Of a DNA stretch of 64,000 nt, positions 1 to 64,000 are shown piece by piece. A model generated the notes under the pieces. The model was not told where the DNA came from and ran no database searches. It saw only the letters and a list, made by a program, of their open reading frames with translations. The number at the start of each line of letters is the position of its first letter. Position 1 is the first letter of the stretch. Source of the stretch: Promethearchaeia archaeon. Lineage in GTDB: Archaea > Asgardarchaeota > Lokiarchaeia > Sigyniarchaeales > SOKP01. The stretch is from NCBI GenBank assembly GCA_029856125.1, contig JAHQWJ010000148.1, positions 8,588-72,587 on the forward strand, in the 5' to 3' direction. The translations under genes and the position numbers were made by a program.

Positions 1-704
1 ATTCGTTATTGGCGTTTTTAGCTTTACCTTTAGTTATTATTGTCAGTTATTTATATCGCTTACTTACCGTAGGTTTAATAACTCGATTTTTCTGGAAATT
101 TACTGAATATAGAAGTCCAACGAAGGATGGCGTAATTCCACGAAATATCGGTTCCAAGACCGCTAATTATTACCATATTAGATCTTTTATGCTAAAATAC
201 GGAAAAAACGCATTTATGAAAGGAGTCTTCCCATGGTTAGCTAATTTTTACTTTAATTTTGTGGGTTCTGGTATCATTAAGAAAGGCTCCACATTAGAAG
301 AATCAGTTGTTACAGATAAAAATATAAATGTTGGAAGGAATTGCTACATCGGTGTTAATTCTGCATTATCATCTCACTTTGTAGAAGGAATATTTGGCAA
401 TATCGTCTTTTTCGAAATCAAATTGGGAGAAAACACCACATTAGGAGGATTTAACAATATTGCTCCTGGATGTGAACTAAGTGATAATTCATATCTTTTA
501 CCAATAGCGGCCGCGACAAAACATAATAAAACTAAAGGGAATAATTATTACTTCGGGATGCCATTCCGACGCATATTTAAGAAGAAAATTATGGATTACT
601 TAAAAGTGAGCGAAGGGGATTTAGATCGAGCTGAGGAATTAAGAGCTAAACAAGAGAATGAAAAATTAAAAAGACAGTTAAAAGCTACAAATACTGAGAA
701 CTAA
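1..704 (+). CDS. Membrane-anchored hexapeptide-repeat (LbH) protein, paralog 1; 5' end cut by the window edge
   Basis: The frame is open to position 1. The product aligns with the C-terminal ~230 aa of the next two ORFs ('RSPTKDGVIPRNI', 'KYGKNAFMKG', hexapeptide-like 'VGRNCYIGVNSALSSHFVEGIFGNIVFFEIKLGENTTLGG'). The TTG at 9 is unlikely to be the true start. Confidence 0.6.
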   Translation, partial: SLLAFLALPLVIIVSYLYRLLTVGLITRFFWKFTEYRSPTKDGVIPRNIGSKTANYYHIRSFMLKYGKNAFMKGVFPWLANFYFNFVGSGIIKKGSTLEESVVTDKNINVGRNCYIGVNSALSSHFVEGIFGNIVFFEIKLGENTTLGGFNNIAPGCELSDNSYLLPIAAATKHNKTKGNNYYFGMPFRRIFKKKIMDYLKVSEGDLDRAEELRAKQENEKLKRQLKATNTEN

Positions 705-721
705 AAATTAAATAAAGAGGA

Positions 722-1630
722 ATGTATAAGATTTTGATTGAAGATATAAGTGATTCTGGATCGGATATTCCACGGGAATTAGTTCACTTCCAGTATCATA
801 AATACATGGCATTTTTCTTTGCTATCTATGTTGGTTCTTATTTAGTGCCAGTCATAGTTCTAATGTTTTACCTCTTCCTAATCTTAAAACCCTTGTTCTT
901 TGCAGTAGAAAGTTTTATTATTATCCTTACGAGTTTTGATTCTTTAATAGTTTTTTTAACCATTCCACTTGTGGTTATTATATTCTATTTATCTCACCTA
1001 TTTTTCTTAGGAGTGTTTACCCGAATCTTATGGAGGTACACTGAAAAGAAGAGTCCTACGAAGGACGGTATAATTCCTCGCGATATACAGTCAAAAACGG
1101 CAGATTTTTACCACTACAGAAGTTTCATGATTAAATACGGAAAGAACGCTTTCATGAAAGGATTTTTCCCTTGGTTGGTTAATTGGTTTCTTAATTTTGT
1201 GGGTGCTGGTGTTGTAGATAAAGGCACAACATTTGAAGAATCGGTACTTAACGATAGAAATATAATCGTAGGGAAAAATTGCTATATAGGTGTAAACTCC
1301 ACGCTATGTACTCACGTAGTAGAGGGGATCTTCGGAAATATTATTTACTTTAAAATTGTATTAGGGGAAAATGTCACCCTTGGCGGATTCAATCAAATTG
1401 GACCCGGGGGCGATTTAAAAGAAAATTCTTTCTTATTACCAATGGCCGCCGCAACAAAATTTAATACAACGAAGGGAGATAATTACTACTTCGGGATGCC
1501 ATTACGTCGCATATTTAAGAAGAAAATTATGAATTATTTAAAATTAAGCGAAGATGATTTATCTCGATCTGAAGAATTAAGAGTTAGACGAGAAGAAGAA
1601 AAATTAGGAAAACACAATAAAGTGAACTAA
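722..1630 (+). CDS. Membrane-anchored hexapeptide-repeat (LbH) protein, paralog 2
   Basis: 302 aa. It has an acidic N-terminus, long hydrophobic helices ('FFFAIYVGSYLVPVIVLMFYLFLIL', 'LTIPLVVIIFYLSHLFFLGVF'), a [LIV]-G-x4 run and a K/E-rich tail. AAGAGGA lies just upstream of the ATG. Confidence 0.65.
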   Translation: MYKILIEDISDSGSDIPRELVHFQYHKYMAFFFAIYVGSYLVPVIVLMFYLFLILKPLFFAVESFIIILTSFDSLIVFLTIPLVVIIFYLSHLFFLGVFTRILWRYTEKKSPTKDGIIPRDIQSKTADFYHYRSFMIKYGKNAFMKGFFPWLVNWFLNFVGAGVVDKGTTFEESVLNDRNIIVGKNCYIGVNSTLCTHVVEGIFGNIIYFKIVLGENVTLGGFNQIGPGGDLKENSFLLPMAAATKFNTTKGDNYYFGMPLRRIFKKKIMNYLKLSEDDLSRSEELRVRREEEKLGKHNKVN

Positions 1631-1668
1631 GAAAAATTTAGATAAAATAAAGAGGAATGTAGTAGATT

Positions 1669-2589
1669 TTGATTGAAGACACAAGTGATTCTGGACCTGA
1701 ACTTCGAAAGGAAATTGTTCAATTCCAATATCAGAAATATATAGCTTTCTTCTTTTTTATTTATGTAGGGTCTTATTTAGCGCCAGTCATAGCTCTAATG
1801 TTCTACCTTTTCTTAGTATTAAAACCCTTATTTTTAGAAGTAGATAACTTTATTGTTATCCTTACGAGTCTTGATTCATTAATAATTTTTTTAACAATTC
1901 CACTTGTGGTCGTTGGCTTCTATTTAACACACCTATTTTTCTTAGGAGTTTTTACAAGAATTTCATGGAAATTTACAGAGAAAAGAAGCCCATCAAAAGA
2001 TGGAATAATTCCTCGCAATATCGCTTCTAAAACCGCAGATTATTACCACTATAGAAGTTTTATGATTAAATACGGAAAGAATACTTTCATGAAAGGAATT
2101 TTTCCTTGGCTGGCAAACTGGTTTTTTAATTTTGTAGGTGCTTGTGTTATTGATAAAGGCACAACATTTGAAGAATCTGTAAGTAATGATCGAAATATTG
2201 AAGTCGGAAGAAATTGTTATATTGGAGTGAATTCGGCATTAGCATCTCATGTTGTTGAAGGTGTTTTTGGTAACATCGTCTATTTTAAAGTAAAAGCAAG
2301 AGATAATGTTACGTTTAGTGGTTTTAACGTTGTAGCTCCAGGGTGCGAGTTAAAAGATGATACTTACTTATTGCCAATGGCTGCAGCAACAAAATTTAAC
2401 ACAACTAAGGGGAATAATTTCTATTATGGTATGCCTTTTAGACGGATCTTCAAGAAGAAACTAATAGATTACCTAAAAGTAAGTGAAGATGATTTGAACA
2501 GAGCAGAAGAACTAAGAATTAAGCAAGTAAACAAGAAACTGAACAGTTCGAATAAAGAAGAAATAAAAAGTAGAGAAAAATTAAATTAA
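1669..2589 (+). CDS. Membrane-anchored hexapeptide-repeat (LbH) protein, paralog 3 (TTG start)
   Basis: 306 aa, co-linear with paralog 2. The position homologous to the paralog 2 ATG (1657) is followed by two in-frame TAG codons, so the ORF can only start at TTG 1669 or nearby. Confidence 0.6.
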   Translation: MIEDTSDSGPELRKEIVQFQYQKYIAFFFFIYVGSYLAPVIALMFYLFLVLKPLFLEVDNFIVILTSLDSLIIFLTIPLVVVGFYLTHLFFLGVFTRISWKFTEKRSPSKDGIIPRNIASKTADYYHYRSFMIKYGKNTFMKGIFPWLANWFFNFVGACVIDKGTTFEESVSNDRNIEVGRNCYIGVNSALASHVVEGVFGNIVYFKVKARDNVTFSGFNVVAPGCELKDDTYLLPMAAATKFNTTKGNNFYYGMPFRRIFKKKLIDYLKVSEDDLNRAEELRIKQVNKKLNSSNKEEIKSREKLN

Positions 2590-2607
2590 AATCATATGTG
2601 AAATAAA

Positions 2608-3522
2608 ATGACAGAAGAAGAAAAAGACAAGCAAGATATTGTTAAGGAAAATGATGAGACAGATGATGATTCAGATTTCGTTATAGACTTTACAACAAGT
2701 TCAGCAATAAATAAAGTAACTTTGAAATTTTTAGTTGTGTATATCCCAATATTTTGGTTTAGTGGTTTAGTAGTAGCAACTCTATGGTATGGATACACAG
2801 TAAGTCTAGTTCCTTGGATCATCAAATTATTATTTTTACCGTTATTATTGTTATTCTTTTCGTTTCTTTTCATATTTAGTTGCTTGTTCTTCAGTAAATT
2901 ATTCCTTATATTTATTAATCTTATTCACCTCCCTAAAGAAGGGATTTTCCGCACTGATTCGGGTAACCCTGACTTTGAGTTTTGGCGATTTAGAACTGAG
3001 ATAAAGAAGATTACTTTGTGGCTGATAAGAAATTGGCCTCTACCGTGGATTGATGTAATAGCTTTCCGCTGGTTTGGAATAAGGATGGATTTTTCAAGCC
3101 ATTTAAACGACGCATGGTGCGACGCAGAATTCATTTCTTTTGGAAAAAACGTGACTATCGGCCAAGGCGCGGCTATTATGAGCTCAATGGTTGTAGGTAA
3201 TTACCTTATCATTAAAACGATCAGATTTGATGATTATTCGCTCATAGGAGGTCAGAGCACTATCGCCCCAGGAACGCATTTTGGAGAAGATACAGTGCTC
3301 GGTGCTGTTTCTGTAACAACCCTTAATCAAGAATTAGAATCTGGATGGATCTATTCTGGAATCCCCGCAAGAAAATTAAAACCTAACAAATACGCTGAAA
3401 TGCGGAGGGATATTATTCATAAAGTAGATGTTGACGAAGAAGAAGCAGTCGAAACCGAGCACGAAGTTAATATTGACGAAGATAAAAAGCACCTAATTAA
3501 AAAAAAGAGCGAGGATGATTGA
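2608..3522 (+). CDS. Membrane-anchored hexapeptide-repeat (LbH) protein, subfamily B, paralog 4
   Basis: 304 aa. It has an acidic N-terminus, hydrophobic helices, 'LPKEGIFRTDSGNPDFEFWRFR', the hexapeptide run 'FGKNVTIGQGAAIMSSMVVGNYLIIKTIRFDDYSLIGGQSTIAPGTHFGEDTVLGAVS' and an acidic/basic tail. Confidence 0.65.
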   Translation: MTEEEKDKQDIVKENDETDDDSDFVIDFTTSSAINKVTLKFLVVYIPIFWFSGLVVATLWYGYTVSLVPWIIKLLFLPLLLLFFSFLFIFSCLFFSKLFLIFINLIHLPKEGIFRTDSGNPDFEFWRFRTEIKKITLWLIRNWPLPWIDVIAFRWFGIRMDFSSHLNDAWCDAEFISFGKNVTIGQGAAIMSSMVVGNYLIIKTIRFDDYSLIGGQSTIAPGTHFGEDTVLGAVSVTTLNQELESGWIYSGIPARKLKPNKYAEMRRDIIHKVDVDEEEAVETEHEVNIDEDKKHLIKKKSEDD

Positions 3523-4420
3523 GATGAGCGTTCCTAATTCTATGCGTATTGGTCCTTTCTGTGCCTCGGTCTTAGTTAAGAAAAAATACTTGATAGCCTA
3601 CATTTTTTTGATTTGGATAAGCATCCTTCCCGCTATTTTAGAAATTTGGTGGTACTGGCAGATGTTATGGTACGACCCTCGGCCACTCCATTTCTACGTG
3701 TTCCTGCCCCTTTATTTGATAGTAATTTATGTTACAACTGTCTTTGCAGCCATCTTTTCCGCAAAAGTTATGTTAATGATCGCGAGTATTTTCCATAAGC
3801 CTAAAGAAGGAGTATTTCTTCGAGATCCTTCTGATAGGGATTATCGTTATTGGAGCCTTAGAAACACGATAAAGAAATGGCCTACTTGGCTCGCACATAA
3901 GTTTCCATTTCCCTTCTTAGATAATATTTGCTTTAAAGTGTTTGGCGTAAAAACTAAATTTTCTAATTCCCTTTTTGAAGGCTGGGTAGATACAGAATTT
4001 ATAGAGTTCGGTAAAAATGTAGTTATTGGACAAGGTGCTATAGTTCAGTCTTCGGTTATTATAGGGAATTTTTTAATTATTAGAAAAACAGTTATCGAAG
4101 AAAATGTCAGAGTTGGAGCACACGTGATTATTATGCCAGGAACTCACATAGGAAAAAACTGTATTTTAAATACGTGGTCTTCTACGATGGTAGGACAGGA
4201 ATTAGAAGAAGGTTGGATATACAATGGAGGTCCGGCAAAAAAATTTAAGAGAAATAGGTTTTTTGAAGATATCCCAATTGAAAAACTTACTAAATCTATT
4301 GGAGACATGGGCGAATTATTAAAGAAATACGATGACCAAAGAGTCGCTAGAGTAATGAAGAAGCGGAGATCGATTAAGAGAAAAGATAAAGAAGAAAAAG
4401 ACGCGGAAGAAAAAGAATAA
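3515..4420 (+). CDS. Membrane-anchored hexapeptide-repeat (LbH) protein, subfamily B, paralog 5
   Basis: 301 aa, paralog of 2608-3522 ('KPKEGVFLRDPSDRDYRYWSLR', 'FGKNVVIGQGAIVQSSVIIGNFLII'). The ATG at 3515 overlaps the upstream stop by 8 nt. An in-frame ATG at 3524 is an alternative start. Confidence 0.65.
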   Translation: MIEMSVPNSMRIGPFCASVLVKKKYLIAYIFLIWISILPAILEIWWYWQMLWYDPRPLHFYVFLPLYLIVIYVTTVFAAIFSAKVMLMIASIFHKPKEGVFLRDPSDRDYRYWSLRNTIKKWPTWLAHKFPFPFLDNICFKVFGVKTKFSNSLFEGWVDTEFIEFGKNVVIGQGAIVQSSVIIGNFLIIRKTVIEENVRVGAHVIIMPGTHIGKNCILNTWSSTMVGQELEEGWIYNGGPAKKFKRNRFFEDIPIEKLTKSIGDMGELLKKYDDQRVARVMKKRRSIKRKDKEEKDAEEKE

Positions 4421-4422
4421 AC

Positions 4423-5211
4423 ATGAAGATCGGTTACGTACAAACTTCTCCAATTTTTGGTGAAATAACTCAAAACTTTAAACAAGTTGAAGATTTACTA
4501 GGAAATGCTAAAGGAGATTTGCTTGTTTTACCCGAACTATTCGCAATAGGATACACATTTATATCTAAAGAAGAAGCAGAATCTATGGCTGAAACTACTG
4601 AAGGAAAAACTGCCAATTTTTTAATAGGGTTAGCTAAAAAAACGGGTGCTGTGGTTGTAGGCGGATTCATAGAAAAAGATGGTAAACAAATTTATAATTC
4701 GTCTATGATAGTATCTGGTAGCGAAGTTCTTGGGACTTATCGGAAACTCCACCTTTATTACAAAGAAAAACTGTGGTTTTCTCCGGGGAACAAACCTTTA
4801 GAAATATTTGAAGTAAAAAAAACAAAGGTAGGAATCATGATTTGTTTCGATTGGTTCTTTCCTGAGACTCTCCGAAGTCTTGCTCTTCTTGGAGCAGACA
4901 TTATAGCTCACCCCGCTAACTTAGTGCTTCCGTATTGCCAAAGGGCGATGACAACTCGTTGTTTGGTAAATCGAGTTTTCGCTGTAACATGTAATAGGAT
5001 TGGAAACGAAGCAAGGGGAGAAGATAATTTTGTATTTACGGGGGGTAGTCAAATTACTTCTTATAAAGGCGAAGTTCTCTCATCCGCCCCAAAAGATAAA
5101 CCACATATTGACTTTGTTGAAATAGATGTTAAACAAGCGAGAGATAAAAACCTTAACAAATATAATAATGTATTTAGTGATAGAAGAACCGAGTTTTATT
5201 CTCTTGAATAA
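4423..5211 (+). CDS. Carbon-nitrogen hydrolase (nitrilase-superfamily amidase)
   Basis: 262 aa. Candidate Glu-Lys-Cys triad context: 'LPELF', 'YRKLHLY', 'GIMICFDWFFPE'. It starts 2 nt after the preceding stop. Confidence 0.8.
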   Translation: MKIGYVQTSPIFGEITQNFKQVEDLLGNAKGDLLVLPELFAIGYTFISKEEAESMAETTEGKTANFLIGLAKKTGAVVVGGFIEKDGKQIYNSSMIVSGSEVLGTYRKLHLYYKEKLWFSPGNKPLEIFEVKKTKVGIMICFDWFFPETLRSLALLGADIIAHPANLVLPYCQRAMTTRCLVNRVFAVTCNRIGNEARGEDNFVFTGGSQITSYKGEVLSSAPKDKPHIDFVEIDVKQARDKNLNKYNNVFSDRRTEFYSLE

Positions 5212-5227
5212 TAGATAGAGTGATGTT

Positions 5228-6235
5228 ATGAAAGCGGCTGTATTCGACGGGCAAGATATCTCCATTAAGGAAGTACCGATACCAAGACTTGAAGATTCTC
5301 AAGTTTTAATTCAAATAAAAGCGTCAGGAATATGTGGGACCGATATAGCTATAGCAAAAGGGGATTTACCAACGCCAACGCCGATCATTTTAGGTCACGA
5401 GTTTGCAGGTGAAGTTATAGAAGTCGGTAAGAAAATTAACTCAAACTGGGAAGGAAAACATGTCACATCCGAAATTAATAGCAACATCGATTTCAGCTGT
5501 TATTACTGTCAACGAAATATTTTCTCTCAATGCCTATCGCGCAAAGCCTTAGGTATAGATATTAATGGCTCCTTTGCTGAATACATAGTTGTTGAGCCAT
5601 ATATGCTTCACGAAATACCGAGAAAGATTTCTTACAAGGAAGCAACATTTATAGAACCTTTAGCAGCAGCGTATCAAACATTTGAAATGATGCCATTAGC
5701 AGATGAAGACAAAATTATCGCAATCTATGGGCTTGGAAAATTAGGTTTATTACTAGCCCAAGTGGCCTTAGTTAAAGGATTGGATGTAATAGCAGTTGAT
5801 GGTTCAGATAAAAAGCTTTCTATGGCTGAAAAGTATGGTGCAAAGCAACTAATTAACCGTTTTGAGGTAGAAAATATAAGTGATGAAATCAAAGGTTCAA
5901 CTGATAATCTTGGAGCAGATATTGTCGTAGATACTACAGGCAATCCAGAAGCTCTTATAGATATCGTTGCTTCGTGTAAAACGCGAGGTAAAATCCACAT
6001 TAAAAGTACTCATGGATTAAGAACTCCAATCAATCTTACTGATATAGTAGTTCGAGAAATCACCGTTTACAGTAGTAGATGTGGTCCATTTGATAAAGCA
6101 ATTGAGGGACTAAGCTCTGGAGATATTAAAGTTAAAAGTTTAGTCTCCAAAATGTATGACTTAGAAAAAATTAGAGAAGCATTTGCTGCTTACGATGAAG
6201 ATCCAGATTTTATAAAAGCAGTTATCATAATTTAG
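5228..6235 (+). CDS. Zn-dependent medium-chain alcohol/threonine dehydrogenase family protein
   Basis: 335 aa with 'GICGTDIAIAKGD', 'GHEFAGEV' and a Rossmann-type 'IYGLGKLGLL'. Confidence 0.8.
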   Translation: MKAAVFDGQDISIKEVPIPRLEDSQVLIQIKASGICGTDIAIAKGDLPTPTPIILGHEFAGEVIEVGKKINSNWEGKHVTSEINSNIDFSCYYCQRNIFSQCLSRKALGIDINGSFAEYIVVEPYMLHEIPRKISYKEATFIEPLAAAYQTFEMMPLADEDKIIAIYGLGKLGLLLAQVALVKGLDVIAVDGSDKKLSMAEKYGAKQLINRFEVENISDEIKGSTDNLGADIVVDTTGNPEALIDIVASCKTRGKIHIKSTHGLRTPINLTDIVVREITVYSSRCGPFDKAIEGLSSGDIKVKSLVSKMYDLEKIREAFAAYDEDPDFIKAVIII

Positions 6236-6620
6236 TAAATAATACCTGATTTTCCAAGAATCTAACAATTTTTTTACATGTTTGCATCTGGTAGTTTTTA
6301 TTAGGATAAAATACTTCTGGTCTCGGGCAGTCTTGGTCTAAAGTACAGTGTCCTTTATCAGGATCATAAATCAATGGGTAAAAACGGCACCCTTGTGGCC
6401 TCACATCATATATTGTACACAATTTAGCAGCACTATCAAAGAACACACAATATCCTTTAACATTTATTAATTGATTAAATCCTTCTTCGGTTCTTCGAAT
6501 AAAACTGGTTATTTTTAAATGTTTAGGGTTATTTTTTTTAATACGAGCAATATCCTTACTAGATAAGAGCATCTCCGTTTCAATACAGCATTTTCCACAA
6601 TCCTTACATATATTTTTCAT
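6225..6620 (-). CDS. YkgJ-like Cys-cluster (zinc/iron-chelating) protein
   Basis: 131 aa with N-terminal 'CKDCGKCC' plus later Cys residues, typical of the CxxCxxCC family. Confidence 0.55.
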   Translation of the reverse strand: MKNICKDCGKCCIETEMLLSSKDIARIKKNNPKHLKITSFIRRTEEGFNQLINVKGYCVFFDSAAKLCTIYDVRPQGCRFYPLIYDPDKGHCTLDQDCPRPEVFYPNKNYQMQTCKKIVRFLENQVLFTKL

Positions 6621-6801
6621 TTTCCTAATTCTTCTCTCTTAATTAGAACTTCTTTTACATTATAGTCAATCTAGATTGAAAATCATCATGTTTTTAAACA
6701 TAAACAGCATAATTTATAGTAAATTATTATTTTATTGAAATCCTAAGAATACTAATTATAATAGAGAGACGAGATTATTAAAATTAGATGGAGGTAATAT
6801 T

Positions 6802-7923
6802 ATGTCTATTTTAAAACAACTTATGGAGGCAACTCGACTTACCAATCCTTGGATTACTAGCTGGAAAAATGAAGGAAAAAAAGTATTAGGATATTTTTGT
6901 TCGTATATTCCTGAAGAGATTATCTACGCTGCAAATATTTTGCCGATTAGGGTAAGAGCAAGAAAGTGTACTGATACACCAATGGCGGATGCCTATTTAA
7001 GTTCTACCATGTGTAGTTATACGAGATGTTGTCTTGAGCAAGCCAATAGAAAAGAATTTGGATATCTTGATGGAATTGTTTCGTGTAATTGCTGCGACCA
7101 AGTTAGGAGACTTTACGATAATATAAGATATAAGGCCCCGTTTCCTTATCATTACATCATGGGAGTTCCCGGTAATATCAGTGAAACTACATTAGATTGG
7201 TTTAAACATGAACTCTCTAAATTTAAAGTAAGTATTGAGAAAAATTTCAATACTAGAATTACTGATGAAAAGTTAGGTGATACGATTAGATTATATAATA
7301 ATTCTCGTAAATTGCTTAAAGAGATATATGAGCTCAGAAAACATGATTCCCCTCCTATTACAGGTAGTGATGTACTAAATATCATTTCAGCAGGAATCTC
7401 TATTCCAAGAAACGAGTTCAATGCTTTATTAACACAGCAACTTGAGGAGCTTAAAAGTAAAGAGGGTATTTCCGATCATAAATCGAGAATAATGGTAATC
7501 GGTAGTATGCTTGATGAGCCGGAATATATACAAATTATTGAACATCTCGGCGGATTAGTAGTTACTGATTCTACATGTATAGGAACTCGATATTTTTGGG
7601 ATATGGTTGATGAAACTTCAAGTCCTCTTGATGCACTTGGAGAACGTTATCTATCGAAAATCTCATGTCCTCGTATGACTGGTGAACATTTGAAAAGAGC
7701 GCAATTTATGATGGATATGATTAAAGATTTTAATGTAGATGGAGTAATTTTTCAAAGAATGAAGTTTTGTGCGATATGGTGGGCTGAAATTTTCATGTTA
7801 AGGGACAAATTAAAAGAAGAAGGTATTCCATTTCTTGATTTAGAAAGAGAATATGTGTTAAGCGGTGCTGGAGCTATGAAAACTCGTGTCCAAACCTTTA
7901 TAGAAATTTTAGAAGCGAGGTGA
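6802..7923 (+). CDS. 2-hydroxyacyl-CoA dehydratase / benzoyl-CoA reductase BcrBC-family subunit (smaller subunit)
   Basis: 373 aa with 'GKKVLGYFCSYIPEEIIYAANILPIRV' and conserved Cys residues. GGAGGT precedes the ATG. Paralog of 52070-53218. Confidence 0.75.
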   Translation: MSILKQLMEATRLTNPWITSWKNEGKKVLGYFCSYIPEEIIYAANILPIRVRARKCTDTPMADAYLSSTMCSYTRCCLEQANRKEFGYLDGIVSCNCCDQVRRLYDNIRYKAPFPYHYIMGVPGNISETTLDWFKHELSKFKVSIEKNFNTRITDEKLGDTIRLYNNSRKLLKEIYELRKHDSPPITGSDVLNIISAGISIPRNEFNALLTQQLEELKSKEGISDHKSRIMVIGSMLDEPEYIQIIEHLGGLVVTDSTCIGTRYFWDMVDETSSPLDALGERYLSKISCPRMTGEHLKRAQFMMDMIKDFNVDGVIFQRMKFCAIWWAEIFMLRDKLKEEGIPFLDLEREYVLSGAGAMKTRVQTFIEILEAR

Positions 7924-7928
7924 AAAAT

Positions 7929-9248
7929 ATGGATATAGAAGTGTATAATAAATATAAAAAACTTGGAAGAGGAAATTGGGGAAAAGATCTTACTATGTGG
8001 AAAATGATGTATTTGGGATTGTTAAATCAAAATAAAGATGAAGAATTTACACCAGTTTTCGAATTATTATTTAATATCTTCCTTGACCTCCCTAAGGCAA
8101 GGAAAGAAGGAAAACTTGTTATAATGCATTCATTTAATTATGGTCCTGAATTATTTCACGCAATGAACTTAGCACCTCTCATGCAGGAATTATTTAGTGT
8201 TGGATTAGCCCCGTTACATCTAAATGAACCTTATATAGATTTTAGCAATCAAATTGGATATGGAGACAATCCAACAATCTGTAACGCTCAAAGGCCATTG
8301 ATTGGTTCATTTCTGCAAGGTGCCTCGCCAATTCCTGATTTATTATTCTTTCTTTCAACGCCTTGTAATTCTCTTGCTATGACTTATCAAGTTTTTGAAC
8401 ACATAGCAAAAATTCCTGCACATAGTATAGATGTTCCTTATTGGGCTTATGAACACAAAGATAACGAATTTTATGATGAGAATACTATTTCATATATGGT
8501 AAAGCAAGTAAAAGATTTAATACTATGGTTAGAAAAAGAAACAAAGCAGAAGTTAAATCCTGAAAATCTCCAAGAAACAATGAAAAATGTGAATCAATCA
8601 AGGGAATATATATTAGAGTTTAACGAACTTTTAAAAACTGTTCCTTGCCCAGTGCCGAGCCGAGCAGGTTTTGGAAACTTTCTTTCCATGGTGACTCGTG
8701 GCGGCACTGATGATGCTGTTAAAGCTACCAAATGGTTACGTGATTCTGCTTTAGAGAATGTTAGGAATGGGATAGGAGGTGTACCTGATGAGAAGATTAG
8801 AATTGCTTGGCCTTATACTCATGTCTTCTTTGATGCTGACCTTCTCATTTGGTTAGAAGAAACATTCAATGCAGTGGTGATTATGGATATACTTGGATAC
8901 TACCAAGTCCTACCTCACGATATATCTACACTCGAAAAATGTTATGAGAATTTAGCTAAGGGAACATTAGATTTCTCAATGGTAGGAACGTGTCGTGGCC
9001 CAATTGAGTTTTATATCGAATTTTTATTAAATTATGTAAAAGAATATAAAATAGATTGTGTGATTATGCCAATGCAATTTGCGTGTAAACATGCATATGC
9101 AATAGCTCGAGTTGCTTCTGAAGCTGTGCGAGAACAAACAGGAATTCCGACTTTAATTTTTGGTTGTGATCCGTACGATTCACGAGAAGTAACTTCAGAT
9201 GCTATAAGAGAAAGGATTTCAGAATTTCTGACTCAAGTAGTTTTATAA
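7929..9248 (+). CDS. 2-hydroxyacyl-CoA dehydratase family subunit (larger subunit)
   Basis: About 440 aa, paralog of 50734-52023. The ORF track starts at GTG 7920, but ATG 7929 has GAGGTG about 5 nt upstream. Confidence 0.7.
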   Translation: MDIEVYNKYKKLGRGNWGKDLTMWKMMYLGLLNQNKDEEFTPVFELLFNIFLDLPKARKEGKLVIMHSFNYGPELFHAMNLAPLMQELFSVGLAPLHLNEPYIDFSNQIGYGDNPTICNAQRPLIGSFLQGASPIPDLLFFLSTPCNSLAMTYQVFEHIAKIPAHSIDVPYWAYEHKDNEFYDENTISYMVKQVKDLILWLEKETKQKLNPENLQETMKNVNQSREYILEFNELLKTVPCPVPSRAGFGNFLSMVTRGGTDDAVKATKWLRDSALENVRNGIGGVPDEKIRIAWPYTHVFFDADLLIWLEETFNAVVIMDILGYYQVLPHDISTLEKCYENLAKGTLDFSMVGTCRGPIEFYIEFLLNYVKEYKIDCVIMPMQFACKHAYAIARVASEAVREQTGIPTLIFGCDPYDSREVTSDAIRERISEFLTQVVL

Positions 9249-9266
9249 AAGAGGTTTATTATAGAA

Positions 9267-10037
9267 TTGTTAGTAGCTGGATGTGATGTTGGTTCATTAA
9301 CAGGAAAAGCAGTAATATTACAGGATGGTGAAATTTTATGTTATAGTATTGTTCCTACAACACCCAAACCTGAGAAGACTGCTCAAAATGCAATGGATGC
9401 GGCACTTCAAAAAAAAAACTTATCTCTGAATGATATTGAATTCATTGTAGGGACGGGATATGGTAGAATAAAAATTCCTTTTGCCACGTCTCAAATATCA
9501 GAATTGACATGTCATGGTAAAGGCGCTCACTCTTTAATCCCATCAATTAGAACAATAATTGATGTGGGCGGTCAGGATTGTAAGGTAATTAAAGTGGATA
9601 AGAACGGAAAGATTCTGGATTTTGCCATGAATGATAAGTGTGCCGCAGGAACGGGACGATTTTTGGAAGTGATGGCTAGAACTCTGGAACTCAAGCTTGA
9701 AGAGCTCGGCCCTATATCTTTAGAGTCAAAGAATCAGGCTAAAATAACTGCTCAATGTAGCGTTTTTGCTGAAACAGAGGTAGTTAGTCTTATGGCTGAT
9801 GGTATAGAAGTATCAGACATAGTTGCGGGGATTCATGACGCTGTAGCCTCTAGAATTATGTCTCTTGTGTATAGAGTTGGCCTTGAAGAAGATTTGACAA
9901 TAACTGGAGGAGTAGCAAAGAATATAGGAGTTGTAACCTATTTAGAGAAAAGGCTGGAGGTCACATCTAAAAAATTACCGGTTGATCCTCAAATAATAGG
10001 AGCGTTAGGAGCTGCATTAACAGCAAAAGAACAATAA
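9267..10037 (+). CDS. Dehydratase activase (BcrAD/BadFG/HgdC-family ATPase)
   Basis: 256 aa with 'GCDVGSLTGKAV', 'DVGGQDCKVIKV' and 'DKCAAGTGRFLEVMA' (ASKHA fold with a bridging-cluster Cys). TTG start with AGAGGT upstream. Confidence 0.85.
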   Translation: MLVAGCDVGSLTGKAVILQDGEILCYSIVPTTPKPEKTAQNAMDAALQKKNLSLNDIEFIVGTGYGRIKIPFATSQISELTCHGKGAHSLIPSIRTIIDVGGQDCKVIKVDKNGKILDFAMNDKCAAGTGRFLEVMARTLELKLEELGPISLESKNQAKITAQCSVFAETEVVSLMADGIEVSDIVAGIHDAVASRIMSLVYRVGLEEDLTITGGVAKNIGVVTYLEKRLEVTSKKLPVDPQIIGALGAALTAKEQ

Positions 10038-10089
10038 AAAAAAATTATTTTTTATTTTAATTTTAAGAAAAAATCTATTTATTTCTTTA

Positions 10090-11349
10090 TCATTTAATCG
10101 TTTTCTCTATTAGCTGAGAAATATCGTATGCCTTGATTTCATCATTTTTAATATTAGTCTTGAATTGATTTAGACAAAATGGGCAAGATGAGACTATTGC
10201 TGAGGCATCAGTATCTTTAGCTTCTTCAATACGCTCACGAGCAGCGAATTCTGACAAGTCTTTAAATGCAGATCTCACTCCACCACCAGAACCACAACAC
10301 CATGCGTTATGCTTATTTCGATTCATCTCAACGAGTTCAATCCCCGGAATTTCTTCTAAAACAGCTCTGGGTTCTTTATACATTCCCATATGACGACCTA
10401 TATGGCAAGGATCATGATACGTTATTTTCATATTAACATTTTGTTTAAATTTTATTGTCCCATTTTTTAAGTTTCTTAGTATAAACTCGGGTAAATGCAA
10501 AACTTCAATTCCATGCTTAATTCCAAACTTTTTGGGATAAACTTCCTTTAACGCTCTATAACATCCAGCACAGGAGGTTATTATCTTTTCTACCCCCGAA
10601 TTCGTAAACATCTCAACATTACCTTCAGCTATTTTTCTTGCATAATCCACTTGACCCGTCATATATACAGGAGAACCACAACAACTTTCGTTTTCAAGAA
10701 TCTTAAAGTCAATACCAAGTGTATTCAAGATTCTAACGGTAGAAATAGCAATTTCTTTTTCTCGATAACTCGATGTACAACCAACAAAGTATGCTAATTT
10801 AGCGTTTGGAGATTGGAAAGCATCTGAAGGAAACCAATCTTGTCGACTTTCATGTTTTTCTCCATAAGGATTATGAAGATCTTCTACATATTTCGTATAC
10901 TGTTTTTGTTCGGGCATTGGACCATATCCCGCTCGAACGGCTTCTTCTCTCATCGCCATTAACCATTCGCCAGCATAAGTGTGAAGCTCTGGTATTTGAC
11001 ATTGCTGTGTGCATGCTAAACATAAAGAACATTCGTAAAAAATCCGAGCTAGATTATTAGTCCATTTTAGTTTATTTGACATTAAACCCCAAGAAAGCAA
11101 ATTTTTTCCTCCCAAATAATAAGCTTCAAATTGCCCAAATTCACCTGAGGGACAAACCCGAGCCCAATTAACATCTTGAAAAACAGTTCTACAGGTTCCA
11201 CATTTTCCACATTGGTATATTATATCCTTATAATGTTCAATTTCTTTATGTCTATCTATCTCATGATCTTCTTGTTTCATATCTATCTTTTCTATACCCG
11301 TACCTCTTATATATCTGATTTTCTTTGCCATACTAACTACCCCAACCAT
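10090..11349 (-). CDS. (Fe-S)-binding CCG-domain oxidoreductase, GlcF/HdrD-like
   Basis: 419 aa. Two ferredoxin-type motifs ('CGKCGTCRTV..CP', 'CSLCLACTQQC') and two CCG-type motifs ('CCGS', 'CCGSGGG'). An alternative ATG at 11331 sits 1 nt after the upstream stop. Confidence 0.75.
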   Translation of the reverse strand: MVGVVSMAKKIRYIRGTGIEKIDMKQEDHEIDRHKEIEHYKDIIYQCGKCGTCRTVFQDVNWARVCPSGEFGQFEAYYLGGKNLLSWGLMSNKLKWTNNLARIFYECSLCLACTQQCQIPELHTYAGEWLMAMREEAVRAGYGPMPEQKQYTKYVEDLHNPYGEKHESRQDWFPSDAFQSPNAKLAYFVGCTSSYREKEIAISTVRILNTLGIDFKILENESCCGSPVYMTGQVDYARKIAEGNVEMFTNSGVEKIITSCAGCYRALKEVYPKKFGIKHGIEVLHLPEFILRNLKNGTIKFKQNVNMKITYHDPCHIGRHMGMYKEPRAVLEEIPGIELVEMNRNKHNAWCCGSGGGVRSAFKDLSEFAARERIEEAKDTDASAIVSSCPFCLNQFKTNIKNDEIKAYDISQLIEKTIK

Positions 11350-12754
11350 GTCCTGGATTCATTATCGCATTTGGATCCAAAAGCTTTTTTATTTTTTTGA
11401 TCAATTCGTTAGTAGCTGGTAATGTCTTTTCCTCATATACCTCATGAGCCCAAAGTGGAGCCTTATACATTACAACACCATCAATTGATTGAACTTCTTC
11501 ATGAATTTCCTTTAATACTTGGCGAGCAGATTCAATTTCCTCGGGATCGTCTTTATTAAAATTTATGTTAGTTCGAGCAACACAATAATGACCGCCAAAT
11601 AAAATTCGGGAGTAAAATTGCGGAGTACGTCCGTATTTTAGAGCTTTTTCTCTTGCTAGAGCGTAAAATTTTGCAATGTCTCGAGTTGAACAATAACTCC
11701 CAATCCATTGGCCCCCACCTCCCCTAGAGAAATTCCAGCACCCCCATAATTGAATTGGTATCGCATCAAGAAGAGTTGTATCAATTCCTTGGGGTTCAAT
11801 AAGCCCACCTTCTTTTAAGATGGCTTCAATTGCTTCGCATTGAGCTTCATGTTGTTTTTGGGTATAGGCTTGTGTAGTAATAATTCCTGCGAAATCTGGT
11901 AATTTTTTTTCTAAGGGATCTATAGGAATCTTATTTTCATTTGCAGCGAATGAGGATTGAAGCCACCCATAATTTTGAATTACAAGATCACATATACCTA
12001 AACCCACCTTAGAAAGCTTAAGCATAACTGGGACTCCATCATCCATAGTTCTCCCCATCACAACATAATTCCTTCGATATGGTAGTTTTGGCCATAATTT
12101 TATAGCCGCTTTAGTCACGATTCCTGTAGTGCCTTCCCAGCCAATGAACAAACCTGCTAAATCAGGTAATGGTTGCCTTCCATACCAGTAATCAGAAAGA
12201 CAACAAGAACCTACTTTCACTAATTCACCCGAACCTAAGACAGCTTCTAAACCATTAATGAATTCTGCTCCTGTTCCACCAAGCATTCCCAAATCAAACA
12301 TACCATAACATAAGCAAGAAGCTACTACCCCTGTTCCGGGTGGTGACCAAGTTACGCCCGCTCTTAAACCAGAATGGTGTTTTTCAAGATATCCTACTAA
12401 ATCGGCCCATGTAGTTCCCCCTTCGACTAAAGCATACATATCATCTTCATTTACTTCAATTATTCGATTCAGCCTTCTCAGGTCAACAACAATTCCTCCC
12501 TTTATTGGAGTAGCAGTAGAACCAAAGTTGATCCCCGAAACCCAAGGTACTAGTGGAATTTTGTGATTATTTGCAATTTTAACGATTTCTTGGACTTCTT
12601 CTGCTGAATTTGGCATTATTACAATATCACATATTCCTTCTGGTTCAGCCGTGATAAAATCGTAGTGATAGAGAAATGTTATTTCAGGTTGATCTGAAAC
12701 GTATTTTTCTCCAACAACTTTTCCTAATTCATTAACTATTTCACTATTAATCAT
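11333..12754 (-). CDS. FAD-linked oxidase, GlcD / D-2-hydroxyacid dehydrogenase-like
   Basis: 473 aa. PCMH-type FAD-binding N-terminus ('IVIMPNSAEEVQEIVKIANNHKIPLVPWVSGINFG') and C-terminal 'LDPNAIMNPG'. Confidence 0.8.
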   Translation of the reverse strand: MINSEIVNELGKVVGEKYVSDQPEITFLYHYDFITAEPEGICDIVIMPNSAEEVQEIVKIANNHKIPLVPWVSGINFGSTATPIKGGIVVDLRRLNRIIEVNEDDMYALVEGGTTWADLVGYLEKHHSGLRAGVTWSPPGTGVVASCLCYGMFDLGMLGGTGAEFINGLEAVLGSGELVKVGSCCLSDYWYGRQPLPDLAGLFIGWEGTTGIVTKAAIKLWPKLPYRRNYVVMGRTMDDGVPVMLKLSKVGLGICDLVIQNYGWLQSSFAANENKIPIDPLEKKLPDFAGIITTQAYTQKQHEAQCEAIEAILKEGGLIEPQGIDTTLLDAIPIQLWGCWNFSRGGGGQWIGSYCSTRDIAKFYALAREKALKYGRTPQFYSRILFGGHYCVARTNINFNKDDPEEIESARQVLKEIHEEVQSIDGVVMYKAPLWAHEVYEEKTLPATNELIKKIKKLLDPNAIMNPGHGWGS

Positions 12755-12881
12755 AATTTATTCACCCATTAAATAATATTAATTCGCACCCATTATTTAA
12801 ATAAATTTTTGAGAATTTAATTTTTATTTAACCAAATTATTATTTAAATATAAAGAAACAAGTATAGAAGTCCCATCAGTA

Positions 12882-13979
12882 ATGAGAAAAAAAATTAAAG
12901 TCTTTGGTGCTGCAGTTGATGCGAGTGACTTCCCTCTTAGTATTCAGATGAAACTTGCCTACTTAAATCAATTAGCTCAAAATTTTGGTAAGAGGACAAA
13001 TTTCATTGATCCCTACGAAGCTTTTCTTATGCATTCTAGTATTTTAACAGAGCAAAAATTCCTCAAGATTGGTAAATTTCCTATTGACTCTTGGCTAACA
13101 CCTAAACCCAAACTGGAAGATTCCCATCTAATAAATCAATTAAATTTTTCAAAATTTACAAATGATGGCTTATTAAAACCAATTTCAGATAAACTTAAGA
13201 GATATATAACTACTAGTGTATTGCCAGACATTCCCCTAATGGTTGGAGTGGATCACTCGCTAACGGGAGGAGTTTTGACTGCTCTTTCTAAAGAATACGG
13301 ACCTGAAAATCTATTAGTCTTAATTTTTGACGCCCATTTTGATGGATTACCAGCGAATATATCAATCGACATCGCAAAATATACAAACGAACATCCCAAT
13401 GAAGTAAATCCTTTAATACCTGAATATTATTATTCACAAATGGAAGGTCGTGAGATTAGAAATACTTACACATGTGCTTCGTTTCTAAATAATTTGATAA
13501 ATGCGAAAATCATAAGACCTGAAAATTTGATAATTTTTGGATGTCAAGATTATCCAGATGAAAAATATCGAGCCTTAAATGACCCAAGAATTGTAGAATT
13601 TGTTGAGTTTTATGATACAATGGAAAGAAACGGTGTTAAATTCATACCCAAAGCAGAACCTTCACAAATGCTTGATAAATTAAAGCAAATCCTAAAGGAT
13701 ACAGCGAAATCAAATTTTTATCTGTCCTTTGACGTAGATGTTGGTGCTTTAAAAGAAATTATTGCTTCTCGATTTAGAAATGTTCTAGGACTTGATCAAT
13801 CTACTATCCTTAGTGCTGCTAAAATAATTAACAACACAATAAAAACCGCTAATAATAAGCTAGTCGGTCTTGATGTGATGGAAATTGAAACTTATTTGTT
13901 GAAAAAGGTTTTTCCTAAGTCAGGGAGGGAAGATCAAACAATTGAAGTGGTGGATAATTTTCTTAGAATCTTTTTTTAA
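12882..13979 (+). CDS. Arginase/agmatinase/formiminoglutamase-family (ureohydrolase) protein, divergent
   Basis: 365 aa. Metal-site-like blocks 'VGVDHSLTGG', 'IFDAHFDG' and 'LSFDVDVGAL'. Confidence 0.55.
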   Translation: MRKKIKVFGAAVDASDFPLSIQMKLAYLNQLAQNFGKRTNFIDPYEAFLMHSSILTEQKFLKIGKFPIDSWLTPKPKLEDSHLINQLNFSKFTNDGLLKPISDKLKRYITTSVLPDIPLMVGVDHSLTGGVLTALSKEYGPENLLVLIFDAHFDGLPANISIDIAKYTNEHPNEVNPLIPEYYYSQMEGREIRNTYTCASFLNNLINAKIIRPENLIIFGCQDYPDEKYRALNDPRIVEFVEFYDTMERNGVKFIPKAEPSQMLDKLKQILKDTAKSNFYLSFDVDVGALKEIIASRFRNVLGLDQSTILSAAKIINNTIKTANNKLVGLDVMEIETYLLKKVFPKSGREDQTIEVVDNFLRIFF

Positions 13980-14031
13980 TTAAAATGGATTTTTTATTAA
14001 TTAAAAAAAAAAATAGGAATTAATTTGATGC

Positions 14032-14430
14032 CTATTTCTTCTCTTCTCTTAGATAGAAAAAGACATTGAAGACAATTAATACTATCATTACTATGGTGTC
14101 TAACCAATGAAAGACGAGATTAGTTGCTGAGCGAGTTACGTATATATTAGAGGTAAGATTGACAAGAGCCATTATAATAAGAGCTATAATCGCAAATAAA
14201 TAAAACAATTTGATATGTTCCCAATCTCCTTTTAGTATTCCAAGCAAAATTGGAATTCCCATAGCAATTAAGACTCCACCAAAAAGACGCCAAAAGTGAG
14301 GATCAAAATAGGGGGCATCGTTAAGAGAATATACAGCTTCTGGAAGAAACACATACATTATACCATAGACGAATGCGACGATCATGTTAATAATTAACAC
14401 AATTTTCATTTCTTTTGAGAATTCTGCCAT
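14032..14430 (-). CDS. Small integral membrane protein (4 predicted helices)
   Basis: 132 aa, almost entirely hydrophobic segments. Confidence 0.45.
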   Translation of the reverse strand: MAEFSKEMKIVLIINMIVAFVYGIMYVFLPEAVYSLNDAPYFDPHFWRLFGGVLIAMGIPILLGILKGDWEHIKLFYLFAIIALIIMALVNLTSNIYVTRSATNLVFHWLDTIVMIVLIVFNVFFYLREEKK

Positions 14431-14634
14431 GATTTTTATGCCTTGAATTTAGTTTTATTAGTTTTATAAAAAAATTACGAATAATTATTATGAATAATAC
14501 GCAAGACGCATATAAAAGGTTTTACAATAATGTAAATCAAAGTGTAATAATAAAGGGATTTTATGATTTACTAGCTTGGTATTTCATACAAAATTATAAA
14601 AAGAATAAAAAAGATTAGCCATCTTGATTGTTAA

Positions 14635-15342
14635 TTATTTGAGAACAAAGTACATTCTCCTATTATTCTTTCCCTTATTTACCGTTTTAGTCATCTCAAT
14701 TTCGCCAATTTCCATGAGACTTTTAACGTGGGTTCCACCGTCTACTTGTTTATCGATGTCTCCGATTTTAACTATGCGGAATTCTTGTAAGTTTTTAGGT
14801 AAGCCAACTGCTAATCTTGCAAGCTCGGGTTCTTCCAGGACAGCGGCTCTAGACATCGTCTCAATAGTGATGGGAAGGTCGTGCTTAATAATTTCGTTAG
14901 CTTCTTCAACAAAGGTCCGCAATTTTTCTGGTGAATAATCCTCCATAGAGAAATCCATTCGTGCTTTGTCTAATTCAATCTGGTTTCCGGTGATTTTAGC
15001 GTTCGTTCTACGATATAGCAGGTTTGAAAGAAGATGACAAGCAGTATGGTATCGCATATATGTATATCGCCTCACCCAATCGATTTCGCACGAAACTAAG
15101 TCTCCTTCTTTTAGTCCCGGTTTTTCTACTTCGTGGCTAATTTCTCCAGAAAATTTACCTACATACACTACCTTGAATTTCTCACCATTTTTGATTATAT
15201 ATCCTTCGTCCCATGGTTGGCCGCCTCCTTTAGGATAAAAGGCGGTTTTATTAAGGACAATGAATTTATCATCTTTCACAGAAATAACTTTTGCATCCCA
15301 CGTCTTTAAATAGGAGTCGTTCATGTATAAAGCTTCAGTCAT
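14635..15342 (-). CDS. alaX: Alanyl-tRNA editing protein AlaX (Ser/Gly-tRNA(Ala) deacylase)
   Basis: 'YMRYHTACHLL' and 'DGGTHV' zinc motifs of the Thr/Ala-tRNA synthetase second additional domain. I prefer the ATG at 15342 ('MTEALYMNDSYLKTWDAKV') over the longer ORF ending at 15405. Confidence 0.75.
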   Translation of the reverse strand: MTEALYMNDSYLKTWDAKVISVKDDKFIVLNKTAFYPKGGGQPWDEGYIIKNGEKFKVVYVGKFSGEISHEVEKPGLKEGDLVSCEIDWVRRYTYMRYHTACHLLSNLLYRRTNAKITGNQIELDKARMDFSMEDYSPEKLRTFVEEANEIIKHDLPITIETMSRAAVLEEPELARLAVGLPKNLQEFRIVKIGDIDKQVDGGTHVKSLMEIGEIEMTKTVNKGKNNRRMYFVLK

Positions 15343-15539
15343 AGAGTATAAAAAAGTAGTTATGCTTATAATTTTGATCTTAAAAAATTTTTGTTTACAA
15401 CGCACAAAATTAACAGAAATGTATACAAAGAAGACCTCTTTAACATTTTTGTATATGTATAATGAATAATTATGCTAAATTTTAAATCCTTTTAAATTTT
15501 TAAGAGAAATAATTAAATAAATTAATTTATCGACAAAAA

Positions 15540-18179
15540 ATGAAAAATCTAAAGAATTGTATAATTTTATCTGTATTTGTATCAATACTTTTGATGCCAA
15601 TCACTTTTCATCTAATAGATATACAAGGGAATAATAAAAATGATGAGCTAGAATTTGGTTATCTAAATTCTGCAGGTTCTTGGGTGTTAGCCCCATTTGC
15701 AATTAATCCCTACGGCACGCGAGACTATACATGGATTGAAGCTAATGCAACTGAATGGTGTTCTGGAGCAGGAACGGAATTAGATCCTTGGATAATAGAA
15801 AATGTTACTATTGATTCTGGAGGCTTAAGTCATTGTTTAGAAATAGGTCAATCAGTTGATTATTTTATCATTAGAAATTGTACGTTTAACAACGCTTATC
15901 CAAATTATGGTATTTATAGTTGGAGTACGAGTAATGGGATTATCGAAGATTGCACTTTTTTTGATAACTTATATGGGGTATACATAAGCGGTAGTGCTGA
16001 GAATAATACGCTTCAACATAATTATTTCTATAACAATACTGGAGCAAACGTTAGGCTTTCCGGTTCGTCTACTTGTATTAATAATACTATTTCCAACAAT
16101 ATATTCGTTAATCGCCTTACTGCCACACTCCCAACAGGGCTTAGGATTCAAGGATACAACAATAAAATAATCAACAATACGGTGGATAATTTTTTCTGGG
16201 GAGTAAATTTAGACTATGCTCACGATACAATAATAAAATCAAACACTTTCATTTCATCGTGGCGAGGGATATCTATGGGAAGCAACAATTTTAATGCCAC
16301 AGTTTTTAATAACACGATAAGAGATAATCACAATGATTATGGCGTGTATGTGAATGGTAATGGATCACTATTTTATAGGAACAGATTCATTAACAATAAC
16401 ATAAACGCAAAAGATAGTGGTAATTTCAATCGTTGGGATAATGAAGTAATAGGGAACTATTGGGACGATTATGGAGGATTAGATCTCAACGATGATGGTA
16501 TAGGTGATACGGCTTATATTCTTCCTGATTCTGGAGGTTCACAAGATAATTATCCTATCTGGGACGATGGTTTTAATGGTACTAAAATTCATATTGATGA
16601 TACTGGTGTTAATTCATTTGATTGGGAATCTGCTTCTAAACTGATTTGGTGCACTGGTTCCGGAACGTACGATGATCCTTACACTATCCAAGACTTAGCG
16701 ATTGACGCTGGTAATGTTGGTTCACCTATTTTTATTGAAAGCTCAAGCGTCTATTTCGTTATAGAAAACTGTAATTTGACAAATTCTCAAGCAACTGGAG
16801 AGGACGCAGGTATTAAGTTTGAAGATGTATACAATGGCAAAATAGTTGAGAACAATATAACAGATAACTATGCCGGTGTCAAATTAATACGTAGCGATAA
16901 TAACTCGATTTCAGCAAACTATATCTACGATAATACAGGGCAAGGAATAGTTCTTCAACAAAGCAAATATAATGTGATTGCGGGTAATACTGCAAACAAT
17001 AGTAATTATTATGGTCTAATAATTGTTTCCGCGAGTCATAATAATACAATAGAAGAAAACACTTTTGGCAATAATAAGGGAGCTAGTGGATACGGTTCAG
17101 GAATTAAAATATCTGGTAGCAACGATTGTGAAATATCAGAGAATCTGTTAAGCGATAACGATCAAGGAATTAGGATTACTGATAATTCCCATGGCAATAA
17201 ATTCTACGACAATGTAATTCATAACAACGCAAAGTATGGCATTCTGATACAAGATCTTACTAGAAATTGTAATAATTCCGTTTTTTACAACAATAGCCTC
17301 AAAAATCCTCTAGGAATTAACGCTTACGATAATGGATCGAATTCTGAATGGGATAATGGGATACGTGGAAATTTCTGGAATGATTATGAAGGTGCTGATA
17401 ATAACGGAGATGGAATTGGAGACACACCATATTTAATCAGTGGTGATGCTAATAGACAAGACAATTATCCAATATGGAACAAAGGTGACGAAATATACCC
17501 TACAATATCAATTAATTCTCCCTCTGGAGGATCTATCTTTGGAACTGATGCTCCTACGTATAGTCTAAATATCTTTGACTTGTACTTAAATTCGTCTTGG
17601 TATACACTAAATAACTCAGCAACCAGATATTTTTTCACACCGAGTAATGGAAATAATGTCGTCATTATTGATGAAACCGGATGGGATATTTTTTCTGATG
17701 GATCAATGCTAATGACTTTTTACATAAACGATACTGGCGGGAATATTGCAAGTGTCTCAAATATGATCGAAAAAGATGTAACCAATCCTACGATTGCATT
17801 AAATTCTCCTATTGGAGGTACAGTATTTGGTTCTGACGCTCCGCAATTCAACTTAACAATATTCGACTTAAATTTACACGATGCATGGTATACAATAGGC
17901 TCTTCTGTTACGCCACACTCTTTCTCGCCTAGTAATGGTATAAACATTATCCCGATTGACGAAAGTAGCTGGGATACCCTCCCTGATGGTAGTATTACAA
18001 TTGATTTCTTTGTAAATGATATCGCTGGAAATATTCACACTATTCAAGTTATTCTTACTAAGGACCTACCTTCAAGTGATCCAGAACCAGCAATTCCTTT
18101 TGGAGATTATTACATCTTATTTCTTGGAATTGGAATCGCCGCGATATTAGTAGTAGAGCGTAAAAAAAGGAAAAAGTAA
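15540..18179 (+). CDS. Secreted, C-terminally anchored right-handed parallel beta-helix (PbH1/NosD-like) surface protein
   Basis: 879 aa. N-terminal signal-like helix, many N-x-[ST]-rich beta-helix turns, and two 'N[YF]W[DN]DY.G.D.N.DGIGDT.Y......QDNYPIW' blocks. Two 96-aa tandem domains precede a C-terminal TM helix and 'ERKKRKK'. Confidence 0.7.
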   Translation: MKNLKNCIILSVFVSILLMPITFHLIDIQGNNKNDELEFGYLNSAGSWVLAPFAINPYGTRDYTWIEANATEWCSGAGTELDPWIIENVTIDSGGLSHCLEIGQSVDYFIIRNCTFNNAYPNYGIYSWSTSNGIIEDCTFFDNLYGVYISGSAENNTLQHNYFYNNTGANVRLSGSSTCINNTISNNIFVNRLTATLPTGLRIQGYNNKIINNTVDNFFWGVNLDYAHDTIIKSNTFISSWRGISMGSNNFNATVFNNTIRDNHNDYGVYVNGNGSLFYRNRFINNNINAKDSGNFNRWDNEVIGNYWDDYGGLDLNDDGIGDTAYILPDSGGSQDNYPIWDDGFNGTKIHIDDTGVNSFDWESASKLIWCTGSGTYDDPYTIQDLAIDAGNVGSPIFIESSSVYFVIENCNLTNSQATGEDAGIKFEDVYNGKIVENNITDNYAGVKLIRSDNNSISANYIYDNTGQGIVLQQSKYNVIAGNTANNSNYYGLIIVSASHNNTIEENTFGNNKGASGYGSGIKISGSNDCEISENLLSDNDQGIRITDNSHGNKFYDNVIHNNAKYGILIQDLTRNCNNSVFYNNSLKNPLGINAYDNGSNSEWDNGIRGNFWNDYEGADNNGDGIGDTPYLISGDANRQDNYPIWNKGDEIYPTISINSPSGGSIFGTDAPTYSLNIFDLYLNSSWYTLNNSATRYFFTPSNGNNVVIIDETGWDIFSDGSMLMTFYINDTGGNIASVSNMIEKDVTNPTIALNSPIGGTVFGSDAPQFNLTIFDLNLHDAWYTIGSSVTPHSFSPSNGINIIPIDESSWDTLPDGSITIDFFVNDIAGNIHTIQVILTKDLPSSDPEPAIPFGDYYILFLGIGIAAILVVERKKRKK
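17499..18074 (+). repeat. Tandem duplication of a 288-nt (96-aa) domain inside the surface-protein gene
   Basis: 'PTISINSPSGGSIFGTDAPTYSLNIFDLYLNSSWYTL...' (from 17499) versus 'PTIALNSPIGGTVFGSDAPQFNLTIFDLNLHDAWYTI...' (from 17787). Confidence 0.75.
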
Positions 18180-18191
18180 CCAAAAAATCTC

Positions 18192-18204
18192 TTTTTTTTT
18201 TTTT
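18192..18204 (+). terminator. Oligo-T tract (13 T), candidate archaeal-type terminator
   Basis: A run of 13 T begins 13 nt after the stop at 18179. Confidence 0.4.
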
Positions 18205-18215
18205 AATTTATTTCA

Positions 18216-18368
18216 TTATTCTTTCTCGTAAAGTTCTCCGGGTTTCGCACCGCAGAAAGCTTCAATCTTTAAGAATTTCATTTCTTTGGAACAATTAGGG
18301 CAAAAAAACTTTCCCGGTTCTTTATTTTCGAAAGAATAACCACATTCTTTGCAAGCTACAGCATTCAT
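18216..18368 (-). CDS. Unannotated 50-aa zinc-ribbon mini-protein
   Basis: Hand translation: MNAVACKECGYSFENKEPGKFFCPNCSKEMKFLKIEAFCGAKPGELYEKE. It has a CxxC...CxxC pair and is below the 60-aa cutoff of the ORF track. Confidence 0.45.
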   Translation of the reverse strand: MNAVACKECGYSFENKEPGKFFCPNCSKEMKFLKIEAFCGAKPGELYEKE

Positions 18369-18611
18369 ATTATTCAAATGAGGAATAGAATTTTAAAATG
18401 TTCTTATTATGAAAAGAAGATGATTCATTTAATTTTATATTGAAAAATAAGGTTTCTTAAGGTTATTACATAATATAAAAGTCAAATCGGTAAAAAGTGA
18501 AAATTTATACCCCTTAACCTTTAGCGAGGTTGTCAACAAACATCTATAATTTTTTATATTTGTTTCATTCTTCAAAGGGTATTTCATTTTATTATCGCAC
18601 AAAGCTCCCTA

Positions 18612-18722
18612 TCACTTAAATCTTAGCGTAAAGAACTTAGTAAATTTTTCACATACATGACAATAATAGTAGCCTTCTTTTGAGCCACTAGCTTTTGTTC
18701 TACAATTAAGACAAAATATCAT
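18612..18722 (-). CDS. Unannotated 36-aa zinc-ribbon mini-protein (tentative)
   Basis: Hand translation: MIFCLNCRTKASGSKEGYYYCHVCEKFTKFFTLRFK, with a CxxC...CxxC pair. Confidence 0.3.
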   Translation of the reverse strand: MIFCLNCRTKASGSKEGYYYCHVCEKFTKFFTLRFK

Positions 18723-18912
18723 TTTAATCACTTATTAAAGCGCTCGATTCGTTTTAAAGCTTCAATTTATAAGATATAGGTGGATAATTGGCTTGATTAA
18801 TATTTAAAAATGTAAGGAATTTAAGGTAAAACTATATATTTTAAAGAATTTATAATAATTCTCAGATATATCATATTATTTTAATACCGAATTATAATAT
18901 CAAGTGTTATAT

Positions 18913-19947
18913 ATGGCAGCTGTGGAATACAAGGGCGAAAAATACGAAGTTAAAGACGGATTTTTAGACCTGGGCCTACTAGAAATTGAAGACATATCTG
19001 ATATTAAAGGATTAGATAAACTTGATATCAAACATTTAGAGCTGAGTTCCAACGAAATTATCGAAATACAAGGTTTAGAAGAGCTTCACAATTTAGAAAT
19101 TCTTAATTGTGGAAGTAATAACCTATCCAAGATATCTGGGTTGGAAGATTTAACAAATTTAGAAGTTCTACATCTAGCGTCTAATCAGATTACCGAAATT
19201 AAGGGACTTGATCAGTTATCTAATTTAAAAGAAATATATCTAAGAGCTAATCAAATAACTCACTTAAAAGGTTTAGATTCTTTAAAATCGCTTCAGAAAT
19301 TAGATTTGTCTTGGAATATGATTGAAAAAATCGAAGGATTCGATAGTTTGGAGAATTTAGAAGTTTTGTGGCTAGCAGGAAATCAGCTCACAACAATCCA
19401 AGGATTGGAAAAGTTGAAAAAATTAAAAGTTTTAAATTTAGCAGGAAACCAAATTTCTGAGATACAAGGACTTGATCATTTAAAAAATGTAAGTGAAATA
19501 TATCTTAACGATAATAAAATACAAGAAATCAAAGGTTTAGAGAATCTTACCGAATTAGACACGCTGTGGATAACAGCAAACCAAATTGAGAAAATCAACA
19601 ACCTTGATAAATGTAAAAACTTACAAGTTCTTAACTTGAAAGATAATAACATTGCTGAAATTAGTGGTTTATATCCGTTAACTAAATTAAATAAACTATT
19701 TTTATCTAGCAATATTATTTCGACGATTAAAGGATTAGAAACCCTCCAAAATTTAGAGACCTTAGATTTAGGGAATAATTATGTTAAAGCTATAAGAGGT
19801 TTAGAATCTTTAATGGTTTTGAAGGATTTGTGGCTTCAGGGAAATGAGATTGACGAAGAATTGCTAGCTCAATTAGGTGGATTGGATTCAGGTGGTTGTG
19901 CCTTAGAACCGTTAAAATTTGTGGAATATTGCCTTGTTAACTTATAG
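18913..19947 (+). CDS. Leucine-rich-repeat protein (SDS22-like 22-residue LRRs), LRR-only
   Basis: About 13 consecutive 'LxxLxxLxLxxNxIxxIxGLexL' units. I prefer the ATG at 18913 over the GTG at 18904. Confidence 0.8.
   Translation: MAAVEYKGEKYEVKDGFLDLGLLEIEDISDIKGLDKLDIKHLELSSNEIIEIQGLEELHNLEILNCGSNNLSKISGLEDLTNLEVLHLASNQITEIKGLDQLSNLKEIYLRANQITHLKGLDSLKSLQKLDLSWNMIEKIEGFDSLENLEVLWLAGNQLTTIQGLEKLKKLKVLNLAGNQISEIQGLDHLKNVSEIYLNDNKIQEIKGLENLTELDTLWITANQIEKINNLDKCKNLQVLNLKDNNIAEISGLYPLTKLNKLFLSSNIISTIKGLETLQNLETLDLGNNYVKAIRGLESLMVLKDLWLQGNEIDEELLAQLGGLDSGGCALEPLKFVEYCLVNL
19021..19860 (+). repeat. 66-nt periodic coding repeat (LRR units)
   Basis: The 'N.I..I.GL' core recurs every 22 codons. 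Confidence 0.7.
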
Positions 19948-19974
19948 ATAACTTGTTACAAAGAGAATTCGCCA

Positions 19975-20745
19975 TTATTCCAATATCTGATGAATATTAT
20001 CTTTTATTATTTGATAACTAGTTGATTTATCGGATATGTCGATTATTGGTTTACCTTCTAAATCAAATTCTGTTAAGATTTCATCCTCGGGAATCGAAGC
20101 AATCGCAGTTAGATCGTACTCTTTAAGCTTATCTGTGATTTTAGCAATATCTCCTTTAACTCTATTAATAATAACCCCGATTTTTCTGTAATTTGTAAAT
20201 TTTTTAGCACTTTGACTTATCGAATACGCCGTTTCTACGCTCCTAAGAGAAATATCTGTTACGATTATTACGTAATCTACAGATTTTATTACCATCCTAT
20301 TAATTTGTTCGAGACCGGCCTCACAATCAATCAATACGATATCAAAATCCTGTGAAATAGATTCAATAACTTTTCGTAGAAGAGCGTTGGAAGGGCAAAA
20401 GCAACCTGGCCCTTCAGGTTGACCAATTGAAAACAAGCTAAAATCTTTACTTTCCTTTATGGCGCTATAGACCTTAAAATCTATTGACTCTGCTATCGCT
20501 TGAATATTTTCCTTTTTACTAATTGTGTTATCAATTAGATCTGCTCTTATCTTTTCGAGACTTTCCTCCGGGACTAATTTAACCATTTTACTGAGGTGTG
20601 GATGGGTTGGATCCGCATCAATCAATAATAATTTAAACTTATAGGATGTAGAAATAGCTTTAGCAATAAGAGTAGTTATAATTGTTTTACCGACGCCTCC
20701 TTTTCCGGTGATAGCAATTATAAGCGGGGTTTTTTTCAGTTCCAT
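19975..20745 (-). CDS. CooC/AcsF-like MinD-family ATPase (putative metallocentre maturation factor)
   Basis: 256 aa with the deviant Walker A 'GKGGVGKT' and the CooC-type 'GPGCFCP' C-x-C motif. Confidence 0.7.
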   Translation of the reverse strand: MELKKTPLIIAITGKGGVGKTIITTLIAKAISTSYKFKLLLIDADPTHPHLSKMVKLVPEESLEKIRADLIDNTISKKENIQAIAESIDFKVYSAIKESKDFSLFSIGQPEGPGCFCPSNALLRKVIESISQDFDIVLIDCEAGLEQINRMVIKSVDYVIIVTDISLRSVETAYSISQSAKKFTNYRKIGVIINRVKGDIAKITDKLKEYDLTAIASIPEDEILTEFDLEGKPIIDISDKSTSYQIIKDNIHQILE

Positions 20746-20776
20746 TATTTGATTCCATCTATTCGCTATTTTTAAT

Positions 20777-21538
20777 TTAAATCTCTTCTCGAGAAACTAA
20801 CACTTGTTTGATTTTGAAGCATTCTTCTCTATACGGGCATATTTCACAGCCCCAATCGTAATCACAATCAATTCTTTTTTTCCATTCGTCTATTTTCTTT
20901 TTCCATTTTTCTTTTAACTTAGAATGGATATCTGCCGAATGCACAATAAATTGCTCAATAGAGTCTTGATAAGAATTAATGAAAATGATTTCTACTGATT
21001 TAATTAAACCTTTAAATTTTTGTTGATACAGAGAAATTATCGCATTTCCTAAGAATTCGAACGAAAAGCCTTTCTCTAGAGCTGAAGTATTAATTCTACA
21101 CCAAAACCTACGAGGAATTGTTCGAATTGAAAACCCTTCGATACCATTTGAGATGAAATTCAAATGTCTTAACTCATCGATTTCCTTATCAGTACCTTTA
21201 TTGATTCCAATTAATACCATCATTCCAAAATCTATGTTCGTCTCTCCTATCGCATTTATTTCTCTCCCTAATAATGTTATTTTTCCGTGCTCAACTAATC
21301 GAGCGTCGCTAATTGGAAATATAATTGAAAATGATTTTCTATTGACCCCACCAAGCTCTAAACCAGTTTCCTCTCCAAGGATTATTTCTTTGTGGCTATT
21401 TAATCCTACTTTTATGTTAGAATTATGAACTAAATTGATCTGGTTTGAGTCACATCGATAGGAAAATAAGGTTTTTCCACGATTCTGCTCTTGTTCTAAG
21501 AAATCTCTTATCTTTTCAAGAATAACTTTATTTTCCAT
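20777..21538 (-). CDS. Hypothetical protein with C-terminal Cys cluster; possibly related to part of acetyl-CoA synthase (CdhC/AcsB)
   Basis: 253 aa. 'GLELGGVNRKSF', 'IEGFSIRTIPRRFWCRINTSALEKGFSFEFLGNAI' and 'VEIIFIN' resemble, from memory only, CdhC/AcsB blocks. The C-terminus reads 'CDYDWGCEICPYREEC'. Confidence 0.4.
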   Translation of the reverse strand: MENKVILEKIRDFLEQEQNRGKTLFSYRCDSNQINLVHNSNIKVGLNSHKEIILGEETGLELGGVNRKSFSIIFPISDARLVEHGKITLLGREINAIGETNIDFGMMVLIGINKGTDKEIDELRHLNFISNGIEGFSIRTIPRRFWCRINTSALEKGFSFEFLGNAIISLYQQKFKGLIKSVEIIFINSYQDSIEQFIVHSADIHSKLKEKWKKKIDEWKKRIDCDYDWGCEICPYREECFKIKQVLVSREEI

Positions 21539-21741
21539 TAAAATTTTTACCTTATTCAGAATAGTCCAGTATAAAATTATAATAAAGGGGTATTAATCTT
21601 TATTTAGGTTTTAACCGTTTTTTAAGATTTCTATTACCAATTATGCTTTAAATTAGTACTGCCCAACAAGAAATAGTCTTTTATATTTGGAAGTAGAATA
21701 AAAATTAGAAAAAACAAAATTACTTGAAAAAATGAATAAAA

Positions 21742-22437
21742 ATGAATTTACATTCTAAAGAGGAGGAAGAGAAAGATCCAACATGTCACCAATGTGATAG
21801 TTTTAAATATTGTGTTAGGGGCAGAGCGAATAATAAGAAAGATAACTGCCCAATGAAGATTTCTCCGGAAATTGAGAAAGAAGCTCTTGAACTGTACGAA
21901 AAAGATGATTTCGTAAAAAGATCAACGGGCGTAGCTTCTATTGTAGAAGCTAAAGGATATATAAAATGGCCTAGATTAAAAGATACGGTTGAATACGCTA
22001 AAGGAATGGATTATAACAAATTAGGTTTAGCATTCTGTATAGGGTTACACGCTGAAGCAGAACAAATTGCTAAGATTTTAATTGATTATGGTTTTGAGGT
22101 CGCATCGGTTTGCTGTAAAACAGGTAGCGTTCCAAAAACAAAAGTAGGCGTCCCTGAAGAATACACAATGTTTTCTAAGACGGGATATCCTATCGGAACG
22201 ATTACTTGTAATCCTGCAGCCCAAGCATTGTTGTTTAATAAGGCTAAAACAGATCTGAATATCATAATCGGTTTATGCGTTGGACACGACATAACTTTTA
22301 CTCATTTATCGAACGCACCAGTTACCACGTTAATCGCAAAGGACAGATCCTCACCTCATAATCCAGCAGCGTGTTTACTCAATCACTATGGAAAAACGTT
22401 CTTCTCAATGGATCTTAGTGAGATGAAACGAAAATAA
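21742..22437 (+). CDS. DUF1847-like Cys-rich metal-binding protein
   Basis: 231 aa with N-terminal 'CHQCDSFKYC...CP', then 'LGLAFCIGL' and 'GLCVGHD'. Confidence 0.5.
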   Translation: MNLHSKEEEEKDPTCHQCDSFKYCVRGRANNKKDNCPMKISPEIEKEALELYEKDDFVKRSTGVASIVEAKGYIKWPRLKDTVEYAKGMDYNKLGLAFCIGLHAEAEQIAKILIDYGFEVASVCCKTGSVPKTKVGVPEEYTMFSKTGYPIGTITCNPAAQALLFNKAKTDLNIIIGLCVGHDITFTHLSNAPVTTLIAKDRSSPHNPAACLLNHYGKTFFSMDLSEMKRK

Positions 22438-22764
22438 TTTGAAAAAAAGAAGCAAATAGGATAATTGTAGGTAAAACTATTAAAACGATACCTAAGGTCT
22501 ATTTTATTTCTATTTTTTTAAATTTGGTACTTTTATAATAATTTCCAATTTTATTTCGAATAAATTTAAATAGTATATATGAGATAATAGATCGGAGAAC
22601 TAATTCGAATAATTATTCAGCTCGAAAATTAATCGTAAAATTCGTATATTGGAATCCCTTTAGGAGCAAAATAGAGTAAGGTCAAAAAATTTGTTCGAGA
22701 ATATCAGATAGATTCGAATTAGGGCTTAACTTCATAATTAGGAAATTTGAGAGAGTATGGATTA

Positions 22765-23721
22765 ATGATTGCTTTAATCATAGCTATTTTCATTCTTATA
22801 GGGGGGATTGTTCTTGTAATCTTTTCAAGTAAATACGCTGTAAAACACTCGGCAATGCTTGCCGTAGCTTTAGGAATATCGCCACTAATAATCGGAGTAA
22901 CGTTAGTTTCCATAGGTACGGATATTTCTGAAATATTTAATTCGATTATTTCTTGTTCTTTAGGTCACGGAGATATTGACGTAGGAGATTCTGTTGGCTC
23001 AGACCTTACCCAACTCACGTTAGTCTTCGGACTTTTGCCAATAGTTTGCGGCGCGTTTCATATTCATAGAAGAGACATAATAATTCTAGGTTCTTGTGAA
23101 GTTTTATCGCTTATTGTGATATTTTCAATTGTGGAGAAAGGATATATCACGAGGCTAAACGCAATTTTTATGGTTTTCAGTCTAACTATTTATATTTGGC
23201 TGATTTACAGTACGAATAAAGATAGCGTTCAACATAGAATAGAACATCTAGACATAGCGCAACCAACTAAGAAAAAAAGATACCATCTCCTAATTGCCGT
23301 AATTGGCTTCGGTGGCGTGACTATTAGCGCATTTGCTATTGTACAATCCGTAATTTTCATATCACAAGCTATAAACATCCACGAATATATTATTAGTTTC
23401 TTCATCCTTGCTATCGGCACATCCCTTCCAGAGCTTGTAGTTGATATTCACGCTCTCCGAGCTGGTCACCATGGTATAGCTATTGGGGATATTGTTGGTT
23501 CTTGTATTGTTGATTCTACGCTATCTATTGGCATCGGTCAGGTCTTCTTCCCTCAAGCTGTCACAGCAGAATTAGCAGTTCCAACAGTGTTATATACGCT
23601 TATTGTTAGCATAATTGTTATTATTACCGTAGCAGTAAGACAGAAAATAGACAAAAAAGCGGGAGTTTTCTTTATTATACTTTATTTTAGTTCTTACTTT
23701 ATGCTTTTCACTATAATTTAA
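22765..23721 (+). CDS. Ca2+/cation antiporter (CaCA, YrbG-like) family membrane protein
   Basis: Two alpha-repeats: 'SIGTDISEIFNS' and the canonical 'AIGTSLPELVVD'. About 10 hydrophobic helices. I prefer the ATG at 22765 over the TTG at 22747. Confidence 0.7.
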   Translation: MIALIIAIFILIGGIVLVIFSSKYAVKHSAMLAVALGISPLIIGVTLVSIGTDISEIFNSIISCSLGHGDIDVGDSVGSDLTQLTLVFGLLPIVCGAFHIHRRDIIILGSCEVLSLIVIFSIVEKGYITRLNAIFMVFSLTIYIWLIYSTNKDSVQHRIEHLDIAQPTKKKRYHLLIAVIGFGGVTISAFAIVQSVIFISQAINIHEYIISFFILAIGTSLPELVVDIHALRAGHHGIAIGDIVGSCIVDSTLSIGIGQVFFPQAVTAELAVPTVLYTLIVSIIVIITVAVRQKIDKKAGVFFIILYFSSYFMLFTII

Positions 23722-23981
23722 TCAATATTGAATTTTAGATTAACTGAATTATTTTCAAAATTCATTCAATTATTTTTTAAATTAGTTCTAACGATAAAAA
23801 GAAGATTTAATCCAAATCTTATAAATAACAAGATCTATTTATAGTTTTCAGCCTCATTCTTCTAGAAAAAGAAAACTAGATTAGGAATTATTCCAAAGGC
23901 AAAAAATCTTTATATACAATAAGAAACAATCGTTTACATAATAAATTTTTAAATTTATAAAAAAAAACATGATACTGAATT

Positions 23982-25427
23982 ATGAATGAAACAATTGCTT
24001 TTACTGAAACTGAAGTAACAAGACATTCAAAAAAGACATTCCTTTCTAATGCTTCCAGTCTCCTTTGCTCTACTTTAATCGGTTCTATTCAAGGATTTAC
24101 ACTTGTCTATTATGAAACTGTTATTGGATTAAATGTGTGGTTAGTCTTTGTCGCCATGAGTATCTTTCTAGTATATAACGGAATTAACGACCCTATTTTT
24201 GGTTTTTTAATCGATCGGAATTTGAGATTTACGAGAAAATGGGGAAGACGATTTCCATGGATCGCCATAGGCATCATCCCTTGGGCCTTTTCTGTTTTCC
24301 TTCACTTCTCAGCCCCAATTATCGCTACTCCTGCTAATCCTTGGCCTGCTTTTTGGTGGTTATTATTAACATTAGTTTTACTCGACACCTTTGGCACCAT
24401 TGTGAATATTAATTACAAGGCACTTCAAATGGAAAAATTTCGGACGGAGTACGAGCGTAGAAGATTCACAAAATATTATGTACCTCTCGACATTGCAGCA
24501 ATGGTCCTCGGGATGTTATTACCTACCCTTTTCCTTGATAACGAGGCACCAAAAGCCATTCAATTAGCCAATTATTCTTTAATGGGAATAGTCGTCGCCA
24601 TAGTAGCTCTTCTTTTTGGTATTTTGTCTCTTTATGGTAACCGTGAGGATAAAATAATGATTGATCGGCATTTTTCACCCGAGTCTGTGAAGCGAATGAA
24701 TTTTTTTAAAGCCTTCAAAGAAGCTGTAAAATCGAAAACTTTCATGGTATATTTTATCTTTGGAACGTGTCTTGGAATTCAAATAAGCCTTGTAGTAGTA
24801 AATGTGTATTATCTAACGACTTATGTGTTAAATGCTGGTACCTTAACATATTTTCTTGTTTTAGGTTTATATCTCATAGGTACCTTGGTATCTATTCCTA
24901 TCTGGCTCAGGTATATCAAGAAAATAAATAATAACAAGAAGGCGCTAGTGGTTGCGGGTCTCGCATCGTGTGCTGCGTTATTTCCATTAACATTCTTTTA
25001 TGGACCTACTGATTTAATGATCATGGCATTCATTCTCGGACTCGCCCAAGGAGGCTTAAACTCATACGTATATACTATTATCGGTCCGAGCGTGACTGAG
25101 GATGTGATTGTTAAGATGGGGAGAAATCAAAAAGGAGTTCTCTTCGGGATTTCTGCGTTGCTTGGACGGCTTGTAGCATCTATTGACGAGTTAATTATTG
25201 CTGTCATTCATGATATTTCAGGATTCCTTCCCGGATATCCTTCTTATAAAGAATTGGCTGCCGTGGTTTTTGACATGACCCGTATTCAAATAGGAATCCG
25301 CCTTCTTCAGGGAGTCATTCCAGCGTATATTTTGCTCATAGGAATTCTGATTATCTGGTTGTATTTCCCTCTAACTCAAGAAAAGATATTAAGTAATAAA
25401 GCTAAGATGGAAGAACTCGGATTTTAA
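23982..25427 (+). CDS. Glycoside-pentoside-hexuronide (GPH):cation symporter-family MFS transporter
   Basis: 481 aa, about 12 helices, with a GPH-type loop 'NDPIFGFLIDR......WGRRFPW'. Confidence 0.7.
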   Translation: MNETIAFTETEVTRHSKKTFLSNASSLLCSTLIGSIQGFTLVYYETVIGLNVWLVFVAMSIFLVYNGINDPIFGFLIDRNLRFTRKWGRRFPWIAIGIIPWAFSVFLHFSAPIIATPANPWPAFWWLLLTLVLLDTFGTIVNINYKALQMEKFRTEYERRRFTKYYVPLDIAAMVLGMLLPTLFLDNEAPKAIQLANYSLMGIVVAIVALLFGILSLYGNREDKIMIDRHFSPESVKRMNFFKAFKEAVKSKTFMVYFIFGTCLGIQISLVVVNVYYLTTYVLNAGTLTYFLVLGLYLIGTLVSIPIWLRYIKKINNNKKALVVAGLASCAALFPLTFFYGPTDLMIMAFILGLAQGGLNSYVYTIIGPSVTEDVIVKMGRNQKGVLFGISALLGRLVASIDELIIAVIHDISGFLPGYPSYKELAAVVFDMTRIQIGIRLLQGVIPAYILLIGILIIWLYFPLTQEKILSNKAKMEELGF

Positions 25428-25440
25428 TAATTTAAAACTA

Positions 25441-25452
25441 TTTTTTTTTTTT
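25441..25452 (+). terminator. Oligo-T tract (12 T), candidate terminator
   Basis: The run begins 14 nt after the stop at 25427. Confidence 0.4.
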
Positions 25453-25551
25453 AATTTAAAAACTACATAATATTACAATAGAAGTAAAAAGAAAGCTCAA
25501 TTTTGTAAGAGTCTTACATTAAAAAGATTGTGAAGAATTTAAATGGATTAA

Positions 25552-26901
25552 GTGATTTGTATAACGAGTGAAGAAAACAAGCAAAAACATGGTAGAATCC
25601 AAGTGAGAAGAATTGGAAAACGAAATATTTTGTCTATTCTCTTCTTAGGAACCGCAGGACAAATAGCCTGGGTTGTTGAAAATAGCTGGTTTAATACATT
25701 TGTCTTCGATCGGATTACTACCGATCCAACACCCGTTGCGTTGATGGTAGCAGTAAGTGCTATAACTGCTACAATTACCACAATTATAATGGGTATTCTT
25801 AGCGATCGAACTTCTGGGAAATGGGGTAAAAGAAAACCATTCATTGTCTTTGGATATATTCTTTGGGGTATAATAACTGCAATCTATCCTATGGTCGAAT
25901 GGATTCAAACGATTGGGGTTGCTATTTTAATAGTAATCATAACCGATGCAGTCATGACCTTTTTTGGCTCAACCGCAAACGATGCTGCATACAATGCTTG
26001 GTTAACTGATATAGGACATTCGAGTAATCGTAATCGAATACAAAGTATTAATAATATAACTGTATATGTTGCAGCCATATCTTCACTTGTTCTAGCGGGA
26101 GTGATTATTGATATCTTCGGGTATTTCGTGTTTTTCTATATTTTAGGTGGAGTAGTAACTATTGCTGGTTTGATTGCTACGTTTTTAATTGAATCCACTC
26201 CAATAAAAAAAGAAGATATTAAATTTGAAAAATCTTTTCTTAAAGAATTTGCAGATCTCATAAATCCGAAAATTCTGAAAGAAAATCGGACTCTTTTTTT
26301 GCTGTTTCTTAGCATGGCTTTAGGAAGTATAGGAGCGAATGTCTACGGACCATACCTCTTTATATTCATGGAACATTACATTGGTTTCTCAAAAACGGAA
26401 CTAAGTATTTTTGGGGCGCTTTTCTTGCTTCTCACAGTAGTTATATTAGTTATTGCAGGGATCTATAGTCATCGAGTTAATCGCAAGACTTTAGTCATAA
26501 TTGGCTCAATCTTGGGGGCAATGCTAACGATTTTATTAGGGTTAACATCATTATTAGTTGGAGGAAATAGTTCTCTAGCAGTATTGACATTCCTCCTTTA
26601 TTTTGTGGCAACTATACCATCATTACTTTCTTCAGTTGCGTTTGGAGGGTGGCTTTTTGATAATTATCCTGAAGGAAATATTGGAAAATTTCAAGGTATC
26701 CGCATGATTTTCATGGTACTGATACCTATGGTGTTAGGACCTCCGATTGGATCGGCTATTATCAGCACATTCGGAATCCCTATAGCTGATGGATACATTC
26801 CTACACCCGAGATATTCATTTTTGGAGGACTAATTTCCTTGTTGTCAGTGATTCCAATATTTTTTATTAGTAAATCTGAAGGACAAATAAACCTTGATTA
26901 G
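25552..26901 (+). CDS. MFS/GPH-like transporter
   Basis: 449 aa, multi-helix, with 'GILSDRTSGKWGKRKPF'. The start codon is uncertain (GTG at 25552 or an internal GTG). Confidence 0.65.
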   Translation: MICITSEENKQKHGRIQVRRIGKRNILSILFLGTAGQIAWVVENSWFNTFVFDRITTDPTPVALMVAVSAITATITTIIMGILSDRTSGKWGKRKPFIVFGYILWGIITAIYPMVEWIQTIGVAILIVIITDAVMTFFGSTANDAAYNAWLTDIGHSSNRNRIQSINNITVYVAAISSLVLAGVIIDIFGYFVFFYILGGVVTIAGLIATFLIESTPIKKEDIKFEKSFLKEFADLINPKILKENRTLFLLFLSMALGSIGANVYGPYLFIFMEHYIGFSKTELSIFGALFLLLTVVILVIAGIYSHRVNRKTLVIIGSILGAMLTILLGLTSLLVGGNSSLAVLTFLLYFVATIPSLLSSVAFGGWLFDNYPEGNIGKFQGIRMIFMVLIPMVLGPPIGSAIISTFGIPIADGYIPTPEIFIFGGLISLLSVIPIFFISKSEGQINLD

Positions 26902-27100
26902 TTTTGGTGATTTATCAACACTTAAAAAAATTAAATCGTCATCTTATCTATTTATTTAGATTACGATTGATTCTTACTACCATCTCGCCCTTACCACGAT
27001 GGGCCCATGCGTAATAAGATATCGCTACAATATCTTTTTCAATTTGTTTCTTTTTGATTTCTTAAGATGTCATATTAAAAAAAAATTGAATCGACCTAAG

Positions 27101-27168
27101 AAGTAAATTTTTAACACTTCGAACCATATAATTTATTAATTTTTATTAGATATTAGCAAGGTAAAATT
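27101..27168 (+). promoter_or_regulatory. Conserved upstream region shared with the paralog at 29767-29834 (contains TATA-like 'AAATTTTTAA')
   Basis: By hand alignment, 39 of the first 49 positions are identical to 29767-29815. Confidence 0.35.
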
Positions 27169-28425
27169 ATGGGTAATAAAGAAGAAAATGAATCATCGTC
27201 CAAGAAGATTTTGAAAGAAACAAAAGAAAATGGCGAAATAGCCATGCGAGAGAAGGAAGCTAAAGTTAGAGGGCTTTACGTGAAGATGTTGGAAGATGCC
27301 GCGAAGTATGCAGTGCAGTATGAGTTCTACGCAGAGGACATGAAGGATTTCCACGAAGTAGTGCAATGGAAGTTCGGTCCTATCAGAGGATATCAAGTAT
27401 TCGACGAAACAGAGTATTCATTCAAAATCGACGAAGAGGCTGAAGATCCGACCTTAATACTGGGGTGCAAGGATCTTGATCTGGCCTACCAGTTCCTCAA
27501 CGACGAAATCAGTCATTGGCCGGCCCTTCTGGGGACTAAGTTCTTGGTTGGCACAAAGGGCCCCGACGGGACTTATAAGGAAAAGAGAATTGGAAAGTTA
27601 ACTGGTTTTGCCCCCGGCAATGCCCCTAGGTTGAGTACCGCAAAAGAGAATGCCCCCCCCGAGCAAAAAAGATTGTCTTCTCGTCTGTTGAGAATACCCG
27701 TGTTTCGGCCGATCATGGAGCGAACCACAGATCCCGAGAACTCGAACGACGTTCGCATTCCAATCAATGAGTCCTTGGGTACATATGAGAACCAGTCGAT
27801 ACCGCTCGCAGTTCTCGAATACTTCATAAACAAGGCAAGTGACGTCTATATCTTCAATATGTGCCCGTGTCGCTCGCTCGCCAATTGCGAGAATTATGAC
27901 CATTCCATCGGATGCATGGCCCTGGGTAAGGGGGCCCTGAGGATGAATACCTTTGGAAGGATCGGTACCAAAGAAGAGGCATTGGAACGATCGCGACGTG
28001 CTGTTGCTGCTGGTCTCCTGCCTTCTCTGGGGAGAGTCAAATCCGATACGATCGTCTATAGGGCTTTGCCTGAACAGGGCGATCTGATGCATATTTGCTT
28101 CTGTTGCCCCTGTTGCTGTGTCGAGGGCTCTGGAAAGGACTCGCCAAGGTATCTAAGGCTGTGGCATCAGAAGATGGAGGGTGTGTCCGTCACGGTCAAT
28201 GAGGATCTCTGTAATGGATGCGAGCTATGCCTCGAGGTGTGCATATACGGTGGAATGGAGGTCATCGACCACATAGCCGTGATTGACCGGGAGGGCAAGG
28301 ATCACTGCAGAGGCTGCGGAAGGTGCGAGAGGGTATGCCCCACTGGAGCGATAACCATCACCATCGAGGATGATGGTGTGGAGAGGATGATTGCTCGCAT
28401 AGAGTCCTCCGTCGACGTCAGCTAG
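27169..28425 (+). CDS. Cys-rich Fe-S protein ('CPCR', 'CFCCPCCC', C-terminal 2x[4Fe-4S] ferredoxin domain); G+C-rich mosaic copy
   Basis: 418 aa, co-linear with 29835-31007. Motifs: 'CNGCELCLEVC' and 'CRGCGRCERVCP'. The gene body is markedly richer in G+C than the rest of the window. Confidence 0.7.
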   Translation: MGNKEENESSSKKILKETKENGEIAMREKEAKVRGLYVKMLEDAAKYAVQYEFYAEDMKDFHEVVQWKFGPIRGYQVFDETEYSFKIDEEAEDPTLILGCKDLDLAYQFLNDEISHWPALLGTKFLVGTKGPDGTYKEKRIGKLTGFAPGNAPRLSTAKENAPPEQKRLSSRLLRIPVFRPIMERTTDPENSNDVRIPINESLGTYENQSIPLAVLEYFINKASDVYIFNMCPCRSLANCENYDHSIGCMALGKGALRMNTFGRIGTKEEALERSRRAVAAGLLPSLGRVKSDTIVYRALPEQGDLMHICFCCPCCCVEGSGKDSPRYLRLWHQKMEGVSVTVNEDLCNGCELCLEVCIYGGMEVIDHIAVIDREGKDHCRGCGRCERVCPTGAITITIEDDGVERMIARIESSVDVS

Positions 28426-28500
28426 GGGGATGCCAGGTTGTCATAAAGCATATAAATGCTATATATAATAGGAATAGTTTTTAAGAAAAATGATGTGAAT

Positions 28501-29631
28501 TTATGGTTCAAATTTTTCTACGATTTTGGAAACTTTCTTTAACCTTCTCCCATCTCCAATGCACAATTCGTCGCTTATTCCGAGGATTAGGTTTGGAGAA
28601 AATAAGTCAAGGACTTTTTTTGTCAGGTCTATTAATCTCGATTCTTTAAATTCTCGCAAGAATAAGGTAGCTGGAATTCCGTCGACGAGTATTTTTCCAG
28701 AATCCCCTAATGCTCTTGCAATATCTTCCAAAGGCACATCTCCTAGAGGTGGTGGGGTTAACGCCTCGTATCCGTCAAAAGACATCGTGGAGAGATAGGG
28801 TAATAACTGTTTGAAAGAACCATCAATGTGAATGAAGGCAAACTTCCTTGCGTCGTGTAGTAATTTAACGCGGGTTTCATAATAATCCAAGAGGTATTTT
28901 TCAAAATATGGCGGAGACGATAAATTATGATCAATATTTTCTCCAAAATTTACGAGTTTTAAAGGGGATTTTGTTATCACTCGTTTATACTTCTTTAGAT
29001 CAATGGATTCGAGATGGTGAAAGAAATCCTCCATTTCATGCTTGTATTTTCGTAAAAAGATTATCGTTCTTTCAAAGCCGAGATAATTAAGAACGCATTT
29101 CATGTAAGGACTTCGAAAATAATAGCTTGTTGGGATGCCAAAACCTTCCATTTCCTTTTTAGCTTTCTCGTACATGACATTTGAGAAATTAAATTCAGTT
29201 TGATCCTCGAGATACATCATTACTTTAAGATCCTTAATTTTTTTGACGGGAAAATCAATTATTCGAGTATCTTTTTCAACATGAGATACTTCCCCTACCG
29301 GTGTTATCATTTTTATAAGATATGTTTTGTAGTTCAATCGTTTCCTAATTGTTTTTATTTGGTGATTCGGTTTTCTAGTTTCGTGAAATAAAGGATAACC
29401 AAAAGTTTCTTGAGGATATCGAATTGAACCATTAATGTCCTTATAGATTTCCTTGATATTTTTTCCGATGTACTCTTTTGGCACATATTTTTCAACGGCA
29501 GGGTATTTTTCGGGAGTAAGTGATTGAATTCTATTACTATTATACCAATACATTATTCGAGGTTGCCATACAATCCCATCGATGGATTCGTGTGCGAATG
29601 TCCGCAAAATTAATTTGGCAAAATCAATCAC
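28501..29631 (-). CDS. Uroporphyrinogen-decarboxylase (URO-D/MtaA)-fold family protein, divergent
   Basis: 376 aa. The C-terminal half 'FIHIDGSFKQLLPYL....DGYEALTPPPLGDV.LEDI....G..ILVDGIPATLF' resembles URO-D-family barrels. No H-x-C zinc site was seen. Confidence 0.4.
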   Translation of the reverse strand: MIDFAKLILRTFAHESIDGIVWQPRIMYWYNSNRIQSLTPEKYPAVEKYVPKEYIGKNIKEIYKDINGSIRYPQETFGYPLFHETRKPNHQIKTIRKRLNYKTYLIKMITPVGEVSHVEKDTRIIDFPVKKIKDLKVMMYLEDQTEFNFSNVMYEKAKKEMEGFGIPTSYYFRSPYMKCVLNYLGFERTIIFLRKYKHEMEDFFHHLESIDLKKYKRVITKSPLKLVNFGENIDHNLSSPPYFEKYLLDYYETRVKLLHDARKFAFIHIDGSFKQLLPYLSTMSFDGYEALTPPPLGDVPLEDIARALGDSGKILVDGIPATLFLREFKESRLIDLTKKVLDLFSPNLILGISDELCIGDGRRLKKVSKIVEKFEP

Positions 29632-29766
29632 TTTAGCAAATTAGGACCGGATAGAATATAAAGTTACTTTATAAGGATACTGTATTTTTATTTTTGAACC
29701 TTTGATTTTCTGGAAATTATTCGCTCTAACTCAAGAAATCTTTTTGAAGTAAAACCAAGTCTGAAG

Positions 29767-29834
29767 AATTAAATTTATAATATTTCACCTCATATTATTT
29801 ATTAATTTTAATTAGGAAATATTAAAGTGGGAAA
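29767..29834 (+). promoter_or_regulatory. Conserved upstream region shared with 27101-27168 (TATA-like 'AAATTTATAA')
   Basis: See 27101-27168. Confidence 0.35.
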
Positions 29835-31007
29835 ATGGTAGAAAATAAAGCTGAAATTGAATCATTGTTTAAAAATATGCTAAAAGAAACTGAAAAAAAC
29901 GCTCCAAAAGACGCGATTTATCAGGAGGACATTAAAACTATCGGAACGCTTAAAGTCCAGTGGAAGATTTGTGGTATTTTGGGATATCAAATCTTCGAGC
30001 AAGATAAAGTCTCCTACAAATTTGGAGAAAAATTAGAAAAGCCAGATATATCGTTAGTTATTAGAGATAGCGAGATATCACTCACTTTCTTAAAGGGAGA
30101 ACTCTTTGAATTTGATTACGGCCCGGCTTATGGCGGTAATTTTAAAATCAATCAAACTATCGGATGGAAAGAGATTGAAAAAGAAACGGGTAAAAAAAAT
30201 GCTAGGATAAATAAACCTTTCCTGACAGCCCGATTTAACAAAGAAAAAGAATACCATCCTTATGTCTTATCAAAAATACCTATTTTTAGAAAACTTGTAA
30301 CACAACGAGTATCAGAAGATGATTTTGGAGCATTTATACCTATCAATAAAGCTCTTGGAACATATGAAAGTCAAATCATTCCTCTCAAGGTTTTTAAACA
30401 TTTTATTGATAAAGCGAGTAATATTGTCAAGATGAATGACTGTCCTTGTAGAACATACCATGAATGTAAAGATCACAATCGTGATCTAGGATGTATGCAC
30501 ATGGGTAATGATACGTTAAATTTCCCTTCACCCCATTTCAGGAGTAAAGTTATTTCGAAGGAGGAAGCCTTAGAACATGTTAGACTTTGCATTGAGGACG
30601 GTTTAATTCCATTACTCGGTAGAGTAATGGATGAAGCTGAGGGGTTTGGAGTTCCAGATACGGGACATTTCTTATCAATGTGTTTTTGCTGTCCTTGTTG
30701 CTGTATAGATGGTACTATCGTACAAAATGCCTCAAAAGGTCTAACTACGATTTTTAAAAGGATGGAGGGTATCACTGTGAAAGTTGACGAAGACCTTTGT
30801 GTTGGTTGTGAAGAATGTTTCGAGGTTTGTGTCTTTAATGGGATGGAAATGATTGATAACAAGGCTGTAGTGAACCAGGACAACTGCTTAGGCTGTGGCA
30901 GATGTGAAACCACTTGTCCTAACGAAGCCATCTCTATAACTATTACAGATCTTAGTTACGTTGATAATTTGATTAAAAAATTAGAAGCCCATGTTGATGT
31001 TACCTAA
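29835..31007 (+). CDS. Cys-rich Fe-S protein ('CPCR', 'CFCCPCCC', 2x[4Fe-4S] ferredoxin domain); AT-rich native copy
   Basis: 390 aa with 'CVGCEECFEVC' and 'CLGCGRCETTCP'. The N-terminal ~130 aa look SCP2-like ('KPDISLVIRDSEISLTFLKGEL'). Confidence 0.7.
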   Translation: MVENKAEIESLFKNMLKETEKNAPKDAIYQEDIKTIGTLKVQWKICGILGYQIFEQDKVSYKFGEKLEKPDISLVIRDSEISLTFLKGELFEFDYGPAYGGNFKINQTIGWKEIEKETGKKNARINKPFLTARFNKEKEYHPYVLSKIPIFRKLVTQRVSEDDFGAFIPINKALGTYESQIIPLKVFKHFIDKASNIVKMNDCPCRTYHECKDHNRDLGCMHMGNDTLNFPSPHFRSKVISKEEALEHVRLCIEDGLIPLLGRVMDEAEGFGVPDTGHFLSMCFCCPCCCIDGTIVQNASKGLTTIFKRMEGITVKVDEDLCVGCEECFEVCVFNGMEMIDNKAVVNQDNCLGCGRCETTCPNEAISITITDLSYVDNLIKKLEAHVDVT

Positions 31008-31161
31008 TCTGTTAGTACGTTTAGTTATTCAAAGGATATTTTGATGTTATTTTTTTCTCTTTTTTTTCAAAATCTTATTTGATCCTTTTAACGAATAGTT
31101 ATTTTAATTTTGAAGTTTAACTACACCTATATATAGAAAAAATTAATTTTAGGTTAACTAC

Positions 31162-31584
31162 ATGATCTCAATTCAAAAAGGGGAGGATTTGCTCTCAATT
31201 TCCTTAAGCACCATCTTAAACCATAGGAAAGACGAGCCCGAATTTCAAAAACTTGTTATCGATTGGAACAAGAAGATTCTAATTGATATTGAAGATTTCT
31301 ATCCACTTGAAATTATATTTCATCGCAACGAGATTAAATTTAAAGTAAACGATATCGATAAAAAAGTAGATCTTAAAGTTAAAATGAACATTTACACCCT
31401 TTTAGATTTGGCTTACAGAAGACTAAACCCTGTAAAAGCCGTTTTTCAGCGTAAATTAAGATTTAAGGGATTGTTGAAATTTAGAATTTTATTAAAATTT
31501 ATGAACATTTTTCTGAAAAGCATGCAAATGGTTGCTTCAGACCCTAACAATAAATATTACGAATTAAATAAAGATATTAGGTAA
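31162..31584 (+). CDS. SCP2 (sterol-carrier-protein-2)-like small protein
   Basis: 140 aa with 'VDLKVKMNIYTLLDLAYRRLNPVKAVFQRKLRFKGLL', which fits the SCP2 pattern. Paralog of 34273-34695. Confidence 0.5.
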   Translation: MISIQKGEDLLSISLSTILNHRKDEPEFQKLVIDWNKKILIDIEDFYPLEIIFHRNEIKFKVNDIDKKVDLKVKMNIYTLLDLAYRRLNPVKAVFQRKLRFKGLLKFRILLKFMNIFLKSMQMVASDPNNKYYELNKDIR

Positions 31585-31602
31585 AATGGTGAAAGAAAAC
31601 AT

Positions 31603-33078
31603 ATGACTGCAACAAAGGAAAGAAATTTGTACGAGAAAATAAGGAAGGAGAATGTGTTTAAAAAATTAGGAGAAATATTTGGAAGTAAAAACGTCACAGA
31701 TAAATCTGTAGATTTATATCCTTACTCATACGATATGACCGAATGCGAAGCACACATGCCTGATTTTGTAGTTATTCCTGAAAATTCAGCTCAATTAATC
31801 GAACTAGTAAAATTTTGTAATCAAAATTCCATACCAATTGTACCTTACATATCTGGGAATAACGTTGGAGGTTTGACAATTCCAGAATACGGGGGTGTTG
31901 TCGTCGATTTTAGTAAGAAAATGAACAGAATTCTCCACATCAATGAAAATATGATGTATGCTCTCTTAGAGCCAGGAGTTACCTTCGGAGAATTAAAGAA
32001 ACAGTTAGACGAACATTATCCACATCTAAGATATAGTTACCCATTTGCTCCACCTTACGCAGGAGTGGTTGGAAATGTAATTTTGAGCGGTATGAATAAT
32101 CTTTCGTGTAAACTTGGTTCAATGGGAGATTCTATCAATGGACTAGAAGTTATAACTGCTGATGGCGAACTTATTCGAATTGGTTCTTGCTTTTATGGTA
32201 AGGATACCGCAGATGATGATTCTTGGTGGAGCAGATATCCGATGCCAGATTTAATGGGTTTATTTATCAATTGGCAAGGTATGACGGGTTTAGTAACCAA
32301 ATGCGCCGTACAGTTATGGCCAAATCCCCCTCTTAAGAAAACCTATCTTGGAATTGTTTTCGGCTTACCTGATATCGCACCGGTCATAAGAGAAGTTGGG
32401 AGGACTGAAATTGTTGATGACATTTCAGCAGTAAGTATTGAAGTTGTAAAAATGGCTGTAGAACTTCCAGAACCGGTAAAAATACCTGGTGAACCAGATT
32501 TTGCTGCACTTTTTTCTATTTCTGGGAAAACTGAAAGCCTTTTCAAAGCTAAGGAGGAATATTTAAAGCTAACTATAGAAAATTTGAAGAAAAAGGGCAT
32601 AAAAGTTCTTTTAGTTGATGCTGACGAGTTTACAAAGTTATTCAGTTTAAGAGTAAGATGCCATTTAGATCTACCAGCAGTCATTTTATCGTTAGTAGAA
32701 TATTCGGGGTTAACATGGTTTGGATCCTATGCTCCAACACATAAACTCGAAGATTTAATACCTCAAGTGAACGACCTGTTTATAAAATACAAAGTTCCTC
32801 CATTTATTTACATGAAAATAATGAAGCATTCTCATTATGGAATTTTTCGACCTATCCTTAGATATAATAAATACAAAGATGAGGAAAACATTCATAGCTT
32901 ACTAAACGAGATTGCAGAACTATGCATCGCCGAGGGCTGTATTCCTTATAAGACGCCTGCGTGGATGACGGAAAAAATGCGTGAGATAATCAATCCAGGT
33001 TGGCAAAAATTATTCGACAAAATTAAAAATTGCATTGATCCAAATAAAATATTTAATCCCGGAAGATGGAATACATGA
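31603..33078 (+). CDS. FAD-linked oxidase (PCMH/GlcD-type)
   Basis: 491 aa with 'FVVIPENSAQLIELVKFCNQNSIPIVPYISGNNVGG' and C-terminal 'IDPNKIFNPGRW'. Close paralog of 34706-36181. Confidence 0.75.
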   Translation: MTATKERNLYEKIRKENVFKKLGEIFGSKNVTDKSVDLYPYSYDMTECEAHMPDFVVIPENSAQLIELVKFCNQNSIPIVPYISGNNVGGLTIPEYGGVVVDFSKKMNRILHINENMMYALLEPGVTFGELKKQLDEHYPHLRYSYPFAPPYAGVVGNVILSGMNNLSCKLGSMGDSINGLEVITADGELIRIGSCFYGKDTADDDSWWSRYPMPDLMGLFINWQGMTGLVTKCAVQLWPNPPLKKTYLGIVFGLPDIAPVIREVGRTEIVDDISAVSIEVVKMAVELPEPVKIPGEPDFAALFSISGKTESLFKAKEEYLKLTIENLKKKGIKVLLVDADEFTKLFSLRVRCHLDLPAVILSLVEYSGLTWFGSYAPTHKLEDLIPQVNDLFIKYKVPPFIYMKIMKHSHYGIFRPILRYNKYKDEENIHSLLNEIAELCIAEGCIPYKTPAWMTEKMREIINPGWQKLFDKIKNCIDPNKIFNPGRWNT

Positions 33079-33138
33079 ATCATTATTAAGAATTTTTAAA
33101 AATTCTGTTAATTTATCCAAATAAAGGTGATACATTAA

Positions 33139-34170
33139 ATGATCGAAACAAATATAACAAAAATGTTTGGGATTAAACATCCTATATTTAGCGCTCCAAT
33201 GGGTCCCTTTTTTACCCGCGATTTAGCTCTAGCTGTCAGTGAAGCCGGGGGATTAGGAGTGTTATCAAACGTGAATATAGCTGGTACAGATCCCGTTAAG
33301 GAACATAAAGCAAGCCTTGAACACATGATTGAACATACTGATAAACCGTTCGGTCTTAATATCCTAACATCTCGGAATAATCCTGGAGTGAGACAAATGG
33401 TCAGATCATTACCAAGAATAGTCATGGGTAATGTAAAAATGCGCGATCAGTGTAAATATTGGCTGACTTCGGCAGGTTCTTCAAGAGTTCTCGCAGAATC
33501 GAAAAGTTTTATAGAATTAAGAGAGAATTCAGAAGTTAAACACTTTCACGTTGCTCCAGCTGTATGGTTGGCTCAGAAATGTATAGCTTCAAAAGTAGAT
33601 GGAATAGTGGTGACTGGTACTGAAGGTGGAGGTCATCAATCGTATGAGAGAGTTAGTACTCTTGTTCTACTACAACAGATTAATGAGAAATTCCCTGATT
33701 TGCCAAAGATTGCTTGTGGGGGTTTTGCTACTGGAGAGTCTTTAGCTGCAGCACTTTCGTTAGGTGCAGGAGCAGTAGCAATGGGATCAAGATTTATAGC
33801 TTCTAAGCAGAGCGAATTTCACGAAAAATACAAAGCGTTAATTCCCCCTGGAAATCCGCAAGATACAGGGCTCTATACTGGATCGTTCGGTCCTATTCGG
33901 TTGTATAAAAACGAATACGCATTATCGCATCCTGCGCCCAGTAGTAAAGAGGAAATGATCGCTTACGAAAACTCTATATCTCCAGAACAAAGAGCAAAAG
34001 ATATGGGTGCCTATGATAGGGTATACAATGGGGATATTAATACTGGAGCTGTTTTACTAGGTCAATCAATAGGAATTATTGATAGTATAGAGAATGTCAA
34101 TGATATTATTGAACGAATAATGAAAAACGCTGAAACTGCTATTAGAAGAAATAGTTCCATGTTAAAATAA
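33139..34170 (+). CDS. Nitronate monooxygenase / FabK-like FMN enoyl reductase family protein
   Basis: 343 aa with 'MFGIKHPIFSAPMGPF..DLALAVSEAGGLGVLS' and 'GTEGGGH'. Confidence 0.75.
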   Translation: MIETNITKMFGIKHPIFSAPMGPFFTRDLALAVSEAGGLGVLSNVNIAGTDPVKEHKASLEHMIEHTDKPFGLNILTSRNNPGVRQMVRSLPRIVMGNVKMRDQCKYWLTSAGSSRVLAESKSFIELRENSEVKHFHVAPAVWLAQKCIASKVDGIVVTGTEGGGHQSYERVSTLVLLQQINEKFPDLPKIACGGFATGESLAAALSLGAGAVAMGSRFIASKQSEFHEKYKALIPPGNPQDTGLYTGSFGPIRLYKNEYALSHPAPSSKEEMIAYENSISPEQRAKDMGAYDRVYNGDINTGAVLLGQSIGIIDSIENVNDIIERIMKNAETAIRRNSSMLK

Positions 34171-34272
34171 GACCAAATCTAAACTAAAAATAACCAATTT
34201 ATTCCTTTTTTTATAAATTGGGCAAAAGGTTAATTTGTTTTTAAAAAAAAAAACTAATATAAGTGAATTAAT

Positions 34273-34695
34273 ATGCTTAATATAGAATTCCCGGATGATT
34301 TAATTTCTATATCGTTGTATAATGTTTTCAGTTCGAGGAAGGACGATAGAAAATTTATAAAACACGCGAAAGATTGGAATACAAAAATAGTACTTCATAT
34401 CGAGCCTTTCTATCCCGTGACAGTAATCTTCGACGGTAGTAATATAAGGTTTGAAAGGAAAGAATATCCAAAACCAGACATGAAGGTTAAAATTCATATC
34501 AACACCATGCTTGATATCGCTAACGATAGGTTAAATCCTTTTTTTGCTATTGAAGAAAAAAAAATGGAAATTGAAGGATTAGGTGAAGATAGCGAAAAAA
34601 TTATGCGGTTTTTCAATATTTTTGTCTTATCTATGCAGATGGTAGCTCAAGAGCCTAATGTGAATTATTTTGAATTAAACAAGAATACCAGGTGA
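34273..34695 (+). CDS. SCP2-like small protein
   Basis: 140 aa, co-linear with 31162-31584 ('KPDMKVKIHINTMLDIANDRLNPFFAIEEKKMEIEGL'). Confidence 0.5.
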   Translation: MLNIEFPDDLISISLYNVFSSRKDDRKFIKHAKDWNTKIVLHIEPFYPVTVIFDGSNIRFERKEYPKPDMKVKIHINTMLDIANDRLNPFFAIEEKKMEIEGLGEDSEKIMRFFNIFVLSMQMVAQEPNVNYFELNKNTR

Positions 34696-34705
34696 TATAA
34701 CTCTA

Positions 34706-36181
34706 ATGACAGCAACAAAACAACGAAATGTGTTTGAAAAAATTTCAAAAGATAATGTTTATTCTAAATTAGTCGAGATTTTTGGTAGCGATTATGTTAC
34801 TGATAAAAATGTTGACTTGTACCCCTATTCTCAAGATATGACTGAGAACAAACCTCACATGCCCGATTTTGTGGTTATCCCTGAAAATAAAGAGCAATTA
34901 GTGGAACTAGTTAAGTTTTGTAACGAATATTCAGTTCCATTAGTTCCCTATACCACGGGAAATAATGTTGGAGGGCTTACAATCCCTGATTATGGCGGTA
35001 TTATTGTAGATTTTGGAAAAAGGATGAATAAAATCTTACATGTAGATGACAATATGATGTACGCCCTCTTAGAACCCGGTGTTACCTTTGGTCAACTTAA
35101 GAAACACCTAGATGAGAATTTCCCAAGTCTAAGATATAGCTACCCAAACGCGCCCCCTTACTCAGGTGTAGTTGGAAACGCCTTATTAAGCGGCATGACA
35201 AATTTGGGTGCAAAAATCGGCTCAATGGCAGATGGCATTAATGGTCTTGAGGTTATAACCTTTGATGGAACTGTATCTCGAATTGGATCGTGCTTCTACG
35301 GAAATGATAAATCAGAAGACGATAGCTGGTGGTGTAGATATCCGATGCCTGACCTTATGGGATTATTCGTCAATTGGCAAGGCATGACCGGCTTGATAAG
35401 CAAATGCGCCGTTCAATTATGGCCAAAAGAACCAATTGAAAAACCTCAGCTCGTTGTCTTTTTTGGGTTAACAGATTTAGGTCCTTTTTTGAGAGAGGTA
35501 GGTAGAGCAGATATTGTTAACGATGTTGCTGCATTTTCAGTGGAGGTTGCTAAAATGGAGGTTGGAATACCAGAACCCGTAAGATATCCTGGAGAACCTC
35601 TTTATACTGCCGTAATGCCGATGACGGCAAAAACTGAAAACCAAATGAATGCCAAATTAGAAATTCTTAACGATATAATTGAAAAGCTAAATAAAGAAGG
35701 AACTGATATTCATTTAATTGATTATAACGAGTTTGCTAAGCTTTTTGGTCTAAAAGCTCTCAATATTTACAACTTACCATCACAGATTCTTTCCTTACAC
35801 GAATATAGCGGACTTACGTGGTTTGGCGCCTATGCTCCCTCTCATAAATTTGAAGAATTAATTGAGAAAACAGATGCGTTGTATCATAAACATGGGGTAC
35901 CCCCGTTTAACTATCTTAAGATTATGAAAGGAGGTCATTATGGTATATTTAGACCTATCTTTCGGTTTAAGAAATTTACAGATCAAGACAAAATCGTTAA
36001 GTTATTGGAAGAAATAGCTGATGTTTGTATAGACTTAGGGTGTATACCTTATAAAACGCCATCGTGGTTGACTGCAAAATTGCGTAAGAAAATCAATCCA
36101 GGATGGATTAGTCTTTTTGAAAAGATAAAACATTGTATGGATCCTAATAATATATTTAATCCAGGAAGGTGGAACACATAA
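34706..36181 (+). CDS. FAD-linked oxidase (PCMH/GlcD-type)
   Basis: 491 aa, same length as and co-linear with 31603-33078. Confidence 0.75.
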   Translation: MTATKQRNVFEKISKDNVYSKLVEIFGSDYVTDKNVDLYPYSQDMTENKPHMPDFVVIPENKEQLVELVKFCNEYSVPLVPYTTGNNVGGLTIPDYGGIIVDFGKRMNKILHVDDNMMYALLEPGVTFGQLKKHLDENFPSLRYSYPNAPPYSGVVGNALLSGMTNLGAKIGSMADGINGLEVITFDGTVSRIGSCFYGNDKSEDDSWWCRYPMPDLMGLFVNWQGMTGLISKCAVQLWPKEPIEKPQLVVFFGLTDLGPFLREVGRADIVNDVAAFSVEVAKMEVGIPEPVRYPGEPLYTAVMPMTAKTENQMNAKLEILNDIIEKLNKEGTDIHLIDYNEFAKLFGLKALNIYNLPSQILSLHEYSGLTWFGAYAPSHKFEELIEKTDALYHKHGVPPFNYLKIMKGGHYGIFRPIFRFKKFTDQDKIVKLLEEIADVCIDLGCIPYKTPSWLTAKLRKKINPGWISLFEKIKHCMDPNNIFNPGRWNT

Positions 36182-37359
36182 TGGTTGAAATTAAAGAAGA
36201 TTTAATGGGAAAAGAAGTTTTGGAAATGGCATTTGATCGTTGTATCAAGTGCAGTACTTGTAAATATAGCTACAAGGATTTCGAAAAAATGTGCCCAAGT
36301 GGAGAAAAATTCCTATTCGAATCGTATTGGGCATCAGGCCGAATCAGAATAATACGAGGTGTTTTAAATGGCGATCTGGAGTGGACGGAGGATTTACTAG
36401 ATCCTATTTTTGCTTGTACAACTTGTGGCGCTTGTATGGACGCTTGTCAGGCACCCCACGCGGATTATATTGTCGAGATGATAGAAGCCCTAAGAGAATT
36501 AGCTGTAAAAAACATTGGACCAGCGGAAAACCAAAAATTCTTAGTTACCCGATGCGAAGACAGTTGTAATCCTTACGGCGATCCAAACTCAGATAACGCA
36601 GAGTTGAAAAAAGAGTACGACCTACCGGATAAAGCCGAATGGGTCTATTTTATAGGATGTACCTCAAACTACCGTCAAAAAAGCCTAAGAGATTCTACTC
36701 TGAGGTTTTTGAAAAAAGCGGGTATTGATTTTACATTAATAGACGAACATTGTTGTACAAGCCCTATGATTAGAACTGGTCAATTGAGCATTGTTGATGA
36801 ATATATGAAATATAATATCGATCAAATAAAAAAGGCTGGTGCGACTAAAGTAATCACCTCATGCGCAGGATGTTATAAAACTTTATCGAAAGATTTCGAG
36901 AGGTTTGTAAACGCATTAGAATTTGAAATCTACCATTCGCTCGAATTAGTGAAGAACCTCTTAGACGAGAAAAAGATAGAGTTTAAATTTGAATATAATA
37001 AAACCGTTACCTACCACGATCCGTGCCATTTAGGAAGACACATGGGGGTCTATGAGTTACCAAGAGAGATTTACAAACAGATACCCGGATTAAATTTAGT
37101 AGAAATGAAAAGAAATCGAAATTTTGCGTGGTGTTGTGGTGCAGGCGGCGGAGTGAAAATTGGTTATCCTGATTGGGCGTTAGAGGTTTCTAAAGATCGC
37201 TTAGAAGAAGCACAGGAAACCGGAGCAACGGTTATAACATCAACATGTCCATTCTGTAAAACTAACTTAAGCGACGCTAACGATAATTATAACTTTGATT
37301 TTGAAGTACTTGACCTAATGGAAATCATAGATCAATTGGATATTGAAATTGAGAAGTAA
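36181..37359 (+). CDS. (Fe-S)-binding CCG-domain oxidoreductase, GlcF/HdrD-like
   Basis: 'CIKCSTCKY...CP', 'CTTCGACMDAC', 'CCTS' and 'CCGAGGG'. The ATG at 36181 overlaps the upstream TAA (TAATG). Homolog of 10090-11349. Confidence 0.75.
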   Translation: MVEIKEDLMGKEVLEMAFDRCIKCSTCKYSYKDFEKMCPSGEKFLFESYWASGRIRIIRGVLNGDLEWTEDLLDPIFACTTCGACMDACQAPHADYIVEMIEALRELAVKNIGPAENQKFLVTRCEDSCNPYGDPNSDNAELKKEYDLPDKAEWVYFIGCTSNYRQKSLRDSTLRFLKKAGIDFTLIDEHCCTSPMIRTGQLSIVDEYMKYNIDQIKKAGATKVITSCAGCYKTLSKDFERFVNALEFEIYHSLELVKNLLDEKKIEFKFEYNKTVTYHDPCHLGRHMGVYELPREIYKQIPGLNLVEMKRNRNFAWCCGAGGGVKIGYPDWALEVSKDRLEEAQETGATVITSTCPFCKTNLSDANDNYNFDFEVLDLMEIIDQLDIEIEK

Positions 37360-37494
37360 AAACAAATAGAATTATCACTTTTCCTTAATTTTTTATTCTA
37401 AAATTACTTTTTAGTAAAAATCTTTTTAAACTAATTTAGTAAATTAATAGTAATAATTGATTTTGAAGAGAGATATTGTATAAGGGTGTAAAAT

Positions 37495-38544
37495 ATGGAA
37501 TTAGAAGATGAAAGATTTTCGGAAGACGAAAACCTATGGGAAGACCATAAGATTCCATTGACTTATGATCAAGAGAGTATGACAGAATGGTTTAATGAAA
37601 AAAGAGGGGGGATTAAAGGAAGAGCAGATGTCTTCTATCTTATGTTTGGTATAACATATAACTGTCAGCTCAAATGTCCACATTGTTGTGTGGGTAATTA
37701 TAAAAATGAACCGCGTCGGGAACTTTCAACGGATGAAATTAAGGACATATTAGATCAATCTGCTAAAGCTTTTGTGGTCAACTTCTTTGGAGGTGAACCA
37801 ACCATGAGAGCAGACATAATGGAATTAATAAAATACGCTTCAGAAAGAGCTGTATACGTATTTTGTGATACAAATGGATTAAAAATCACGAAGGATTTTG
37901 CAAGACAATTAAAGGATAGCGGTTTAGAAATGCTTTATGTTAGCATCGATAGTCCAATTCCAGAAAAACACGATCAATTGCGCGGAATGAAAGGAACATA
38001 TAATAAAGCCGTTCAGGGTATAAAAAATGCGCTTGAAGTGAGACTAAAATGTTGTCTTTCAACTTATGTAACCAAAGAAAATCTAGCTAACGGTGAATTT
38101 GAAGATGTAATCAAATTTGCAAGAGAGTTAGGGGCAAATGGAGTGAGATATTTATTACCTACCCCAGCGGGTAGATGGTTATATAATCCTGAGGTAAAAT
38201 TAACGCCTCAAGAAGAGAGAAAGGTTAGAAAAATTGCGACATTTCCATATGTATGTAGAGATTTTTATTTTCAAACTCAAAGTTCAAATCAATGCAGGGG
38301 AATAGCAGATAACGTGTATTTTTATATTTCGCCTTATGGAGATGTCCAGCCTTGCTGCTTCATGCCACTTACTTTCGGAAATGTTAGGGAAGAACCTCTG
38401 AAAACAATTTTAGAAAGAATGTGGGGGCACCCAATGATGTGCGAAAGTTGGACAAAAAAAGAATGCCCGATGTTACATGAAGAATTCAGGAGCAAATATA
38501 TAGAAACTATTCCTCCTAAAGCTAAACTACCATTTAAAATGTAA
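37495..38544 (+). CDS. Radical SAM protein with C-terminal SPASM/twitch-like Cys-rich domain
   Basis: 349 aa with 'CQLKCPHCC' (CxxxCxxC), 'NFFGGEPT', and C-terminal Cys residues 'QCRG......YGDVQPCCFMP'. Confidence 0.75.
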   Translation: MELEDERFSEDENLWEDHKIPLTYDQESMTEWFNEKRGGIKGRADVFYLMFGITYNCQLKCPHCCVGNYKNEPRRELSTDEIKDILDQSAKAFVVNFFGGEPTMRADIMELIKYASERAVYVFCDTNGLKITKDFARQLKDSGLEMLYVSIDSPIPEKHDQLRGMKGTYNKAVQGIKNALEVRLKCCLSTYVTKENLANGEFEDVIKFARELGANGVRYLLPTPAGRWLYNPEVKLTPQEERKVRKIATFPYVCRDFYFQTQSSNQCRGIADNVYFYISPYGDVQPCCFMPLTFGNVREEPLKTILERMWGHPMMCESWTKKECPMLHEEFRSKYIETIPPKAKLPFKM

Positions 38545-38560
38545 AGATTATTATATATTA

Positions 38561-38677
38561 TCAAATTTATCTGAGGCTTTGGTACACTACAATTTCGATT
38601 TCCAGGTATTGGATTTGATGGAAATTTTGGATCAGATTGAAATTATTTTCCATTTAGGGAATAATCATTCAGATTAA
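38561..38677 (+). pseudogene. Remnant of the 3' end of a GlcF/HdrD-like CCG gene
   Basis: Hand translation 'SNLSEALVHYNFDFQVLDLMEILDQIEIIFH..' matches the C-terminus of 36181-37359 ('TNLSDANDNYNFDFEVLDLMEIIDQLDIEIEK'). No upstream ORF body is present. Confidence 0.7.
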
Positions 38678-38781
38678 GCCTTACAATTAGTTTCTATGTA
38701 ATAATTGCAAATACATTTAAATTGAGTGAAATTCTAATGTACCCTAACACTTGATATAACAACATTTAGAGTGAGAAAAGG

Positions 38782-39282
38782 ATGAAGTATAAAAGAAATC
38801 AATATTCTGAAGGAGTAAGCGTTTGCTCCTTCATTATAGCAGGTATTTTAATTTATATGGGAACTAACGATATATTTGTACCCCTTTGGGCAGGTACGGA
38901 TATAAATTGGTGGGGGCTTGTCTGGATTGGCATTGCAGCAGCAATAATAATAGGACAGATCGCAGCGTTGGCTAACAAAAGTAAGTTAAGAAACGCAGTT
39001 TTATACGAATACGAGGAACATCCGGAAGCAACCATCGATCAAATTAGTCAAAACACGGGAATTACGATAAGAGACGTACAAGCCATAGTATTAGACCTAA
39101 AAGCAAATGGCTTATTACGAGGTAAATTCTCTTCTACTACAGGACAAATGACGCATGCAGATATTATAAAAAAACCCCAAGAAGAAGTTTCAGAAGGAAA
39201 AGTAGTTTATTGTCCTAATTGTGGAACCGCCAAAGTTAAAGAATCGGCTATTTTTTGCTCGTATTGCGGAACTAAATTATAA
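38782..39282 (+). CDS. Membrane protein with wHTH-like middle region and C-terminal zinc ribbon
   Basis: 166 aa with two hydrophobic helices, 'IDQISQNTGITIRDVQAIVLDLKANGLL' and 'CPNCGT....CSYCGTKL'. Confidence 0.5.
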   Translation: MKYKRNQYSEGVSVCSFIIAGILIYMGTNDIFVPLWAGTDINWWGLVWIGIAAAIIIGQIAALANKSKLRNAVLYEYEEHPEATIDQISQNTGITIRDVQAIVLDLKANGLLRGKFSSTTGQMTHADIIKKPQEEVSEGKVVYCPNCGTAKVKESAIFCSYCGTKL

Positions 39283-39331
39283 TATTTTAGTACGATAATG
39301 TGCTGTATGTATGTACGCTACTAAACAGCCA

Positions 39332-39341
39332 TTTTTTTTTT
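39332..39341 (+). terminator. Oligo-T tract (10 T), candidate terminator
   Basis: Located about 50 nt after the stop at 39282. Confidence 0.3.
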
Positions 39342-39415
39342 CATCGATAGAGTTAATTATTAAATATTTCACGAATAGTAAATATCATATTAACTAAAAT
39401 TTAAAGTGATAAATA

Positions 39416-40897
39416 ATGGCAATAATTGAAACAAAATCCGGTAAAGTTCAAGGTTACATCGAAAATGATGTAGAAGTATATAAGGGCATTCCTTATGCTG
39501 AACCTCCTATTGACGATTTACGTTTTAGCCCCCCAGTTATGAAAAAGCCTTGGGATGGTGTGCTTGAAGCTAAAGAGTATAGTCCTTTTGCATTTCAAGG
39601 CTACTCGATGCTTGAAGATTATTTTGGCAAAAATGAGCCTGAAAGCGAAGATTGCTTGTACCTAAATATTTGGACTCCAGTAGCAGACAATGAGAAGCGC
39701 CCAGTGATGTTCTGGATTCACGGGGGAGCTTTTATAACCGGAGGCGGAGGAGTTCCGATCTATGATGGGTCAGTCTTAGCCAAACGTGGTGATGTAGTGG
39801 TGGTTACCATTAACTACCGATTAGGAGCTTTTGGATATTCCTACATTCCAGGAGTTACTGCCAATGTTGGGCAATTGGATCAAATAATGGCTCTTGAATG
39901 GGTTCGAGATAATATTGAAAAGTTTGGTGGTGATCCAGAAAACGTGACTATTTTCGGTGAATCTGCAGGAGGTTATGCGGTTCTCACTTTATCTGCTATG
40001 TCCGCTGCTAAAGGTCTTTTCCATCGTGTGATTGCCCAAAGCGCTCCGTTTATTAATCCAAAAGTAACTGAGAAACATACTAAAGGTTTGATGAAAATGT
40101 TGAACCTTAAGAAGGGGGATATAGACGCCTTTCGAAAAACTCCTCCGGAAGATATTATTGATGTCCAAAATAAATACCTTGAAAAAATAAACTCAGCAAT
40201 GGAATTCAGGCCTTTAATCGATGGTGTCTCTCTTCCAATACACCCATTAAAAGTATTTCAAAATGGCGATTGCTTAAATATAGATTTTATGATAGGGAGT
40301 AATTTAGACGAAGCTAAAATGTTTACTTCAATGGGAGGGGAAGTATTTGCTAATCCTGAAAAAGCAATATTAATGTTTTTAGGTATGTTTGGAATTGATG
40401 CAACTAATAGTGCCAAAATGTACGAAACTTATAAAAAGGCAAGGGAGGGTAATCTTTCTACTGATCCAAAAGACATTGCAGATGCGATTATAACAGATTT
40501 CATGTTTCGCATTCCTACAATACGTTTCCTCGAAGCTCAATTTAAACACCAAAAAAATACCTATAATTATTTGTTCACGTGGGAATCTCCAGGATTTGAT
40601 GGACAATTAGGATCTTGTCATGCCCTTGAACTTGCATTTGTTTTTGACACTCTGAACATTCCTGGAATGGAAAATTTTACGGGTCAAGGTCCAGAAGCAG
40701 AATTGTTAAGCCAAAAAATAATGGATGCTTGGATAGCTTTTGCTCGTACAGGAAATCCCAATCATGAAGGATTACCGGAATGGCAATCTTATGATACTGA
40801 AAAAAGAGCGACAATGTGTTTAGGAAAAGACTGTAAACAAGTTACTGCTGCTTACGATAAAGAAAGAGAAGCCTGGGATGGGTTCTTAGAAGTTTAA
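39416..40897 (+). CDS. Type-B carboxylesterase (para-nitrobenzyl esterase-like)
   Basis: 493 aa with 'GIPYAEPP', 'EDCLYLNIW', 'HGGAF' and the nucleophile elbow 'FGESAGG'. Confidence 0.85.
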   Translation: MAIIETKSGKVQGYIENDVEVYKGIPYAEPPIDDLRFSPPVMKKPWDGVLEAKEYSPFAFQGYSMLEDYFGKNEPESEDCLYLNIWTPVADNEKRPVMFWIHGGAFITGGGGVPIYDGSVLAKRGDVVVVTINYRLGAFGYSYIPGVTANVGQLDQIMALEWVRDNIEKFGGDPENVTIFGESAGGYAVLTLSAMSAAKGLFHRVIAQSAPFINPKVTEKHTKGLMKMLNLKKGDIDAFRKTPPEDIIDVQNKYLEKINSAMEFRPLIDGVSLPIHPLKVFQNGDCLNIDFMIGSNLDEAKMFTSMGGEVFANPEKAILMFLGMFGIDATNSAKMYETYKKAREGNLSTDPKDIADAIITDFMFRIPTIRFLEAQFKHQKNTYNYLFTWESPGFDGQLGSCHALELAFVFDTLNIPGMENFTGQGPEAELLSQKIMDAWIAFARTGNPNHEGLPEWQSYDTEKRATMCLGKDCKQVTAAYDKEREAWDGFLEV

Positions 40898-40990
40898 CCA
40901 ATTACAATCTGATTTTATTTTTTTATTTATCTTTGTTATTTTCTGAGAAGATTTTATCAGATAATCATAAAAAATTAGTTCAATCACTCA

Positions 40991-41209
40991 TTACCAGGCA
41001 AAATGTTTTAGTATCGCATTAGTGGGGCACGCGTCTTGGCAAGCTAAGCATTCGATGCAATCAATAATATCTTCGGCAACAACTTTACCGTTTACAAGAC
41101 TGTAGACCTCTGCCGGGCAACCACTGACACAATTCGATGCTCCTACGCAGCGATCTAAATCTACTTCTACCCAATTGTCGCCATCTTCCCATCTTTTTAC
41201 ATTTACCAT
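40991..41209 (-). CDS. 2x[4Fe-4S]-type ferredoxin
   Basis: 72 aa with 'CVGASNCVSGCP' and 'CIECLACQDACP'. Confidence 0.75.
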   Translation of the reverse strand: MVNVKRWEDGDNWVEVDLDRCVGASNCVSGCPAEVYSLVNGKVVAEDIIDCIECLACQDACPTNAILKHFAW

Positions 41210-41281
41210 ATTATTTTCTATTTTGGTAATAAATTATTTAAAATTAATTAAAAAAAAAGTAAAAAATAAGATTTATTTCTC

Positions 41282-42382
41282 TTAAGCACTTTGAGCATTA
41301 GCATTGACACTGCCAGTAGATGTTTTTAATGAAAACACATATCTATACATCGCATCTCCGTAGTTTAAAGTCGAGTAAACGCTTCCTAAACTTGTGATCT
41401 CCATAGTTGCGTGAGGTGTGTAATTAAGTGATCCTAGACTAGTTGAACCAACAAATTTAACATTGGTGTTAATTAAATTATCTCTATAAAGCACATCAAC
41501 GCTTCCTGTGGAAGTTTCCCAACTACCGGTTACATTTGCATCCATAGAGATATACTGATAAATTTCCGCATCGATACTACCTGTAGACGTTTTTAGATTT
41601 AAACTAATGTCTTTTGTGTATACCATATTATAACACTTGAAGGTCACACTGCCTGTGGAAACTGTTCCTATTAAATCATCCCCCATTAAACAGTTTGTAT
41701 AGTTTAACGATAACGATCCCGTTGATGTTAGAGCTCGAAAACCGCTGGTAAAATTAGTGTTAGCGGCAAAAGATTCTACGCTACCCGTGCTACTCGCGAG
41801 TCTAACTTTTCCTTGGAACTCGTTGTTTCCTAATGTTGTTAATTTGATTGAGCCCGTGCTTGAAGTTAATGAAGTTCCATTTAGAATGACATCATCAGAA
41901 ACCAGCATTTCAATAGATCCTACAGAAATTAAGGCGGTGAGATCGTATACTACATCTGTTCGTAAAGTAACAGCGACAGTAATGTTATATGATTTAAACC
42001 AATGCGATGGATTGAACCAGGCATCTGGTAGAGCTTGGAGATTAAAGATACCAGTCGTATTATCCCACCATTGTGTACTTGGATGAAAGAAATCCGTGTA
42101 TGTCTTTCCTTCCATATACAAGCCTGCAACTTCTATGTTTACATCGATTTTAGCGTAAGACGTAGTTGGAGTAGTATTATATGTAAAGAGAATTTTTCCG
42201 ATGTCTACATTGAAGGTAAGTTCTTCTATCGGATCGGGAGAACTTGGCTCGTACGAAAAATTAAACGAGTTTTCGATACTCCCTGAAGTTGCGAAACCGT
42301 AGATAACGAATCCTGCACCGCCACCTACAATTAGAGCAACTGCAATAATTAGAGCAATTTTATAATTTCTCATTTTTTTCAC
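41282..42382 (-). CDS. N-terminally anchored DUF4097-like ('toast-rack' beta-structure) repeat protein
   Basis: 366 aa with an N-terminal TM helix and about 9 '[ST]STGS[IVL]' repeats at about 20-aa spacing. Confidence 0.55.
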   Translation of the reverse strand: MKKMRNYKIALIIAVALIVGGGAGFVIYGFATSGSIENSFNFSYEPSSPDPIEELTFNVDIGKILFTYNTTPTTSYAKIDVNIEVAGLYMEGKTYTDFFHPSTQWWDNTTGIFNLQALPDAWFNPSHWFKSYNITVAVTLRTDVVYDLTALISVGSIEMLVSDDVILNGTSLTSSTGSIKLTTLGNNEFQGKVRLASSTGSVESFAANTNFTSGFRALTSTGSLSLNYTNCLMGDDLIGTVSTGSVTFKCYNMVYTKDISLNLKTSTGSIDAEIYQYISMDANVTGSWETSTGSVDVLYRDNLINTNVKFVGSTSLGSLNYTPHATMEITSLGSVYSTLNYGDAMYRYVFSLKTSTGSVNANAQSA

Positions 42383-42561
42383 AATAATTTTATTTGTTTT
42401 TTTTTAAATTACTTAATAGTGAAAGATTTTGGATTATATTTAAATGAAATTTAGACTGATTTTTATAAAGATCTCTGATGATATAAACTTTAATGCAAAA
42501 ATTGCCCCTTAAATAGCATTTTATGATAATTATTCATAAAAGCTTGTTAAAAAAAATGAAT

Positions 42562-43092
42562 TTAGAGATTTTTAATTAAAGAAGTAGCAAAATTCTTAGC
42601 ATTTTCGAGATCTATTTCATTAGGACGGCCTTTCATTTTCTCCATATCTTTTATCGCTTTCTCTTTTTGATCTTCCGGCAATTTTTCTAACATCCCTAAC
42701 TGAGTCTCTAAAGGAATGCCTAAATTCTCTCCAACGCAATCGAATTTTCCAATAATTTCACAATTATGTTCTTTAGCGATATTATTGATCCGCTTAAATG
42801 GTTCTTGATATAGTTTTAAACTTGCATGAGTACAAAAATAAGCGAGTTTCGCAGGGAGATCAGGAACAGCTTTTTTTACCAGAGTTAATACTGATTTATC
42901 AATTCGACTGGCATAAACTCCTGAGCCTAAAAACACAATATCGTATGAGTTCAATGTTTTAGGTTCAACATCTTTAACAGGAATCATGTCCACATCGTGG
43001 TCTGTTAAGCCGTCTTTCAAGCTATTTGCTACTTTTTCGGTATTTCCCGTATTTGAAAAAAAAGTAATTAAAATCTTCAATTTATACATCAA
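42562..43092 (-). CDS. Flavodoxin-like protein
   Basis: 176 aa with N-terminal 'ILITFFSNTGNTEKVA' and 'FLGSGVY'. Confidence 0.6.
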   Translation of the reverse strand: MMYKLKILITFFSNTGNTEKVANSLKDGLTDHDVDMIPVKDVEPKTLNSYDIVFLGSGVYASRIDKSVLTLVKKAVPDLPAKLAYFCTHASLKLYQEPFKRINNIAKEHNCEIIGKFDCVGENLGIPLETQLGMLEKLPEDQKEKAIKDMEKMKGRPNEIDLENAKNFATSLIKNL

Positions 43093-43185
43093 CTCTTTAT
43101 AGTAGAATAAAAATAAGAAATTTTTATGATTTTAAGATTTATGTAAAAAAAGCAATCTATAAACTGCTCATCAGATTAGAGACAA

Positions 43186-44094
43186 TTAACTTTCTACTTC
43201 TATTTTGAAGAAGTTTATAGCATTTTCAACAGTTATTCTACTTACTTCTTGTTGAGAGGTATTGTGAGAATAAGCAATTGCCGCTATAGAATATTTTACA
43301 TTTAAGGGCACATTTACGGGGCCTCTTAGATAAGGATGCTGGTAGTAACTATCTGTTTCTGTAACTAAAGCAGATAATGGAGATTGTTTTGTCACTCTAC
43401 GCCATTTGTTAATCCCATAAGCTGAACTTGGAACTGATAAAGTGTATCCTTGTTTGGGCAAACTTATTCCATACTCGTCTGGACCGGAGAAACAATGCCA
43501 CATAACGCGTTTAGGACTTATATTAAAGTCTTTAATTATATTAAGAATTTCTTTTGTTGCGCCATCCTTTTTATTATATCGATGCTGAGGGTGGTCTCGA
43601 TCAAATTCGTGCTCAGCTGCATTTCTAACATGTAGAACATAGGGTTTATTAATCTCCTCTGTTAATTCGAATATTTTTTTTAGTTCTGTAACCTGTTTTT
43701 CTCGTTTTTCAAGAGTTTTTGCGTGATGAAAATCCAAACCAATTTCTCCAATAGCCAGTAAGTTTTCCTTATATTTTTGAACATTTTCAACCCAATCTTT
43801 CCAATCTCTATTGTATTGGAGTTTAGCAGTGTAGGTGACAGTTTGAGGCGCCCAACCAATTGTAAAACCAATTTTCTCCTTTCCTTTAATAAAATTTAGG
43901 ATTAATTCAAGAGTACTATTATTGATCGAGCTGGTTACTAAGTACACGCCTCCATTATTCAAGAAGTCTCGATATTGCTGCTCATCAGAAGGTAATCTAT
44001 CGTTTTTTTTAGGTCGAGGGAATGGTAGGTGACAATGAACATCGATAATTTTCAGATTTTCTTCTGGTTCTGGGATATTGATTTTCTTGGTCAT
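43186..44094 (-). CDS. tatD: TatD-family metal-dependent hydrolase
   Basis: 'IDVHCHL', 'GEIGLDFHH', 'VLHVRNA', 'HCFSG' and 'ETDSYY'. Confidence 0.8.
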   Translation of the reverse strand: MTKKINIPEPEENLKIIDVHCHLPFPRPKKNDRLPSDEQQYRDFLNNGGVYLVTSSINNSTLELILNFIKGKEKIGFTIGWAPQTVTYTAKLQYNRDWKDWVENVQKYKENLLAIGEIGLDFHHAKTLEKREKQVTELKKIFELTEEINKPYVLHVRNAAEHEFDRDHPQHRYNKKDGATKEILNIIKDFNISPKRVMWHCFSGPDEYGISLPKQGYTLSVPSSAYGINKWRRVTKQSPLSALVTETDSYYQHPYLRGPVNVPLNVKYSIAAIAYSHNTSQQEVSRITVENAINFFKIEVES

Positions 44095-44223
44095 AGGGTC
44101 ACAAAACTATAATATGGAATTTATTTTATGATGAAGTTGTTCTAATAATTTAATCTTTGTTCAAATATCAAATTAAGGGGGGTAATAAAATTTTTAATCA
44201 ATCAACTTTATTTAGATGATATA

Positions 44224-44637
44224 ATGACCGAACAATTAGAATCGAAACTAAAAGAGTTAGAAATTAAAAAACTGGAGTTACAACCTAAAATTGATGAGAT
44301 TGAAGCGAGAAAAGCTGAGGAAATCCAAGAATTAAACAAAAAATACGATCACATGATCCAGGACGCTAATAGTGAAGTTGACGATTTTGAACAGAAAATT
44401 ATGAACGAAATTATTGATTTATTTTCGAAAGCCGTGATGGATGAGTTTGACGCCAAAAGAAGCACAAGTGAATATACAGTTACAGAAAATTTTAAAGATT
44501 TTAGGGAGGGCGTTTCGAAAATTGATCTTTTTCCAAGAGATTTAATAGAGAGATTAGATAAGGTCATCGAAGGCGGCCTTATAGAAAATGTGGCCTACGA
44601 TTTAGAAAAAATCGAAGCAAGCTATAAGAGAAATTAG
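44224..44637 (+). CDS. Hypothetical coiled-coil protein
   Basis: 137-aa ORF, E/K-rich, with no recognised motif. Confidence 0.4.
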   Translation: MTEQLESKLKELEIKKLELQPKIDEIEARKAEEIQELNKKYDHMIQDANSEVDDFEQKIMNEIIDLFSKAVMDEFDAKRSTSEYTVTENFKDFREGVSKIDLFPRDLIERLDKVIEGGLIENVAYDLEKIEASYKRN

Positions 44638-44951
44638 AAAAGAAATTTAATTTCATCTTTTTCTTTATCCATAATTACAACCAATTCTTAGTGTCATTCT
44701 TGGTATTATGTGGATATTAGTGGGTTAAATATGTTCTAGTGAGGCTAGACTTTTCAATATTAAGAAATAATGAGTATATAGGTAAAATGGAAATATTTGA
44801 AGAGGAAGTCGAGATTTATAACGCAAAAATGCGATTATTGACGTGGTTATACGACGAAATCAAAATCCAATCGGGTTTATCTAAAGATTTACTCAATGAA
44901 AAAGGTCAAAAACTACCAATAAATCAATAATTCAATCGATTACTTATTGTG

Positions 44952-45515
44952 TTAACAGATATTCAATATTTCTTCAATAATTTTCTTAATATAAGATATG
45001 CAATCCTCTAATTTACCTTTTCTTGGAATATGAATAAAAATCACAGGGTAATTATTTTTTGAAATATCTAAAGCCCAATGGTATATATAATTACATAAAT
45101 AGAATCCAGGAAAATAAGAAATAGAGAGCCTTAAGCTATCTTTGAGAGCTTTATAAATTTCTTTTATATTTAAAATTGTATTAAATTTTATTGATTTTTT
45201 TATATTAATAAAACCCATTTTATAAAATCCATCCACATCTTTACCAAAAGCCAAATTTAATGAAAATTTTTCTAAATAAATTCTTTTTTTTGAATGGATT
45301 CCCATAAGTATAACTAAATACGGTTTTACTTTAGTTGACTTTAAGAATTCTAGGTATGACTTGACGCACCTTTTCCAACTAACAGGTAAAATGATTTTTT
45401 CAATAGAATACTGTTGAAAGTTATCATCAAAGTATCTAACAATATCACCACTAAGATTTGAAGAAAGTTTCCCAAATTTCTCAAAACCAGTTAAAAGTAT
45501 CGTATTTTTTATCAT
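44952..45515 (-). CDS. pcp: Pyroglutamyl peptidase I (peptidase C15) family protein
   Basis: 'ILLTGFEKFG', 'YLEKFSLN', 'GFYLCNYIY' and 'IFIHIP' match the Glu-Cys-His contexts. Confidence 0.6.
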   Translation of the reverse strand: MIKNTILLTGFEKFGKLSSNLSGDIVRYFDDNFQQYSIEKIILPVSWKRCVKSYLEFLKSTKVKPYLVILMGIHSKKRIYLEKFSLNLAFGKDVDGFYKMGFINIKKSIKFNTILNIKEIYKALKDSLRLSISYFPGFYLCNYIYHWALDISKNNYPVIFIHIPRKGKLEDCISYIKKIIEEILNIC

Positions 45516-45592
45516 TTACCCATGAAGTGTAAAAATTCATTAAAAGTAGAAAATCTATTAGTAAAAAATAAAAGGATAATAAAAATACACAT

Positions 45593-46012
45593 TTATTCTA
45601 CGGTTTTGCTTTTTAGTTCATCTGCTTCCAATTTGTCCAATTTTTTCCTCAAAGCTTTAATGTCTGTCTCGTAAGATTTTATTTTTGTCTTTTTCTCTTT
45701 GAGGATATTGTCCAGTTTCTTATTTAAAGCTTTAGTCTTTCCCTTAACTAAATTATCGTATTTCTTTTTTAATGAAGATACTTCCACAGTTAATTTATTC
45801 ATTTTTTTTGTCCATTCTTTAGATTTTTCTGTGGCTTCTTTTAAATCTACTTCACCCACTTCAAGTTTAGATTTGGTATCGTTAATCTTATCATCAAAAT
45901 CAGCTTCAATTTCTTTCTCAGCAGAAGCCTCCTTTTTAGAGGCGTCCTCTTCAACCCTCGTAATCTCGTCTTCCTTTTCTGAGATTTGCGTCCTAATTTC
46001 TTGTTCTGACAT
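45593..46012 (-). CDS. Hypothetical Lys/Glu-rich coiled-coil protein
   Basis: 139-aa ORF with heptad-like K/E pattern. Confidence 0.4.
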   Translation of the reverse strand: MSEQEIRTQISEKEDEITRVEEDASKKEASAEKEIEADFDDKINDTKSKLEVGEVDLKEATEKSKEWTKKMNKLTVEVSSLKKKYDNLVKGKTKALNKKLDNILKEKKTKIKSYETDIKALRKKLDKLEADELKSKTVE

Positions 46013-46169
46013 ATTATTTTCTCTTAATTATAATAGTTTTGCATTATGTTTTGTTATATTTGATTCCTTAAAAATTAATAAGATTGAGTTACAAATCGAT
46101 CTTATTACTCAAAATGAAAAAAAGATAGTAATTATTTTCGTGTAGAGCGCATTGAAATAAATATAAAAG

Positions 46170-47198
46170 TTAATCTATCGACTCCCCTAAAGCTAATCGA
46201 CAGAGATCGCTAAGGATATAATTTTTTAACCCTTTTCGGCCAACTTTAGAGCCTAAGCTTTCCATACACATAGAACAATTGTAAACGCATGCTTCAGCAT
46301 CATGTTCTATCATATCATCTACGTTATCGCTTTGAGTTTTGCGCCCTAAAGCTTTTTTACCAAGAGTGGCAAATAATCCACCGCAGCATAAAGCGTTTTC
46401 TCGATCGTATTCCCTCTCTACCCTCTCAACACCTATTAATTCGCAAATTTTATCTACCCATTCGTCAACTTCAGGGAGAAAACGATTTGAGCAGGATCTT
46501 TGATAGGCTATTTTCATGCCTAGTTGTTTAACAGCAGATTTATGCTCTTTTAAATAGTTATAGAGATATTCGTAGATGTGAACAGGTTTAAAGCCAGGTG
46601 GAAGATCAATGTTATTTCTAGGACAAAAGGAAGCGTAAAATCCATAGCACTCGTCGTGAAAACATATCATTTCTTTAATACCTTGAGCTTTGATATTTGC
46701 CAATATCATTGGAGCCCTTTCTTTGATAATAGAGTCTCTTCCGTAATGATGATACATTAGGTTGCAAAAAAAGTCAAGGCCACTCACATATTGTAAATTT
46801 TCAAACAACTGCCCTTCCATATTTTTAGCATTTAATTTACCCAATCCACATTTATTTAACACTGGTTTATCAGAGTCAATTTCTTTTAATCTTACTTGAT
46901 CGTGGGGAGCAAATCTATTTACTGTACTCTCAATAATACCAGGGTTTATATTTAACGAATTGTATTTCTCGTGCAATTCTGTTATTAGATCGAAGGGATG
47001 AGATTCATAAGGACAATATTCCTCGCATGCAAAACAAGTAACACAGTCGGACAACACTCGAGATTCTTCCCCGTTGATCATTTTAGTTTTTTCTACTCGC
47101 GCTTCTTCAATATCGCTAAATTCCATCCATTGACAGCGAGTCAAACAATCTATATTTTCACATTTATCACAATTAGATTCGTCGAAAATTTTCTTCAC
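46170..47198 (-). CDS. HdrD-like (Fe-S) CCG-domain protein
   Basis: 342 aa with 'CVTCFACEEYCPY' and the C-terminal 'CCGG' block. Paralog of 47282-48316. Confidence 0.55.
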   Translation of the reverse strand: MKKIFDESNCDKCENIDCLTRCQWMEFSDIEEARVEKTKMINGEESRVLSDCVTCFACEEYCPYESHPFDLITELHEKYNSLNINPGIIESTVNRFAPHDQVRLKEIDSDKPVLNKCGLGKLNAKNMEGQLFENLQYVSGLDFFCNLMYHHYGRDSIIKERAPMILANIKAQGIKEMICFHDECYGFYASFCPRNNIDLPPGFKPVHIYEYLYNYLKEHKSAVKQLGMKIAYQRSCSNRFLPEVDEWVDKICELIGVERVEREYDRENALCCGGLFATLGKKALGRKTQSDNVDDMIEHDAEACVYNCSMCMESLGSKVGRKGLKNYILSDLCRLALGESID

Positions 47199-47281
47199 CC
47201 TTTTATAATTTAGTTTGATTTGTGTATATGTATTTCTCTACACTAATAATAATTATGATGAGATAAAAAAAATAGAAAAAA

Positions 47282-48316
47282 TTAGTATTCCAACTTTTCC
47301 CCTAACGCAAGTCGAGCCAAGTCGCTAATGAAATAGCACTTCATTCCTTTAGCTGTAACTTTCCTTTCTAACGTATCTTTACACATAGGACAATTGAATA
47401 TACAAACCTCAGCACCATGGTCTACCATATCCTGAACGTTGTCATTTTGAGTTTTACGAACGAGATTTTTATGACCCCTCATTGCAAAGGGTGCAGCGCA
47501 ACATAAACCATTTTCTCTATCGTATTTCCTAGCAACCCGTTCTACTCCGATAAGTTCGCATATGTTATCAAGGATTTTATCAGTTTCGGTTACATAACGA
47601 TTGGAACAGTTACGCTGATAAGCGGCTTTAAAGTTTAATTTTGTTATTTCAGATTCGTGATCCTTAAGATAATTATATACATATTCAAATATATGGACGG
47701 GTTTAAAAGGCACTTCAATGTTATTCCTTTGACAATATGAAGTATACAGTCCATAGCATTCGTCATGCCAACAGATGACCTCAGTATCCTTCTTAACACC
47801 AGTTTTTTTGAAGTTTTCAAGAATCAACGGAACTCTTTCCTTGATAATGGAAGGTGTGGCCGTGTGTTGATACATTAATTGACAAAAGAAATGTAAACCA
47901 CCAACTGATTGTAGATCATCAAACATTGGTCCTTTCATTTCTTTTGCATTCGTTTTAGGGAACGCGCACTTATCTAAAATTGGCTTTTCAGGATCAATCG
48001 GGCGTGGTACAAATTCTCCCTTTGCTTTAAACGTATCGATTGCATTTTGAGCAATTGCAGGTAAAATATTTTGAGAACTGTACTTTTCCTGAAGCTCATT
48101 GATTAAGTCAAAAGGATGCGAATTATATGTACAATACTCATCACAGGAAAAACATAGCATACACTCCTTCAAAATACGACAATCCTCATCCTCATTAATC
48201 AATTTAGCAACTTCTTTTCTAGCTGCGTCAATGCTCTCAAAAATGATCCATTGACACTTCATCATACAAGCAACTGTTTTACAATCTTTACAATGCGATT
48301 TATCAAACATATTCAT
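47282..48316 (-). CDS. HdrD-like (Fe-S) CCG-domain protein
   Basis: 344 aa, co-linear with 46170-47198 ('CMLCFSCDEYC', 'LCCAAPF', 'CPMC'). Confidence 0.55.
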   Translation of the reverse strand: MNMFDKSHCKDCKTVACMMKCQWIIFESIDAARKEVAKLINEDEDCRILKECMLCFSCDEYCTYNSHPFDLINELQEKYSSQNILPAIAQNAIDTFKAKGEFVPRPIDPEKPILDKCAFPKTNAKEMKGPMFDDLQSVGGLHFFCQLMYQHTATPSIIKERVPLILENFKKTGVKKDTEVICWHDECYGLYTSYCQRNNIEVPFKPVHIFEYVYNYLKDHESEITKLNFKAAYQRNCSNRYVTETDKILDNICELIGVERVARKYDRENGLCCAAPFAMRGHKNLVRKTQNDNVQDMVDHGAEVCIFNCPMCKDTLERKVTAKGMKCYFISDLARLALGEKLEY

Positions 48317-48409
48317 ACAGCTTTTTGTTATTTTGAATAATTATTATTTATATATTTTTTTATTAGTTTTAATCACGCTACAACCATTATTAATTTTATT
48401 TTCTGGAAT

Positions 48410-48925
48410 TTATTCTTCAATAGTAAATTCCCAAGCGCAATAATAGTTATCTGGATGTTGATCAGGGGGGCAACATATACACTTAGTTTTTATTCTTGGA
48501 TCTATGGTCTTAGCGAAATCTTCGTATTCTATAATTCCTACAGGTTTACAAGGGAAATCCGGAAGTTTTCTTCTTTTTCTAGCAGATTGCACCCGACAAT
48601 CATTCATCCGAAAAACACAACGATTTTCAGAAATCTCTACTGTTTCTTGTATGTTTATATTGGCGTAAACTCTATAATTTAGCGCCTTAACCAATGCTGA
48701 AATTCCTCCATTTTCTTGAATATTGAACCGTCTCATGATTCGTTTTGCTTCAACTATAGTAAATCTTTTCCACTGTGTAGCATCAAGTTCAATGGCTTTC
48801 TCCAATCCAAATTCTCTTTCAACGGCTTGGAACCAAGTTCCATCAATTGCGAGCCAATTCTTGCTTAAATCTTCAATATAGTCTATCAGTTCTTCTTTGG
48901 TTAATCCTTCTAAATCTTTTCTCAT
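48410..48925 (-). CDS. Hypothetical Cys-containing protein
   Basis: 171 aa with the C-terminal cluster 'C..........CICCPPD....YYCAWEF'. No family recognised with confidence. Confidence 0.4.
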   Translation of the reverse strand: MRKDLEGLTKEELIDYIEDLSKNWLAIDGTWFQAVEREFGLEKAIELDATQWKRFTIVEAKRIMRRFNIQENGGISALVKALNYRVYANINIQETVEISENRCVFRMNDCRVQSARKRRKLPDFPCKPVGIIEYEDFAKTIDPRIKTKCICCPPDQHPDNYYCAWEFTIEE

Positions 48926-48949
48926 TATTCCACCACATCATTTTAGTTT

Positions 48950-50662
48950 TTAGTTTTTTTCCTTCCACAATTTACGCAATAAATGTGCTGCCATTTTAGG
49001 TCTTCTATCTCGAGTAAACACACCTTTATAGTTTGTCGATCCCATTCGAGTAATTCCTTGAGATGTTTTAAAGTCACACATATTCCATACATGTTCTCCA
49101 ATTACATAAGGTTTACTCCGACAGACATCAATATATTTTTTTATGAATTCTGTTTGGTATTCTTCGCTAAACATTTCAGGCGGTTGAGAATGCCATCCAG
49201 GAATTGTGTCAGCTCCAAATTCACTAAGAATAATAGGTTTACGATGTTTTTCATATAAATTATCCATTTCTTTTGAAAGGAGTTCGCAAGCTTCATCTAT
49301 GTTTCCTGGTTGCAAATACCATCCATAATATCGATTGATACATAATACTTCGCAGAATTCAAAAGCTTTTTCTTTTACACCCATCATATTTACAACAGTT
49401 ACAGGCCTTGTGTTATCTAAATCTTTTGTCTTGTCGTATAATTTTCTAAAGAATTCCCCAGATTTCAAGCTATTATGGGGTTCGTTTGCTAAACTCCACA
49501 TTATAACGCTTGGATGGTTTTTATCTCTCTTTATTAATACTTCAATGAATTGATCGCATAATTCTTGTTGCCTCTCAATTACATCTTTTCTTAACGTAAG
49601 ACCTACCGCAGGAATTTCGTCAATGACTAAAAAACCAAGGCGATCTGCTAATTCCATCATTTGTTCTGAGTAAGGATAATGCGATGTTCGAAAGGAATTA
49701 GCTCCGATCCAATTCATCAAAGAGTAGTCTTTGATTATTACTGCTGGAACATACCCTCGCCCTGTAATTGGAAAATCCTCGTGACGCCCAAATCCTGTTA
49801 AATAAATGGGTTTACCATTTAATAACAACTTGTCTCCTTTCACTTCAATAGTCCGAATTCCTACTTTAAGCGAATAAGAATCGATTATAGTATCTGCTTT
49901 TACGATCTCAACTATTAGATCGTATAAATTAGGTGTTTCTGGATTCCAAAACTTCGCTTGTTTTACTTCTAAAGTCATTTTTTGAATATTAAGCTCAATT
50001 TTCGATGTATTAGTTATCTCTGAACCAAATCCTTTTAGAGATAGATTCACATAGGCATCATTTAAGCCAACAGTTTCTAAAGTAACATCTAATATTCCCG
50101 TAGTGTCTTTTATAGATGGTCTAACAGTTATGTCTCTTAATCCTTCGTTAGGAATAGCGTAAAGCAAGACTGGTCGATGAATTCCGCAAAAGGGATAAAA
50201 ATCAAAATTAGTTTGCGGATTGTTCATTGGACGCCCGCGAGGTGGCACATGATTATCTGATAACCTCCCATCCACTCTAACTACTAATAAATTATCTTCC
50301 GAGACTATCTTGTCAGATATCTCGTACTCAAAGGGTAGATGTCCTCCCTCGTGATGTCCTACCACCTCTCCATTTAACCTTACATCAGAGAGGTAATTAA
50401 CCGATCCAAACCTAATCATGATTTTCTTTTTATCCCATTCCCTTGGCATCATAAATTTCAGTTGATACCAGGCAGGTCCTAAAAAATCGCGGTCGTCAGC
50501 AAATTGATCGTTCCAACTGGCAGGTACAGCTATTGGACAGCCATTATTAAATCCCTTGGTCCAATTTTCTCCAACCCCTTTATCATCAGGATCAAAACGA
50601 AAATCCCAAAATCCAGATAGGTCTACAAAATGACGATTCTTATTTCTTTGCGGATAGAGCAT
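48950..50662 (-). CDS. Glycoside hydrolase family 2, beta-glucuronidase-like
   Basis: 570 aa. The N-terminus resembles E. coli UidA as I recall it ('L.G.W.F..D....G....W', 'AVPASWNDQFAD', 'WYQ'). Acid/base context 'WSLANEP' and nucleophile context 'ILSEFGADT'. Confidence 0.8.
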   Translation of the reverse strand: MLYPQRNKNRHFVDLSGFWDFRFDPDDKGVGENWTKGFNNGCPIAVPASWNDQFADDRDFLGPAWYQLKFMMPREWDKKKIMIRFGSVNYLSDVRLNGEVVGHHEGGHLPFEYEISDKIVSEDNLLVVRVDGRLSDNHVPPRGRPMNNPQTNFDFYPFCGIHRPVLLYAIPNEGLRDITVRPSIKDTTGILDVTLETVGLNDAYVNLSLKGFGSEITNTSKIELNIQKMTLEVKQAKFWNPETPNLYDLIVEIVKADTIIDSYSLKVGIRTIEVKGDKLLLNGKPIYLTGFGRHEDFPITGRGYVPAVIIKDYSLMNWIGANSFRTSHYPYSEQMMELADRLGFLVIDEIPAVGLTLRKDVIERQQELCDQFIEVLIKRDKNHPSVIMWSLANEPHNSLKSGEFFRKLYDKTKDLDNTRPVTVVNMMGVKEKAFEFCEVLCINRYYGWYLQPGNIDEACELLSKEMDNLYEKHRKPIILSEFGADTIPGWHSQPPEMFSEEYQTEFIKKYIDVCRSKPYVIGEHVWNMCDFKTSQGITRMGSTNYKGVFTRDRRPKMAAHLLRKLWKEKN

Positions 50663-50733
50663 TATAATTCCTCTTTATACGTTATAAATTACAAAAAACT
50701 TCTTGAAATATTAATATAATTGAATCCTCTCAA

Positions 50734-52023
50734 CTACAGTAAGGTCTGAACAAACATCGATATTTTGTCTTTAATAGCCTTTGCCGAGGTTATTCGGGCG
50801 TCTCCAACATCGAAATCAATGACCAACATAGGAATTCCTACTTCGTCCATGAGAGCTTCCCTTAACAGCTGGGGAACGCCTCCAAATTGCTTGCACGCAA
50901 TACTCTGTGTATAAATGAAGCAATCAGCGCTAAAATCTTTTGCCATTCTAATACAATCGTCTAAGAAGGGGTAATAAAACTCAGTTGATTGTTTTATCAT
51001 TGGCCAACCCATAGCTTTTCTGGCCATCTGATAAAATAGAGAATCTAAATCAGCTTTAATATCAACAGGATCTGATAAATTATAGTTAAAGATATCGAGT
51101 AAAACGCTCATCCCCATTTTACGATCCAACCATTCGCATAAAGAAATATCAAAGAAAGTAAGCATGTAAGGCCAGATTGATCTTATCTTTTCTTCGCCTC
51201 CATGATGTTCTTTGTTCTTGTATCTGGATTTTGCGATATCGAGTATCCTACGATAAAAAGAAATGTTTTCAGGAGTTCCAGAAATAATTATCGTTGCTGC
51301 CGCTGAAATTGGATTGAATATGTTTTCAATTGGGCTTGGAACAGCTTTTATTAAGTCAAACAATTCCATTCTTAATTTAGAAACTTCATTCTCTACTTCT
51401 AAAGCCTTTCTCATTTTATAAAAATCGGGTTCTTGACCGATTACTTCCCCCAGACTATGAAGACTTAGCTTTAATTGTTCACCGTAATATTTGTAACTTT
51501 TTTCATCGTGAAGAAAGGGCATATCAGCAATTATTAGAGGAATTTTTTTTTCAAATTGGAAAAAGGGATATGACGCACATGTGGAATCGCATGGCGCTGT
51601 TGGAGTGATAATTGCGTCAAAATGGTACAAGTTTTCTAAACTCATCCCCATTGCTCCTTTTTGTGCGGAACACGTATGAAAGGGATGACCCCAATTTCCA
51701 ATTACATCGTAATACTTTTCAACACCGTTCATTAATAGAGTTCCTAGAAAATAAGAAACTCCTTCAATGCATATAGGTACGCAATCAAAGCATTTAAGAT
51801 AATCAGCTTGAAATGCAAAGTGGTATCCAACGATGGGCACGCCTTCTCGAGCTTTTTCAATATCTCTCCTAACTACCGTTATCATTTCTTCCAAACCTAT
51901 ATTTAAAGAGGGAATTCCTGTTTCGGGAAGGATCTTTTCTACTAACTCGTAGGTCGTTTCCATCGCGTTTAATAACATTTGATAAGGGATAATCCTATTT
52001 TCATTCTTACTTGTAGTATTCAA
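50734..52023 (-). CDS. 2-hydroxyacyl-CoA dehydratase family subunit (larger)
   Basis: 429 aa, homolog of 7929-9248 ('IRSIWPYMLTFFD' versus 'IRIAWPYTHVFFD'). Confidence 0.65.
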   Translation of the reverse strand: MNTTSKNENRIIPYQMLLNAMETTYELVEKILPETGIPSLNIGLEEMITVVRRDIEKAREGVPIVGYHFAFQADYLKCFDCVPICIEGVSYFLGTLLMNGVEKYYDVIGNWGHPFHTCSAQKGAMGMSLENLYHFDAIITPTAPCDSTCASYPFFQFEKKIPLIIADMPFLHDEKSYKYYGEQLKLSLHSLGEVIGQEPDFYKMRKALEVENEVSKLRMELFDLIKAVPSPIENIFNPISAAATIIISGTPENISFYRRILDIAKSRYKNKEHHGGEEKIRSIWPYMLTFFDISLCEWLDRKMGMSVLLDIFNYNLSDPVDIKADLDSLFYQMARKAMGWPMIKQSTEFYYPFLDDCIRMAKDFSADCFIYTQSIACKQFGGVPQLLREALMDEVGIPMLVIDFDVGDARITSAKAIKDKISMFVQTLL

Positions 52024-52069
52024 AAATTCACATCTTTTTGTTTTATTTTTATTCTGAAATTTCTCTAAG

Positions 52070-53218
52070 CTAAATCATTTCTAAAAATGCTTCTATTCTT
52101 GTTTGAAGTCTAGTGGTATCTGCTTGGTAAAATTCGCGATCTAAATTTAATACTGGAATCTCTAAATCCTTTAACTCATGGACATATAACATGTTATCGC
52201 ACCCGTGTAGGTCGCAATTGTTTATTCTTTGTAAGATGACTCCATCAACCTTTGCTCTTTTAATTTCATTTTTTACAAAATCTAATCGTCGTTCGTGATC
52301 GTCCATCATTCTAGGGCAAGACATTCTGTAATACACTCGCTCGACTATGCTTCTTAGTGGATCGCGGTTGAAACCTAAATGAACATCGTCCAGGAAATTG
52401 CGAGTTCCAAAGCATAAAAAATCGCTAACAATTAAGGCTCCAGAATCTTCTATTAATCCAGTAAAATCAGTGCTGTCAACTTCACTTCCAACAAGCATGA
52501 TTCTTTTCGCGTTGGATTTAACACCTTCGCTTTCTTTTAAGGTGTTGATAATTCGTTCTAATTCCCGGTTAGCAGCTTCTTTGGGAATTGAATTGTTCGA
52601 CATTGATATCTGTAACGCTTCACTACCGGTAATTTTGGGAGCGTCAATAACTCTCATTTCGTGGATTTCCCGTAAAAGTTCACGATTCTTATTGTAGATG
52701 TTAATTGTTTCAAGTAAATCTTGATTAGTTATGGTTTCTAGATTAAATTTTTCTTCTAATTCAGTTTTTAATTCTTTTATCTCATCATAATACCATTCAA
52801 AGCCTTCATCCGTAATAACATGAGGGATAGAGTAGTAAAATTGAGAAGCTGGTTTGGGATAATCTTTTCTCCTAAATACTTTTAAATCGAAAAGTTCAAA
52901 CATTCGGCGAGAGTGATCGCAGGAATTACAAATCAAGAGACCATCCAAAAAATCATAGATACCTCTTAGAGCCATATCAAATGTTGCGCGAACAAAAGAG
53001 CATGTAAATCGTACCATATATACATCCGCCAGATTCGTTTCTGTATTCCCCGTTGCTCGTATTCGATATGGTAATAAATTCGCAGCATATAAGAGTTCAT
53101 CCGGGATATAAGTACAATAGTATCCTAAAACTTTCTTACCGTCTGCTAGCCATTCTGTTATGTAGGGATTAGATATTGAGTCTGAAATATGAAGAAATTG
53201 ATCGTTTTTTAAGCTCAC
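52070..53218 (-). CDS. 2-hydroxyacyl-CoA dehydratase family subunit (smaller)
   Basis: 382 aa, homolog of 6802-7923 ('GKKVLGYYCTYIPDELLYAANLLPYRI'). The GTG start overlaps the upstream stop (GTGA). Confidence 0.7.
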   Translation of the reverse strand: MSLKNDQFLHISDSISNPYITEWLADGKKVLGYYCTYIPDELLYAANLLPYRIRATGNTETNLADVYMVRFTCSFVRATFDMALRGIYDFLDGLLICNSCDHSRRMFELFDLKVFRRKDYPKPASQFYYSIPHVITDEGFEWYYDEIKELKTELEEKFNLETITNQDLLETINIYNKNRELLREIHEMRVIDAPKITGSEALQISMSNNSIPKEAANRELERIINTLKESEGVKSNAKRIMLVGSEVDSTDFTGLIEDSGALIVSDFLCFGTRNFLDDVHLGFNRDPLRSIVERVYYRMSCPRMMDDHERRLDFVKNEIKRAKVDGVILQRINNCDLHGCDNMLYVHELKDLEIPVLNLDREFYQADTTRLQTRIEAFLEMI

Positions 53219-53712
53219 GCAAATAAGCCTCCTTTGTAACTATAAACCTCGTGTTTTCCAATCATAAGACATCTTATTAGCTTAATGGCGGCTACATAGG
53301 ATCCTTTAATTTTTGCTTTACCGGGGATTATATACTTCATTAATTTTATTAAACTGAAAAGGTTGTTCTTAGAGCGAATCATGCTACTAATCACACCAAG
53401 GATTTTTTCTTCTTCGACAGTTATAATGAGCCTTGCTACTGGACTGTTAGCTTTTTCGGCACGACAGTCAAAATTTCCCCTTTCGGATGTAAGAATAAAT
53501 GTAATATATCCATCTAATTCGGCGAAATACATTTCTATTTCCTGGCCGTTATGTTTTCCTACTTTTTTAAATGGAGCGTCAAGCCCAAATAAATCTACTA
53601 ACATTTTTGCTAATCTTGCTATGGTTAATACTTTAGTTTCTCTTAATAAGTCGTCTGCTCTAGAATCAATGCTTGTCTTTTCTTGGTCTTCAATTTGACT
53701 AATAATAACCAC
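53215..53712 (-). CDS. Hypothetical protein, possibly SCP2-like
   Basis: 165 aa. 'YIIPGKAKIKGSYVAAIKLIRCL' fits the SCP2 C-terminal pattern. Confidence 0.35.
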   Translation of the reverse strand: MVIISQIEDQEKTSIDSRADDLLRETKVLTIARLAKMLVDLFGLDAPFKKVGKHNGQEIEMYFAELDGYITFILTSERGNFDCRAEKANSPVARLIITVEEEKILGVISSMIRSKNNLFSLIKLMKYIIPGKAKIKGSYVAAIKLIRCLMIGKHEVYSYKGGLFA

Positions 53713-54007
53713 TAAATTCTTATTTTTTTGAAGCCTTTGCCTAGAAATTATATTAGTTAGATTAGTTAATAAAGTTAAAGATTTTGTTTATAAAGTACGA
53801 GAATCATCCGACACGACTTTTTTTTTAAAAACTCCTTGTTTAAAGGGAGAAAAGTAGGCAAATCGCTTGATTTATCAAAGGAAAAGTTTAATAACATTTT
53901 CAATTTCAATAACTTGTATCTATTTTGTTCACAAATAGATTAAATTAAGACTATCAATAAAATAAAAAAATAAAAAATAAAACTAAATTGATTGGTTATA
54001 AGTTATT

Positions 54008-55927
54008 ATGGGGAAAACTTTAACTGAAAAAATAATAGAAGAGCACTTGGTTGATGGTAAATCAGAACGAGGAACGGATATTAGTATAAAAATTGACCAA
54101 ACTCTAACCCAAGATGCTACTGGTACAATGGCTTATTTACAATTCGAAGCGATAGGTATACCTCGAATACAGACAGAATTATCGGTTTCTTATGTAGATC
54201 ACAATACTTTACAAACTGATTTTAAGAATCCCGACGATCACAGATATTTACAAAGTATTGCTGCTAAATACGGACTTTATTTTTCTCGCCCAGGAAATGG
54301 AATTTGTCACCAACTTCATCTGGAACGCTTTGCACGCCCTGGAAAAACTTTATTAGGGAGCGATAGCCACACACCAACTGGTGGAGGCGTAGGCATGATT
54401 GCGGTTGGAGCTGGAGGACTTGACGTAGCAGCTGCGATTGCAGGAGAATCTTTCCATTTAAAAATGCCTAAGGTTGTAAACGTGCTTCTTACTGGAAAAC
54501 TACCTGATTTTGTGTCAGCAAAGGACGTGATTCTCGAAGTCTTAAAGAGAATTGGTGTTAAAGGGGCAGTTAATAAAGTGTTGGAATATACTGGCCCAGG
54601 AGTTAAGACTTTAAGCGTGCCTGAAAGAGGTACAATAACAAATATGGGAACTGAAACGGGAGCTACAACCTCAATATTTCCTTCCGACGAGATCACAAAA
54701 GAATTCTTGATTGCTCAAGAAAGAGGAGAACAATGGGTTCTTTTGGAGCCAGATGAAGGTGCTTTATACGACGAAACCATAGAAATAAATCTAAACGAGC
54801 TCGTTCCTCTTGTATCCTTACCTCATAGTCCAGGCAATGTAAAAACAGTAAAGGAAGTAGAAGGATTAAAAGTTGATCAAGTTTGTATTGGGAGTTGTAC
54901 GAACTCAACTTTAAGGGATCTTAAAGTTTCTGCCAACATTTTAAAAGGAAAAACTATAAGCGAGAATACAGTTTTAACTGTCTCACCTGGTTCTCGTCAA
55001 GTTGTTGATCACATGATAACATCTGGCGAGATGGCATATTTAATTGAAGCGGGAGCAAGAATTCTCGAAAACGCATGCGGCCCATGTATTGGTATGGGAC
55101 TGGCGCCAAAAACTGATGCCGTTACTTTAAGAACTTTTAATAGAAATTTTCTTGGAAGATCTGGAACTAAGAGCGCCCAAGCTTATCTTGTAAGCCCCGA
55201 AACTGCGGCTGTATCTGCAATTCATGGCAAGATTACGGATCCAAGATCTTTTGGAAAATTACCAGAAATAAAAATGCCAGAAAAATTTATGGTTAACGAT
55301 AACATGATTATTCCACCAAAAACAGGTATGGAATCTATTGAAATCGTTCGTGGTCCTAACATCAAACCTTTACCAGAATTCAACCCGTTACCAGATAAAT
55401 TAGAAGGAGAAGTTCTTCTTAAAGTTGAGGACGATATTACCACAGACCATATAATGCCCGCAGGCGCTAAAATATTGCCTTTAAGGTCAAATATTCCAGA
55501 GATAAGCAAGTTTGTGTTTAACCTTGTTGATCCAACCTTCCCTGACAGATCCTTAGAGAAGGGAGGAGGGTTTATCGTTGGAGGAGATAACTATGGTCAA
55601 GGTTCCAGTAGAGAACACGCAGCTATAGCACCAAAATATCTCGGACTTAAAGCAGTCATAGTGAAATCGTTTGCTCGAATCCATCTAGCTAACCTTGTAA
55701 ACTTTGGCATCGTGCCATTAACATTTGCAAATAAAGACGATTATGCTAAGGTCGAACAAGGAGATAAGTTTGAAATCGATCTAACCACGATAGAATCAGG
55801 AAATGTAGCACTAAAGAATCTCACTAAAGGTATTGAAATCAAACTGACTCATTCTTTAAGCGAGACAGAGATTAAAGTTCTAAAAGCGGGAGGAAAACTT
55901 CCGTTCATAAAACAAAAACACAGCTAA
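54008..55927 (+). CDS. Aconitate hydratase (aconitase-family, fused catalytic + swivel domains)
   Basis: 639 aa with 'IDQTLTQDATG', 'GSDSHT', 'IGSCTN', 'ACGPCIGMG' and a swivel domain containing 'GGDNYGQGSSREHAA'. Confidence 0.8.
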   Translation: MGKTLTEKIIEEHLVDGKSERGTDISIKIDQTLTQDATGTMAYLQFEAIGIPRIQTELSVSYVDHNTLQTDFKNPDDHRYLQSIAAKYGLYFSRPGNGICHQLHLERFARPGKTLLGSDSHTPTGGGVGMIAVGAGGLDVAAAIAGESFHLKMPKVVNVLLTGKLPDFVSAKDVILEVLKRIGVKGAVNKVLEYTGPGVKTLSVPERGTITNMGTETGATTSIFPSDEITKEFLIAQERGEQWVLLEPDEGALYDETIEINLNELVPLVSLPHSPGNVKTVKEVEGLKVDQVCIGSCTNSTLRDLKVSANILKGKTISENTVLTVSPGSRQVVDHMITSGEMAYLIEAGARILENACGPCIGMGLAPKTDAVTLRTFNRNFLGRSGTKSAQAYLVSPETAAVSAIHGKITDPRSFGKLPEIKMPEKFMVNDNMIIPPKTGMESIEIVRGPNIKPLPEFNPLPDKLEGEVLLKVEDDITTDHIMPAGAKILPLRSNIPEISKFVFNLVDPTFPDRSLEKGGGFIVGGDNYGQGSSREHAAIAPKYLGLKAVIVKSFARIHLANLVNFGIVPLTFANKDDYAKVEQGDKFEIDLTTIESGNVALKNLTKGIEIKLTHSLSETEIKVLKAGGKLPFIKQKHS

Positions 55928-56050
55928 TTTTTTATTTTTTTCATTTATTTTACTTATTCCCTGCTATTCATTTACAGACAATACTACGATCAAAAGGTTT
56001 TTAAAGATTTTTAGAAAATAATTAATTCAATTAAGTGTTATCGAGATTCA

Positions 56051-56812
56051 ATGAGCAATAGGAAGTATGTTATTGAACCGAAGAAGAGATTTTCTTCCAG
56101 AGTAGAAAACTATATTAAATACCGACCAAGTTATCCATTAGAAATTATAGAATTTCTAAAAGGGAAAAAAATTTTAGCAGAAGATAGTGTAATTGCCGAT
56201 ATAGGTTCAGGTACAGGAATTCTAACAAGACTCTTCTTGGATAATGGTAATCAAGCTTATGGGATTGAACCCAATAAAGATATGAGAAAAGCAGCTGAAA
56301 AATTCCTCCAAAAATATACAAATTTTACAAGTCTTGATGGTTCTGCTGAATCCACCGGATTAGAAGAGAATTGTATAGATCTTATTACTGCGGGACAAGC
56401 GTTTCATTGGTTCGATGTAAAGAAGTCTAAGAGAGAATTTAAAAGAATATTAAAACCGAACGGTAACATAGCATTAATTTGGAACAATCGTGGAAAAGCC
56501 GGAGGAGGTTTTAACAGTAGCTATGAAAATTTCATTTTAAAATACGGCGTAGATTATAGAGAAGTAAGAAAAAATGAGCGAAATGTTGATCTCTTCTTTA
56601 ATTTTCAAAAAGAAATATTTTATAATTTTCAAGAATTAGATTTTACCAGTTTTAAAGGTAGAGTTCTTTCTTCGTCTTATATTCCTTTAGCTAATAATCC
56701 CATTTTCCCTAAAATGATATTGGAATTGGAAGATTTATTTAACAAGAACCAACGGAATGGATTTATTAGAATTGAATACGATACAGAAATATACCTTGGC
56801 AATGTAGAATAA
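56051..56812 (+). CDS. Class I SAM-dependent methyltransferase
   Basis: 253 aa with motif I 'IADIGSGTGILT' and 'LKPNGNIAL'. Confidence 0.75.
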   Translation: MSNRKYVIEPKKRFSSRVENYIKYRPSYPLEIIEFLKGKKILAEDSVIADIGSGTGILTRLFLDNGNQAYGIEPNKDMRKAAEKFLQKYTNFTSLDGSAESTGLEENCIDLITAGQAFHWFDVKKSKREFKRILKPNGNIALIWNNRGKAGGGFNSSYENFILKYGVDYREVRKNERNVDLFFNFQKEIFYNFQELDFTSFKGRVLSSSYIPLANNPIFPKMILELEDLFNKNQRNGFIRIEYDTEIYLGNVE

Positions 56813-56864
56813 TTTTTAATAGTAAAATTGCTTCTATAAAATACTAATTAGTAGATGTTAAAAT

Positions 56865-57449
56865 ATGAAAGTAATTGTTTTTAATGGAAGTCCAAGGAGT
56901 GATGGTAATACCGCCATATGTTTAAACGTGGTAATGGACGAATTGAAAAGTGCCGGGATTGAGACTGAATACATCTGGATGGGTATGGATAAAATTCAAG
57001 GGTGTGTCTCCTGTTATCTGTGTGCTAAGAATAAAGATAAGAAATGTGGAGTTAAAACTGATAAATTAAACGAATACTTGGAAAAAATGGTAGAAGCTGA
57101 TGGTATAATATTAGGTTCTCCTACCTATTTTGCGGATACTACTGCAAGAATGAAGGCTTTAATTGAAAGAGCTGGTCTTGTAAGTAAAGTGAATGGAGAT
57201 TTATTAAAACATAAAGTAGGCGCAGCCGTAGTGTCAGTAAGGCGAGCAGGAGCAACGCATGTTTTTTCTAGTATAAATTATTTTTTCCTAATTAACCAAA
57301 TGTTTGTAGTTGGTTCAAGCTATTGGAATTTAGGCGTTAATCCAAATACTTCAGAACCAGAATTAATTAAAGAAGACAAAGAAGGTATAGCTACTTTTCA
57401 AAATTTAGGTAAAAATATGGCTTACCTACTCCAAAAACTTAATACCTAA
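56865..57449 (+). CDS. Iron-sulfur flavoprotein (Isf) / NADPH-dependent FMN reductase family
   Basis: 194 aa with 'VFNGSPRSDGNT', the compact 'CVSCYLCAKNKDKKC' cluster motif and 'GSPTYF'. Confidence 0.65.
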   Translation: MKVIVFNGSPRSDGNTAICLNVVMDELKSAGIETEYIWMGMDKIQGCVSCYLCAKNKDKKCGVKTDKLNEYLEKMVEADGIILGSPTYFADTTARMKALIERAGLVSKVNGDLLKHKVGAAVVSVRRAGATHVFSSINYFFLINQMFVVGSSYWNLGVNPNTSEPELIKEDKEGIATFQNLGKNMAYLLQKLNT

Positions 57450-57453
57450 TATC

Positions 57454-57462
57454 TTTTTTTTT
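57454..57462 (+). terminator. Oligo-T tract (9 T), candidate terminator
   Basis: Begins 5 nt after the stop at 57449. Confidence 0.35.
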
Positions 57463-57594
57463 CATTTAGGGCGATCTTTTGTTTAATAAAAATATACTTT
57501 TTAAACCAATATTTATTGTATTTATATTAGTGCTTTTTATTTATTTTAAAAACATCGAAATTAGTTAAGCATAAAGCACTTGAAGGCATTTAAA

Positions 57595-59955
57595 ATGAAT
57601 GAGCGAATAAAAAAACTACGAGCACAAAGTCGTAGAGCAATTCCGTATCTTTCATTGGAACGTGCTTTATTAATAACAGATTTTTATAAGAAAGGAGCAG
57701 CTCATAAATATTCTGCTCCAGTTGCTAGAGCTAAGGCATATGAATATATTCTAAAAAATAAAGAAATTTGTTTTAATGACGATGAGCTTATTATTGGAGA
57801 ACGTGGTTCAAAACCGAAGGCGACTCCATCTTACCCAGAAGTTTGTTGTCATACGTTAAATGATTTAGAGATATTAGATTCTCGCGAAAAAATATCTTAT
57901 AAAGTGCAGGACGAAGTGCGGCAAAAATCTAAAGATATCGTCATTCCATTTTGGAAAGGAAAAACAATTAGAGAAAAAATCTTTTCTCAGGTCGACCAAG
58001 AGTGGGTAGATGCCTATTCAGCAGGAATTTATACCGAATTCATGGAACAAAGGGCTCCTGGGCATACTGTAGCTGGAAAGAATATTTGGAACATGGGTTT
58101 TATGGATTTTAAAAAACGAATTCAAGTTTCAATCGAGAACTTAGATTTTTACAACGATCAAGACGCTTTCAACAAAAGAGAGCAATTAAAGGGGATGGAT
58201 ATAGCCGCTGATGCTATAATTATGTATGCTAAAAGGCATTCTGAAAAAGCTCGAAATTTAGCTGAGAACGAGCCTGATCCAATTAGAAGAACTGAATTAG
58301 AAAAAATCGCTGAAATTTGCTCACACGTTCCAGCTCAGGCTCCAAGAACTTTCTGGGAAGCTCTACAACATTACTGGTTTATTCATTTAGGTGTTATTAC
58401 GGAATATAATACTTGGGATGCCTTTAATCCCGGACGGCTAGATCAACATTTATACCCTTTTTACAAGAAAGATCTTTCTGAAGGCATTTTAACAAAAGAG
58501 TGTGCCGTCGAACTGCTCCAAGCTTTCTGGATCAAGTTTAATAACCAACCAGCACCTCCAAAAGTTGGTGTAACGGCCGAAGAAAGCGGTACTTACACAG
58601 ATTTTTGCAATATTAATCTCGGAGGGCTAAAAGAGGATGGTTCTGATGGAGTAAACGAACTGTCTTACGTACTTTTAGATGTAATTGAAGATATGAGAAT
58701 ACTACAGCCTAGTAGTAACATTCAAATAAGTGAAAAAACTCCAGACGATTTTATTAAAAGAGCCCTTAAGATTGTTAAAACCGGTTTTGGTCAACCATCA
58801 GTTTTTAATGCAGATGCTATTATTCAAGAACTTACACGCCAAGGAAAATCGGTACTAGATGCTCGAAACGGTGGTGCGAGTGGATGTGTTGAAACAGGAG
58901 CTTTTGGAAAGGAAGCCTATATATTAACAGGATACTTTAATCTTGTCAAAATTTTAGAAGTTACTTTACATAATGGAAGCGATCCTTTAACGGGTAAACA
59001 AGTTGGATTAAAGACGGGAGATCCTACATCTTTTAGTACTTTTCACGAGTTGCTCGAAGCGTATACAAAGCAAATCCAGCATTTTGTTGATATAAAAATA
59101 AAAGGTAATCTAATAATAGAACGGATATGGGCACAAAATCCCGCCCCATTTTTATCAATTATTATTGACGATTGCATCTTAAATGGAAAAGATTATAATG
59201 ATGGTGGAGCTAAATACAATACATCCTACATTCAAATAGTTGGCATGGGAAGCATAACTGATTGCTTAGTTTCTTTAAAATATAATGTTTATGACAATAA
59301 TATTTATACTATGGAACAGATGCTCGAAGCGCTCAAAAATGACTTTGAAAGTTTTGAGGAAATAAGGCAAAAACTGATTTCTAGAACGCCTAAATATGGG
59401 AACGATAAAGATTACGCCGATCTTATCACCCAACAAGTTTTCGAGATTGTTTTTAGTGCCATTGACGGGCGCCCGAACACTAGAGGAGGAGTTCATAGAA
59501 TTAATCTTCTTCCTACAACAGTCCACATTTATTTTGGAAAGGTAACTGGTGCCACACCCGATGGTAGAAAAGCGTTTACACCTTTATCTGAAGGGATTTC
59601 GCCGGTCCAAGGGATGGATATTAACGGTCCAACCTCAGTAATAAAGTCAGCCGGTAAAATTGACCATCTTCGAACTGGAGGGTCTTTATTAAATCAAAAA
59701 TTTTCACCTAAATTCTTTTCAAGTGAATCAGGTATTAATAATGTAGCTCATCTAATTCGTTCTTATTTTAAAATGGGAGGTCACCATATCCAGTTTAACG
59801 TAGTATCGGCAAAAACCTTACGCGCTGCTCAAAACGATCCAGTACAATATCATAATCTAATTGTTCGCGTAGCAGGTTATAGCGATTATTATGTAAACCT
59901 AGAAAGAGATTTGCAGGACGAAATCATTAAAAGAACCGAACATCTCTCTGTGTAA
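57595..59955 (+). CDS. Glycyl radical enzyme, PFL2/dehydratase-lyase type
   Basis: Glycyl radical motif 'RVAGYS' (59866-59883) and Cys loop 'GGASGCVETG' (Cys codon 58885-58887). I prefer the ATG at 57595 over the TTG at 57580. Confidence 0.85.
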   Translation: MNERIKKLRAQSRRAIPYLSLERALLITDFYKKGAAHKYSAPVARAKAYEYILKNKEICFNDDELIIGERGSKPKATPSYPEVCCHTLNDLEILDSREKISYKVQDEVRQKSKDIVIPFWKGKTIREKIFSQVDQEWVDAYSAGIYTEFMEQRAPGHTVAGKNIWNMGFMDFKKRIQVSIENLDFYNDQDAFNKREQLKGMDIAADAIIMYAKRHSEKARNLAENEPDPIRRTELEKIAEICSHVPAQAPRTFWEALQHYWFIHLGVITEYNTWDAFNPGRLDQHLYPFYKKDLSEGILTKECAVELLQAFWIKFNNQPAPPKVGVTAEESGTYTDFCNINLGGLKEDGSDGVNELSYVLLDVIEDMRILQPSSNIQISEKTPDDFIKRALKIVKTGFGQPSVFNADAIIQELTRQGKSVLDARNGGASGCVETGAFGKEAYILTGYFNLVKILEVTLHNGSDPLTGKQVGLKTGDPTSFSTFHELLEAYTKQIQHFVDIKIKGNLIIERIWAQNPAPFLSIIIDDCILNGKDYNDGGAKYNTSYIQIVGMGSITDCLVSLKYNVYDNNIYTMEQMLEALKNDFESFEEIRQKLISRTPKYGNDKDYADLITQQVFEIVFSAIDGRPNTRGGVHRINLLPTTVHIYFGKVTGATPDGRKAFTPLSEGISPVQGMDINGPTSVIKSAGKIDHLRTGGSLLNQKFSPKFFSSESGINNVAHLIRSYFKMGGHHIQFNVVSAKTLRAAQNDPVQYHNLIVRVAGYSDYYVNLERDLQDEIIKRTEHLSV

Positions 59956-60003
59956 TTTGCCAAAATTAGAAAAATTTTTAGTTTAAGAAAGACTCTAAGA
60001 ATT

Positions 60004-60693
60004 ATGGCACCAGAACCTCAAGTCATGATGGAAACAACTTTCAATGTTATCTATTTGATTTACATTTGTGTTATTGTTATACTCATGTCAAAAAATATGA
60101 GTAAGGTAACTCAAAAAGAATTAGCTACAGCAAAAAGAATACGGCTAGCTTTTTTAGCTTTGTTTATCGGCGATTTAGGGCATGTAGGAGCTCGCTTAAT
60201 CGCTCTTTTCTCGGGAGATGTAGATTTGAATTACATTGTATTAGGAATCGGGACTCTATTTGAGATGGTTGGTTTAATCTTTCTCTTTATGATTTACACA
60301 GATGCTTGGAGGGTACATTTTGATCATCAAAAGAGTGTACTGTTTAAAGTATTAGTTGGCGTAGGAATAGTAGGATTGATTATTTTTGTATTTCCTCAAA
60401 ACCAATGGACCGCTCCAACAGCTCCATACGAATGGCAGGTAATTCGAAACATTCCCTGGGTGATACAAGGAATTGCGTTATCCATATTAATATTTCGTGA
60501 TGCGAAAGCGGCTCATGACAAACAACTACTAAGAATTGGTATTTACATCTTTGTATCGTTCTTCTTCTACACACCAGTGCTCTTCTTCGGAGAATTAGCC
60601 CCTATGCTTGGTATGCTCATGATAATAGGAACTTTGATTTACATGCTTTGGCAATATACGTCCTACAGTCGCTTCTTCAAGCAGAGAGAATAA
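60004..60693 (+). CDS. Seven-helix integral membrane protein of unknown function
   Basis: 229 aa with seven hydrophobic segments by eye. Confidence 0.5.
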   Translation: MAPEPQVMMETTFNVIYLIYICVIVILMSKNMSKVTQKELATAKRIRLAFLALFIGDLGHVGARLIALFSGDVDLNYIVLGIGTLFEMVGLIFLFMIYTDAWRVHFDHQKSVLFKVLVGVGIVGLIIFVFPQNQWTAPTAPYEWQVIRNIPWVIQGIALSILIFRDAKAAHDKQLLRIGIYIFVSFFFYTPVLFFGELAPMLGMLMIIGTLIYMLWQYTSYSRFFKQRE

Positions 60694-60739
60694 AAAAAAT
60701 AGAAAATTTTTTTCCTTGTTCTTTTTATTGATTGTTTCC

Positions 60740-62950
60740 CTAAAATCGAAATTTACTTTCCATAATTTTATTATAAATATCTTTAGTCAGAAGGACATAC
60801 CCTGAACTTTCCGGTAAATACGTATAGATTGCATCATTTGTTTTATTGATATCAAAATTTTCTTTCTTCATATCGGATTTTTGTATTTTAAAGGTGCTTG
60901 TTGTTGATAACTTCGATGAAAAGCGTATAAACTTAGGGATAGCGTACCGGGGTAAGTCAGTTTGTAATATTTCAAATAGACTTTTAAAGTTAAATTCAGT
61001 ATGAGCTTTTGTTGCGATTATAGATGCCATTCCAGCTCGACCATTAGTAGATGGGATTTCGACACCATAAACAGATGAGTGGTTGATTTCCTCAAAAGAA
61101 GCTAGAACATCTTCGACTTCAGATGTAGATACGTTCTCTCCTTTCCAACGGAAAGTATCGCCAAGGCGGTCTACAAATTGAGCATGGTAAAATCCAATAT
61201 TCCTGATCAAATCTCCTGTATTTAACCAGATTTCATTATTTCCAAATGAATTCCGAAATATTTTTCGTTCAGTGGCTTCTTTATTTTTATAACCGGCGAA
61301 AGTAGTTCCATCTCGAATTTTTATCAATAATAACCCTGCTTCGCCGTCATCCACGTTTTGAAAATAGCCCTTTTCATTTTCTACTGGTTTATCGGCATCG
61401 ATGTCATATTTAACAATTGTGTAGGGTTCAAAATTACATCCAATTGTTCGATCCAAATTTAAATAATTGCAGAACATTCCTCTAATCTCAGTTGCTCCAT
61501 AATGTTCAATCACTTCTCGTATACCAAAACGCTCCTTGAATTCGTTCCAAATCTCTGGTTTAAGTCCGTTACCACAGACTTTGTAGACATTATGATTACG
61601 ATCATTAGGATTGGGAGGCTGATTTAAAAGATACCTGCATAATTCCCCAATATAGTTAAAACAGGTAACATTGTACTTTCTAACATCTTTCCAGAAATTT
61701 CGGACGCTAAATTTACGAGCTAAAGCTACTGCTGAACCACCACAAATAGCGGAACTCCAACCAATATGCATCGCGTTGCTGTGAAATAACGGAAGAGTGA
61801 TATACATAACATCGTCAGGATGCATATCCATCGCCATCCGCCCCCAACCATTAATGGCCCCCGCCATGTGAATATTCCGCATAGGGCTTGCTTTTGGAAA
61901 CCCAGTTGTTCCTGAAGTAAATATATAGGCATACGGATCTTTTCCTATAACTTCATCTATTGTAGAAGGTGTAGTCGTACTTTCGTTTTTGACTTCCTTC
62001 TTTAGGTCGATGAAACCTTCAGGTAACCCCAATTCACCTTTATCTTCCAAAAAATAAAGCTTATCATCATTAGAAAGCTCCAGTTTAGAAATAACGTTTT
62101 TAAATGCAGGATATAATTCTTCGCCGACTATGTATGCTTTTACTTTGTTTACTTTTAAACTATGTACTAATGACGCTGATCTCTGTCTTGTGTTAATTAA
62201 TGACGCACTTGAACCTATTTTTGTCATAGCACCGACGATAAACATTAACTCAGGCCGGTTTTCTAAAAAAACATTGATTGTATCTCCCCTTTTAATACCA
62301 ATTTTTATAAAGTAATTAGCGTAACGATTCATTATTTCGTTAAGTTCTCGGTGGGTGTATTTGATGTCCTCATACAAAACGGCAGGTCGATTAGGGTAAG
62401 TTTCGGCATTATATTCAAAATAAGTGCCTACCGACAATTTTTCGTTTGGAATCATAGTTTTAGCGATATTAGCTGCAGTAAAAAGAGAATTTAAACGCCA
62501 ATCAATAGAAAGTATTCCAAATATGAAATCTTTATAGCGGAGCTTGTAACCAGTTATTGATTTGGATTGAATCTCAAGATCTGGACTTATTGGTCCTAAA
62601 AATCCTTCAAATGTAGCAATTAGTTGGTGAAGAAATCGTTTTAAAGAAGAACTGTTCTCTAAGCGAGATAGTAGTTCATCTTCGCCTTTGGGTGTTATCT
62701 TGTACCACATTTCACCGTCAAATTTATATTCTTCTACGAAATCGTTAGTTTTTAAAGCTTCTATCCATTTGTCGAAAACTTTCTCATCTAACCGATCGAC
62801 AATAGAATTCTTATGATCATTGAGAAATTCCTGCAATTTATGAGGGCCATAGACTGCTAAAACGAATAGAATAATGTTGTCGTATTTATCTTCCTTTTTA
62901 TCTCTCAAAATTCTTTTAGGAATTTTAGCTGGAATTGTGTTAATCATCAT
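60740..62950 (-). CDS. FATP / very-long-chain acyl-CoA synthetase-type AMP-forming ligase with N-terminal wHTH-like extension
   Basis: 736 aa with 'YIFTSGTTGFPKA' and the FATP signature 'DRLGDTFRWKGENVST'. The first ~130 aa look winged-helix-like ('YKITPKGEDELL'). Confidence 0.8.
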   Translation of the reverse strand: MMINTIPAKIPKRILRDKKEDKYDNIILFVLAVYGPHKLQEFLNDHKNSIVDRLDEKVFDKWIEALKTNDFVEEYKFDGEMWYKITPKGEDELLSRLENSSSLKRFLHQLIATFEGFLGPISPDLEIQSKSITGYKLRYKDFIFGILSIDWRLNSLFTAANIAKTMIPNEKLSVGTYFEYNAETYPNRPAVLYEDIKYTHRELNEIMNRYANYFIKIGIKRGDTINVFLENRPELMFIVGAMTKIGSSASLINTRQRSASLVHSLKVNKVKAYIVGEELYPAFKNVISKLELSNDDKLYFLEDKGELGLPEGFIDLKKEVKNESTTTPSTIDEVIGKDPYAYIFTSGTTGFPKASPMRNIHMAGAINGWGRMAMDMHPDDVMYITLPLFHSNAMHIGWSSAICGGSAVALARKFSVRNFWKDVRKYNVTCFNYIGELCRYLLNQPPNPNDRNHNVYKVCGNGLKPEIWNEFKERFGIREVIEHYGATEIRGMFCNYLNLDRTIGCNFEPYTIVKYDIDADKPVENEKGYFQNVDDGEAGLLLIKIRDGTTFAGYKNKEATERKIFRNSFGNNEIWLNTGDLIRNIGFYHAQFVDRLGDTFRWKGENVSTSEVEDVLASFEEINHSSVYGVEIPSTNGRAGMASIIATKAHTEFNFKSLFEILQTDLPRYAIPKFIRFSSKLSTTSTFKIQKSDMKKENFDINKTNDAIYTYLPESSGYVLLTKDIYNKIMESKFRF

Positions 62951-63006
62951 GACATCTCTTTTTATTTTGGTTTTTCACTTTCTTTTTATAATTAATTGAT
63001 TATTTT

Positions 63007-63591
63007 TTACAACTTTCTCTTTGGTTTAGGGGGGAGATAATGGATCGAAGGATCCGTTCCCATTTCAGGTTTTAATTGAAAATTGATCCTATTTAAAAGA
63101 AGTTGGGAAACCTCACTGGTTGGATCGTTCAAATCACCAAAATGTAAGGCTTGTCCCTCGCAACAAATAACGCAAAAAGGTTCGAGACCCTTATCAATTC
63201 GATGAACGCATAAGTTACATTTTTCAGCAAGATTACTTTCTTCATTAAAAACGATAACATCGTATGGACATGCTTTCATACAAGCTTTACAACCTGTGCA
63301 TAAATCCTGATCTAATACTACTGGCCCATCATCTCGCTTTTGAAGCGCATCAGCGGGACAAACATCAACACAAGGCGGATTTGAACAATGATTGCATAAT
63401 TTTGGGAGATAATTTAAAGTCAGATTTTGATATTTGCCAGCTGGAGTGTCCTTCGCTTTTCCTCCTTGAGTTTCAACCTTAATCCAGAATTCTGTTGAGT
63501 TATTTTCGATCCGACAAGCTAAGCTGCACGCCTCGCATCCAATACATCGTTCTTGATCAATTACCATACCGAAATGATTTGTTATGCTCAT
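63007..63591 (-). CDS. 4Fe-4S electron-transfer subunit of a molybdopterin oxidoreductase (DmsB/PsrB-like)
   Basis: 'CIGCEACSLAC', 'CNHCSNPPCVDVCP', 'CTGCKACMKACP' and 'CNLCVHR'. The ATG at 63591 overlaps the upstream TGA (ATGA). Confidence 0.8.
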   Translation of the reverse strand: MSITNHFGMVIDQERCIGCEACSLACRIENNSTEFWIKVETQGGKAKDTPAGKYQNLTLNYLPKLCNHCSNPPCVDVCPADALQKRDDGPVVLDQDLCTGCKACMKACPYDVIVFNEESNLAEKCNLCVHRIDKGLEPFCVICCEGQALHFGDLNDPTSEVSQLLLNRINFQLKPEMGTDPSIHYLPPKPKRKL

Positions 63592-64000
63592 CTTTCTGAA
63601 TCCTGCCAAATTTTTATTTGTACCGCAACATCATTCATGTGCATATTAGGTTCATAAACTTTTTCTTGTACTGGGTTAATTATATCGTGAGTGAGATGGT
63701 TAACGCTTCCCTCTTTGAATTGGTCAATCCACCAACCTTCGTTAATGTTTACTACGCCTGGACCTACGCTTTCTGATATACGCGCTTTTAATGTAGTTTT
63801 ACCTCGGTCGTTAAATACGGTAACATAATCATCATCAAAGATTCTTCTAGCCCTTGCATCAATAGGATTAATCTCAACAAAAGGTTCAGGATTCATGTCA
63901 AGTAGAGATTTCACATTAGCAAAGGATGAATGCGTGCGAAAACGACTATGCCCTTGTATGAACGTTAATGGATACTTTTTATCACCAGGAGTAATTGGAG
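63588..64000 (-). CDS. Molybdopterin oxidoreductase catalytic subunit, C-terminal part (gene continues beyond the window)
   Basis: The frame stays open from 63914 to 64000 ('PITPGDKKYPLTFIQGHSRFRTHSSF'). The tail is typical of the molybdopterin dinucleotide-binding domain ('VEINPIDA....I.D.D.V.V.N.RG'). Confidence 0.7.
   Translation of the reverse strand, partial: PITPGDKKYPLTFIQGHSRFRTHSSFANVKSLLDMNPEPFVEINPIDARARRIFDDDYVTVFNDRGKTTLKARISESVGPGVVNINEGWWIDQFKEGSVNHLTHDIINPVQEKVYEPNMHMNDVAVQIKIWQDSER

Follow-up and report, generated by a model that had tools for sequence, protein, structure and literature searches.

Organization of the SCP2-like modules and their neighbors

Analysis of the window, i.e. 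the entire 64,000-nucleotide stretch of DNA of an Asgard archaeon studied here, revealed five SCP2-like modules within 26.5 kb (~27 kb). They are housed in three separate architectures, each of which is conserved on its own. In the first, the gene for a free 140-aa SCP2 protein lies ahead of that for a PCMH-like flavoprotein, and genes for an HdrD-like CCG protein and a radical SAM/SPASM enzyme complete the unit. In the second, represented by two paralogs, a Cys-rich 2x[4Fe-4S] protein carries a fused, diverged SCP2 domain at its N-terminus. The third comprises a probable, strongly diverged 165-aa SCP2-like protein encoded ahead of an HgdAB/BcrBC-type radical Fe-S subunit pair. The distinguished features are as follows:

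23982-26901, + strand: two transporters, MFS_2/MFS_1 by Pfam, preceding the gene of Fe-S protein A (genetic context)
27169-28425, + strand: Fe-S protein A, with an SCP2-like N-domain, a Cys-rich middle part (CPCR...CFCCPCCC) and a 2x[4Fe-4S] ferredoxin domain
27244-27750, + strand: N-domain of Fe-S protein A, SCP2-derived (matched by the N-domain HMM at E 1e-35 to 1e-37)
29835-31007, + strand: Fe-S protein B, same architecture as protein A
29835-30329, + strand: SCP2-derived N-domain of Fe-S protein B (AlphaFold2, Foldseek, hhalign and stand-alone relatives)
31162-31584, + strand: 140-aa SCP2 protein 1 (PF02036, 39.7 bits)
31603-33078, + strand: VAO/PCMH-family flavoprotein 1, PchF-like (FAD_binding_4 and FAD-oxidase_C)
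33139-34170, + strand: NMO/FabK-like FMN enzyme, between the duplicated modules (PF03060, E 5e-40)
34273-34695, + strand: 140-aa SCP2 protein 2 (PF02036, 27.3 bits; 45% identical to protein 1)
34706-36181, + strand: VAO/PCMH-family flavoprotein 2 (FAD domains by Pfam; 65% identical to flavoprotein 1)
36169-37359, + strand: HdrD/GlpC/TfrB-like Fe-S protein with two CCG domains (PF02754 and Fer4_8)
37495-38544, + strand: radical SAM/SPASM enzyme, last gene of the unit (PF04055 and PF13186)
50734-52023, - strand: second HGD-D family subunit (PF06050, E 5e-42)
52070-53218, - strand: HgdA/BcrB-like subunit of the HGD-D family (PF06050, E 7e-84), its start overlapping the 165-aa ORF by 4 nt
53215-53712, - strand: probable SCP2-like protein of 165 aa, heading the HGD-D unit (hhalign; weak PF02036 matches in relatives)

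The original prediction had named these five modules as SCP2-like candidates, and all of them were recognized as such at these positions with graded certainty: on sequence and model evidence the SCP2 fold is firm for four and probable for the 165-aa ORF. Each had also been described as the first gene or first domain of its enzyme set, which is correct. The SCP2 genes are separated from the FAD enzyme genes by 18 nt (pair 1) and 10 nt (pair 2), and the 4-nt overlap between the 165-aa ORF and the HGD-D gene is consistent with translational coupling. PF02036 and structure-based searches placed two modules above the Pfam cut-off and matched the N-domain model to SCP2 folds, respectively.

SCP2 proteins linked to flavoproteins

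The 140-aa proteins 1 and 2 are the only modules of the window that directly exceed the PF02036 gathering cut-off (21.3 bits). Both extend by ~25 C-terminal residues past the Pfam match, and protein 1 additionally shows a weak match to the UbiT model (24.9 bits, cut-off 46.9 bits). In profile comparisons (hhalign) the 140-aa family matched the canonical SCP2 profile with 85% probability (P 6e-6).

The SCP2-flavoprotein pair is duplicated in the window. A gene encoding a PchF-like flavoprotein follows the SCP2 gene in 29 of 30 loci from several genera, usually with a CCG Fe-S gene next, and the complete order SCP2, flavoprotein, CCG, radical SAM is repeated in assembly GCA_029856105.1. The CCG gene comes after the flavoprotein gene in loci L001 and L072-L075. 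In L001-L002, and in part in L003, the radical SAM/SPASM gene occupies an equivalent position, and loci L053-L055 and L058 contain the NMO/FabK-like FMN gene together with the second module. Of the ten FAD_binding_4 paralogs of the genome, those in the window alone have an SCP2 partner.

The flavoproteins contain a FAD_binding_4 domain and resemble PchF over their full length, as expected for members of the VAO/PCMH family; their profile aligned with p-cresol methylhydroxylase 1DII over residues 19-488 (E 1.5e-35). PchF, VAO and EUGO, of the 4-phenol oxidising VAO/PCMH subgroup, are their closest solved relatives. Hydrophobic 4-alkylphenols are substrates of these enzymes. In PchF the phenolate is bound by a triad of Tyr95, Tyr473 and Arg474. 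Tyr449-Lys450 of the window flavoprotein align with Tyr473-Arg474, and the position of Tyr95 corresponds to a deletion. Tyr384 of PchF, the site of covalent FAD attachment, is replaced by Val, with a Tyr two residues on. The redox partner of PCMH is a cytochrome c subunit, whereas in the window this place is taken by the CCG Fe-S protein, through which electrons probably leave the flavoproteins. This HdrD/GlpC/TfrB-like protein matches the NCBIfam models TfrB, LdhH and GlpC, in each case below cut-off. To our knowledge, no SCP2 partner has been described for PCMH.

Fe-S proteins with SCP2-derived N-domains

Fe-S proteins A and B share 39% aa identity (33% for the N-domains alone). Matches to Fer4 families in protein A are confined to residues ~340-400, and no Pfam match was obtained for the N-domain (first ~165 residues) of either protein. 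The N-domain of protein B (gene at 29835) was assessed through its AlphaFold2 model (pLDDT 86, pTM 0.79), which agrees with the alpha/beta SCP2 fold of N-terminal helices, a five-stranded sheet and a C-terminal helix, apart from one inserted hairpin. The top PDB match in Foldseek was AF1534 of Archaeoglobus fulgidus (3cnu/3bn8; E 8.6e-4, probability 1.0, TM 0.47-0.48 on the target), and further top matches included the SCP2 domain of SdsA1 alkylsulfatase, UbiJ-SCP2 and human SCP2. TM scores were moderate (0.47-0.50 on the target); among the best 19 PDB matches, all those with a recognisable description are either SCP2-fold proteins or enzymes with an SCP2-like domain. AF1534 and the N-domain share 23-25% identity over ~85 columns. 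AF1534 is free-standing, whereas the window domain forms part of a fusion with an Fe-S protein and carries an inserted beta-hairpin. In the model, this long extra hairpin replaces part of the canonical C-terminal motif.

Searches with the N-domain HMM identified four stand-alone proteins of 128-129 aa in related genera (E 1e-21 to 1e-25), the 129-aa ones being similar in size to AF1534. All three that were scanned (of the four) match PF02036 at 46-63 bits, and one stand-alone relative has a weak Alkyl_sulf_C match. These intermediates match both and thereby connect the N-domains of the Fe-S proteins with PF02036 members by homology. In agreement, hhalign aligned the N-domain with the canonical SCP2 profile at 97% probability (P 9e-11), and Fe-S protein A was matched at E 5e-13 by a canonical SCP2 HMM into which the stand-alone relatives had been incorporated.

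The hairpin in place of part of the C-terminal motif, together with the C-terminal extension of the 140-aa proteins, might indicate that the modules are structural, i.e. that they organise the enzyme complexes, as scaffolds for assembly or dimerisation or by docking to the membrane, and carry no substrate. SCP2 domains are also capable of dimerisation or complex assembly, and UbiJ likewise organises a multiprotein complex. We nevertheless consider a purely structural role unlikely. Judging from the alignments and models, the SCP2 core is kept whole and in register, including the cavity-lining strands, and the number of SCP2 modules in the Fe-S family varies (0, 1 or 2), which better fits ligand capture than a fixed interface.

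An ortholog of Fe-S protein A (85%) adjoins an MFS gene in L036, and an MFS homolog adjoins Fe-S family genes in both L035 and L036. Relatives of the Fe-S proteins are located among sugar-metabolism genes, a setting in which a lipid carrier is not obviously called for.

The 165-aa ORF and the HGD-D subunits

No Pfam match was found for the 165-aa ORF, and all family-library searches with it remained below significance. Its AlphaFold2 model is poor (pLDDT 41) and gave only non-significant Foldseek matches (E at least 0.19). These results could point to a family-specific small subunit of an HgdAB/BcrBC-type enzyme with a fold other than SCP2. Several observations make such a subunit improbable. 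Even the poor model returned almost only SCP2 folds, and PF02036 was the most recurrent weak match in the 165-aa family (4 of 37 members, best E 0.0084). Moreover, hhalign aligned this family with canonical SCP2 profiles at 77-82% probability (P 1-2e-5, 91-102 columns) and in register at the GK-K-x-G motif; this score is about equal to that of the Pfam-confirmed 140-aa family, while an unrelated domain used as a negative control reached 0.3%. On the basis of these profile comparisons, the 165-aa ORF is considered a probable, although not proven, SCP2-like protein that has strongly diverged.

An HGD-D gene directly follows the 165-aa ORF in 29 of 30 loci, including relatives down to 45% identity, and the same order is kept at 27% identity in another family. 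Three HGD-D alpha paralogs are present in the genome, and only the window's copies have an SCP2 partner. Two HGD-D family subunits also occur in HgdAB (with HgdC) and in the class I benzoyl-CoA reductase BcrABCD. Unlike in these systems, the HGD-D pair linked to the 165-aa ORF has no adjoining gene for an activating ATPase; the nearest (9267-10037) lies next to a paralogous HGD-D pair. In locus L072, two ATPase genes of the BcrAD_BadFG type come next to the homologous unit, on its downstream side, giving a four-subunit BCR-like layout. We know of no small SCP2-like first gene in the described HgdAB or BcrABCD systems.

Clustering of SCP2-like modules

A genome-wide count yielded ~17 SCP2-like modules in 3.69 Mb, i.e. 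an expectation of 0.12 for a 26.5-kb segment. The five modules of the window are thus far denser than expected by chance (P of at least five in 26.5 kb, 2e-7), and their clustering still exceeds chance with both duplicated pairs counted once each (P of at least three, 3e-4).

The modules might nonetheless share no common logic and represent three unrelated families with an old shared fold, brought together by local duplication and inherited synteny. Two of the five are recent tandem duplicates, the three families have no detectable sequence similarity to each other, and other SCP2 genes of the genome adjoin many kinds of enzymes. We regard such a coincidence as quite doubtful, given the density that persists after the duplicates are collapsed and the co-occurrence of the units elsewhere: of the 32 genomes that have both an SCP2-flavoprotein unit and a 165-aa-ORF/HGD-D unit, 11 carry the two on one contig at a distance of 7-46 kb, and these 11 represent five genera and a second family.

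The pairing with redox or radical enzymes, put forward in the original prediction, was observed for the window's modules. Other SCP2 genes of the genome adjoin genes for lipid enzymes that are not redox enzymes (GDSL lipase, GDPD and a thiolase with DUF35). The shared theme therefore seems to be hydrophobic substrates and not redox or radical chemistry.

Predicted role and comparison with known SCP2 systems

An accessory role in binding hydrophobic ligands is the best reading of the window's SCP2 modules. By analogy with known systems, we think it reasonably likely that the five modules, in their three architectures, bind hydrophobic compounds and present them to the partner enzymes. The modules would be non-catalytic; the putative SCP2 cavity would take up a poorly soluble substrate or intermediate, and the module would then hold the bound compound at the partner enzyme or pass it on. 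The common carrier logic proposed earlier is retained as regards the SCP2 fold and the tie to the enzymes, either by fusion or by nearly abutting genes in a conserved order (29/30 loci in each of two cases), with the qualification that three separate families are involved. Since paralogous enzyme sets without SCP2 modules are present in the genome, an optional substrate-handling accessory would fit.

The designation of the carried substrate as a lipid was not upheld: the context does not imply lipid, and aglycones or aromatics are equally indicated. The neighboring genes, which encode MFS_2 glycoside-type transporters, a GH2 glucuronidase-like protein, a carboxylesterase and the PCMH-like flavoprotein, point to hydrophobic aglycone or aromatic substrates. 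This suggests hydrophobic aglycones and phenolic or isoprenoid compounds, not bulk membrane lipid.

Joining of an SCP2 domain to an enzyme acting on hydrophobic substrates is likewise found in alkylsulfatases (SdsA1, Pisa1) and in eukaryotic MFE-2 and SCPx. The SdsA1 alkylsulfatase uses its own SCP2 domain to hold or hand over the substrate. In these proteins the SCP2 domain is C-terminal, on hydrolytic or beta-oxidation enzymes, whereas in the window it is N-terminal, on an Fe-S protein.

In bacterial ubiquinone biosynthesis, UbiU and UbiV are O2-independent 4Fe-4S hydroxylases, and UbiT and UbiJ are SCP2 accessory factors. A lipid carrier acting with enzymes is not a wholly new principle: it has already been described in bacteria, where the SCP2 factor UbiT works with the 4Fe-4S enzymes UbiU/UbiV, a UbiT-UbiU fusion exists, and UbiJ binds intermediates of the ubiquinone pathway (bioRxiv 10.1101/587956). 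As in these cases, the window appears to combine a small, non-catalytic SCP2 factor, beside or fused to O2-independent Fe-S enzymes, with a putative hydrophobic substrate. Genetic coupling of the UbiT/UbiJ type is present in the window families, as adjacency in 29 of 30 loci for each of the flavoprotein and HGD-D units and as fusion in the Fe-S family. In contrast to UbiT/UbiJ, the window's partners are FAD_binding_4, CCG, Fer4 and HGD-D proteins, none of them U32, no quinone pathway is evident for the window, and the genes belong to an Asgard archaeon. With non-U32 partners and a UbiT model match below cut-off, the window's modules are therefore UbiT-like in putative function, not members of UbiT. 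The pairings in the window and their recurrence in related genomes suggest an archaeal counterpart of the bacterial arrangement in which a lipid-holding SCP2 helper accompanies its enzyme; we found no description of such an arrangement in the literature on Asgard archaea. Elsewhere in the genome, on contig C49, four SCP2 genes adjoin a Peptidase_U32 gene, i.e. one of the UbiU/V family.

Gene organization of the SCP2-containing region

Five SCP2-like modules were originally predicted in this part of the 3.69-Mb Asgard genome: two 140-aa proteins, the N-terminal domains of two Fe-S proteins (A and B), and a 165-aa ORF heading a unit of HGD-D (HgdA/BcrB-like) subunits. The window spans positions 8588-72587 of contig C148, and public records label relatives of its proteins Lokiarchaeota or Promethearchaeota. 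The distinguished genes are listed below.

Genes of the SCP2-containing region (window coordinates, strand, feature)
23982-26901, +, two MFS transporters (MFS_2/MFS_1)
27169-28425, +, Fe-S protein A
28501-29631, -, gene of unknown function between Fe-S proteins A and B
29835-31007, +, Fe-S protein B
31162-31584, +, SCP2 protein 1 (140 aa)
31603-33078, +, flavoprotein 1
33139-34170, +, NMO-like FMN enzyme
34273-34695, +, SCP2 protein 2 (140 aa)
34706-36181, +, flavoprotein 2
36169-37359, +, CCG Fe-S protein
37495-38544, +, radical SAM/SPASM enzyme
38782-39282, +, zinc-ribbon membrane protein
39416-40897, +, carboxylesterase
46170-47198 and 47282-48316, -, two CCG proteins
48410-48925, -, DUF6125 protein
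48950-50662, -, GH2 glycosidase
50734-52023 and 52070-53218, -, two HGD-D family subunits
53215-53712, -, 165-aa ORF

Elsewhere in the window, a 347-aa protein composed almost entirely of leucine-rich repeats is encoded at 18904-19947(+) (LRR_4, E 3e-53). The G+C maximum lies in the 4-kb bin 24001-28000 (0.377 vs 0.31-0.36 elsewhere).

Fold of the predicted modules

The two 140-aa proteins share 45% identity and match PF02036 with 39.7 bits (protein 1) and 27.3 bits (protein 2), the cut-off being 21.3. Within Fe-S proteins A and B, which are 39% identical, family libraries detected the C-terminal 2x[4Fe-4S] domain and nothing else. Residues 1-165 of Fe-S protein B were modelled from an alignment of 28 relatives, yielding a confident model (pLDDT 86, pTM 0.79) for which all best matches in a PDB structure search were SCP2 folds. 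These included AF1534, a stand-alone archaeal SCP2-like protein (23-25% identity, E 8.6e-4, probability 1.0), the SCP2-like domain of alkylsulfatases, UbiJ-SCP2, human SCP2 and MFE-2. The TM-scores were moderate (0.47-0.50 on target), and the model contains an extra long beta-hairpin.

A sequence search of the PDB with the N-domain profile found no SCP2 structures, and hhalign with the first shallow alignments (relatives >50-60% identity) gave probabilities of just 0.4-1.5%; such alignments were uninformative, so deeper sequence sets were needed. When the N-domain profile was searched across the phylum, two other genera proved to have stand-alone ORFs 128-129 aa long, and proteins of ~540 aa with a tandem double N-domain also came up. 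Against the N-domain HMM the stand-alone proteins reach E 1e-21 to 1e-25, and the three of four that were scanned score 46-63 bits against PF02036. Their C-termini keep the canonical motif G-E-x-D-x-T-S-A-Y-M-S-G-x-L-x-I-E-G, which in the fused domains is degraded to G-E-L-F-E-F-D-Y-G-P-A-Y-G-G-N-F-K-I. When the N-domain family was aligned by hhalign with a canonical SCP2 profile from which the window's own SCP2 proteins had been left out, the probability was 97% (P 9e-11). The stand-alone relatives and this alignment thus provide independent sequence support for an SCP2 fold of the N-domain. In two genera (loci L067-L070) the stand-alone relatives form a conserved tandem pair of two different SCP2-like proteins of 129 and about 133 aa, e.g. 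4061-4450(-) and 4462-4863(-) of L067.

No match to the 165-aa ORF was given by the family libraries, and its AlphaFold model, built from a 32-sequence alignment of close relatives, was poor (pLDDT 41). Nearly all Foldseek matches of this model are SCP2 proteins, but with E values of at least 0.19, and they were therefore given little weight. Searches of PDB sequences with both profiles of the family found no SCP2 structures, as might be expected if the ORF had a non-SCP2 fold. An exhaustive profile search for the family (56 representatives at 50% clustering) bears on this alternative from the other side. PF02036 was the most recurrent family among the weak matches, occurring in 4 of 37 near-full-length members, and hhalign aligned the deeper alignment with canonical SCP2 profiles at 82% (P 1.1e-5, 102 columns) and 77% (P 2e-5, 91 columns), in both cases in register with the motif G-K-x-K-I-K-G-S. 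For comparison, this test gave 85% (P 6e-6) for the 140-aa family, which Pfam confirms as SCP2, and 0.3% for the Cys-rich middle domain of the Fe-S family, used as an unrelated control. We consider the 165-aa ORF quite probably an SCP2 module. Four of the five predicted modules are thus firmly assigned, either by Pfam or by model and sequence intermediates, while the fifth is retained as probable. This assigns a fold to two families that the libraries leave unannotated, the Fe-S N-domain and, probably, the small first gene of the HgdAB/BCR-like unit.

The SCP2-flavoprotein unit

Of 301 genomes sampled from the phylum, 51 have relatives of the 140-aa proteins. In 29 of 30 fetched loci the SCP2 gene is followed, on its own strand and after a gap of 5-25 nt, by the flavoprotein gene, the lone exception being broken off by the contig end; most sampled genomes come from one family, so such locus counts are not independent events. 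ORFs in these genomes were simple six-frame calls. The order SCP2, flavoprotein, CCG Fe-S protein, radical SAM/SPASM enzyme is found again in GCA_029856105.1, where the surroundings otherwise differ, and the last of these genes follows the unit wherever its position is readable (the window and loci L001-L003).

The closest solved relatives of the flavoproteins are p-cresol methylhydroxylase PchF and vanillyl-alcohol/eugenol oxidases. The family profile aligns with PchF over its full length (E 1.5e-35), compared with about 1e-17 to 1e-18 for D-lactate and glycolate dehydrogenases. Alkyl-DHAP synthase, an ether-lipid enzyme, scores 1e-11 to 1e-12 with this profile; it was rejected as the closest relative, its E values (1e-7 to 1e-12 overall) standing against 1e-35 for PCMH. 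The family-invariant Tyr449-Lys450 align with PchF Tyr473-Arg474, the position of PchF Tyr95 is deleted, and a Val is aligned with PchF Tyr384, the covalent-flavin residue. The flavoproteins are therefore candidate members of the 4-phenol subgroup. The predicted electron partner is an HdrD/GlpC/TfrB-like CCG protein rather than a cytochrome. As judged from sequence, the unit of SCP2 protein, PchF-like flavoprotein and CCG Fe-S protein is strictly conserved and, as far as the searchable literature shows, new.

A pair of genes at 19975-20745(-) and 20777-21538(-) encodes a CdhC-like protein of 253 aa together with a CbiA/NifH/CooC-like ATPase. In other genomes (loci L001, L072, L073 and L074), one of them from a different family, this pair recurs and directly adjoins the SCP2-flavoprotein-CCG unit.

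The HGD-D unit and its linkage to the flavoprotein unit

The HGD-D pair at 50734-53218 is assigned to HgdAB/BcrBC, a family of radical enzymes activated by ATP. The 165-aa family was found in 52 of 301 genomes. An HGD-D alpha-type gene directly follows it in 29 of 30 loci, including those where identity of the small protein drops to 45%. At locus L072, in a genome of another family, a 27%-identical relative stands in front of two HGD-D genes, behind which come two BcrAD_BadFG-type ATPase genes, a four-subunit layout as in class I benzoyl-CoA reductase rather than that of HgdAB with HgdC. The two ATPases of this locus (G165:C11:140000-159900, positions 3423-7857) differ from each other. Judging by the searchable literature, the probable SCP2-like first gene of the HgdAB/BCR-like unit would be new.

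A second HGD-D pair, adjacent to a BcrAD_BadFG activase (9267-10037), is located at 6802-10037(+), with a second FAD_binding_4 flavoprotein-CCG pair beside it at 10090-12754(-); both pairs lack an SCP2 gene. The HGD-D pair at 50734-53218, which has no activase alongside, may be served by this activase too. Among the source-genome paralogs (10 FAD_binding_4 proteins, most of them paired with a CCG protein, and 3 HGD-D alpha subunits), an SCP2 partner is limited to the copies in the listed SCP2-headed units.

It is rather unlikely that the co-occurrence of three SCP2-like families in the window is a coincidence. Five modules within 26.5 kb correspond to a Poisson P of 2e-7, or 3e-4 when duplicates are collapsed to three. 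Of the 32 genomes with both the SCP2-flavoprotein and the 165-aa-ORF/HGD-D unit, 11 have them on the same contig at a distance of 7-46 kb, a count inflated by shared ancestry. Same-contig linkage would be expected by chance in about 3% per genome, and the 11 linked genomes represent five genera and two families.

The Fe-S family with an SCP2-derived domain

Members of the Fe-S family have about 390-420 aa with one SCP2 module, about 540 aa with two, and 271-289 aa with none (on contig C82 of the source genome and at locus L071); the module therefore behaves as an accessory add-on domain. Conserved CPCR...C...GC and CFCCPCCC motifs mark the middle domain, for which neither Pfam and NCBIfam nor the PDB sequences yielded a relative. 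About 12 other paralogs in the source genome share the Cys-rich and ferredoxin modules, but their N-domains are different, giving no SCP2 signal and weak winged-helix-type matches. The SCP2-fused family is present in just 14 of 301 genomes of the phylum. Judging by the searchable literature, this cryptic domain of SCP2 origin, joined to an Fe-S family that is unclassified and has expanded in a lineage-specific way, is new.

In other genomes the Fe-S relatives adjoin MFS transporters and sugar-acid or glycoside enzymes. MFS_2/MFS_1 genes are recurrent direct neighbours (23982-26901 beside 27169-31007 in the window; loci L035 and L036), and L036 contains an 85% ortholog of Fe-S protein A, a 69% MFS ortholog and two further family members. 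A single genome can have as many as 12 copies of the SCP2-fused family, most of them clustered in the same part of one contig (G267:C111:93-143 kb; G252:C65:12-39 kb; locus L071 was fetched), where they alternate with N-domain-less and double-N-domain copies.

Possible role of the SCP2 modules

The best-supported reading of the sequences and predicted structures is that each module acts as a non-catalytic ligand-binding unit, which would take up a substrate or intermediate of low solubility and hold it at its partner's active site. SCP2 proteins are usually viewed as lipid shuttles, and the SCP2 domains of SdsA1 and MFE-2 are examples of such holding. Less probably, the modules are purely structural. 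Their fold, linkage and modularity are observed; binding and hand-over would follow by analogy with known SCP2-domain behaviour. In bacteria, UbiJ binds ubiquinone intermediates, UbiT has been proposed to bind them for UbiU/UbiV, and a natural UbiT-UbiU fusion exists (10.1101/587956). UbiJ and UbiT showed that SCP2 proteins can serve enzyme complexes as substrate-holding subunits.

Since the principle is known in bacteria and eukaryotes, the ligand-binding arrangement of the window is not a new kind of system; it would represent the same principle in an Asgard archaeon, combined with three different types of anaerobic enzymes. Its units would resemble UbiT/UbiJ in function, but they lack the partner that defines these factors and so are not members. 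One SCP-2 homolog has been reported in the cultured MK-D1 (PMC12139934), and beyond this homolog count SCP-2 in Asgard archaea is unmentioned in the searchable literature.

Judged by the PchF-like enzyme, the carboxylesterase, the GH2 enzyme and the MFS_2 transporters, the ligands may be aglycones of phenolic or otherwise apolar character at least as readily as membrane lipids. The modules offer a concrete handle on the probably hydrophobic substrates of abundant Lokiarchaeial enzymes. It seems rather unlikely that the SCP2-tagged sets together make up a single pathway, conserved in Lokiarchaeia, by which compounds of low solubility (for instance phenolic or isoprenoid aglycones from glycosides and esters) are broken down anaerobically. 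Such a pathway would comprise SCP2-assisted PchF-like oxidation with electrons passing to the HdrD-like protein, an SCP2-assisted radical step by the HgdAB/BCR-like enzyme, and the SCP2-fused Fe-S enzyme family, with a dozen copies in some genomes. If it existed, SCP2 modules would serve the anaerobic metabolism of Asgard archaea generally as substrate chaperones, and they might represent an early step towards the set of lipid-transfer proteins that eukaryotes came to use.

SCP2-like genes elsewhere in the genome

PF02036 matches above the cut-off number 10 in the source genome, and SCP2-like modules about 17 when cryptic ones are included (the two Fe-S N-domains, the 165-aa ORF, the fourth C49 gene, the C38 gene, the C112 protein and the sub-threshold C51 gene). 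Pfam-only counts of lipid-transfer-type domains in Asgard genomes are therefore too low. The neighbours of the other SCP2 genes were tallied descriptively.

Neighbours of SCP2-like genes on other contigs of the source genome
C49 (four SCP2 genes), Peptidase_U32, UbiE-like methyltransferase
C111, GDSL lipase, geranylgeranyl reductase; GFO/IDH/MocA oxidoreductases divergent
C16, GDPD; enoyl-CoA hydratase and acyl-CoA dehydrogenase nearby
C51, thiolase, DUF35 OB-fold protein
C81, glycerol-3-phosphate dehydrogenase
C63, sugar kinase, 2-hydroxyacid dehydrogenase/aldolase fusion
C68, CBS and DUF1512 proteins
C38, CrtC-like hydratase

About half of the neighbouring enzymes are redox enzymes, and what they have in common is work on hydrophobic substrates rather than redox or radical chemistry as such.

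On C38, a 135-aa distant relative of the 140-aa family (E 4e-6) is directly followed by the hydratase, which has a CrtC-like lipocalin domain (934-2393(+)). The ORF upstream was considered as the C-terminus of an FAD oxidase and rejected, as it matched neither the flavoprotein HMM nor any such protein by BLAST. On the 6.4-kb contig C49, the Peptidase_U32 (UbiU/UbiV family, E 8.5e-81) and methyltransferase genes are ringed by four SCP2 genes (gene coordinates 931-2193(+), 2275-2709(-), 2997-3431(-), 3918-4487(+), 4663-5100(+) and 5361-5813(-)), a layout resembling the bacterial O2-independent UbiT/U/V pathway.

Follow-up and report, generated by a model that had tools for sequence, protein, structure and literature searches.

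A conserved Asgard gene module combining SCP2-fold proteins, PCMH-like flavoproteins and an HdrD-like iron-sulfur protein

PCMH (PchF/PchC) and the 4-phenol oxidoreductases are the closest described counterparts of the flavoproteins analyzed here, being their best match in sequence, profile and fold, over the full length and including a Tyr-basic residue pair. PCMH is a dehydrogenase that passes its electrons to a dedicated redox partner subunit and not to O2, as we propose for the Asgard enzymes; however, its partner is a cytochrome c, whereas the Asgard module, in an archaeal anaerobe host, encodes an HdrD-like Fe-S/CCG protein and a dedicated SCP2 protein. GlcDEF, Dld-HdrD and the YdiJ-type systems likewise pair a VAO-superfamily FAD subunit with one that bears two [4Fe-4S] clusters and two CCG domains, and the two paralogous flavoprotein genes and single CCG gene of the present locus recall GlcD, GlcE and GlcF, but all of these systems lack SCP2. 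The SCP2 fold itself is shared with UbiJ/UbiT of ubiquinone synthesis, the C-terminal domain of the alkylsulfatases SdsA1/Pisa1 and the SCP-2L of MFE-2, which follow the same concept of an SCP2 module serving one enzyme with a hydrophobic substrate; in contrast to these, the Asgard SCP2 is a separate polypeptide and its partner is a VAO/PCMH flavoprotein. Our literature search found no description of SCP2 combined with a VAO/PCMH flavoprotein, and no paper on the module or experimental study of any member.

The window analyzed is a 64,000-nucleotide stretch of DNA whose source is a Loki-type Asgard archaeon. Its ORF listing contains the six genes of the original prediction, with coordinates that agree exactly:

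31162..31584, + strand: SCP2a, 140 aa, SCP2-fold protein, partner of oxidase A (Pfam SCP2, AF2, Foldseek)
31603..33078, + strand: oxidase A, 491 aa, VAO/PCMH-superfamily FAD dehydrogenase of the OxA clade (FAD_binding_4 and FAD-oxidase_C, tree)
33139..34170, + strand: NMO/FabK-family FMN protein, 343 aa, between both modules, a facultative companion (PF03060)
34273..34695, + strand: SCP2b, 140 aa, SCP2-family protein, partner of oxidase B (Pfam SCP2)
34706..36181, + strand: oxidase B, 491 aa, VAO/PCMH-superfamily FAD dehydrogenase of the OxB clade (PCMH 1dii match)
36181..37359, + strand: CCG1, HdrD/TfrB-like Fe-S protein with two [4Fe-4S] motifs and two CCG domains (CCG twice, Fer4_8)

The 140-aa and 491-aa genes of each pair are separated by 18 nt (copy A) and 10 nt (copy B), as had been claimed, and the proposed coupling of the second oxidase to the CCG gene is real, the stop and start codons overlapping as TAATG at 36179-36183. 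The CCG1 reading frame, ending at 37359, can start at 36169 or 36181 (396 or 392 aa); gene callers choose the 392-aa ATG form, an identical copy of which is present in a public collection. A Shine-Dalgarno-like GGTGA precedes each internal gene of the modules, the one ahead of oxidase A lying 18 nt past the SCP2a stop, and these motifs, like the TAATG overlap, suggest that each module is transcribed as a unit. No transmembrane segment was predicted in any core protein, and all of them are predicted to be soluble.

Both 140-aa proteins proved to be members of the SCP2 family (PF02036, gathering score 21.3 bits), with 39.7 bits (E = 6.6e-10) for SCP2a and 27.3 bits (E = 4.8e-6) for SCP2b, and they share 45% identity (E = 6e-39). 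The AF2 model of SCP2a has SCP2 topology (pLDDT 85.6, pTM 0.78), and all 36 PDB matches found by Foldseek at E ≤ 0.001 were SCP2 proteins or domains (TM 0.5-0.7), headed by UbiJ-SCP2 and with TT1886, SCP-2L and an alkylsulfatase SCP2 domain also at the top (E = 4e-6 to 1e-4, TM ~0.6). The Asgard SCP2 is encoded on its own, has a long helix at its C-terminus and ends in a conserved tail; all 148 homologues of SCP2a are exactly 140 aa long, those that are named all coming from Asgard MAGs, and the best 150 representatives include no fusion of SCP2 to the oxidase. Across the family alignment mean column identity is 76% and the N- and C-terminal tails are invariant, yet the C-terminal tail is modelled with low confidence in SCP2a, as a docking peptide might be. 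Conservation this high for a generic carrier, along with the tight co-evolution of SCP2 and oxidase described below, would fit a subunit with a structural or regulatory role (capping, assembly or dimerization) that has merely retained the SCP2 fold. We consider this very unlikely: the characterized SCP2 domains among the Foldseek matches (UbiJ, SCP-2L, the alkylsulfatase domain) are all tied to hydrophobic ligands, and the redox core can assemble without SCP2, given that oxidase paralogues lacking it operate with the same CCG partner. That a dedicated SCP2 partner hands a hydrophobic substrate to the oxidase, as originally suggested, is still a reasonable reading.

The two oxidases (65% identity, E = 0) have the PCMH-type FAD fold claimed for them, matching FAD_binding_4 (PF01565; E = 5e-29 and 5e-26) and FAD-oxidase_C (PF02913; 23.6 and 31.9 bits, cut-off 21.2). 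Profile comparison of the family gave 135 bits for PCMH (full length), 118 for eugenol oxidase, 77 for D-LDH, 70 for glycolate oxidase and 45 for AGPS. Among solved structures, oxidase B is most closely related to the PCMH flavoprotein 1dii, the alignment spanning residues 20-488, and the AF2 model of oxidase B, of moderate confidence (pLDDT 70), returned 4-phenol oxidoreductases as top Foldseek matches (E = 1e-25). By sequence, the oxidases are nearest to PCMH, eugenol oxidase and VAO rather than to GlcD. We rejected a GlcD-type assignment, since the NCBIfam GlcD model TIGR00387 yields 91.6 bits against a cut-off of 567.9.

Read literally, these matches describe a PCMH-like 4-alkylphenol dehydrogenase, which would oxidize a para-substituted phenol at its benzylic position via a quinone-methide, with the HdrD-like protein replacing the cytochrome c subunit and SCP2 solubilizing the phenol (p-cresol, 4-hydroxyphenylpropionate or its CoA ester, and phenols derived from lignin would be candidate substrates). 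Full-length similarity to PCMH, matches to eugenol oxidase, 4-ethylphenol oxidase and VAO, and an invariant Tyr449-Lys450 pair that aligns with Tyr473-Arg474 of PCMH all favor such an enzyme. So do the BCR/HAD-family genes nearby and the link, made by SIP, between Lokiarchaeota and lignin and humic-acid turnover (PMC8027215). However, identity to PCMH is only ~22%, and the conserved neighborhood lacks other aromatic-pathway genes, such as 4-hydroxybenzoyl-CoA reductase. The phenolate-binding triad, Tyr95, Tyr473 and Arg474 in PCMH (numbering consistent with the PCMH sequence), is incomplete: Tyr473 is kept as Tyr449, Arg474 has become the invariant Lys450, and the equivalent of Tyr95 is removed by a one-residue deletion (GNNVG-GLT) in 22 of 22 aligned members. 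Moreover, neither Tyr nor His can be reliably placed opposite the site of covalent flavin attachment (Tyr384 in PCMH and His422 in VAO), where paralogues and alignments differ in showing His, Val or Leu, and the model has a pLDDT below 50. Taken together, we regard a 4-alkylphenol dehydrogenase as unlikely. With an incomplete phenolate triad and a GlcD model far under its cut-off, the signature residues back neither known substrate class.

AGPS is itself a VAO-family flavoprotein, UbiJ-SCP2 is the top Foldseek match of SCP2, and in the window, as in 8/79 loci, the module has a radical SAM/SPASM gene after it, all of which could point to lipid biosynthesis, by an enzyme acting on membrane lipid precursors in the manner of alkyl-DHAP synthase (ether lipids) or UbiJ/UbiT (isoprenoid quinones). 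We find this hardly credible. AGPS aligns on the FAD domain only (E = 5e-11, 45 bits), and alkyl-DHAP synthase was rejected as an identity for the oxidase; the radical SAM protein reaches 65 bits against a cut-off of 450 for the tetraether synthase Tes; and the neighborhood contains no prenyltransferase, Ubi or Men genes, its conserved members being catabolic and redox genes. The wider lipid theme that had been drawn from genes of the window is also unsupported, since those genes lie outside the conserved neighborhood. No related locus has a counterpart of the type-B esterase, and the long-chain acyl-CoA ligase lies 23 kb from the module on the other strand. The protein between the two copies is indeed of the NMO family (PF03060, E = 5e-40), but it occurs in only 12/79 related loci and scores 161.4 bits against the FabK cut-off of 453.1 (TIGR03151), and we rejected its identity as FabK enoyl-ACP reductase II, leaving the general NMO family only.

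CCG1 comprises two CCG stretches and Fer4_8, with the cysteine motifs CxxCxxC...CP, CxxCxxCxxxC, CCT/CCG and CxxC (twice). On this arrangement of two ferredoxin-type [4Fe-4S] motifs followed by two CCG domains we assign it to the HdrD/TfrB-like type. TfrB/HdrD is its best NCBIfam match (221.8 bits, model positions 177-486), the two having in common the two cubane motifs, the two CCG domains and a soluble nature; LdhH (136 bits), GlpC (98 bits) and GlcF (NF008434, 51.9 bits, cut-off 333) score lower. Nevertheless, CCG1 falls short of the TfrB equivalog cut-off (385 bits) and lacks the N-terminal [2Fe-2S] part of TfrB. Its identity as a GlcF equivalog was rejected; of the two parts of the "GlcF/HdrD-like" label first given to it, HdrD is the nearer. 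Asgard archaea of Loki type are not known to make CoM/CoB.

Dehydrogenases for glycolate, D-lactate and glycerol-3-phosphate are known to combine an FAD protein with a CCG partner, a format which would accommodate a D-2-hydroxy-acid/2-oxo-acid oxidoreductase for hydrophobic side chains (phenyllactate, 2-hydroxyisocaproate, long-chain 2-hydroxy acids). Such an enzyme would cooperate with an enoyl reductase and the HAD-type dehydratase, either in a reductive branch of Stickland-like type or in the breakdown of 2-hydroxy fatty acids. The gene context provides some support, in that the NMO/FabK-like protein sits between the two modules, amino-acid fermentation genes, among them a bona fide HypD, abound in the window, and HGD-D genes with their activator adjoin an oxidase-CCG module in 12 other loci as well as in the window:

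6802..10037, + strand: HAD/BCR/double-cubane-family enzyme (two HGD-D subunits) and ATP-dependent activator (HGD-D twice, BcrAD_BadFG)

The activator passes the cut-off of the activase model (270 bits), but the HGD-D proteins score highest as double-cubane reductase (239 bits, compared with 171 for BzdN and 161 for HadC) and not as HadBC. Against this reading, too, D-LDH (77 bits) and GlcD (70 bits) lie far under the PCMH-type score. Metal-dependent D-2-hydroxy-acid dehydrogenases carry an E-H-G motif, whereas the oxidases have a C-terminal G-x-x-x-Y-K, as in VAO/PCMH. A 2-hydroxy-acid oxidoreductase of this kind is, in our judgment, improbable.

A further oxidase-CCG pair, absent from the original prediction, is encoded at 10090-12754 on the minus strand:

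11333..12754, - strand: oxidase C, 473 aa, third paralogue without SCP2 (FAD_binding_4 and FAD-oxidase_C)
10090..11349, - strand: CCG2, HdrD-like partner of oxidase C (two CCG stretches and Fer4_8)

The two genes overlap by 17 nt. Oxidase C is 30% identical to oxidase B, keeps the Y-K motif and has VAO/PCMH-type proteins as its nearest solved structures; CCG2 is 38% identical to CCG1.

We then surveyed gene neighborhoods in 78 related loci, nearly all from Asgard MAGs, with 91 full-length oxidase genes. The predicted SCP2-oxidase pairing is conserved, with an SCP2 gene directly upstream of 81/91 oxidase genes, often overlapping or within 20 nt, and a CCG gene lies directly downstream of 64/91. 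The commonest layout is a single-copy SCP2-Ox-CCG, so a D/E heterodimer is not required; modules lacking a CCG gene are found in L013-L018, L059, L066-L069 and L072-L074. In the oxidase tree, A and B belong to two separate old clades (OxA and OxB), each with orthologues in many MAGs, and their SCP2 partners split in the same way: in 80 pairs, SCP2 distances track oxidase distances (r = 0.85), and each of the 20 oxidases in the OxB clade is accompanied by an SCP2b-like protein. These phylogenies show an ancient duplication of SCP2 and oxidase as one unit. The segmental duplication proposed for this locus thus holds as paralogy but not as a recent tandem event, which we rejected. SCP2-less oxidases, the counterparts of oxidase C from other loci (OxC; the window's own oxidase C is outside this tree), form their own basal clade, indicating that SCP2 is a clade-specific accessory, fitting substrate-specific adaptation. 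Apart from single bins labeled Bathyarchaeota (L075) and 'bacterium' (L081; 36%, no SCP2), all named homologues are from Asgard archaea, the main home of an SCP2-flavoprotein-CCG system that is largely confined to them and constitutes a conserved set with no characterized counterpart.

The survey also identified conserved partners that the original prediction had not included, the HAD/BCR-family genes and the following pair:

20777..21538, - strand: CdhC-short, truncated ACS-like protein, ACS middle domain and invariant C-terminal Cys4 motif (PF03598)
19975..20745, - strand: CooC/MinD-family P-loop ATPase, paired with CdhC-short (CbiA, AAA_31, Fer4_NifH)

This order, in which CdhC-short precedes a CooC-type ATPase bearing a P-loop (GKGGVGKT) and a CxC motif (GPGCFCP), resembles CdhC/AcsB with CooC/AcsF, and CdhC-short aligns with the ACS middle domain, including its conserved Trp/Arg patch. 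In contrast to CdhC/AcsB, however, CdhC-short has only 253 aa, aligning solely with residues 337-494 of Moorella ACS, scores 51-57 bits with CdhC models (cut-offs 356-372) and ends 13 residues past an invariant C-x5-C-x2-C-x5-C that accompanies a conserved RxIPRRFWxR stretch (40 sequences). Because the A-cluster domain with its Cys-Gly-Cys nickel site is missing, and no CGC occurs in the sequence, it cannot be an acetyl-CoA synthase, an identity we rejected. CdhC-short has 404 homologues, all named ones Asgard, and occurs in 42/79 loci, divergent from the module or co-directional; the ATPase occurs in 40/79 loci, next to CdhC-short in every layout examined. Both the CdhC-short and HAD/BCR associations with the module are frequent but not universal.

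The reading we prefer, to which we give about an even chance, is that the three core genes (140-aa SCP2-fold protein, 491-aa VAO/PCMH FAD protein and HdrD/TfrB-like CCG protein) encode an oxygen-independent dehydrogenase complex in which the SCP2 subunit presents a hydrophobic substrate. SCP2 would bind a poorly soluble, probably anionic-headed compound and offer it to the flavoprotein, where a hydride would be transferred to non-covalently bound FAD; electrons would then move singly into the HdrD-like subunit, passing its two cubane clusters and then its CCG clusters, and on to a soluble acceptor, possibly a low-potential protein or a disulfide/thiol couple. As no membrane anchor is encoded, a quinone acceptor is unlikely, and the reductive direction would be equally possible, as in thiol:fumarate reductase. 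Given the HAD/BCR-family radical enzymes, the truncated ACS-like protein and, less often, the FMN enoyl-reductase-like protein beside the module, the likeliest substrate class would be hydrophobic intermediates that arise when amino acids or aromatic acids are fermented anaerobically; candidates include aryl- or branched/long-chain 2-hydroxy acids and 4-hydroxyphenyl-alkyl compounds, possibly as CoA esters.

A bolder extension, which we offer as doubtful, would unite the three core proteins (SCP2, PCMH-like flavoprotein and HdrD-like protein) with the truncated ACS-like protein and its CooC-type ATPase in one Asgard-specific enzyme system lacking any characterized counterpart, in which a carrier-bound hydrophobic (acyl/aryl-CoA-type) substrate is oxidized or reduced at the flavin, coupled via CCG clusters to a new metal center in the ACS-derived subunit. 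If so, the SCP2 homologues of Loki-type archaea found in the search would serve as dedicated subunits of enzymes and not as transporters of membrane lipids.

Lastly, the OxB-type module has a recurrent context of its own:

41282..44094, - strand: unknown 366-aa protein (one N-terminal TM helix), flavodoxin and TatD-family hydrolase

The order SCP2b > OxB > unk366 < flavodoxin < TatD < is common to L013, L014, L016, L018 and L059/L082.

The double module occupies six genes of the window, and the ORF listing reproduced their proposed coordinates and lengths exactly:

31162-31584, + strand, SCP2a, 140-aa SCP2 protein
31603-33078, + strand, oxidase A (OxA), 491-aa FAD protein resembling p-cresol methylhydroxylase (PCMH)
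33139-34170, + strand, NMO, 343 aa
34273-34695, + strand, SCP2b, 140-aa SCP2 protein
34706-36181, + strand, oxidase B (OxB), 491-aa PCMH-like FAD protein
36181-37359, + strand, CCG1, HdrD-like CCG protein

The gaps between SCP2 and oxidase genes (18 nt for SCP2a-OxA, 10 nt for SCP2b-OxB) and the TAATG overlap between the OxB stop and the CCG1 start are likewise as predicted. Pfam returned the expected families, with SCP2 above the gathering score for both 140-aa proteins, FAD_binding_4 and FAD-oxidase_C in both 491-aa proteins, and NMO for the 343-aa protein. A GGTGA-type Shine-Dalgarno-like motif lies 5' of each of OxA, NMO, OxB and CCG1, that of SCP2a is only partial, and the 100-150 nt upstream of each SCP2 gene form an AT-rich spacer in which TATA-like boxes occur. 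Taken together, the spacers and motifs suggest two transcription units, SCP2a-OxA(-NMO) and SCP2b-OxB-CCG.

SCP2a and SCP2b are 45% identical (E 6e-39), OxA and OxB 65% (E 0), and the apparent paralogy of both gene pairs is far above chance. We collected 78 related loci by a profile scan, taking one genome per species, and screened their six-frame ORFs with the window proteins. The predicted conservation of the pairing was borne out, as an SCP2 gene lies directly upstream and on the same strand of 81 of the 91 full-length oxidase genes, often overlapping or within less than 20 nt. A CCG gene follows directly downstream in 64 of the 91, and the commonest layout is a single SCP2-Ox-CCG unit. OxA and OxB sit in two separate clades of the tree, each with many orthologues; all OxB-clade oxidases (20/20) have an SCP2b-like partner, and pairwise distances across 80 SCP2/oxidase pairs correlate with r = 0.85. 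The duplication of SCP2 and oxidase was therefore joint and ancient, with co-divergence since. Of the proposed segmental duplication, the unit as a duplicated block thus stands, and a recent tandem event is ruled out by the tree. In the closest relatives (loci L001/L005, L004, L007, L008, L009 and L015), NMO likewise separates the two units; across all loci, it is present in only 12 of 79.

The oxidases resemble PCMH and VAO and not GlcD: PCMH-type relatives outscore glycolate oxidase, and the NCBIfam GlcD model, with a cut-off of 567.9, reaches only 91.6 bits. By single sequence and by family profile alike, the best solved relative is the PCMH flavoprotein subunit, which aligns end to end with the family profile.

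Solved relatives of the oxidase
p-Cresol methylhydroxylase (PCMH), 135 bits
Eugenol oxidase, 118 bits
Vanillyl-alcohol dehydrogenases/oxidases, bacterial, 92-102 bits; fungal VAO, 80 bits
D-lactate dehydrogenase (D-LDH), 77 bits
Glycolate oxidase, 70 bits
Alkyl-DHAP synthase, FAD domain only, 45 bits

Foldseek with the oxidase model (moderate, pLDDT 70, and below 50 in the active-site loops 84-94, 162-176, 198-228 and 358-372) placed 4-phenol oxidoreductases first and D-LDH closely behind; the C-terminal 93 residues alone, searched so that the Tyr-Lys (Y-K) motif could be set against that of D-LDH/GlcD, had no significant match in the PDB. In PCMH, Tyr473-Arg474 is the phenolate-binding pair, Tyr95 the third triad residue and Tyr384 the covalent-flavin site. 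In HMMER alignments, Tyr473-Arg474 corresponds to an invariant Tyr449-Lys450 of the oxidase family, the Tyr95 position falls in a one-residue deletion common to the whole family, and His, Val or Leu stands opposite Tyr384, varying with paralogue and alignment. The family is thus a diverged sister group to the 4-phenol oxidoreductases. It departs from their signature, and probably binds its FAD non-covalently. As the host is a strict anaerobe, "dehydrogenase" is a better name than "oxidase".

The table scores rule out an AGPS-like, ether-lipid role (alkyl-DHAP synthase matches over the FAD domain only). A lipid-biosynthetic role for the module more generally is a less likely reading. Of the lipid-related genes to which the original prediction pointed, the type-B esterase recurs in no related locus, and 23 kb separate the long-chain acyl-CoA ligase from the module.

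For SCP2a, AlphaFold2 with an alignment of 23 sequences gave a confident model (pLDDT 85.6, pTM 0.78) that shows SCP2 topology and, in addition, a long C-terminal helix. Its top Foldseek matches in the PDB are all SCP2 proteins (E 4e-6 to 1e-4, TM ~0.6), confirming the predicted fold, and comprise the UbiJ SCP2 domain, Thermus TT1886, human SCP-2L, the SCP2 domain of sec-alkylsulfatases and Archaeoglobus AF1534. The 140-aa family is unusually conserved: column identity averages 76%, the tails at both termini are invariant, and so are two arginines. An exhaustive search showed no SCP2-oxidase or oxidase-CCG fusion among its best 150 representatives. Three matches of ~950 aa with two FAD_binding_4 stretches each (P0343, P0360 and P0365) have the look of an oxidase duplicated in tandem; another match, P0341, represents a 7TM-methyltransferase fusion. 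Locus L082 has a third SCP2 gene (Pfam SCP2), a divergent one, at 10925-11347 (-), 3' of an unknown 364-aa protein in OxB-type context; it has no counterpart in the window, where the esterase and the 366-aa gene are only 385 nt apart. For MK-D1, a preprint notes "one SCP-2 homolog" (PMC12139934).

CCG1 carries two CCG domains, a dicluster domain (Pfam) and two cubane motifs. Among NCBIfam models, it scores highest with the thiol:fumarate reductase TfrB, over the HdrD-like part (222 bits against a cut-off of 385), followed by LdhH, GlpC and TmcB, with GlcF at only 52 bits; of the two names in the description "GlcF/HdrD-like", HdrD is the nearer. No transmembrane helix is predicted in any core protein and no conserved membrane anchor was found near the module, making a quinone-linked respiratory role unlikely. 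CCG1 is an HdrD/TfrB-like protein and predicted to be soluble.

The original prediction had not picked up a further oxidase-CCG pair elsewhere in the window:

11333-12754, - strand, OxC, 473 aa, 30% identical to OxB, Y-K motif kept
10090-11349, - strand, CCG2, 419 aa, HdrD-like, 38% identical to CCG1

The two genes overlap by 17 nt, and no SCP2 gene lies beside them. SCP2-less oxidases of other genomes, Helarchaeota copies included, form their own basal clade and always have a CCG gene directly behind them; SCP2 is therefore an accessory of one sub-clade and dispensable for the flavoprotein-CCG core. An arginase-family gene (12882-13979, +) is divergent from OxC; such genes also lie close to OxC-type oxidases in L017, L027 and L085.

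The module is widespread in Asgard archaea, with gene order kept and three paralogues in one genome, and is apparently restricted to them. Named close homologues of the oxidase, SCP2 and neighbour proteins come from Asgard metagenome-assembled genomes (Lokiarchaeota/Promethearchaeota, Hermod-, Hod-, Thor-, Heimdall-, Sigyn- and Helarchaeota), with the exception of one Bathyarchaeota-labelled bin. The exact window proteins occur on 11 to 19 contigs each in public collections. From its protein homologues, the window is assigned to a Loki-type Asgard archaeon living in marine sediments. The window has a G+C content of ~34% and contains no tRNA genes.

Also overlooked were the module's association with a truncated ACS-like protein and a CooC-type ATPase, its HAD/BCR-family neighbours (2-hydroxyacyl-CoA dehydratase/benzoyl-CoA reductase/double-cubane proteins, with HGD-D subunits) and the context of the OxB-type unit. 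Coordinates of these and of other genes of the window:

20777-21538, - strand, truncated ACS-like protein (CdhC-short), 253 aa, with the module in 42/79 loci
19975-20745, - strand, CooC/MinD-family ATPase, with the module in 40/79 loci
6802-10037, + strand, HGD-D pair 1 and activator ATPase, adjoining OxC-CCG2
50734-53218, - strand, HGD-D pair 2, separate from pair 1
27169-28425, + strand, Fe-S paralogue, 418 aa, C-terminal 2x[4Fe-4S], CFCCPCCC motif
29835-31007, + strand, Fe-S paralogue upstream of the module, 390 aa, C-terminal 2x[4Fe-4S], CFCCPCCC motif

The CdhC-short/CooC pair usually lies just upstream of the module in divergent transcription; in Sigynarchaeum and others it is co-directional and 3' of CCG. 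The CdhC-short match is confined to the ACS middle domain (Moorella residues 337-494); the Trp/Arg patch is kept, the protein ends in an invariant C-x5-C-x2-C-x5-C, and the nickel-binding Cys-Gly-Cys domain is absent from its sequence. Its ATPase partner has the CxC motif typical of CooC. The family has 404 homologues (about 400 clusters), the named ones all Asgard and labelled "hypothetical" at NCBI, and may constitute a new metalloprotein. On a Thorarchaeota contig (L084), a 37-residue C-terminal oxidase remnant (6059-6172, -) lies between a CCG gene and a divergent CdhC-short/CooC pair, beside two URO-D-family (methyltransferase-like) genes and an MFS_2 transporter.

HAD/BCR-family genes adjoin the module in 12 other loci, the most divergent included, often with an ATP-dependent activator; both HGD-D pairs in the window score best as "double-cubane-cluster anaerobic reductase", below its cut-off. 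The 390- and 418-aa Fe-S proteins are 39% identical, with no assignment for their N-terminal 300 residues. Present in only 4 of 79 loci (the same two together in L001/L005 and L035), they are outside the core. A cryptic SCP2 domain in the N-terminal half of the 390-aa protein was considered and rejected (hhalign probability 0.2). The typical 3' context of the OxB-type unit is an unknown 366-aa protein, flavodoxin and TatD (41282-44094 in the window). A glycyl-radical enzyme at 57580-59955 (+) scores as HypD, trans-4-hydroxy-L-proline dehydratase (1291 bits against an equivalog cut-off of 1100); no activase is obvious beside it, the next ORF (60004-60693, 229 aa) having no NCBIfam match.

The best-supported reading of the module is a soluble three-subunit dehydrogenase. 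SCP2 would bind a hydrophobic, probably anionic-headed substrate and hand it over to the flavoprotein; a purely structural role for it is less likely. FAD would accept the hydride. The electrons would then travel by way of two cubane clusters to those of the CCG domains, from where a soluble acceptor would take them up, or they could flow in reverse, as in TfrAB. The radical dehydratase/reductase, ACS-middle-domain and MFS_2 transporter neighbours, together with the occasional NMO/enoyl-reductase-like neighbour and the hydroxyproline dehydratase elsewhere in the window, suggest hydrophobic fermentation intermediates, possibly CoA esters, as substrates. Two more specific candidates, equally probable and each with a low probability, are 4-hydroxyphenyl-alkyl compounds, turned over in the PCMH manner, and hydrophobic 2-hydroxy acids, turned over as by D-LDH or GlcD; the sequence signature is incomplete for both.

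No known group is more closely related to eukaryotes than the Asgard archaea, whose metabolism has mostly been deduced from annotation. The module is currently annotated as "glycolate oxidase", "FAD-binding oxidoreductase", "heterodisulfide reductase D" and "hypothetical protein", and fits none of these names. The family of each part and the format of a FAD-dehydrogenase with a CCG partner are already known; new are the dedicated SCP2 subunit that co-evolves, a flavoprotein that resembles PCMH and not GlcD, and the link to an ACS-like protein that is truncated and accompanied by a CooC-type ATPase. In the searchable literature, we found no description of SCP2 with a VAO/PCMH enzyme, of PCMH with Hdr-like partners, or of this module in Asgard archaea. 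Should SCP2 indeed supply a flavoprotein-HdrD complex with a hydrophobic substrate, this would be a new anaerobic dehydrogenase format, pointing to hydrophobic fermentation intermediates or phenolics handled by Loki-type archaea in sediments. It would also matter for what has been claimed on where eukaryotic lipid-transfer proteins came from, as the recovered SCP2 homologues would be metabolic enzyme subunits and not inter-membrane lipid shuttles.

Several other genes of the window deserve mention. Three successive ORFs at 722-3522 (+; 302, 306 and 304 aa, without Pfam match) may be a tandem paralogue array. At 46170-48316 (-), two tandem ~343-aa proteins with one weak CCG domain each are followed by DUF6125 and a GH2 glycosidase; DUF6125 is also close to the OxB-type module in L082. 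Finally, a 166-aa protein (38782-39282, +) has two predicted TM helices, a middle part resembling a winged helix and a zinc ribbon at the C-terminus; it recurs 3' of the module (8 of 79 loci) and might act as a regulator tethered to the membrane.

Follow-up and report, generated by a model that had tools for sequence, protein, structure and literature searches.

A short reading frame that resembles the C terminus of an intact gene stands directly behind a radical SAM gene in a Promethearchaeota (Lokiarchaeia-type Asgard) MAG, and the question that this locus raises is how a gene end came to lie there, 1300 nt from the end that it resembles. We analyzed the locus within a 64,000-nt stretch of one contig (the window, to which positions refer unless another sequence is named), together with the genome around it (3.69 Mb, 32.7% G+C, 153 contigs) and related genomes, among them the named relatives Loki_b31 (G042), ABR02 (G020), and 33X4 (G016). 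The first-pass annotation had taken the fragment for the decayed end of a diverged paralog, left over from a third copy of the neighboring gene module. Our comparisons indicate that it is very probably the native 3′ end of the adjacent CCG gene, displaced by 1.3 kb when radical SAM DNA from a related clade entered the locus and brought a replacement gene end with it.

Results

Layout of the locus

The local gene order is SCP2a (31162), FAD oxidase a (31603), NMO (33139), SCP2b (34273), FAD oxidase b (34706), and CCG (36181), followed by the radical SAM/SPASM gene, the fragment, a Zn-ribbon gene, a type-B carboxylesterase gene (39416), and a small ferredoxin gene on the minus strand. The CCG gene occurs among these genomes with two types of 3′ end, an a-type (...LDLMEILDQIEINVLN*) and a b-type (...LDLMEIIDQLDIEIEK*), where the asterisk is the stop codon. 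The features of the region are, as we read them:

36181–37259, plus strand: body of the CCG/HdrD-like Fe-S gene, probably native (recipient-type); 91.9% nucleotide identity to the G007 ortholog over 1082 nt
37259–37271, plus strand: left junction, a probable in-frame homologous crossover directly 3′ of the CPFC codons (37246–37257)
37271–37359, plus strand: probable grafted b-type CCG tail (...LDLMEIIDQLDIEIEK*) of donor origin, the current functional 3′ end; recognized by the identity contrast between body and tail
37360–37494, plus strand: 135-nt spacer that probably arrived with the radical SAM gene; 94 to 97% identical to G042 and G051
37495–38544, plus strand: radical SAM/SPASM gene (349 aa; Pfam Radical_SAM and SPASM), the putative insertion cargo
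38545–38565, plus strand: putative donor 3′ flank (AGATTATTATATATTATC) and right junction; CAAA at 38562–38565 is common to donor-like and recipient-like sequences
38561–38645, plus strand: the fragment, probably the displaced native a-type CCG 3′ end; 28 codons homologous to 37261–37344 at an offset of 1300 nt
38645–38646, plus strand: probable deletion joint, at which 107 nt present in G007 are missing (the last four codons and stop of the a-type tail and the intergenic spacer)
38643–38781, plus strand: predicted promoter and 5′ leader of the Zn-ribbon gene, with a TATA-like ACATTTAAATT ~55 nt before the ATG
38782–39282, plus strand: Zn-ribbon membrane-protein gene (Pfam Zn_ribbon_3), the native downstream neighbor of CCG; 87 to 92% amino acid identity to G007, G003, G049, and G016

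The fragment is homologous to the end of the adjacent CCG gene

The frame that starts at 38561 reads SNLSEALVHYNFDFQVLDLMEILDQIEIIFHLGNNHSD*, and 16 nt separate it from the radical SAM stop codon (38542–38544). Its first 28 residues align with residues 365 to 392 of the CCG protein, with 19 of 28 identical and 26 of 28 positive (BLASTP, E = 2e-12), and the resemblance to the neighboring C terminus described in the first-pass annotation is thus borne out. The 13 identities that it counted in the core NFDF.VLDLMEI.DQ are also correct, although the core spans 15 residues, not 16. When the whole 3.69-Mb genome was searched by tblastn, the best non-self match of the fragment was the adjacent CCG tail (E = 2.4e-8), and the second was a paralog on contig C18 (61%-identical), which matched the fragment at 37% identity. 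In register, the fragment and the present tail share 52 of 84 nucleotides, a level that none of 100,000 shuffles reached. Codon positions 1, 2, and 3 are identical in 19, 25, and 8 of the 28 codons, so that the differences lie mainly at third positions, as had been noted. Local nucleotide alignment of the fragment with the neighboring tail was weakly significant (z = 2.8), and the signal therefore sits at the level of protein and codons.

The match covers less of the frame than the first-pass annotation had compared. CCG homology stops at 38644/38645, four codons and a stop short of a complete a-type tail, and the last ten codons of the open frame (IFHLGNNHSD*) are not CCG sequence but part of the Zn-ribbon promoter and leader. 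An alignment that had been proposed with the other CCG gene of the window (10090–11349, minus strand) gave no similarity, with a score below the shuffle mean. Upstream, within the radical SAM gene, the fragment's frame is full of stops and we found no homology there, in agreement with the earlier statement that no gene body precedes it; the remnant has neither a start nor a body of its own.

Collinear relatives carry the fragment as the end of their only CCG gene

Genome G007, from the same genus, is collinear with window positions 28000–44500 at 88 to 92% nucleotide identity. It contains both SCP2-FAD pairs, NMO, one CCG gene, the Zn-ribbon gene, and the ferredoxin gene, and it is without the radical SAM gene. 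Window positions 38562–38645 match the 3′ end of its CCG gene (L047rc 11809–11892) at 90.5% over 84 nt (E = 2.4e-27). In register, 75 of 84 nucleotides and 24 of 28 third positions are identical, against 52 of 84 and 8 of 28 for the present tail of the window. The counterpart of the fragment consists of the last 84 coding bases of the G007 gene, excluding the final four codons and the stop, and the gene that ends with this sequence is the ortholog of the CCG gene adjacent to the fragment in the window. The situation in G049 is alike, with 85% identity between the fragment and the end of its CCG gene. Each of the two genomes has two SCP2-FAD modules, and no further one, with a single CCG gene at the locus; neither contains the radical SAM gene.

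No intact third copy is kept in these relatives; they show instead that the sole CCG gene of the second module ends with the fragment. The synteny comparison suggested in the first-pass annotation thus yielded what the annotation itself had named as counterevidence, a different, intact gene that contains the stretch, in the sense that this gene is the neighboring gene's ortholog and the stretch its end. The reading as a diverged paralog gives way to orthology (89 to 90% nucleotide identity) with the G007 CCG 3′ end. When 36181–37260 was joined in silico to 38561 and the sequence that follows, a seamless in-frame G007-like ORF resulted. In G007, 107 nt separate the counterpart of the fragment from the Zn-ribbon leader and gene; in the window the fragment abuts the leader directly, and 38646–39287 matches G007 L047rc 12000–12640. 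These sequence comparisons make the fragment, in all likelihood, the a-type end that the adjacent CCG/HdrD-like gene once had.

The adjacent CCG gene combines a recipient-type body with a donor-type tail

The CCG gene starts with an ATG at 36181 that overlaps the FAD-oxidase stop codon (an alternative GTG at 36169 appears in the ORF list) and is called as 392 aa in independent assemblies. Its product contains two CCG cysteine-rich stretches (E = 1.2e-35) and an N-terminal Fer4_8, 2×[4Fe-4S] ferredoxin domain (Pfam), and it scores below the cutoffs of all NCBIfam equivalogs (TfrB, LdhH, GlpC, and GlcF). The two parts of the gene have opposite affinities. Relative to G007, a representative of what we call clade 1, the body (to 37263) is 91.9% identical and the tail 68%. 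Relative to G016 the pattern is reversed, with 76% for the body and 91.8% for the tail. Against the clade-2 genomes the body reaches 76% nucleotide identity, and the tail is 94 to 97% identical to G042 and G051. The gene is thus a natural chimera.

The crossover was placed with informative sites at which G007 and G049 agree with each other and differ from G042, G051, G016, G050, and G004. Up to 37259, 17 of 20 such sites are recipient-like; from 37271 on, all 26 of 26 are donor-like. This switch puts the crossover within 12 nt after the CPFC codons, in frame. Three scattered donor-like sites upstream of it (37215, 37230, and 37245) could be patchy heteroduplex or simple mutations. Sliding identity agrees: relative to G007 it is ~0.91 up to 37200 and 0.88 to 0.93 from 38600 on, and relative to G042 and G051 it reaches 0.94 to 0.97 only within 37300–38565, with 0.6 to 0.8 before this interval in the case of G042.

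The exchanged tip is the 32-residue end beyond the second CCG domain, and neither a polymorphic toxin domain nor an immunity gene is part of it. Because the fragment and the present tail share just 8 of 28 third positions, the two tail types must be old alleles, and both occur in both clades. In G052 a b-like tail stands immediately before the Zn-ribbon leader. With tail types old in both clades and this b-like tail in G052, histories more complex than a single insertion are possible.

The radical SAM tract is clade-2 DNA in a clade-1 background

The tract 37264–38561 is present end to end in G042 and G051 at 94 to 95% identity. In G042 the contiguous order is SCP2-FAD-CCG(b-tail)-rSAM-CN hydrolase, and the divergent G043 (77%) has radical SAM and CN-hydrolase genes in the same neighborhood. 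Orthologous flanks of the window and the clade-2 genomes are 68 to 76% identical. An insert at ~95% between flanks at 68 to 76% marks the tract as clade-2 DNA in a clade-1 (G007-like) background. Among 42 genomes of the genus, we found no clade-1 genome that carries the block with the divergence typical of clade 1. The spacer, which is also present upstream of the same radical SAM gene in G008, G020, and G016, probably holds the radical SAM promoter.

The radical SAM protein is nearest to the AhbD, NirJ, and PqqE models but lies below every equivalog cutoff (best NCBIfam score, 146 bits against a cutoff of 500). Its gene is 93.6 to 95.5% identical to the clade-2 copies, which are 93 to 97% identical to one another. 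Third-position identity is 86 to 91%, which shows that the gene is intact and under purifying selection. Orthologs at 63 to 65% occur in Jord-, Frey-, Thor-, and Hodarchaeota, pointing to a gene family that is old in Asgard archaea. At this locus, by contrast of insert and flanks, the gene appears to be a recent import from another clade and not an old partner of the FAD-oxidase/CCG module, and functional inference from gene adjacency should therefore be tempered.

The right junction shows microhomology and the remnant has lost its stop codon

After the radical SAM stop, G042, G051, and G050 read TAAAGATTGTAATATATTATCTAA up to the breakpoint and AAAAGATT... beyond it, G007 reads ...TGTAAGACAAATTTAGCTGAC, and the window reads ...TTATCAAATTTATCTGAGG. 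In the three donor-like genomes, the sequence 3′ of the stop (AGATTGTAATATATTATCTAA, then AAAAGATT...) leads on to the CN-hydrolase gene. The window matches this flank to ...TTATC and continues with AAATTTATCTGAGG, which equals ...GACAAATTTAGCTGACG of G007. Every BLAST match to G042, G051, and G050 ends at 38565. The joint thus consists of 1 to 4 nt of microhomology, 17 to 20 nt beyond the radical SAM stop; as both parents share only C/AAA there, it is best described as illegitimate. The present right boundary could also have arisen from a larger initial insertion, for example one with the CN-hydrolase gene, that was trimmed by a later deletion.

Similar short words, GATTGAAATT and TGAAGATTT, lie at the two edges of the 107-nt deletion. 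The Zn-ribbon leader beyond it is conserved upstream of the Zn-ribbon orthologs in G003, G007, G016, G049, and G052, with a different sequence to its left in each. Since the T-rich stretch that follows the radical SAM stop in the donor was cut off, the remnant is probably transcribed solely as radical SAM 3′ UTR, and we take it to have no function. To this extent the first-pass annotation is supported, which had described a decayed CCG 3′ end and had linked the loss of its body to the radical SAM gene's arrival or to a deletion.

The leader block 38643–38763 recurs elsewhere in the genome, at 80% identity over 121 nt (contig C140:20438–20558; L001 6439–6559, minus strand), where it stands upstream of an unrelated 196-aa membrane-protein gene; the repeated block may be a regulatory element common to both genes, or the promoter may have been copied. 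On the same contig, a long low-complexity array of NQNQYMNL(R/L)-type repeats (C140:44215–45093) lies downstream of an ORF at 45097–45615. Two independent assemblies (L069 and L070) have three clustered substitutions at the window equivalent of 38709–38712, upstream of the TATA-like box.

Alternative origins of the fragment

Some features speak for the idea that a third CCG paralog lost its body by deletion or overwriting and left the fragment as its end: 32 of 84 nt are different in the present tail and third positions are saturated, so that the fragment, taken by itself, resembles an old paralog, and the SCP2-FAD module is duplicated nearby. It is nevertheless very improbable. The one CCG gene of G007 and of G049 ends in sequence 85 to 90% identical to the fragment and stands in the same relation to the Zn-ribbon leader as the fragment does, the neighboring CCG body is orthologous to theirs and its present tail is foreign, no other CCG paralog in the genome resembles the fragment, and no CCG 5′ remnant follows the first FAD oxidase gene (33078–33139). 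Replacement of the CCG body by a 5.5-kb block was rejected for the same lack of a 5′ remnant at 33078–33139, and because G007 is collinear with NMO-SCP2b-FADb in place. We also considered whether the stretch is functional, either as a small ORF (TTG at 38579 to 38677, 32 aa) that encodes a radical SAM/SPASM precursor peptide or as a structured RNA. Small peptide substrates are often encoded beside radical SAM/SPASM enzymes, and the frame is open for 38 codons; the frame, though, runs from a gene end into a promoter leader, and downstream of the orthologous radical SAM gene in seven of seven other genomes the sequence is different and unrelated. A search of Rfam at a permissive threshold gave nothing but chance-level matches, and the RNA fold of 38545–38781 is ordinary (z = −0.45). 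Together these results leave a functional element exceedingly improbable. A chimeric assembly of two co-occurring related species, joined at shared CCG sequence, has next to no probability: although the MAG has an estimated contamination of 6% and comes from environments rich in congeners, the right junction offers no shared k-mer that could mislead an assembler, and exact-protein look-up recovered ten ENA, JGI, and Logan contigs that represent different samples and several assemblers (MEGAHIT, SPAdes, JGI, Logan), agree in gene order, contain both junctions, and show 0 to 5 differences in the 1612 nt of 37200–38812. The homology relations, the two junctions, and the donor-like and recipient-like affinities are read directly from sequence that independent assemblies share.

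Two further explanations concern the direction and means of the change, and we regard each as improbable. The window arrangement might be ancestral, with the radical SAM block lost from G007 and G049 by recombination between the tail copies; flanking direct repeats can mediate deletion, and G050 shows that the radical SAM gene is deletable. Vertical inheritance cannot, however, yield a block ~95% identical to clade 2 between flanks of 68 to 76%; the two tails, at only 62% identity, are poor substrates for homologous deletion; and G007 keeps 107 nt that are missing from the window. The other explanation is site-specific integration of a mobile cassette, with an attachment site overlapping the CCG 3′ end. 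Integrative elements target the 3′ ends of tRNA or protein genes (att sites) and bring a replacement end, for which they need an integrase, an identical att core, and a fixed site. The likeness is close: a donor 3′ end keeps the target gene intact, and such elements leave exactly this outcome, a restored gene end and, beyond the insert, the displaced old end that forms a direct repeat with it. The block also occurs at several positions in different genomes. Against this, the 1.3-kb insert and its neighbors contain no integrase or other recombinase (the sole ORF in 37264–38561 is the radical SAM gene), the repeats have no identical core longer than 8 nt, and the crossover points differ in every lineage, at four places in four lineages, so that tests for integrase, identical core, and fixed site were all negative. 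We likewise found no relative of the radical SAM gene on viral contigs. A mobile radical SAM cassette with fixed ends was rejected because left ends and crossovers vary by lineage and because the radical SAM and CN-hydrolase genes are resident in G042, G043, and G051.

Displacement of the native CCG end by donor DNA is thus the reading that we retain. That the event was an insertion and not a loss is suggested by parsimony and by the identity contrasts between MAG contigs, and a one-step mechanism is our inference from the same pattern.

Related events at the same interval in other lineages

Mirror-image events were found in G008 and G020, both of which have an intact CCG gene with an a-type tail on a clade-2 body and, before the radical SAM gene, a b-type remnant of 24 codons (G008) or 13 codons (G020). 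The crossovers lie at ~37177–37215 in G008, ~37285–37314 in G020, and ~36300 (window equivalent) in G051, compared with 37259–37271 in the window. In G051 (L063, contig C60, 3228 to about 5300), flanks of clade-2 type (90 to 96% identical to G042) enclose a clade-1-like SCP2b-FADb-CCG 5′ segment. A clade-2 genome with a clade-1 segment implies gene flow opposite to that seen in the window. A vague GTGG..TAG..ATT resemblance at the left junction of G051, considered as a displaced CCG 5′ remnant, was judged not robust. At least four lineages have used the CCG 3′ region as an anchor, and genes have moved between the two clades in both directions.

More generally, the interval from CCG to a conserved gene for a 366-aa repeat protein holds different cargo in every genome examined: small ORF pairs, Zn-ribbon, radical SAM, CN-hydrolase, and ligase-like genes, and in the window also the carboxylesterase gene. 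With different cargo downstream of CCG in each genome and crossovers in several lineages, the region is recombinationally very active, as the first-pass annotation had proposed.

Several observations concern single genomes. In G050 (L064, contig C52, 3017–3298), a b-type tail is followed by the spacer up to the window equivalent of 37482 and then by the last 67 nt of the block (38499–38565); the radical SAM coding region appears to have been lost, leaving an internal deletion scar. In G016 (L024, contig C24), the window equivalent of 37370–37414 is present twice (11457–11501 and 13518–13562, BLAST coordinates); situated between CCG and the radical SAM gene, the duplicates flank an insert of two small ORFs and the leader with the Zn-ribbon gene. 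An ATA replaces the ATG start of G016's radical SAM gene (13641). Small ORFs of 94 to 113 aa, some of them paired, follow CCG in relatives (L025 1263–1547, minus strand; L065 of G004; L024 11635–12309). These ORFs of the variable interval gave no NCBIfam match, and their toxin–antitoxin-like look is an impression from size and pairing. The type-B carboxylesterase gene (39288–40901) is a second lineage-specific insertion; in G007, G003, G049, and G052 the Zn-ribbon gene is followed directly by the small ferredoxin gene. The strain variant L068 (ena:ERZ27251135) differs from the window at only five positions in 7,050 nt; they are all confined to a 34-nt stretch of the grafted CCG tail (window equivalent 37275–37308), a cluster that suggests a short tract converted by another b-type allele.

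Discussion

Proposed mechanism

The ancestral order would have been G007-like (...SCP2b-FADb-CCG-(107 nt)-leader-ZnR-Fer4). Donor DNA would have come from a distinct clade of the same Lokiarchaeia-type genus, with a G042-like resident arrangement of CCG (b-type tail), spacer, radical SAM gene, and CN-hydrolase gene. At the left end, homologous recombination inside CCG, just after the CPFC codons (37259–37271), would have kept the reading frame and added the donor tail. At the right end, an illegitimate join through 1 to 4 nt of microhomology would have connected the donor DNA to nearly the same point of the recipient CCG gene, so that the last ~32 codons of the recipient were shifted 1300 nt downstream and not deleted. 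A deletion of 107 nt, later or simultaneous, would then have removed the last codons and stop of the remnant and fused it to the Zn-ribbon leader.

Comparison with known systems

A homologous, in-frame left junction combined with a microhomology joint on the right is the signature of homology-facilitated illegitimate recombination (HFIR). PMC5361080 cites de Vries & Wackernagel 2002, Prudhomme et al. 2002, and Meier & Wackernagel 2003 for this process, and PMC3240628 treats it in E. coli conjugation. The common elements are a homologous junction, a joint of few bases, and a foreign tract, the anchor here being the CCG 3′ region and the joint CAAA. HFIR is known by experiment in transformable bacteria and usually deletes recipient DNA. 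The present case comes from comparative genomics of an uncultivated Asgard archaeon, and here the recipient segment survives in a shifted position. The pattern fits HFIR with C-terminal displacement and would represent an ordinary recombination scar in a new, well-resolved instance.

C-terminal displacement is described for rhs genes, and orphan cdiA-CT/rhs-CT modules are likewise described (PMC2935791 and PMC3150448). As at our locus, a new 3′ end is placed on a conserved body, the old end persists downstream as an orphan, and the events recur at one locus in different lineages. The rhs and CDI systems swap polymorphic toxin tips and immunity genes under diversifying selection, whereas the element exchanged here is the functionally conservative 32-residue end of a metabolic Fe-S protein, which seemingly acted just as a homology arm, with a radical SAM gene as cargo. 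In Vibrio cholerae, type VI secretion (T6SS) effector-immunity modules are displaced sequentially, and PMC5361080 proposes HFIR as the mechanism. There, too, a conserved upstream gene is the anchor, modules enter beside it, and what stood there before, 3′ remnants as well as older downstream genes, ends up farther away. T6SS loci serve bacterial competition with selectable immunity genes, and no such selective logic is evident in the window. Finally, the locus resembles xenologous or in situ gene displacement, as in mosaic operons, in that foreign coding sequence was grafted in frame onto a resident gene; it differs in that just the last ~32 codons were replaced, the displaced original is still visible, and the junctions are placed at base-pair resolution.

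Significance and orphan tails elsewhere in the genome

The annotation of the locus is corrected in that no third module was lost. The window offers a well-resolved case of probable homology-anchored gene transfer between Asgard species, with both junctions, both parental types, and reciprocal cases at hand, in a group whose recombination mechanisms are at present readable from genomes only. One-sided gene acquisition, anchored by homology at one end and closed illegitimately at the other, might generally leave orphan 3′ tails as a countable footprint in Lokiarchaeia-type Asgard archaea, a generalization that we hold tentatively, at somewhat less than even probability. If it is true, such scars would allow recombination between species to be measured at base-pair resolution in these uncultivated relatives of eukaryotes.

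When the genome was scanned crudely for orphan C-terminal tails, about ten candidates besides the fragment itself came up. Five of these tails, at C4:6829–6918(−), C18:130976–131044(+), C11:699–791(−), C116:10359–10448(−), and C142:51547–51648(−), lie 0.3 to 5.5 kb downstream of intact genes with a similar end, and those on C4 and C18 share the layout of gene, intervening gene, and orphan tail. The 487-aa gene that intervenes at the C4 locus is absent from G007, whose own version of the upstream gene (70%-identical) runs without a break into the sequence of the orphan tail. This suggests the same kind of displacement, in which a divergent allele and a new gene would have come in and the old end would have been left behind.
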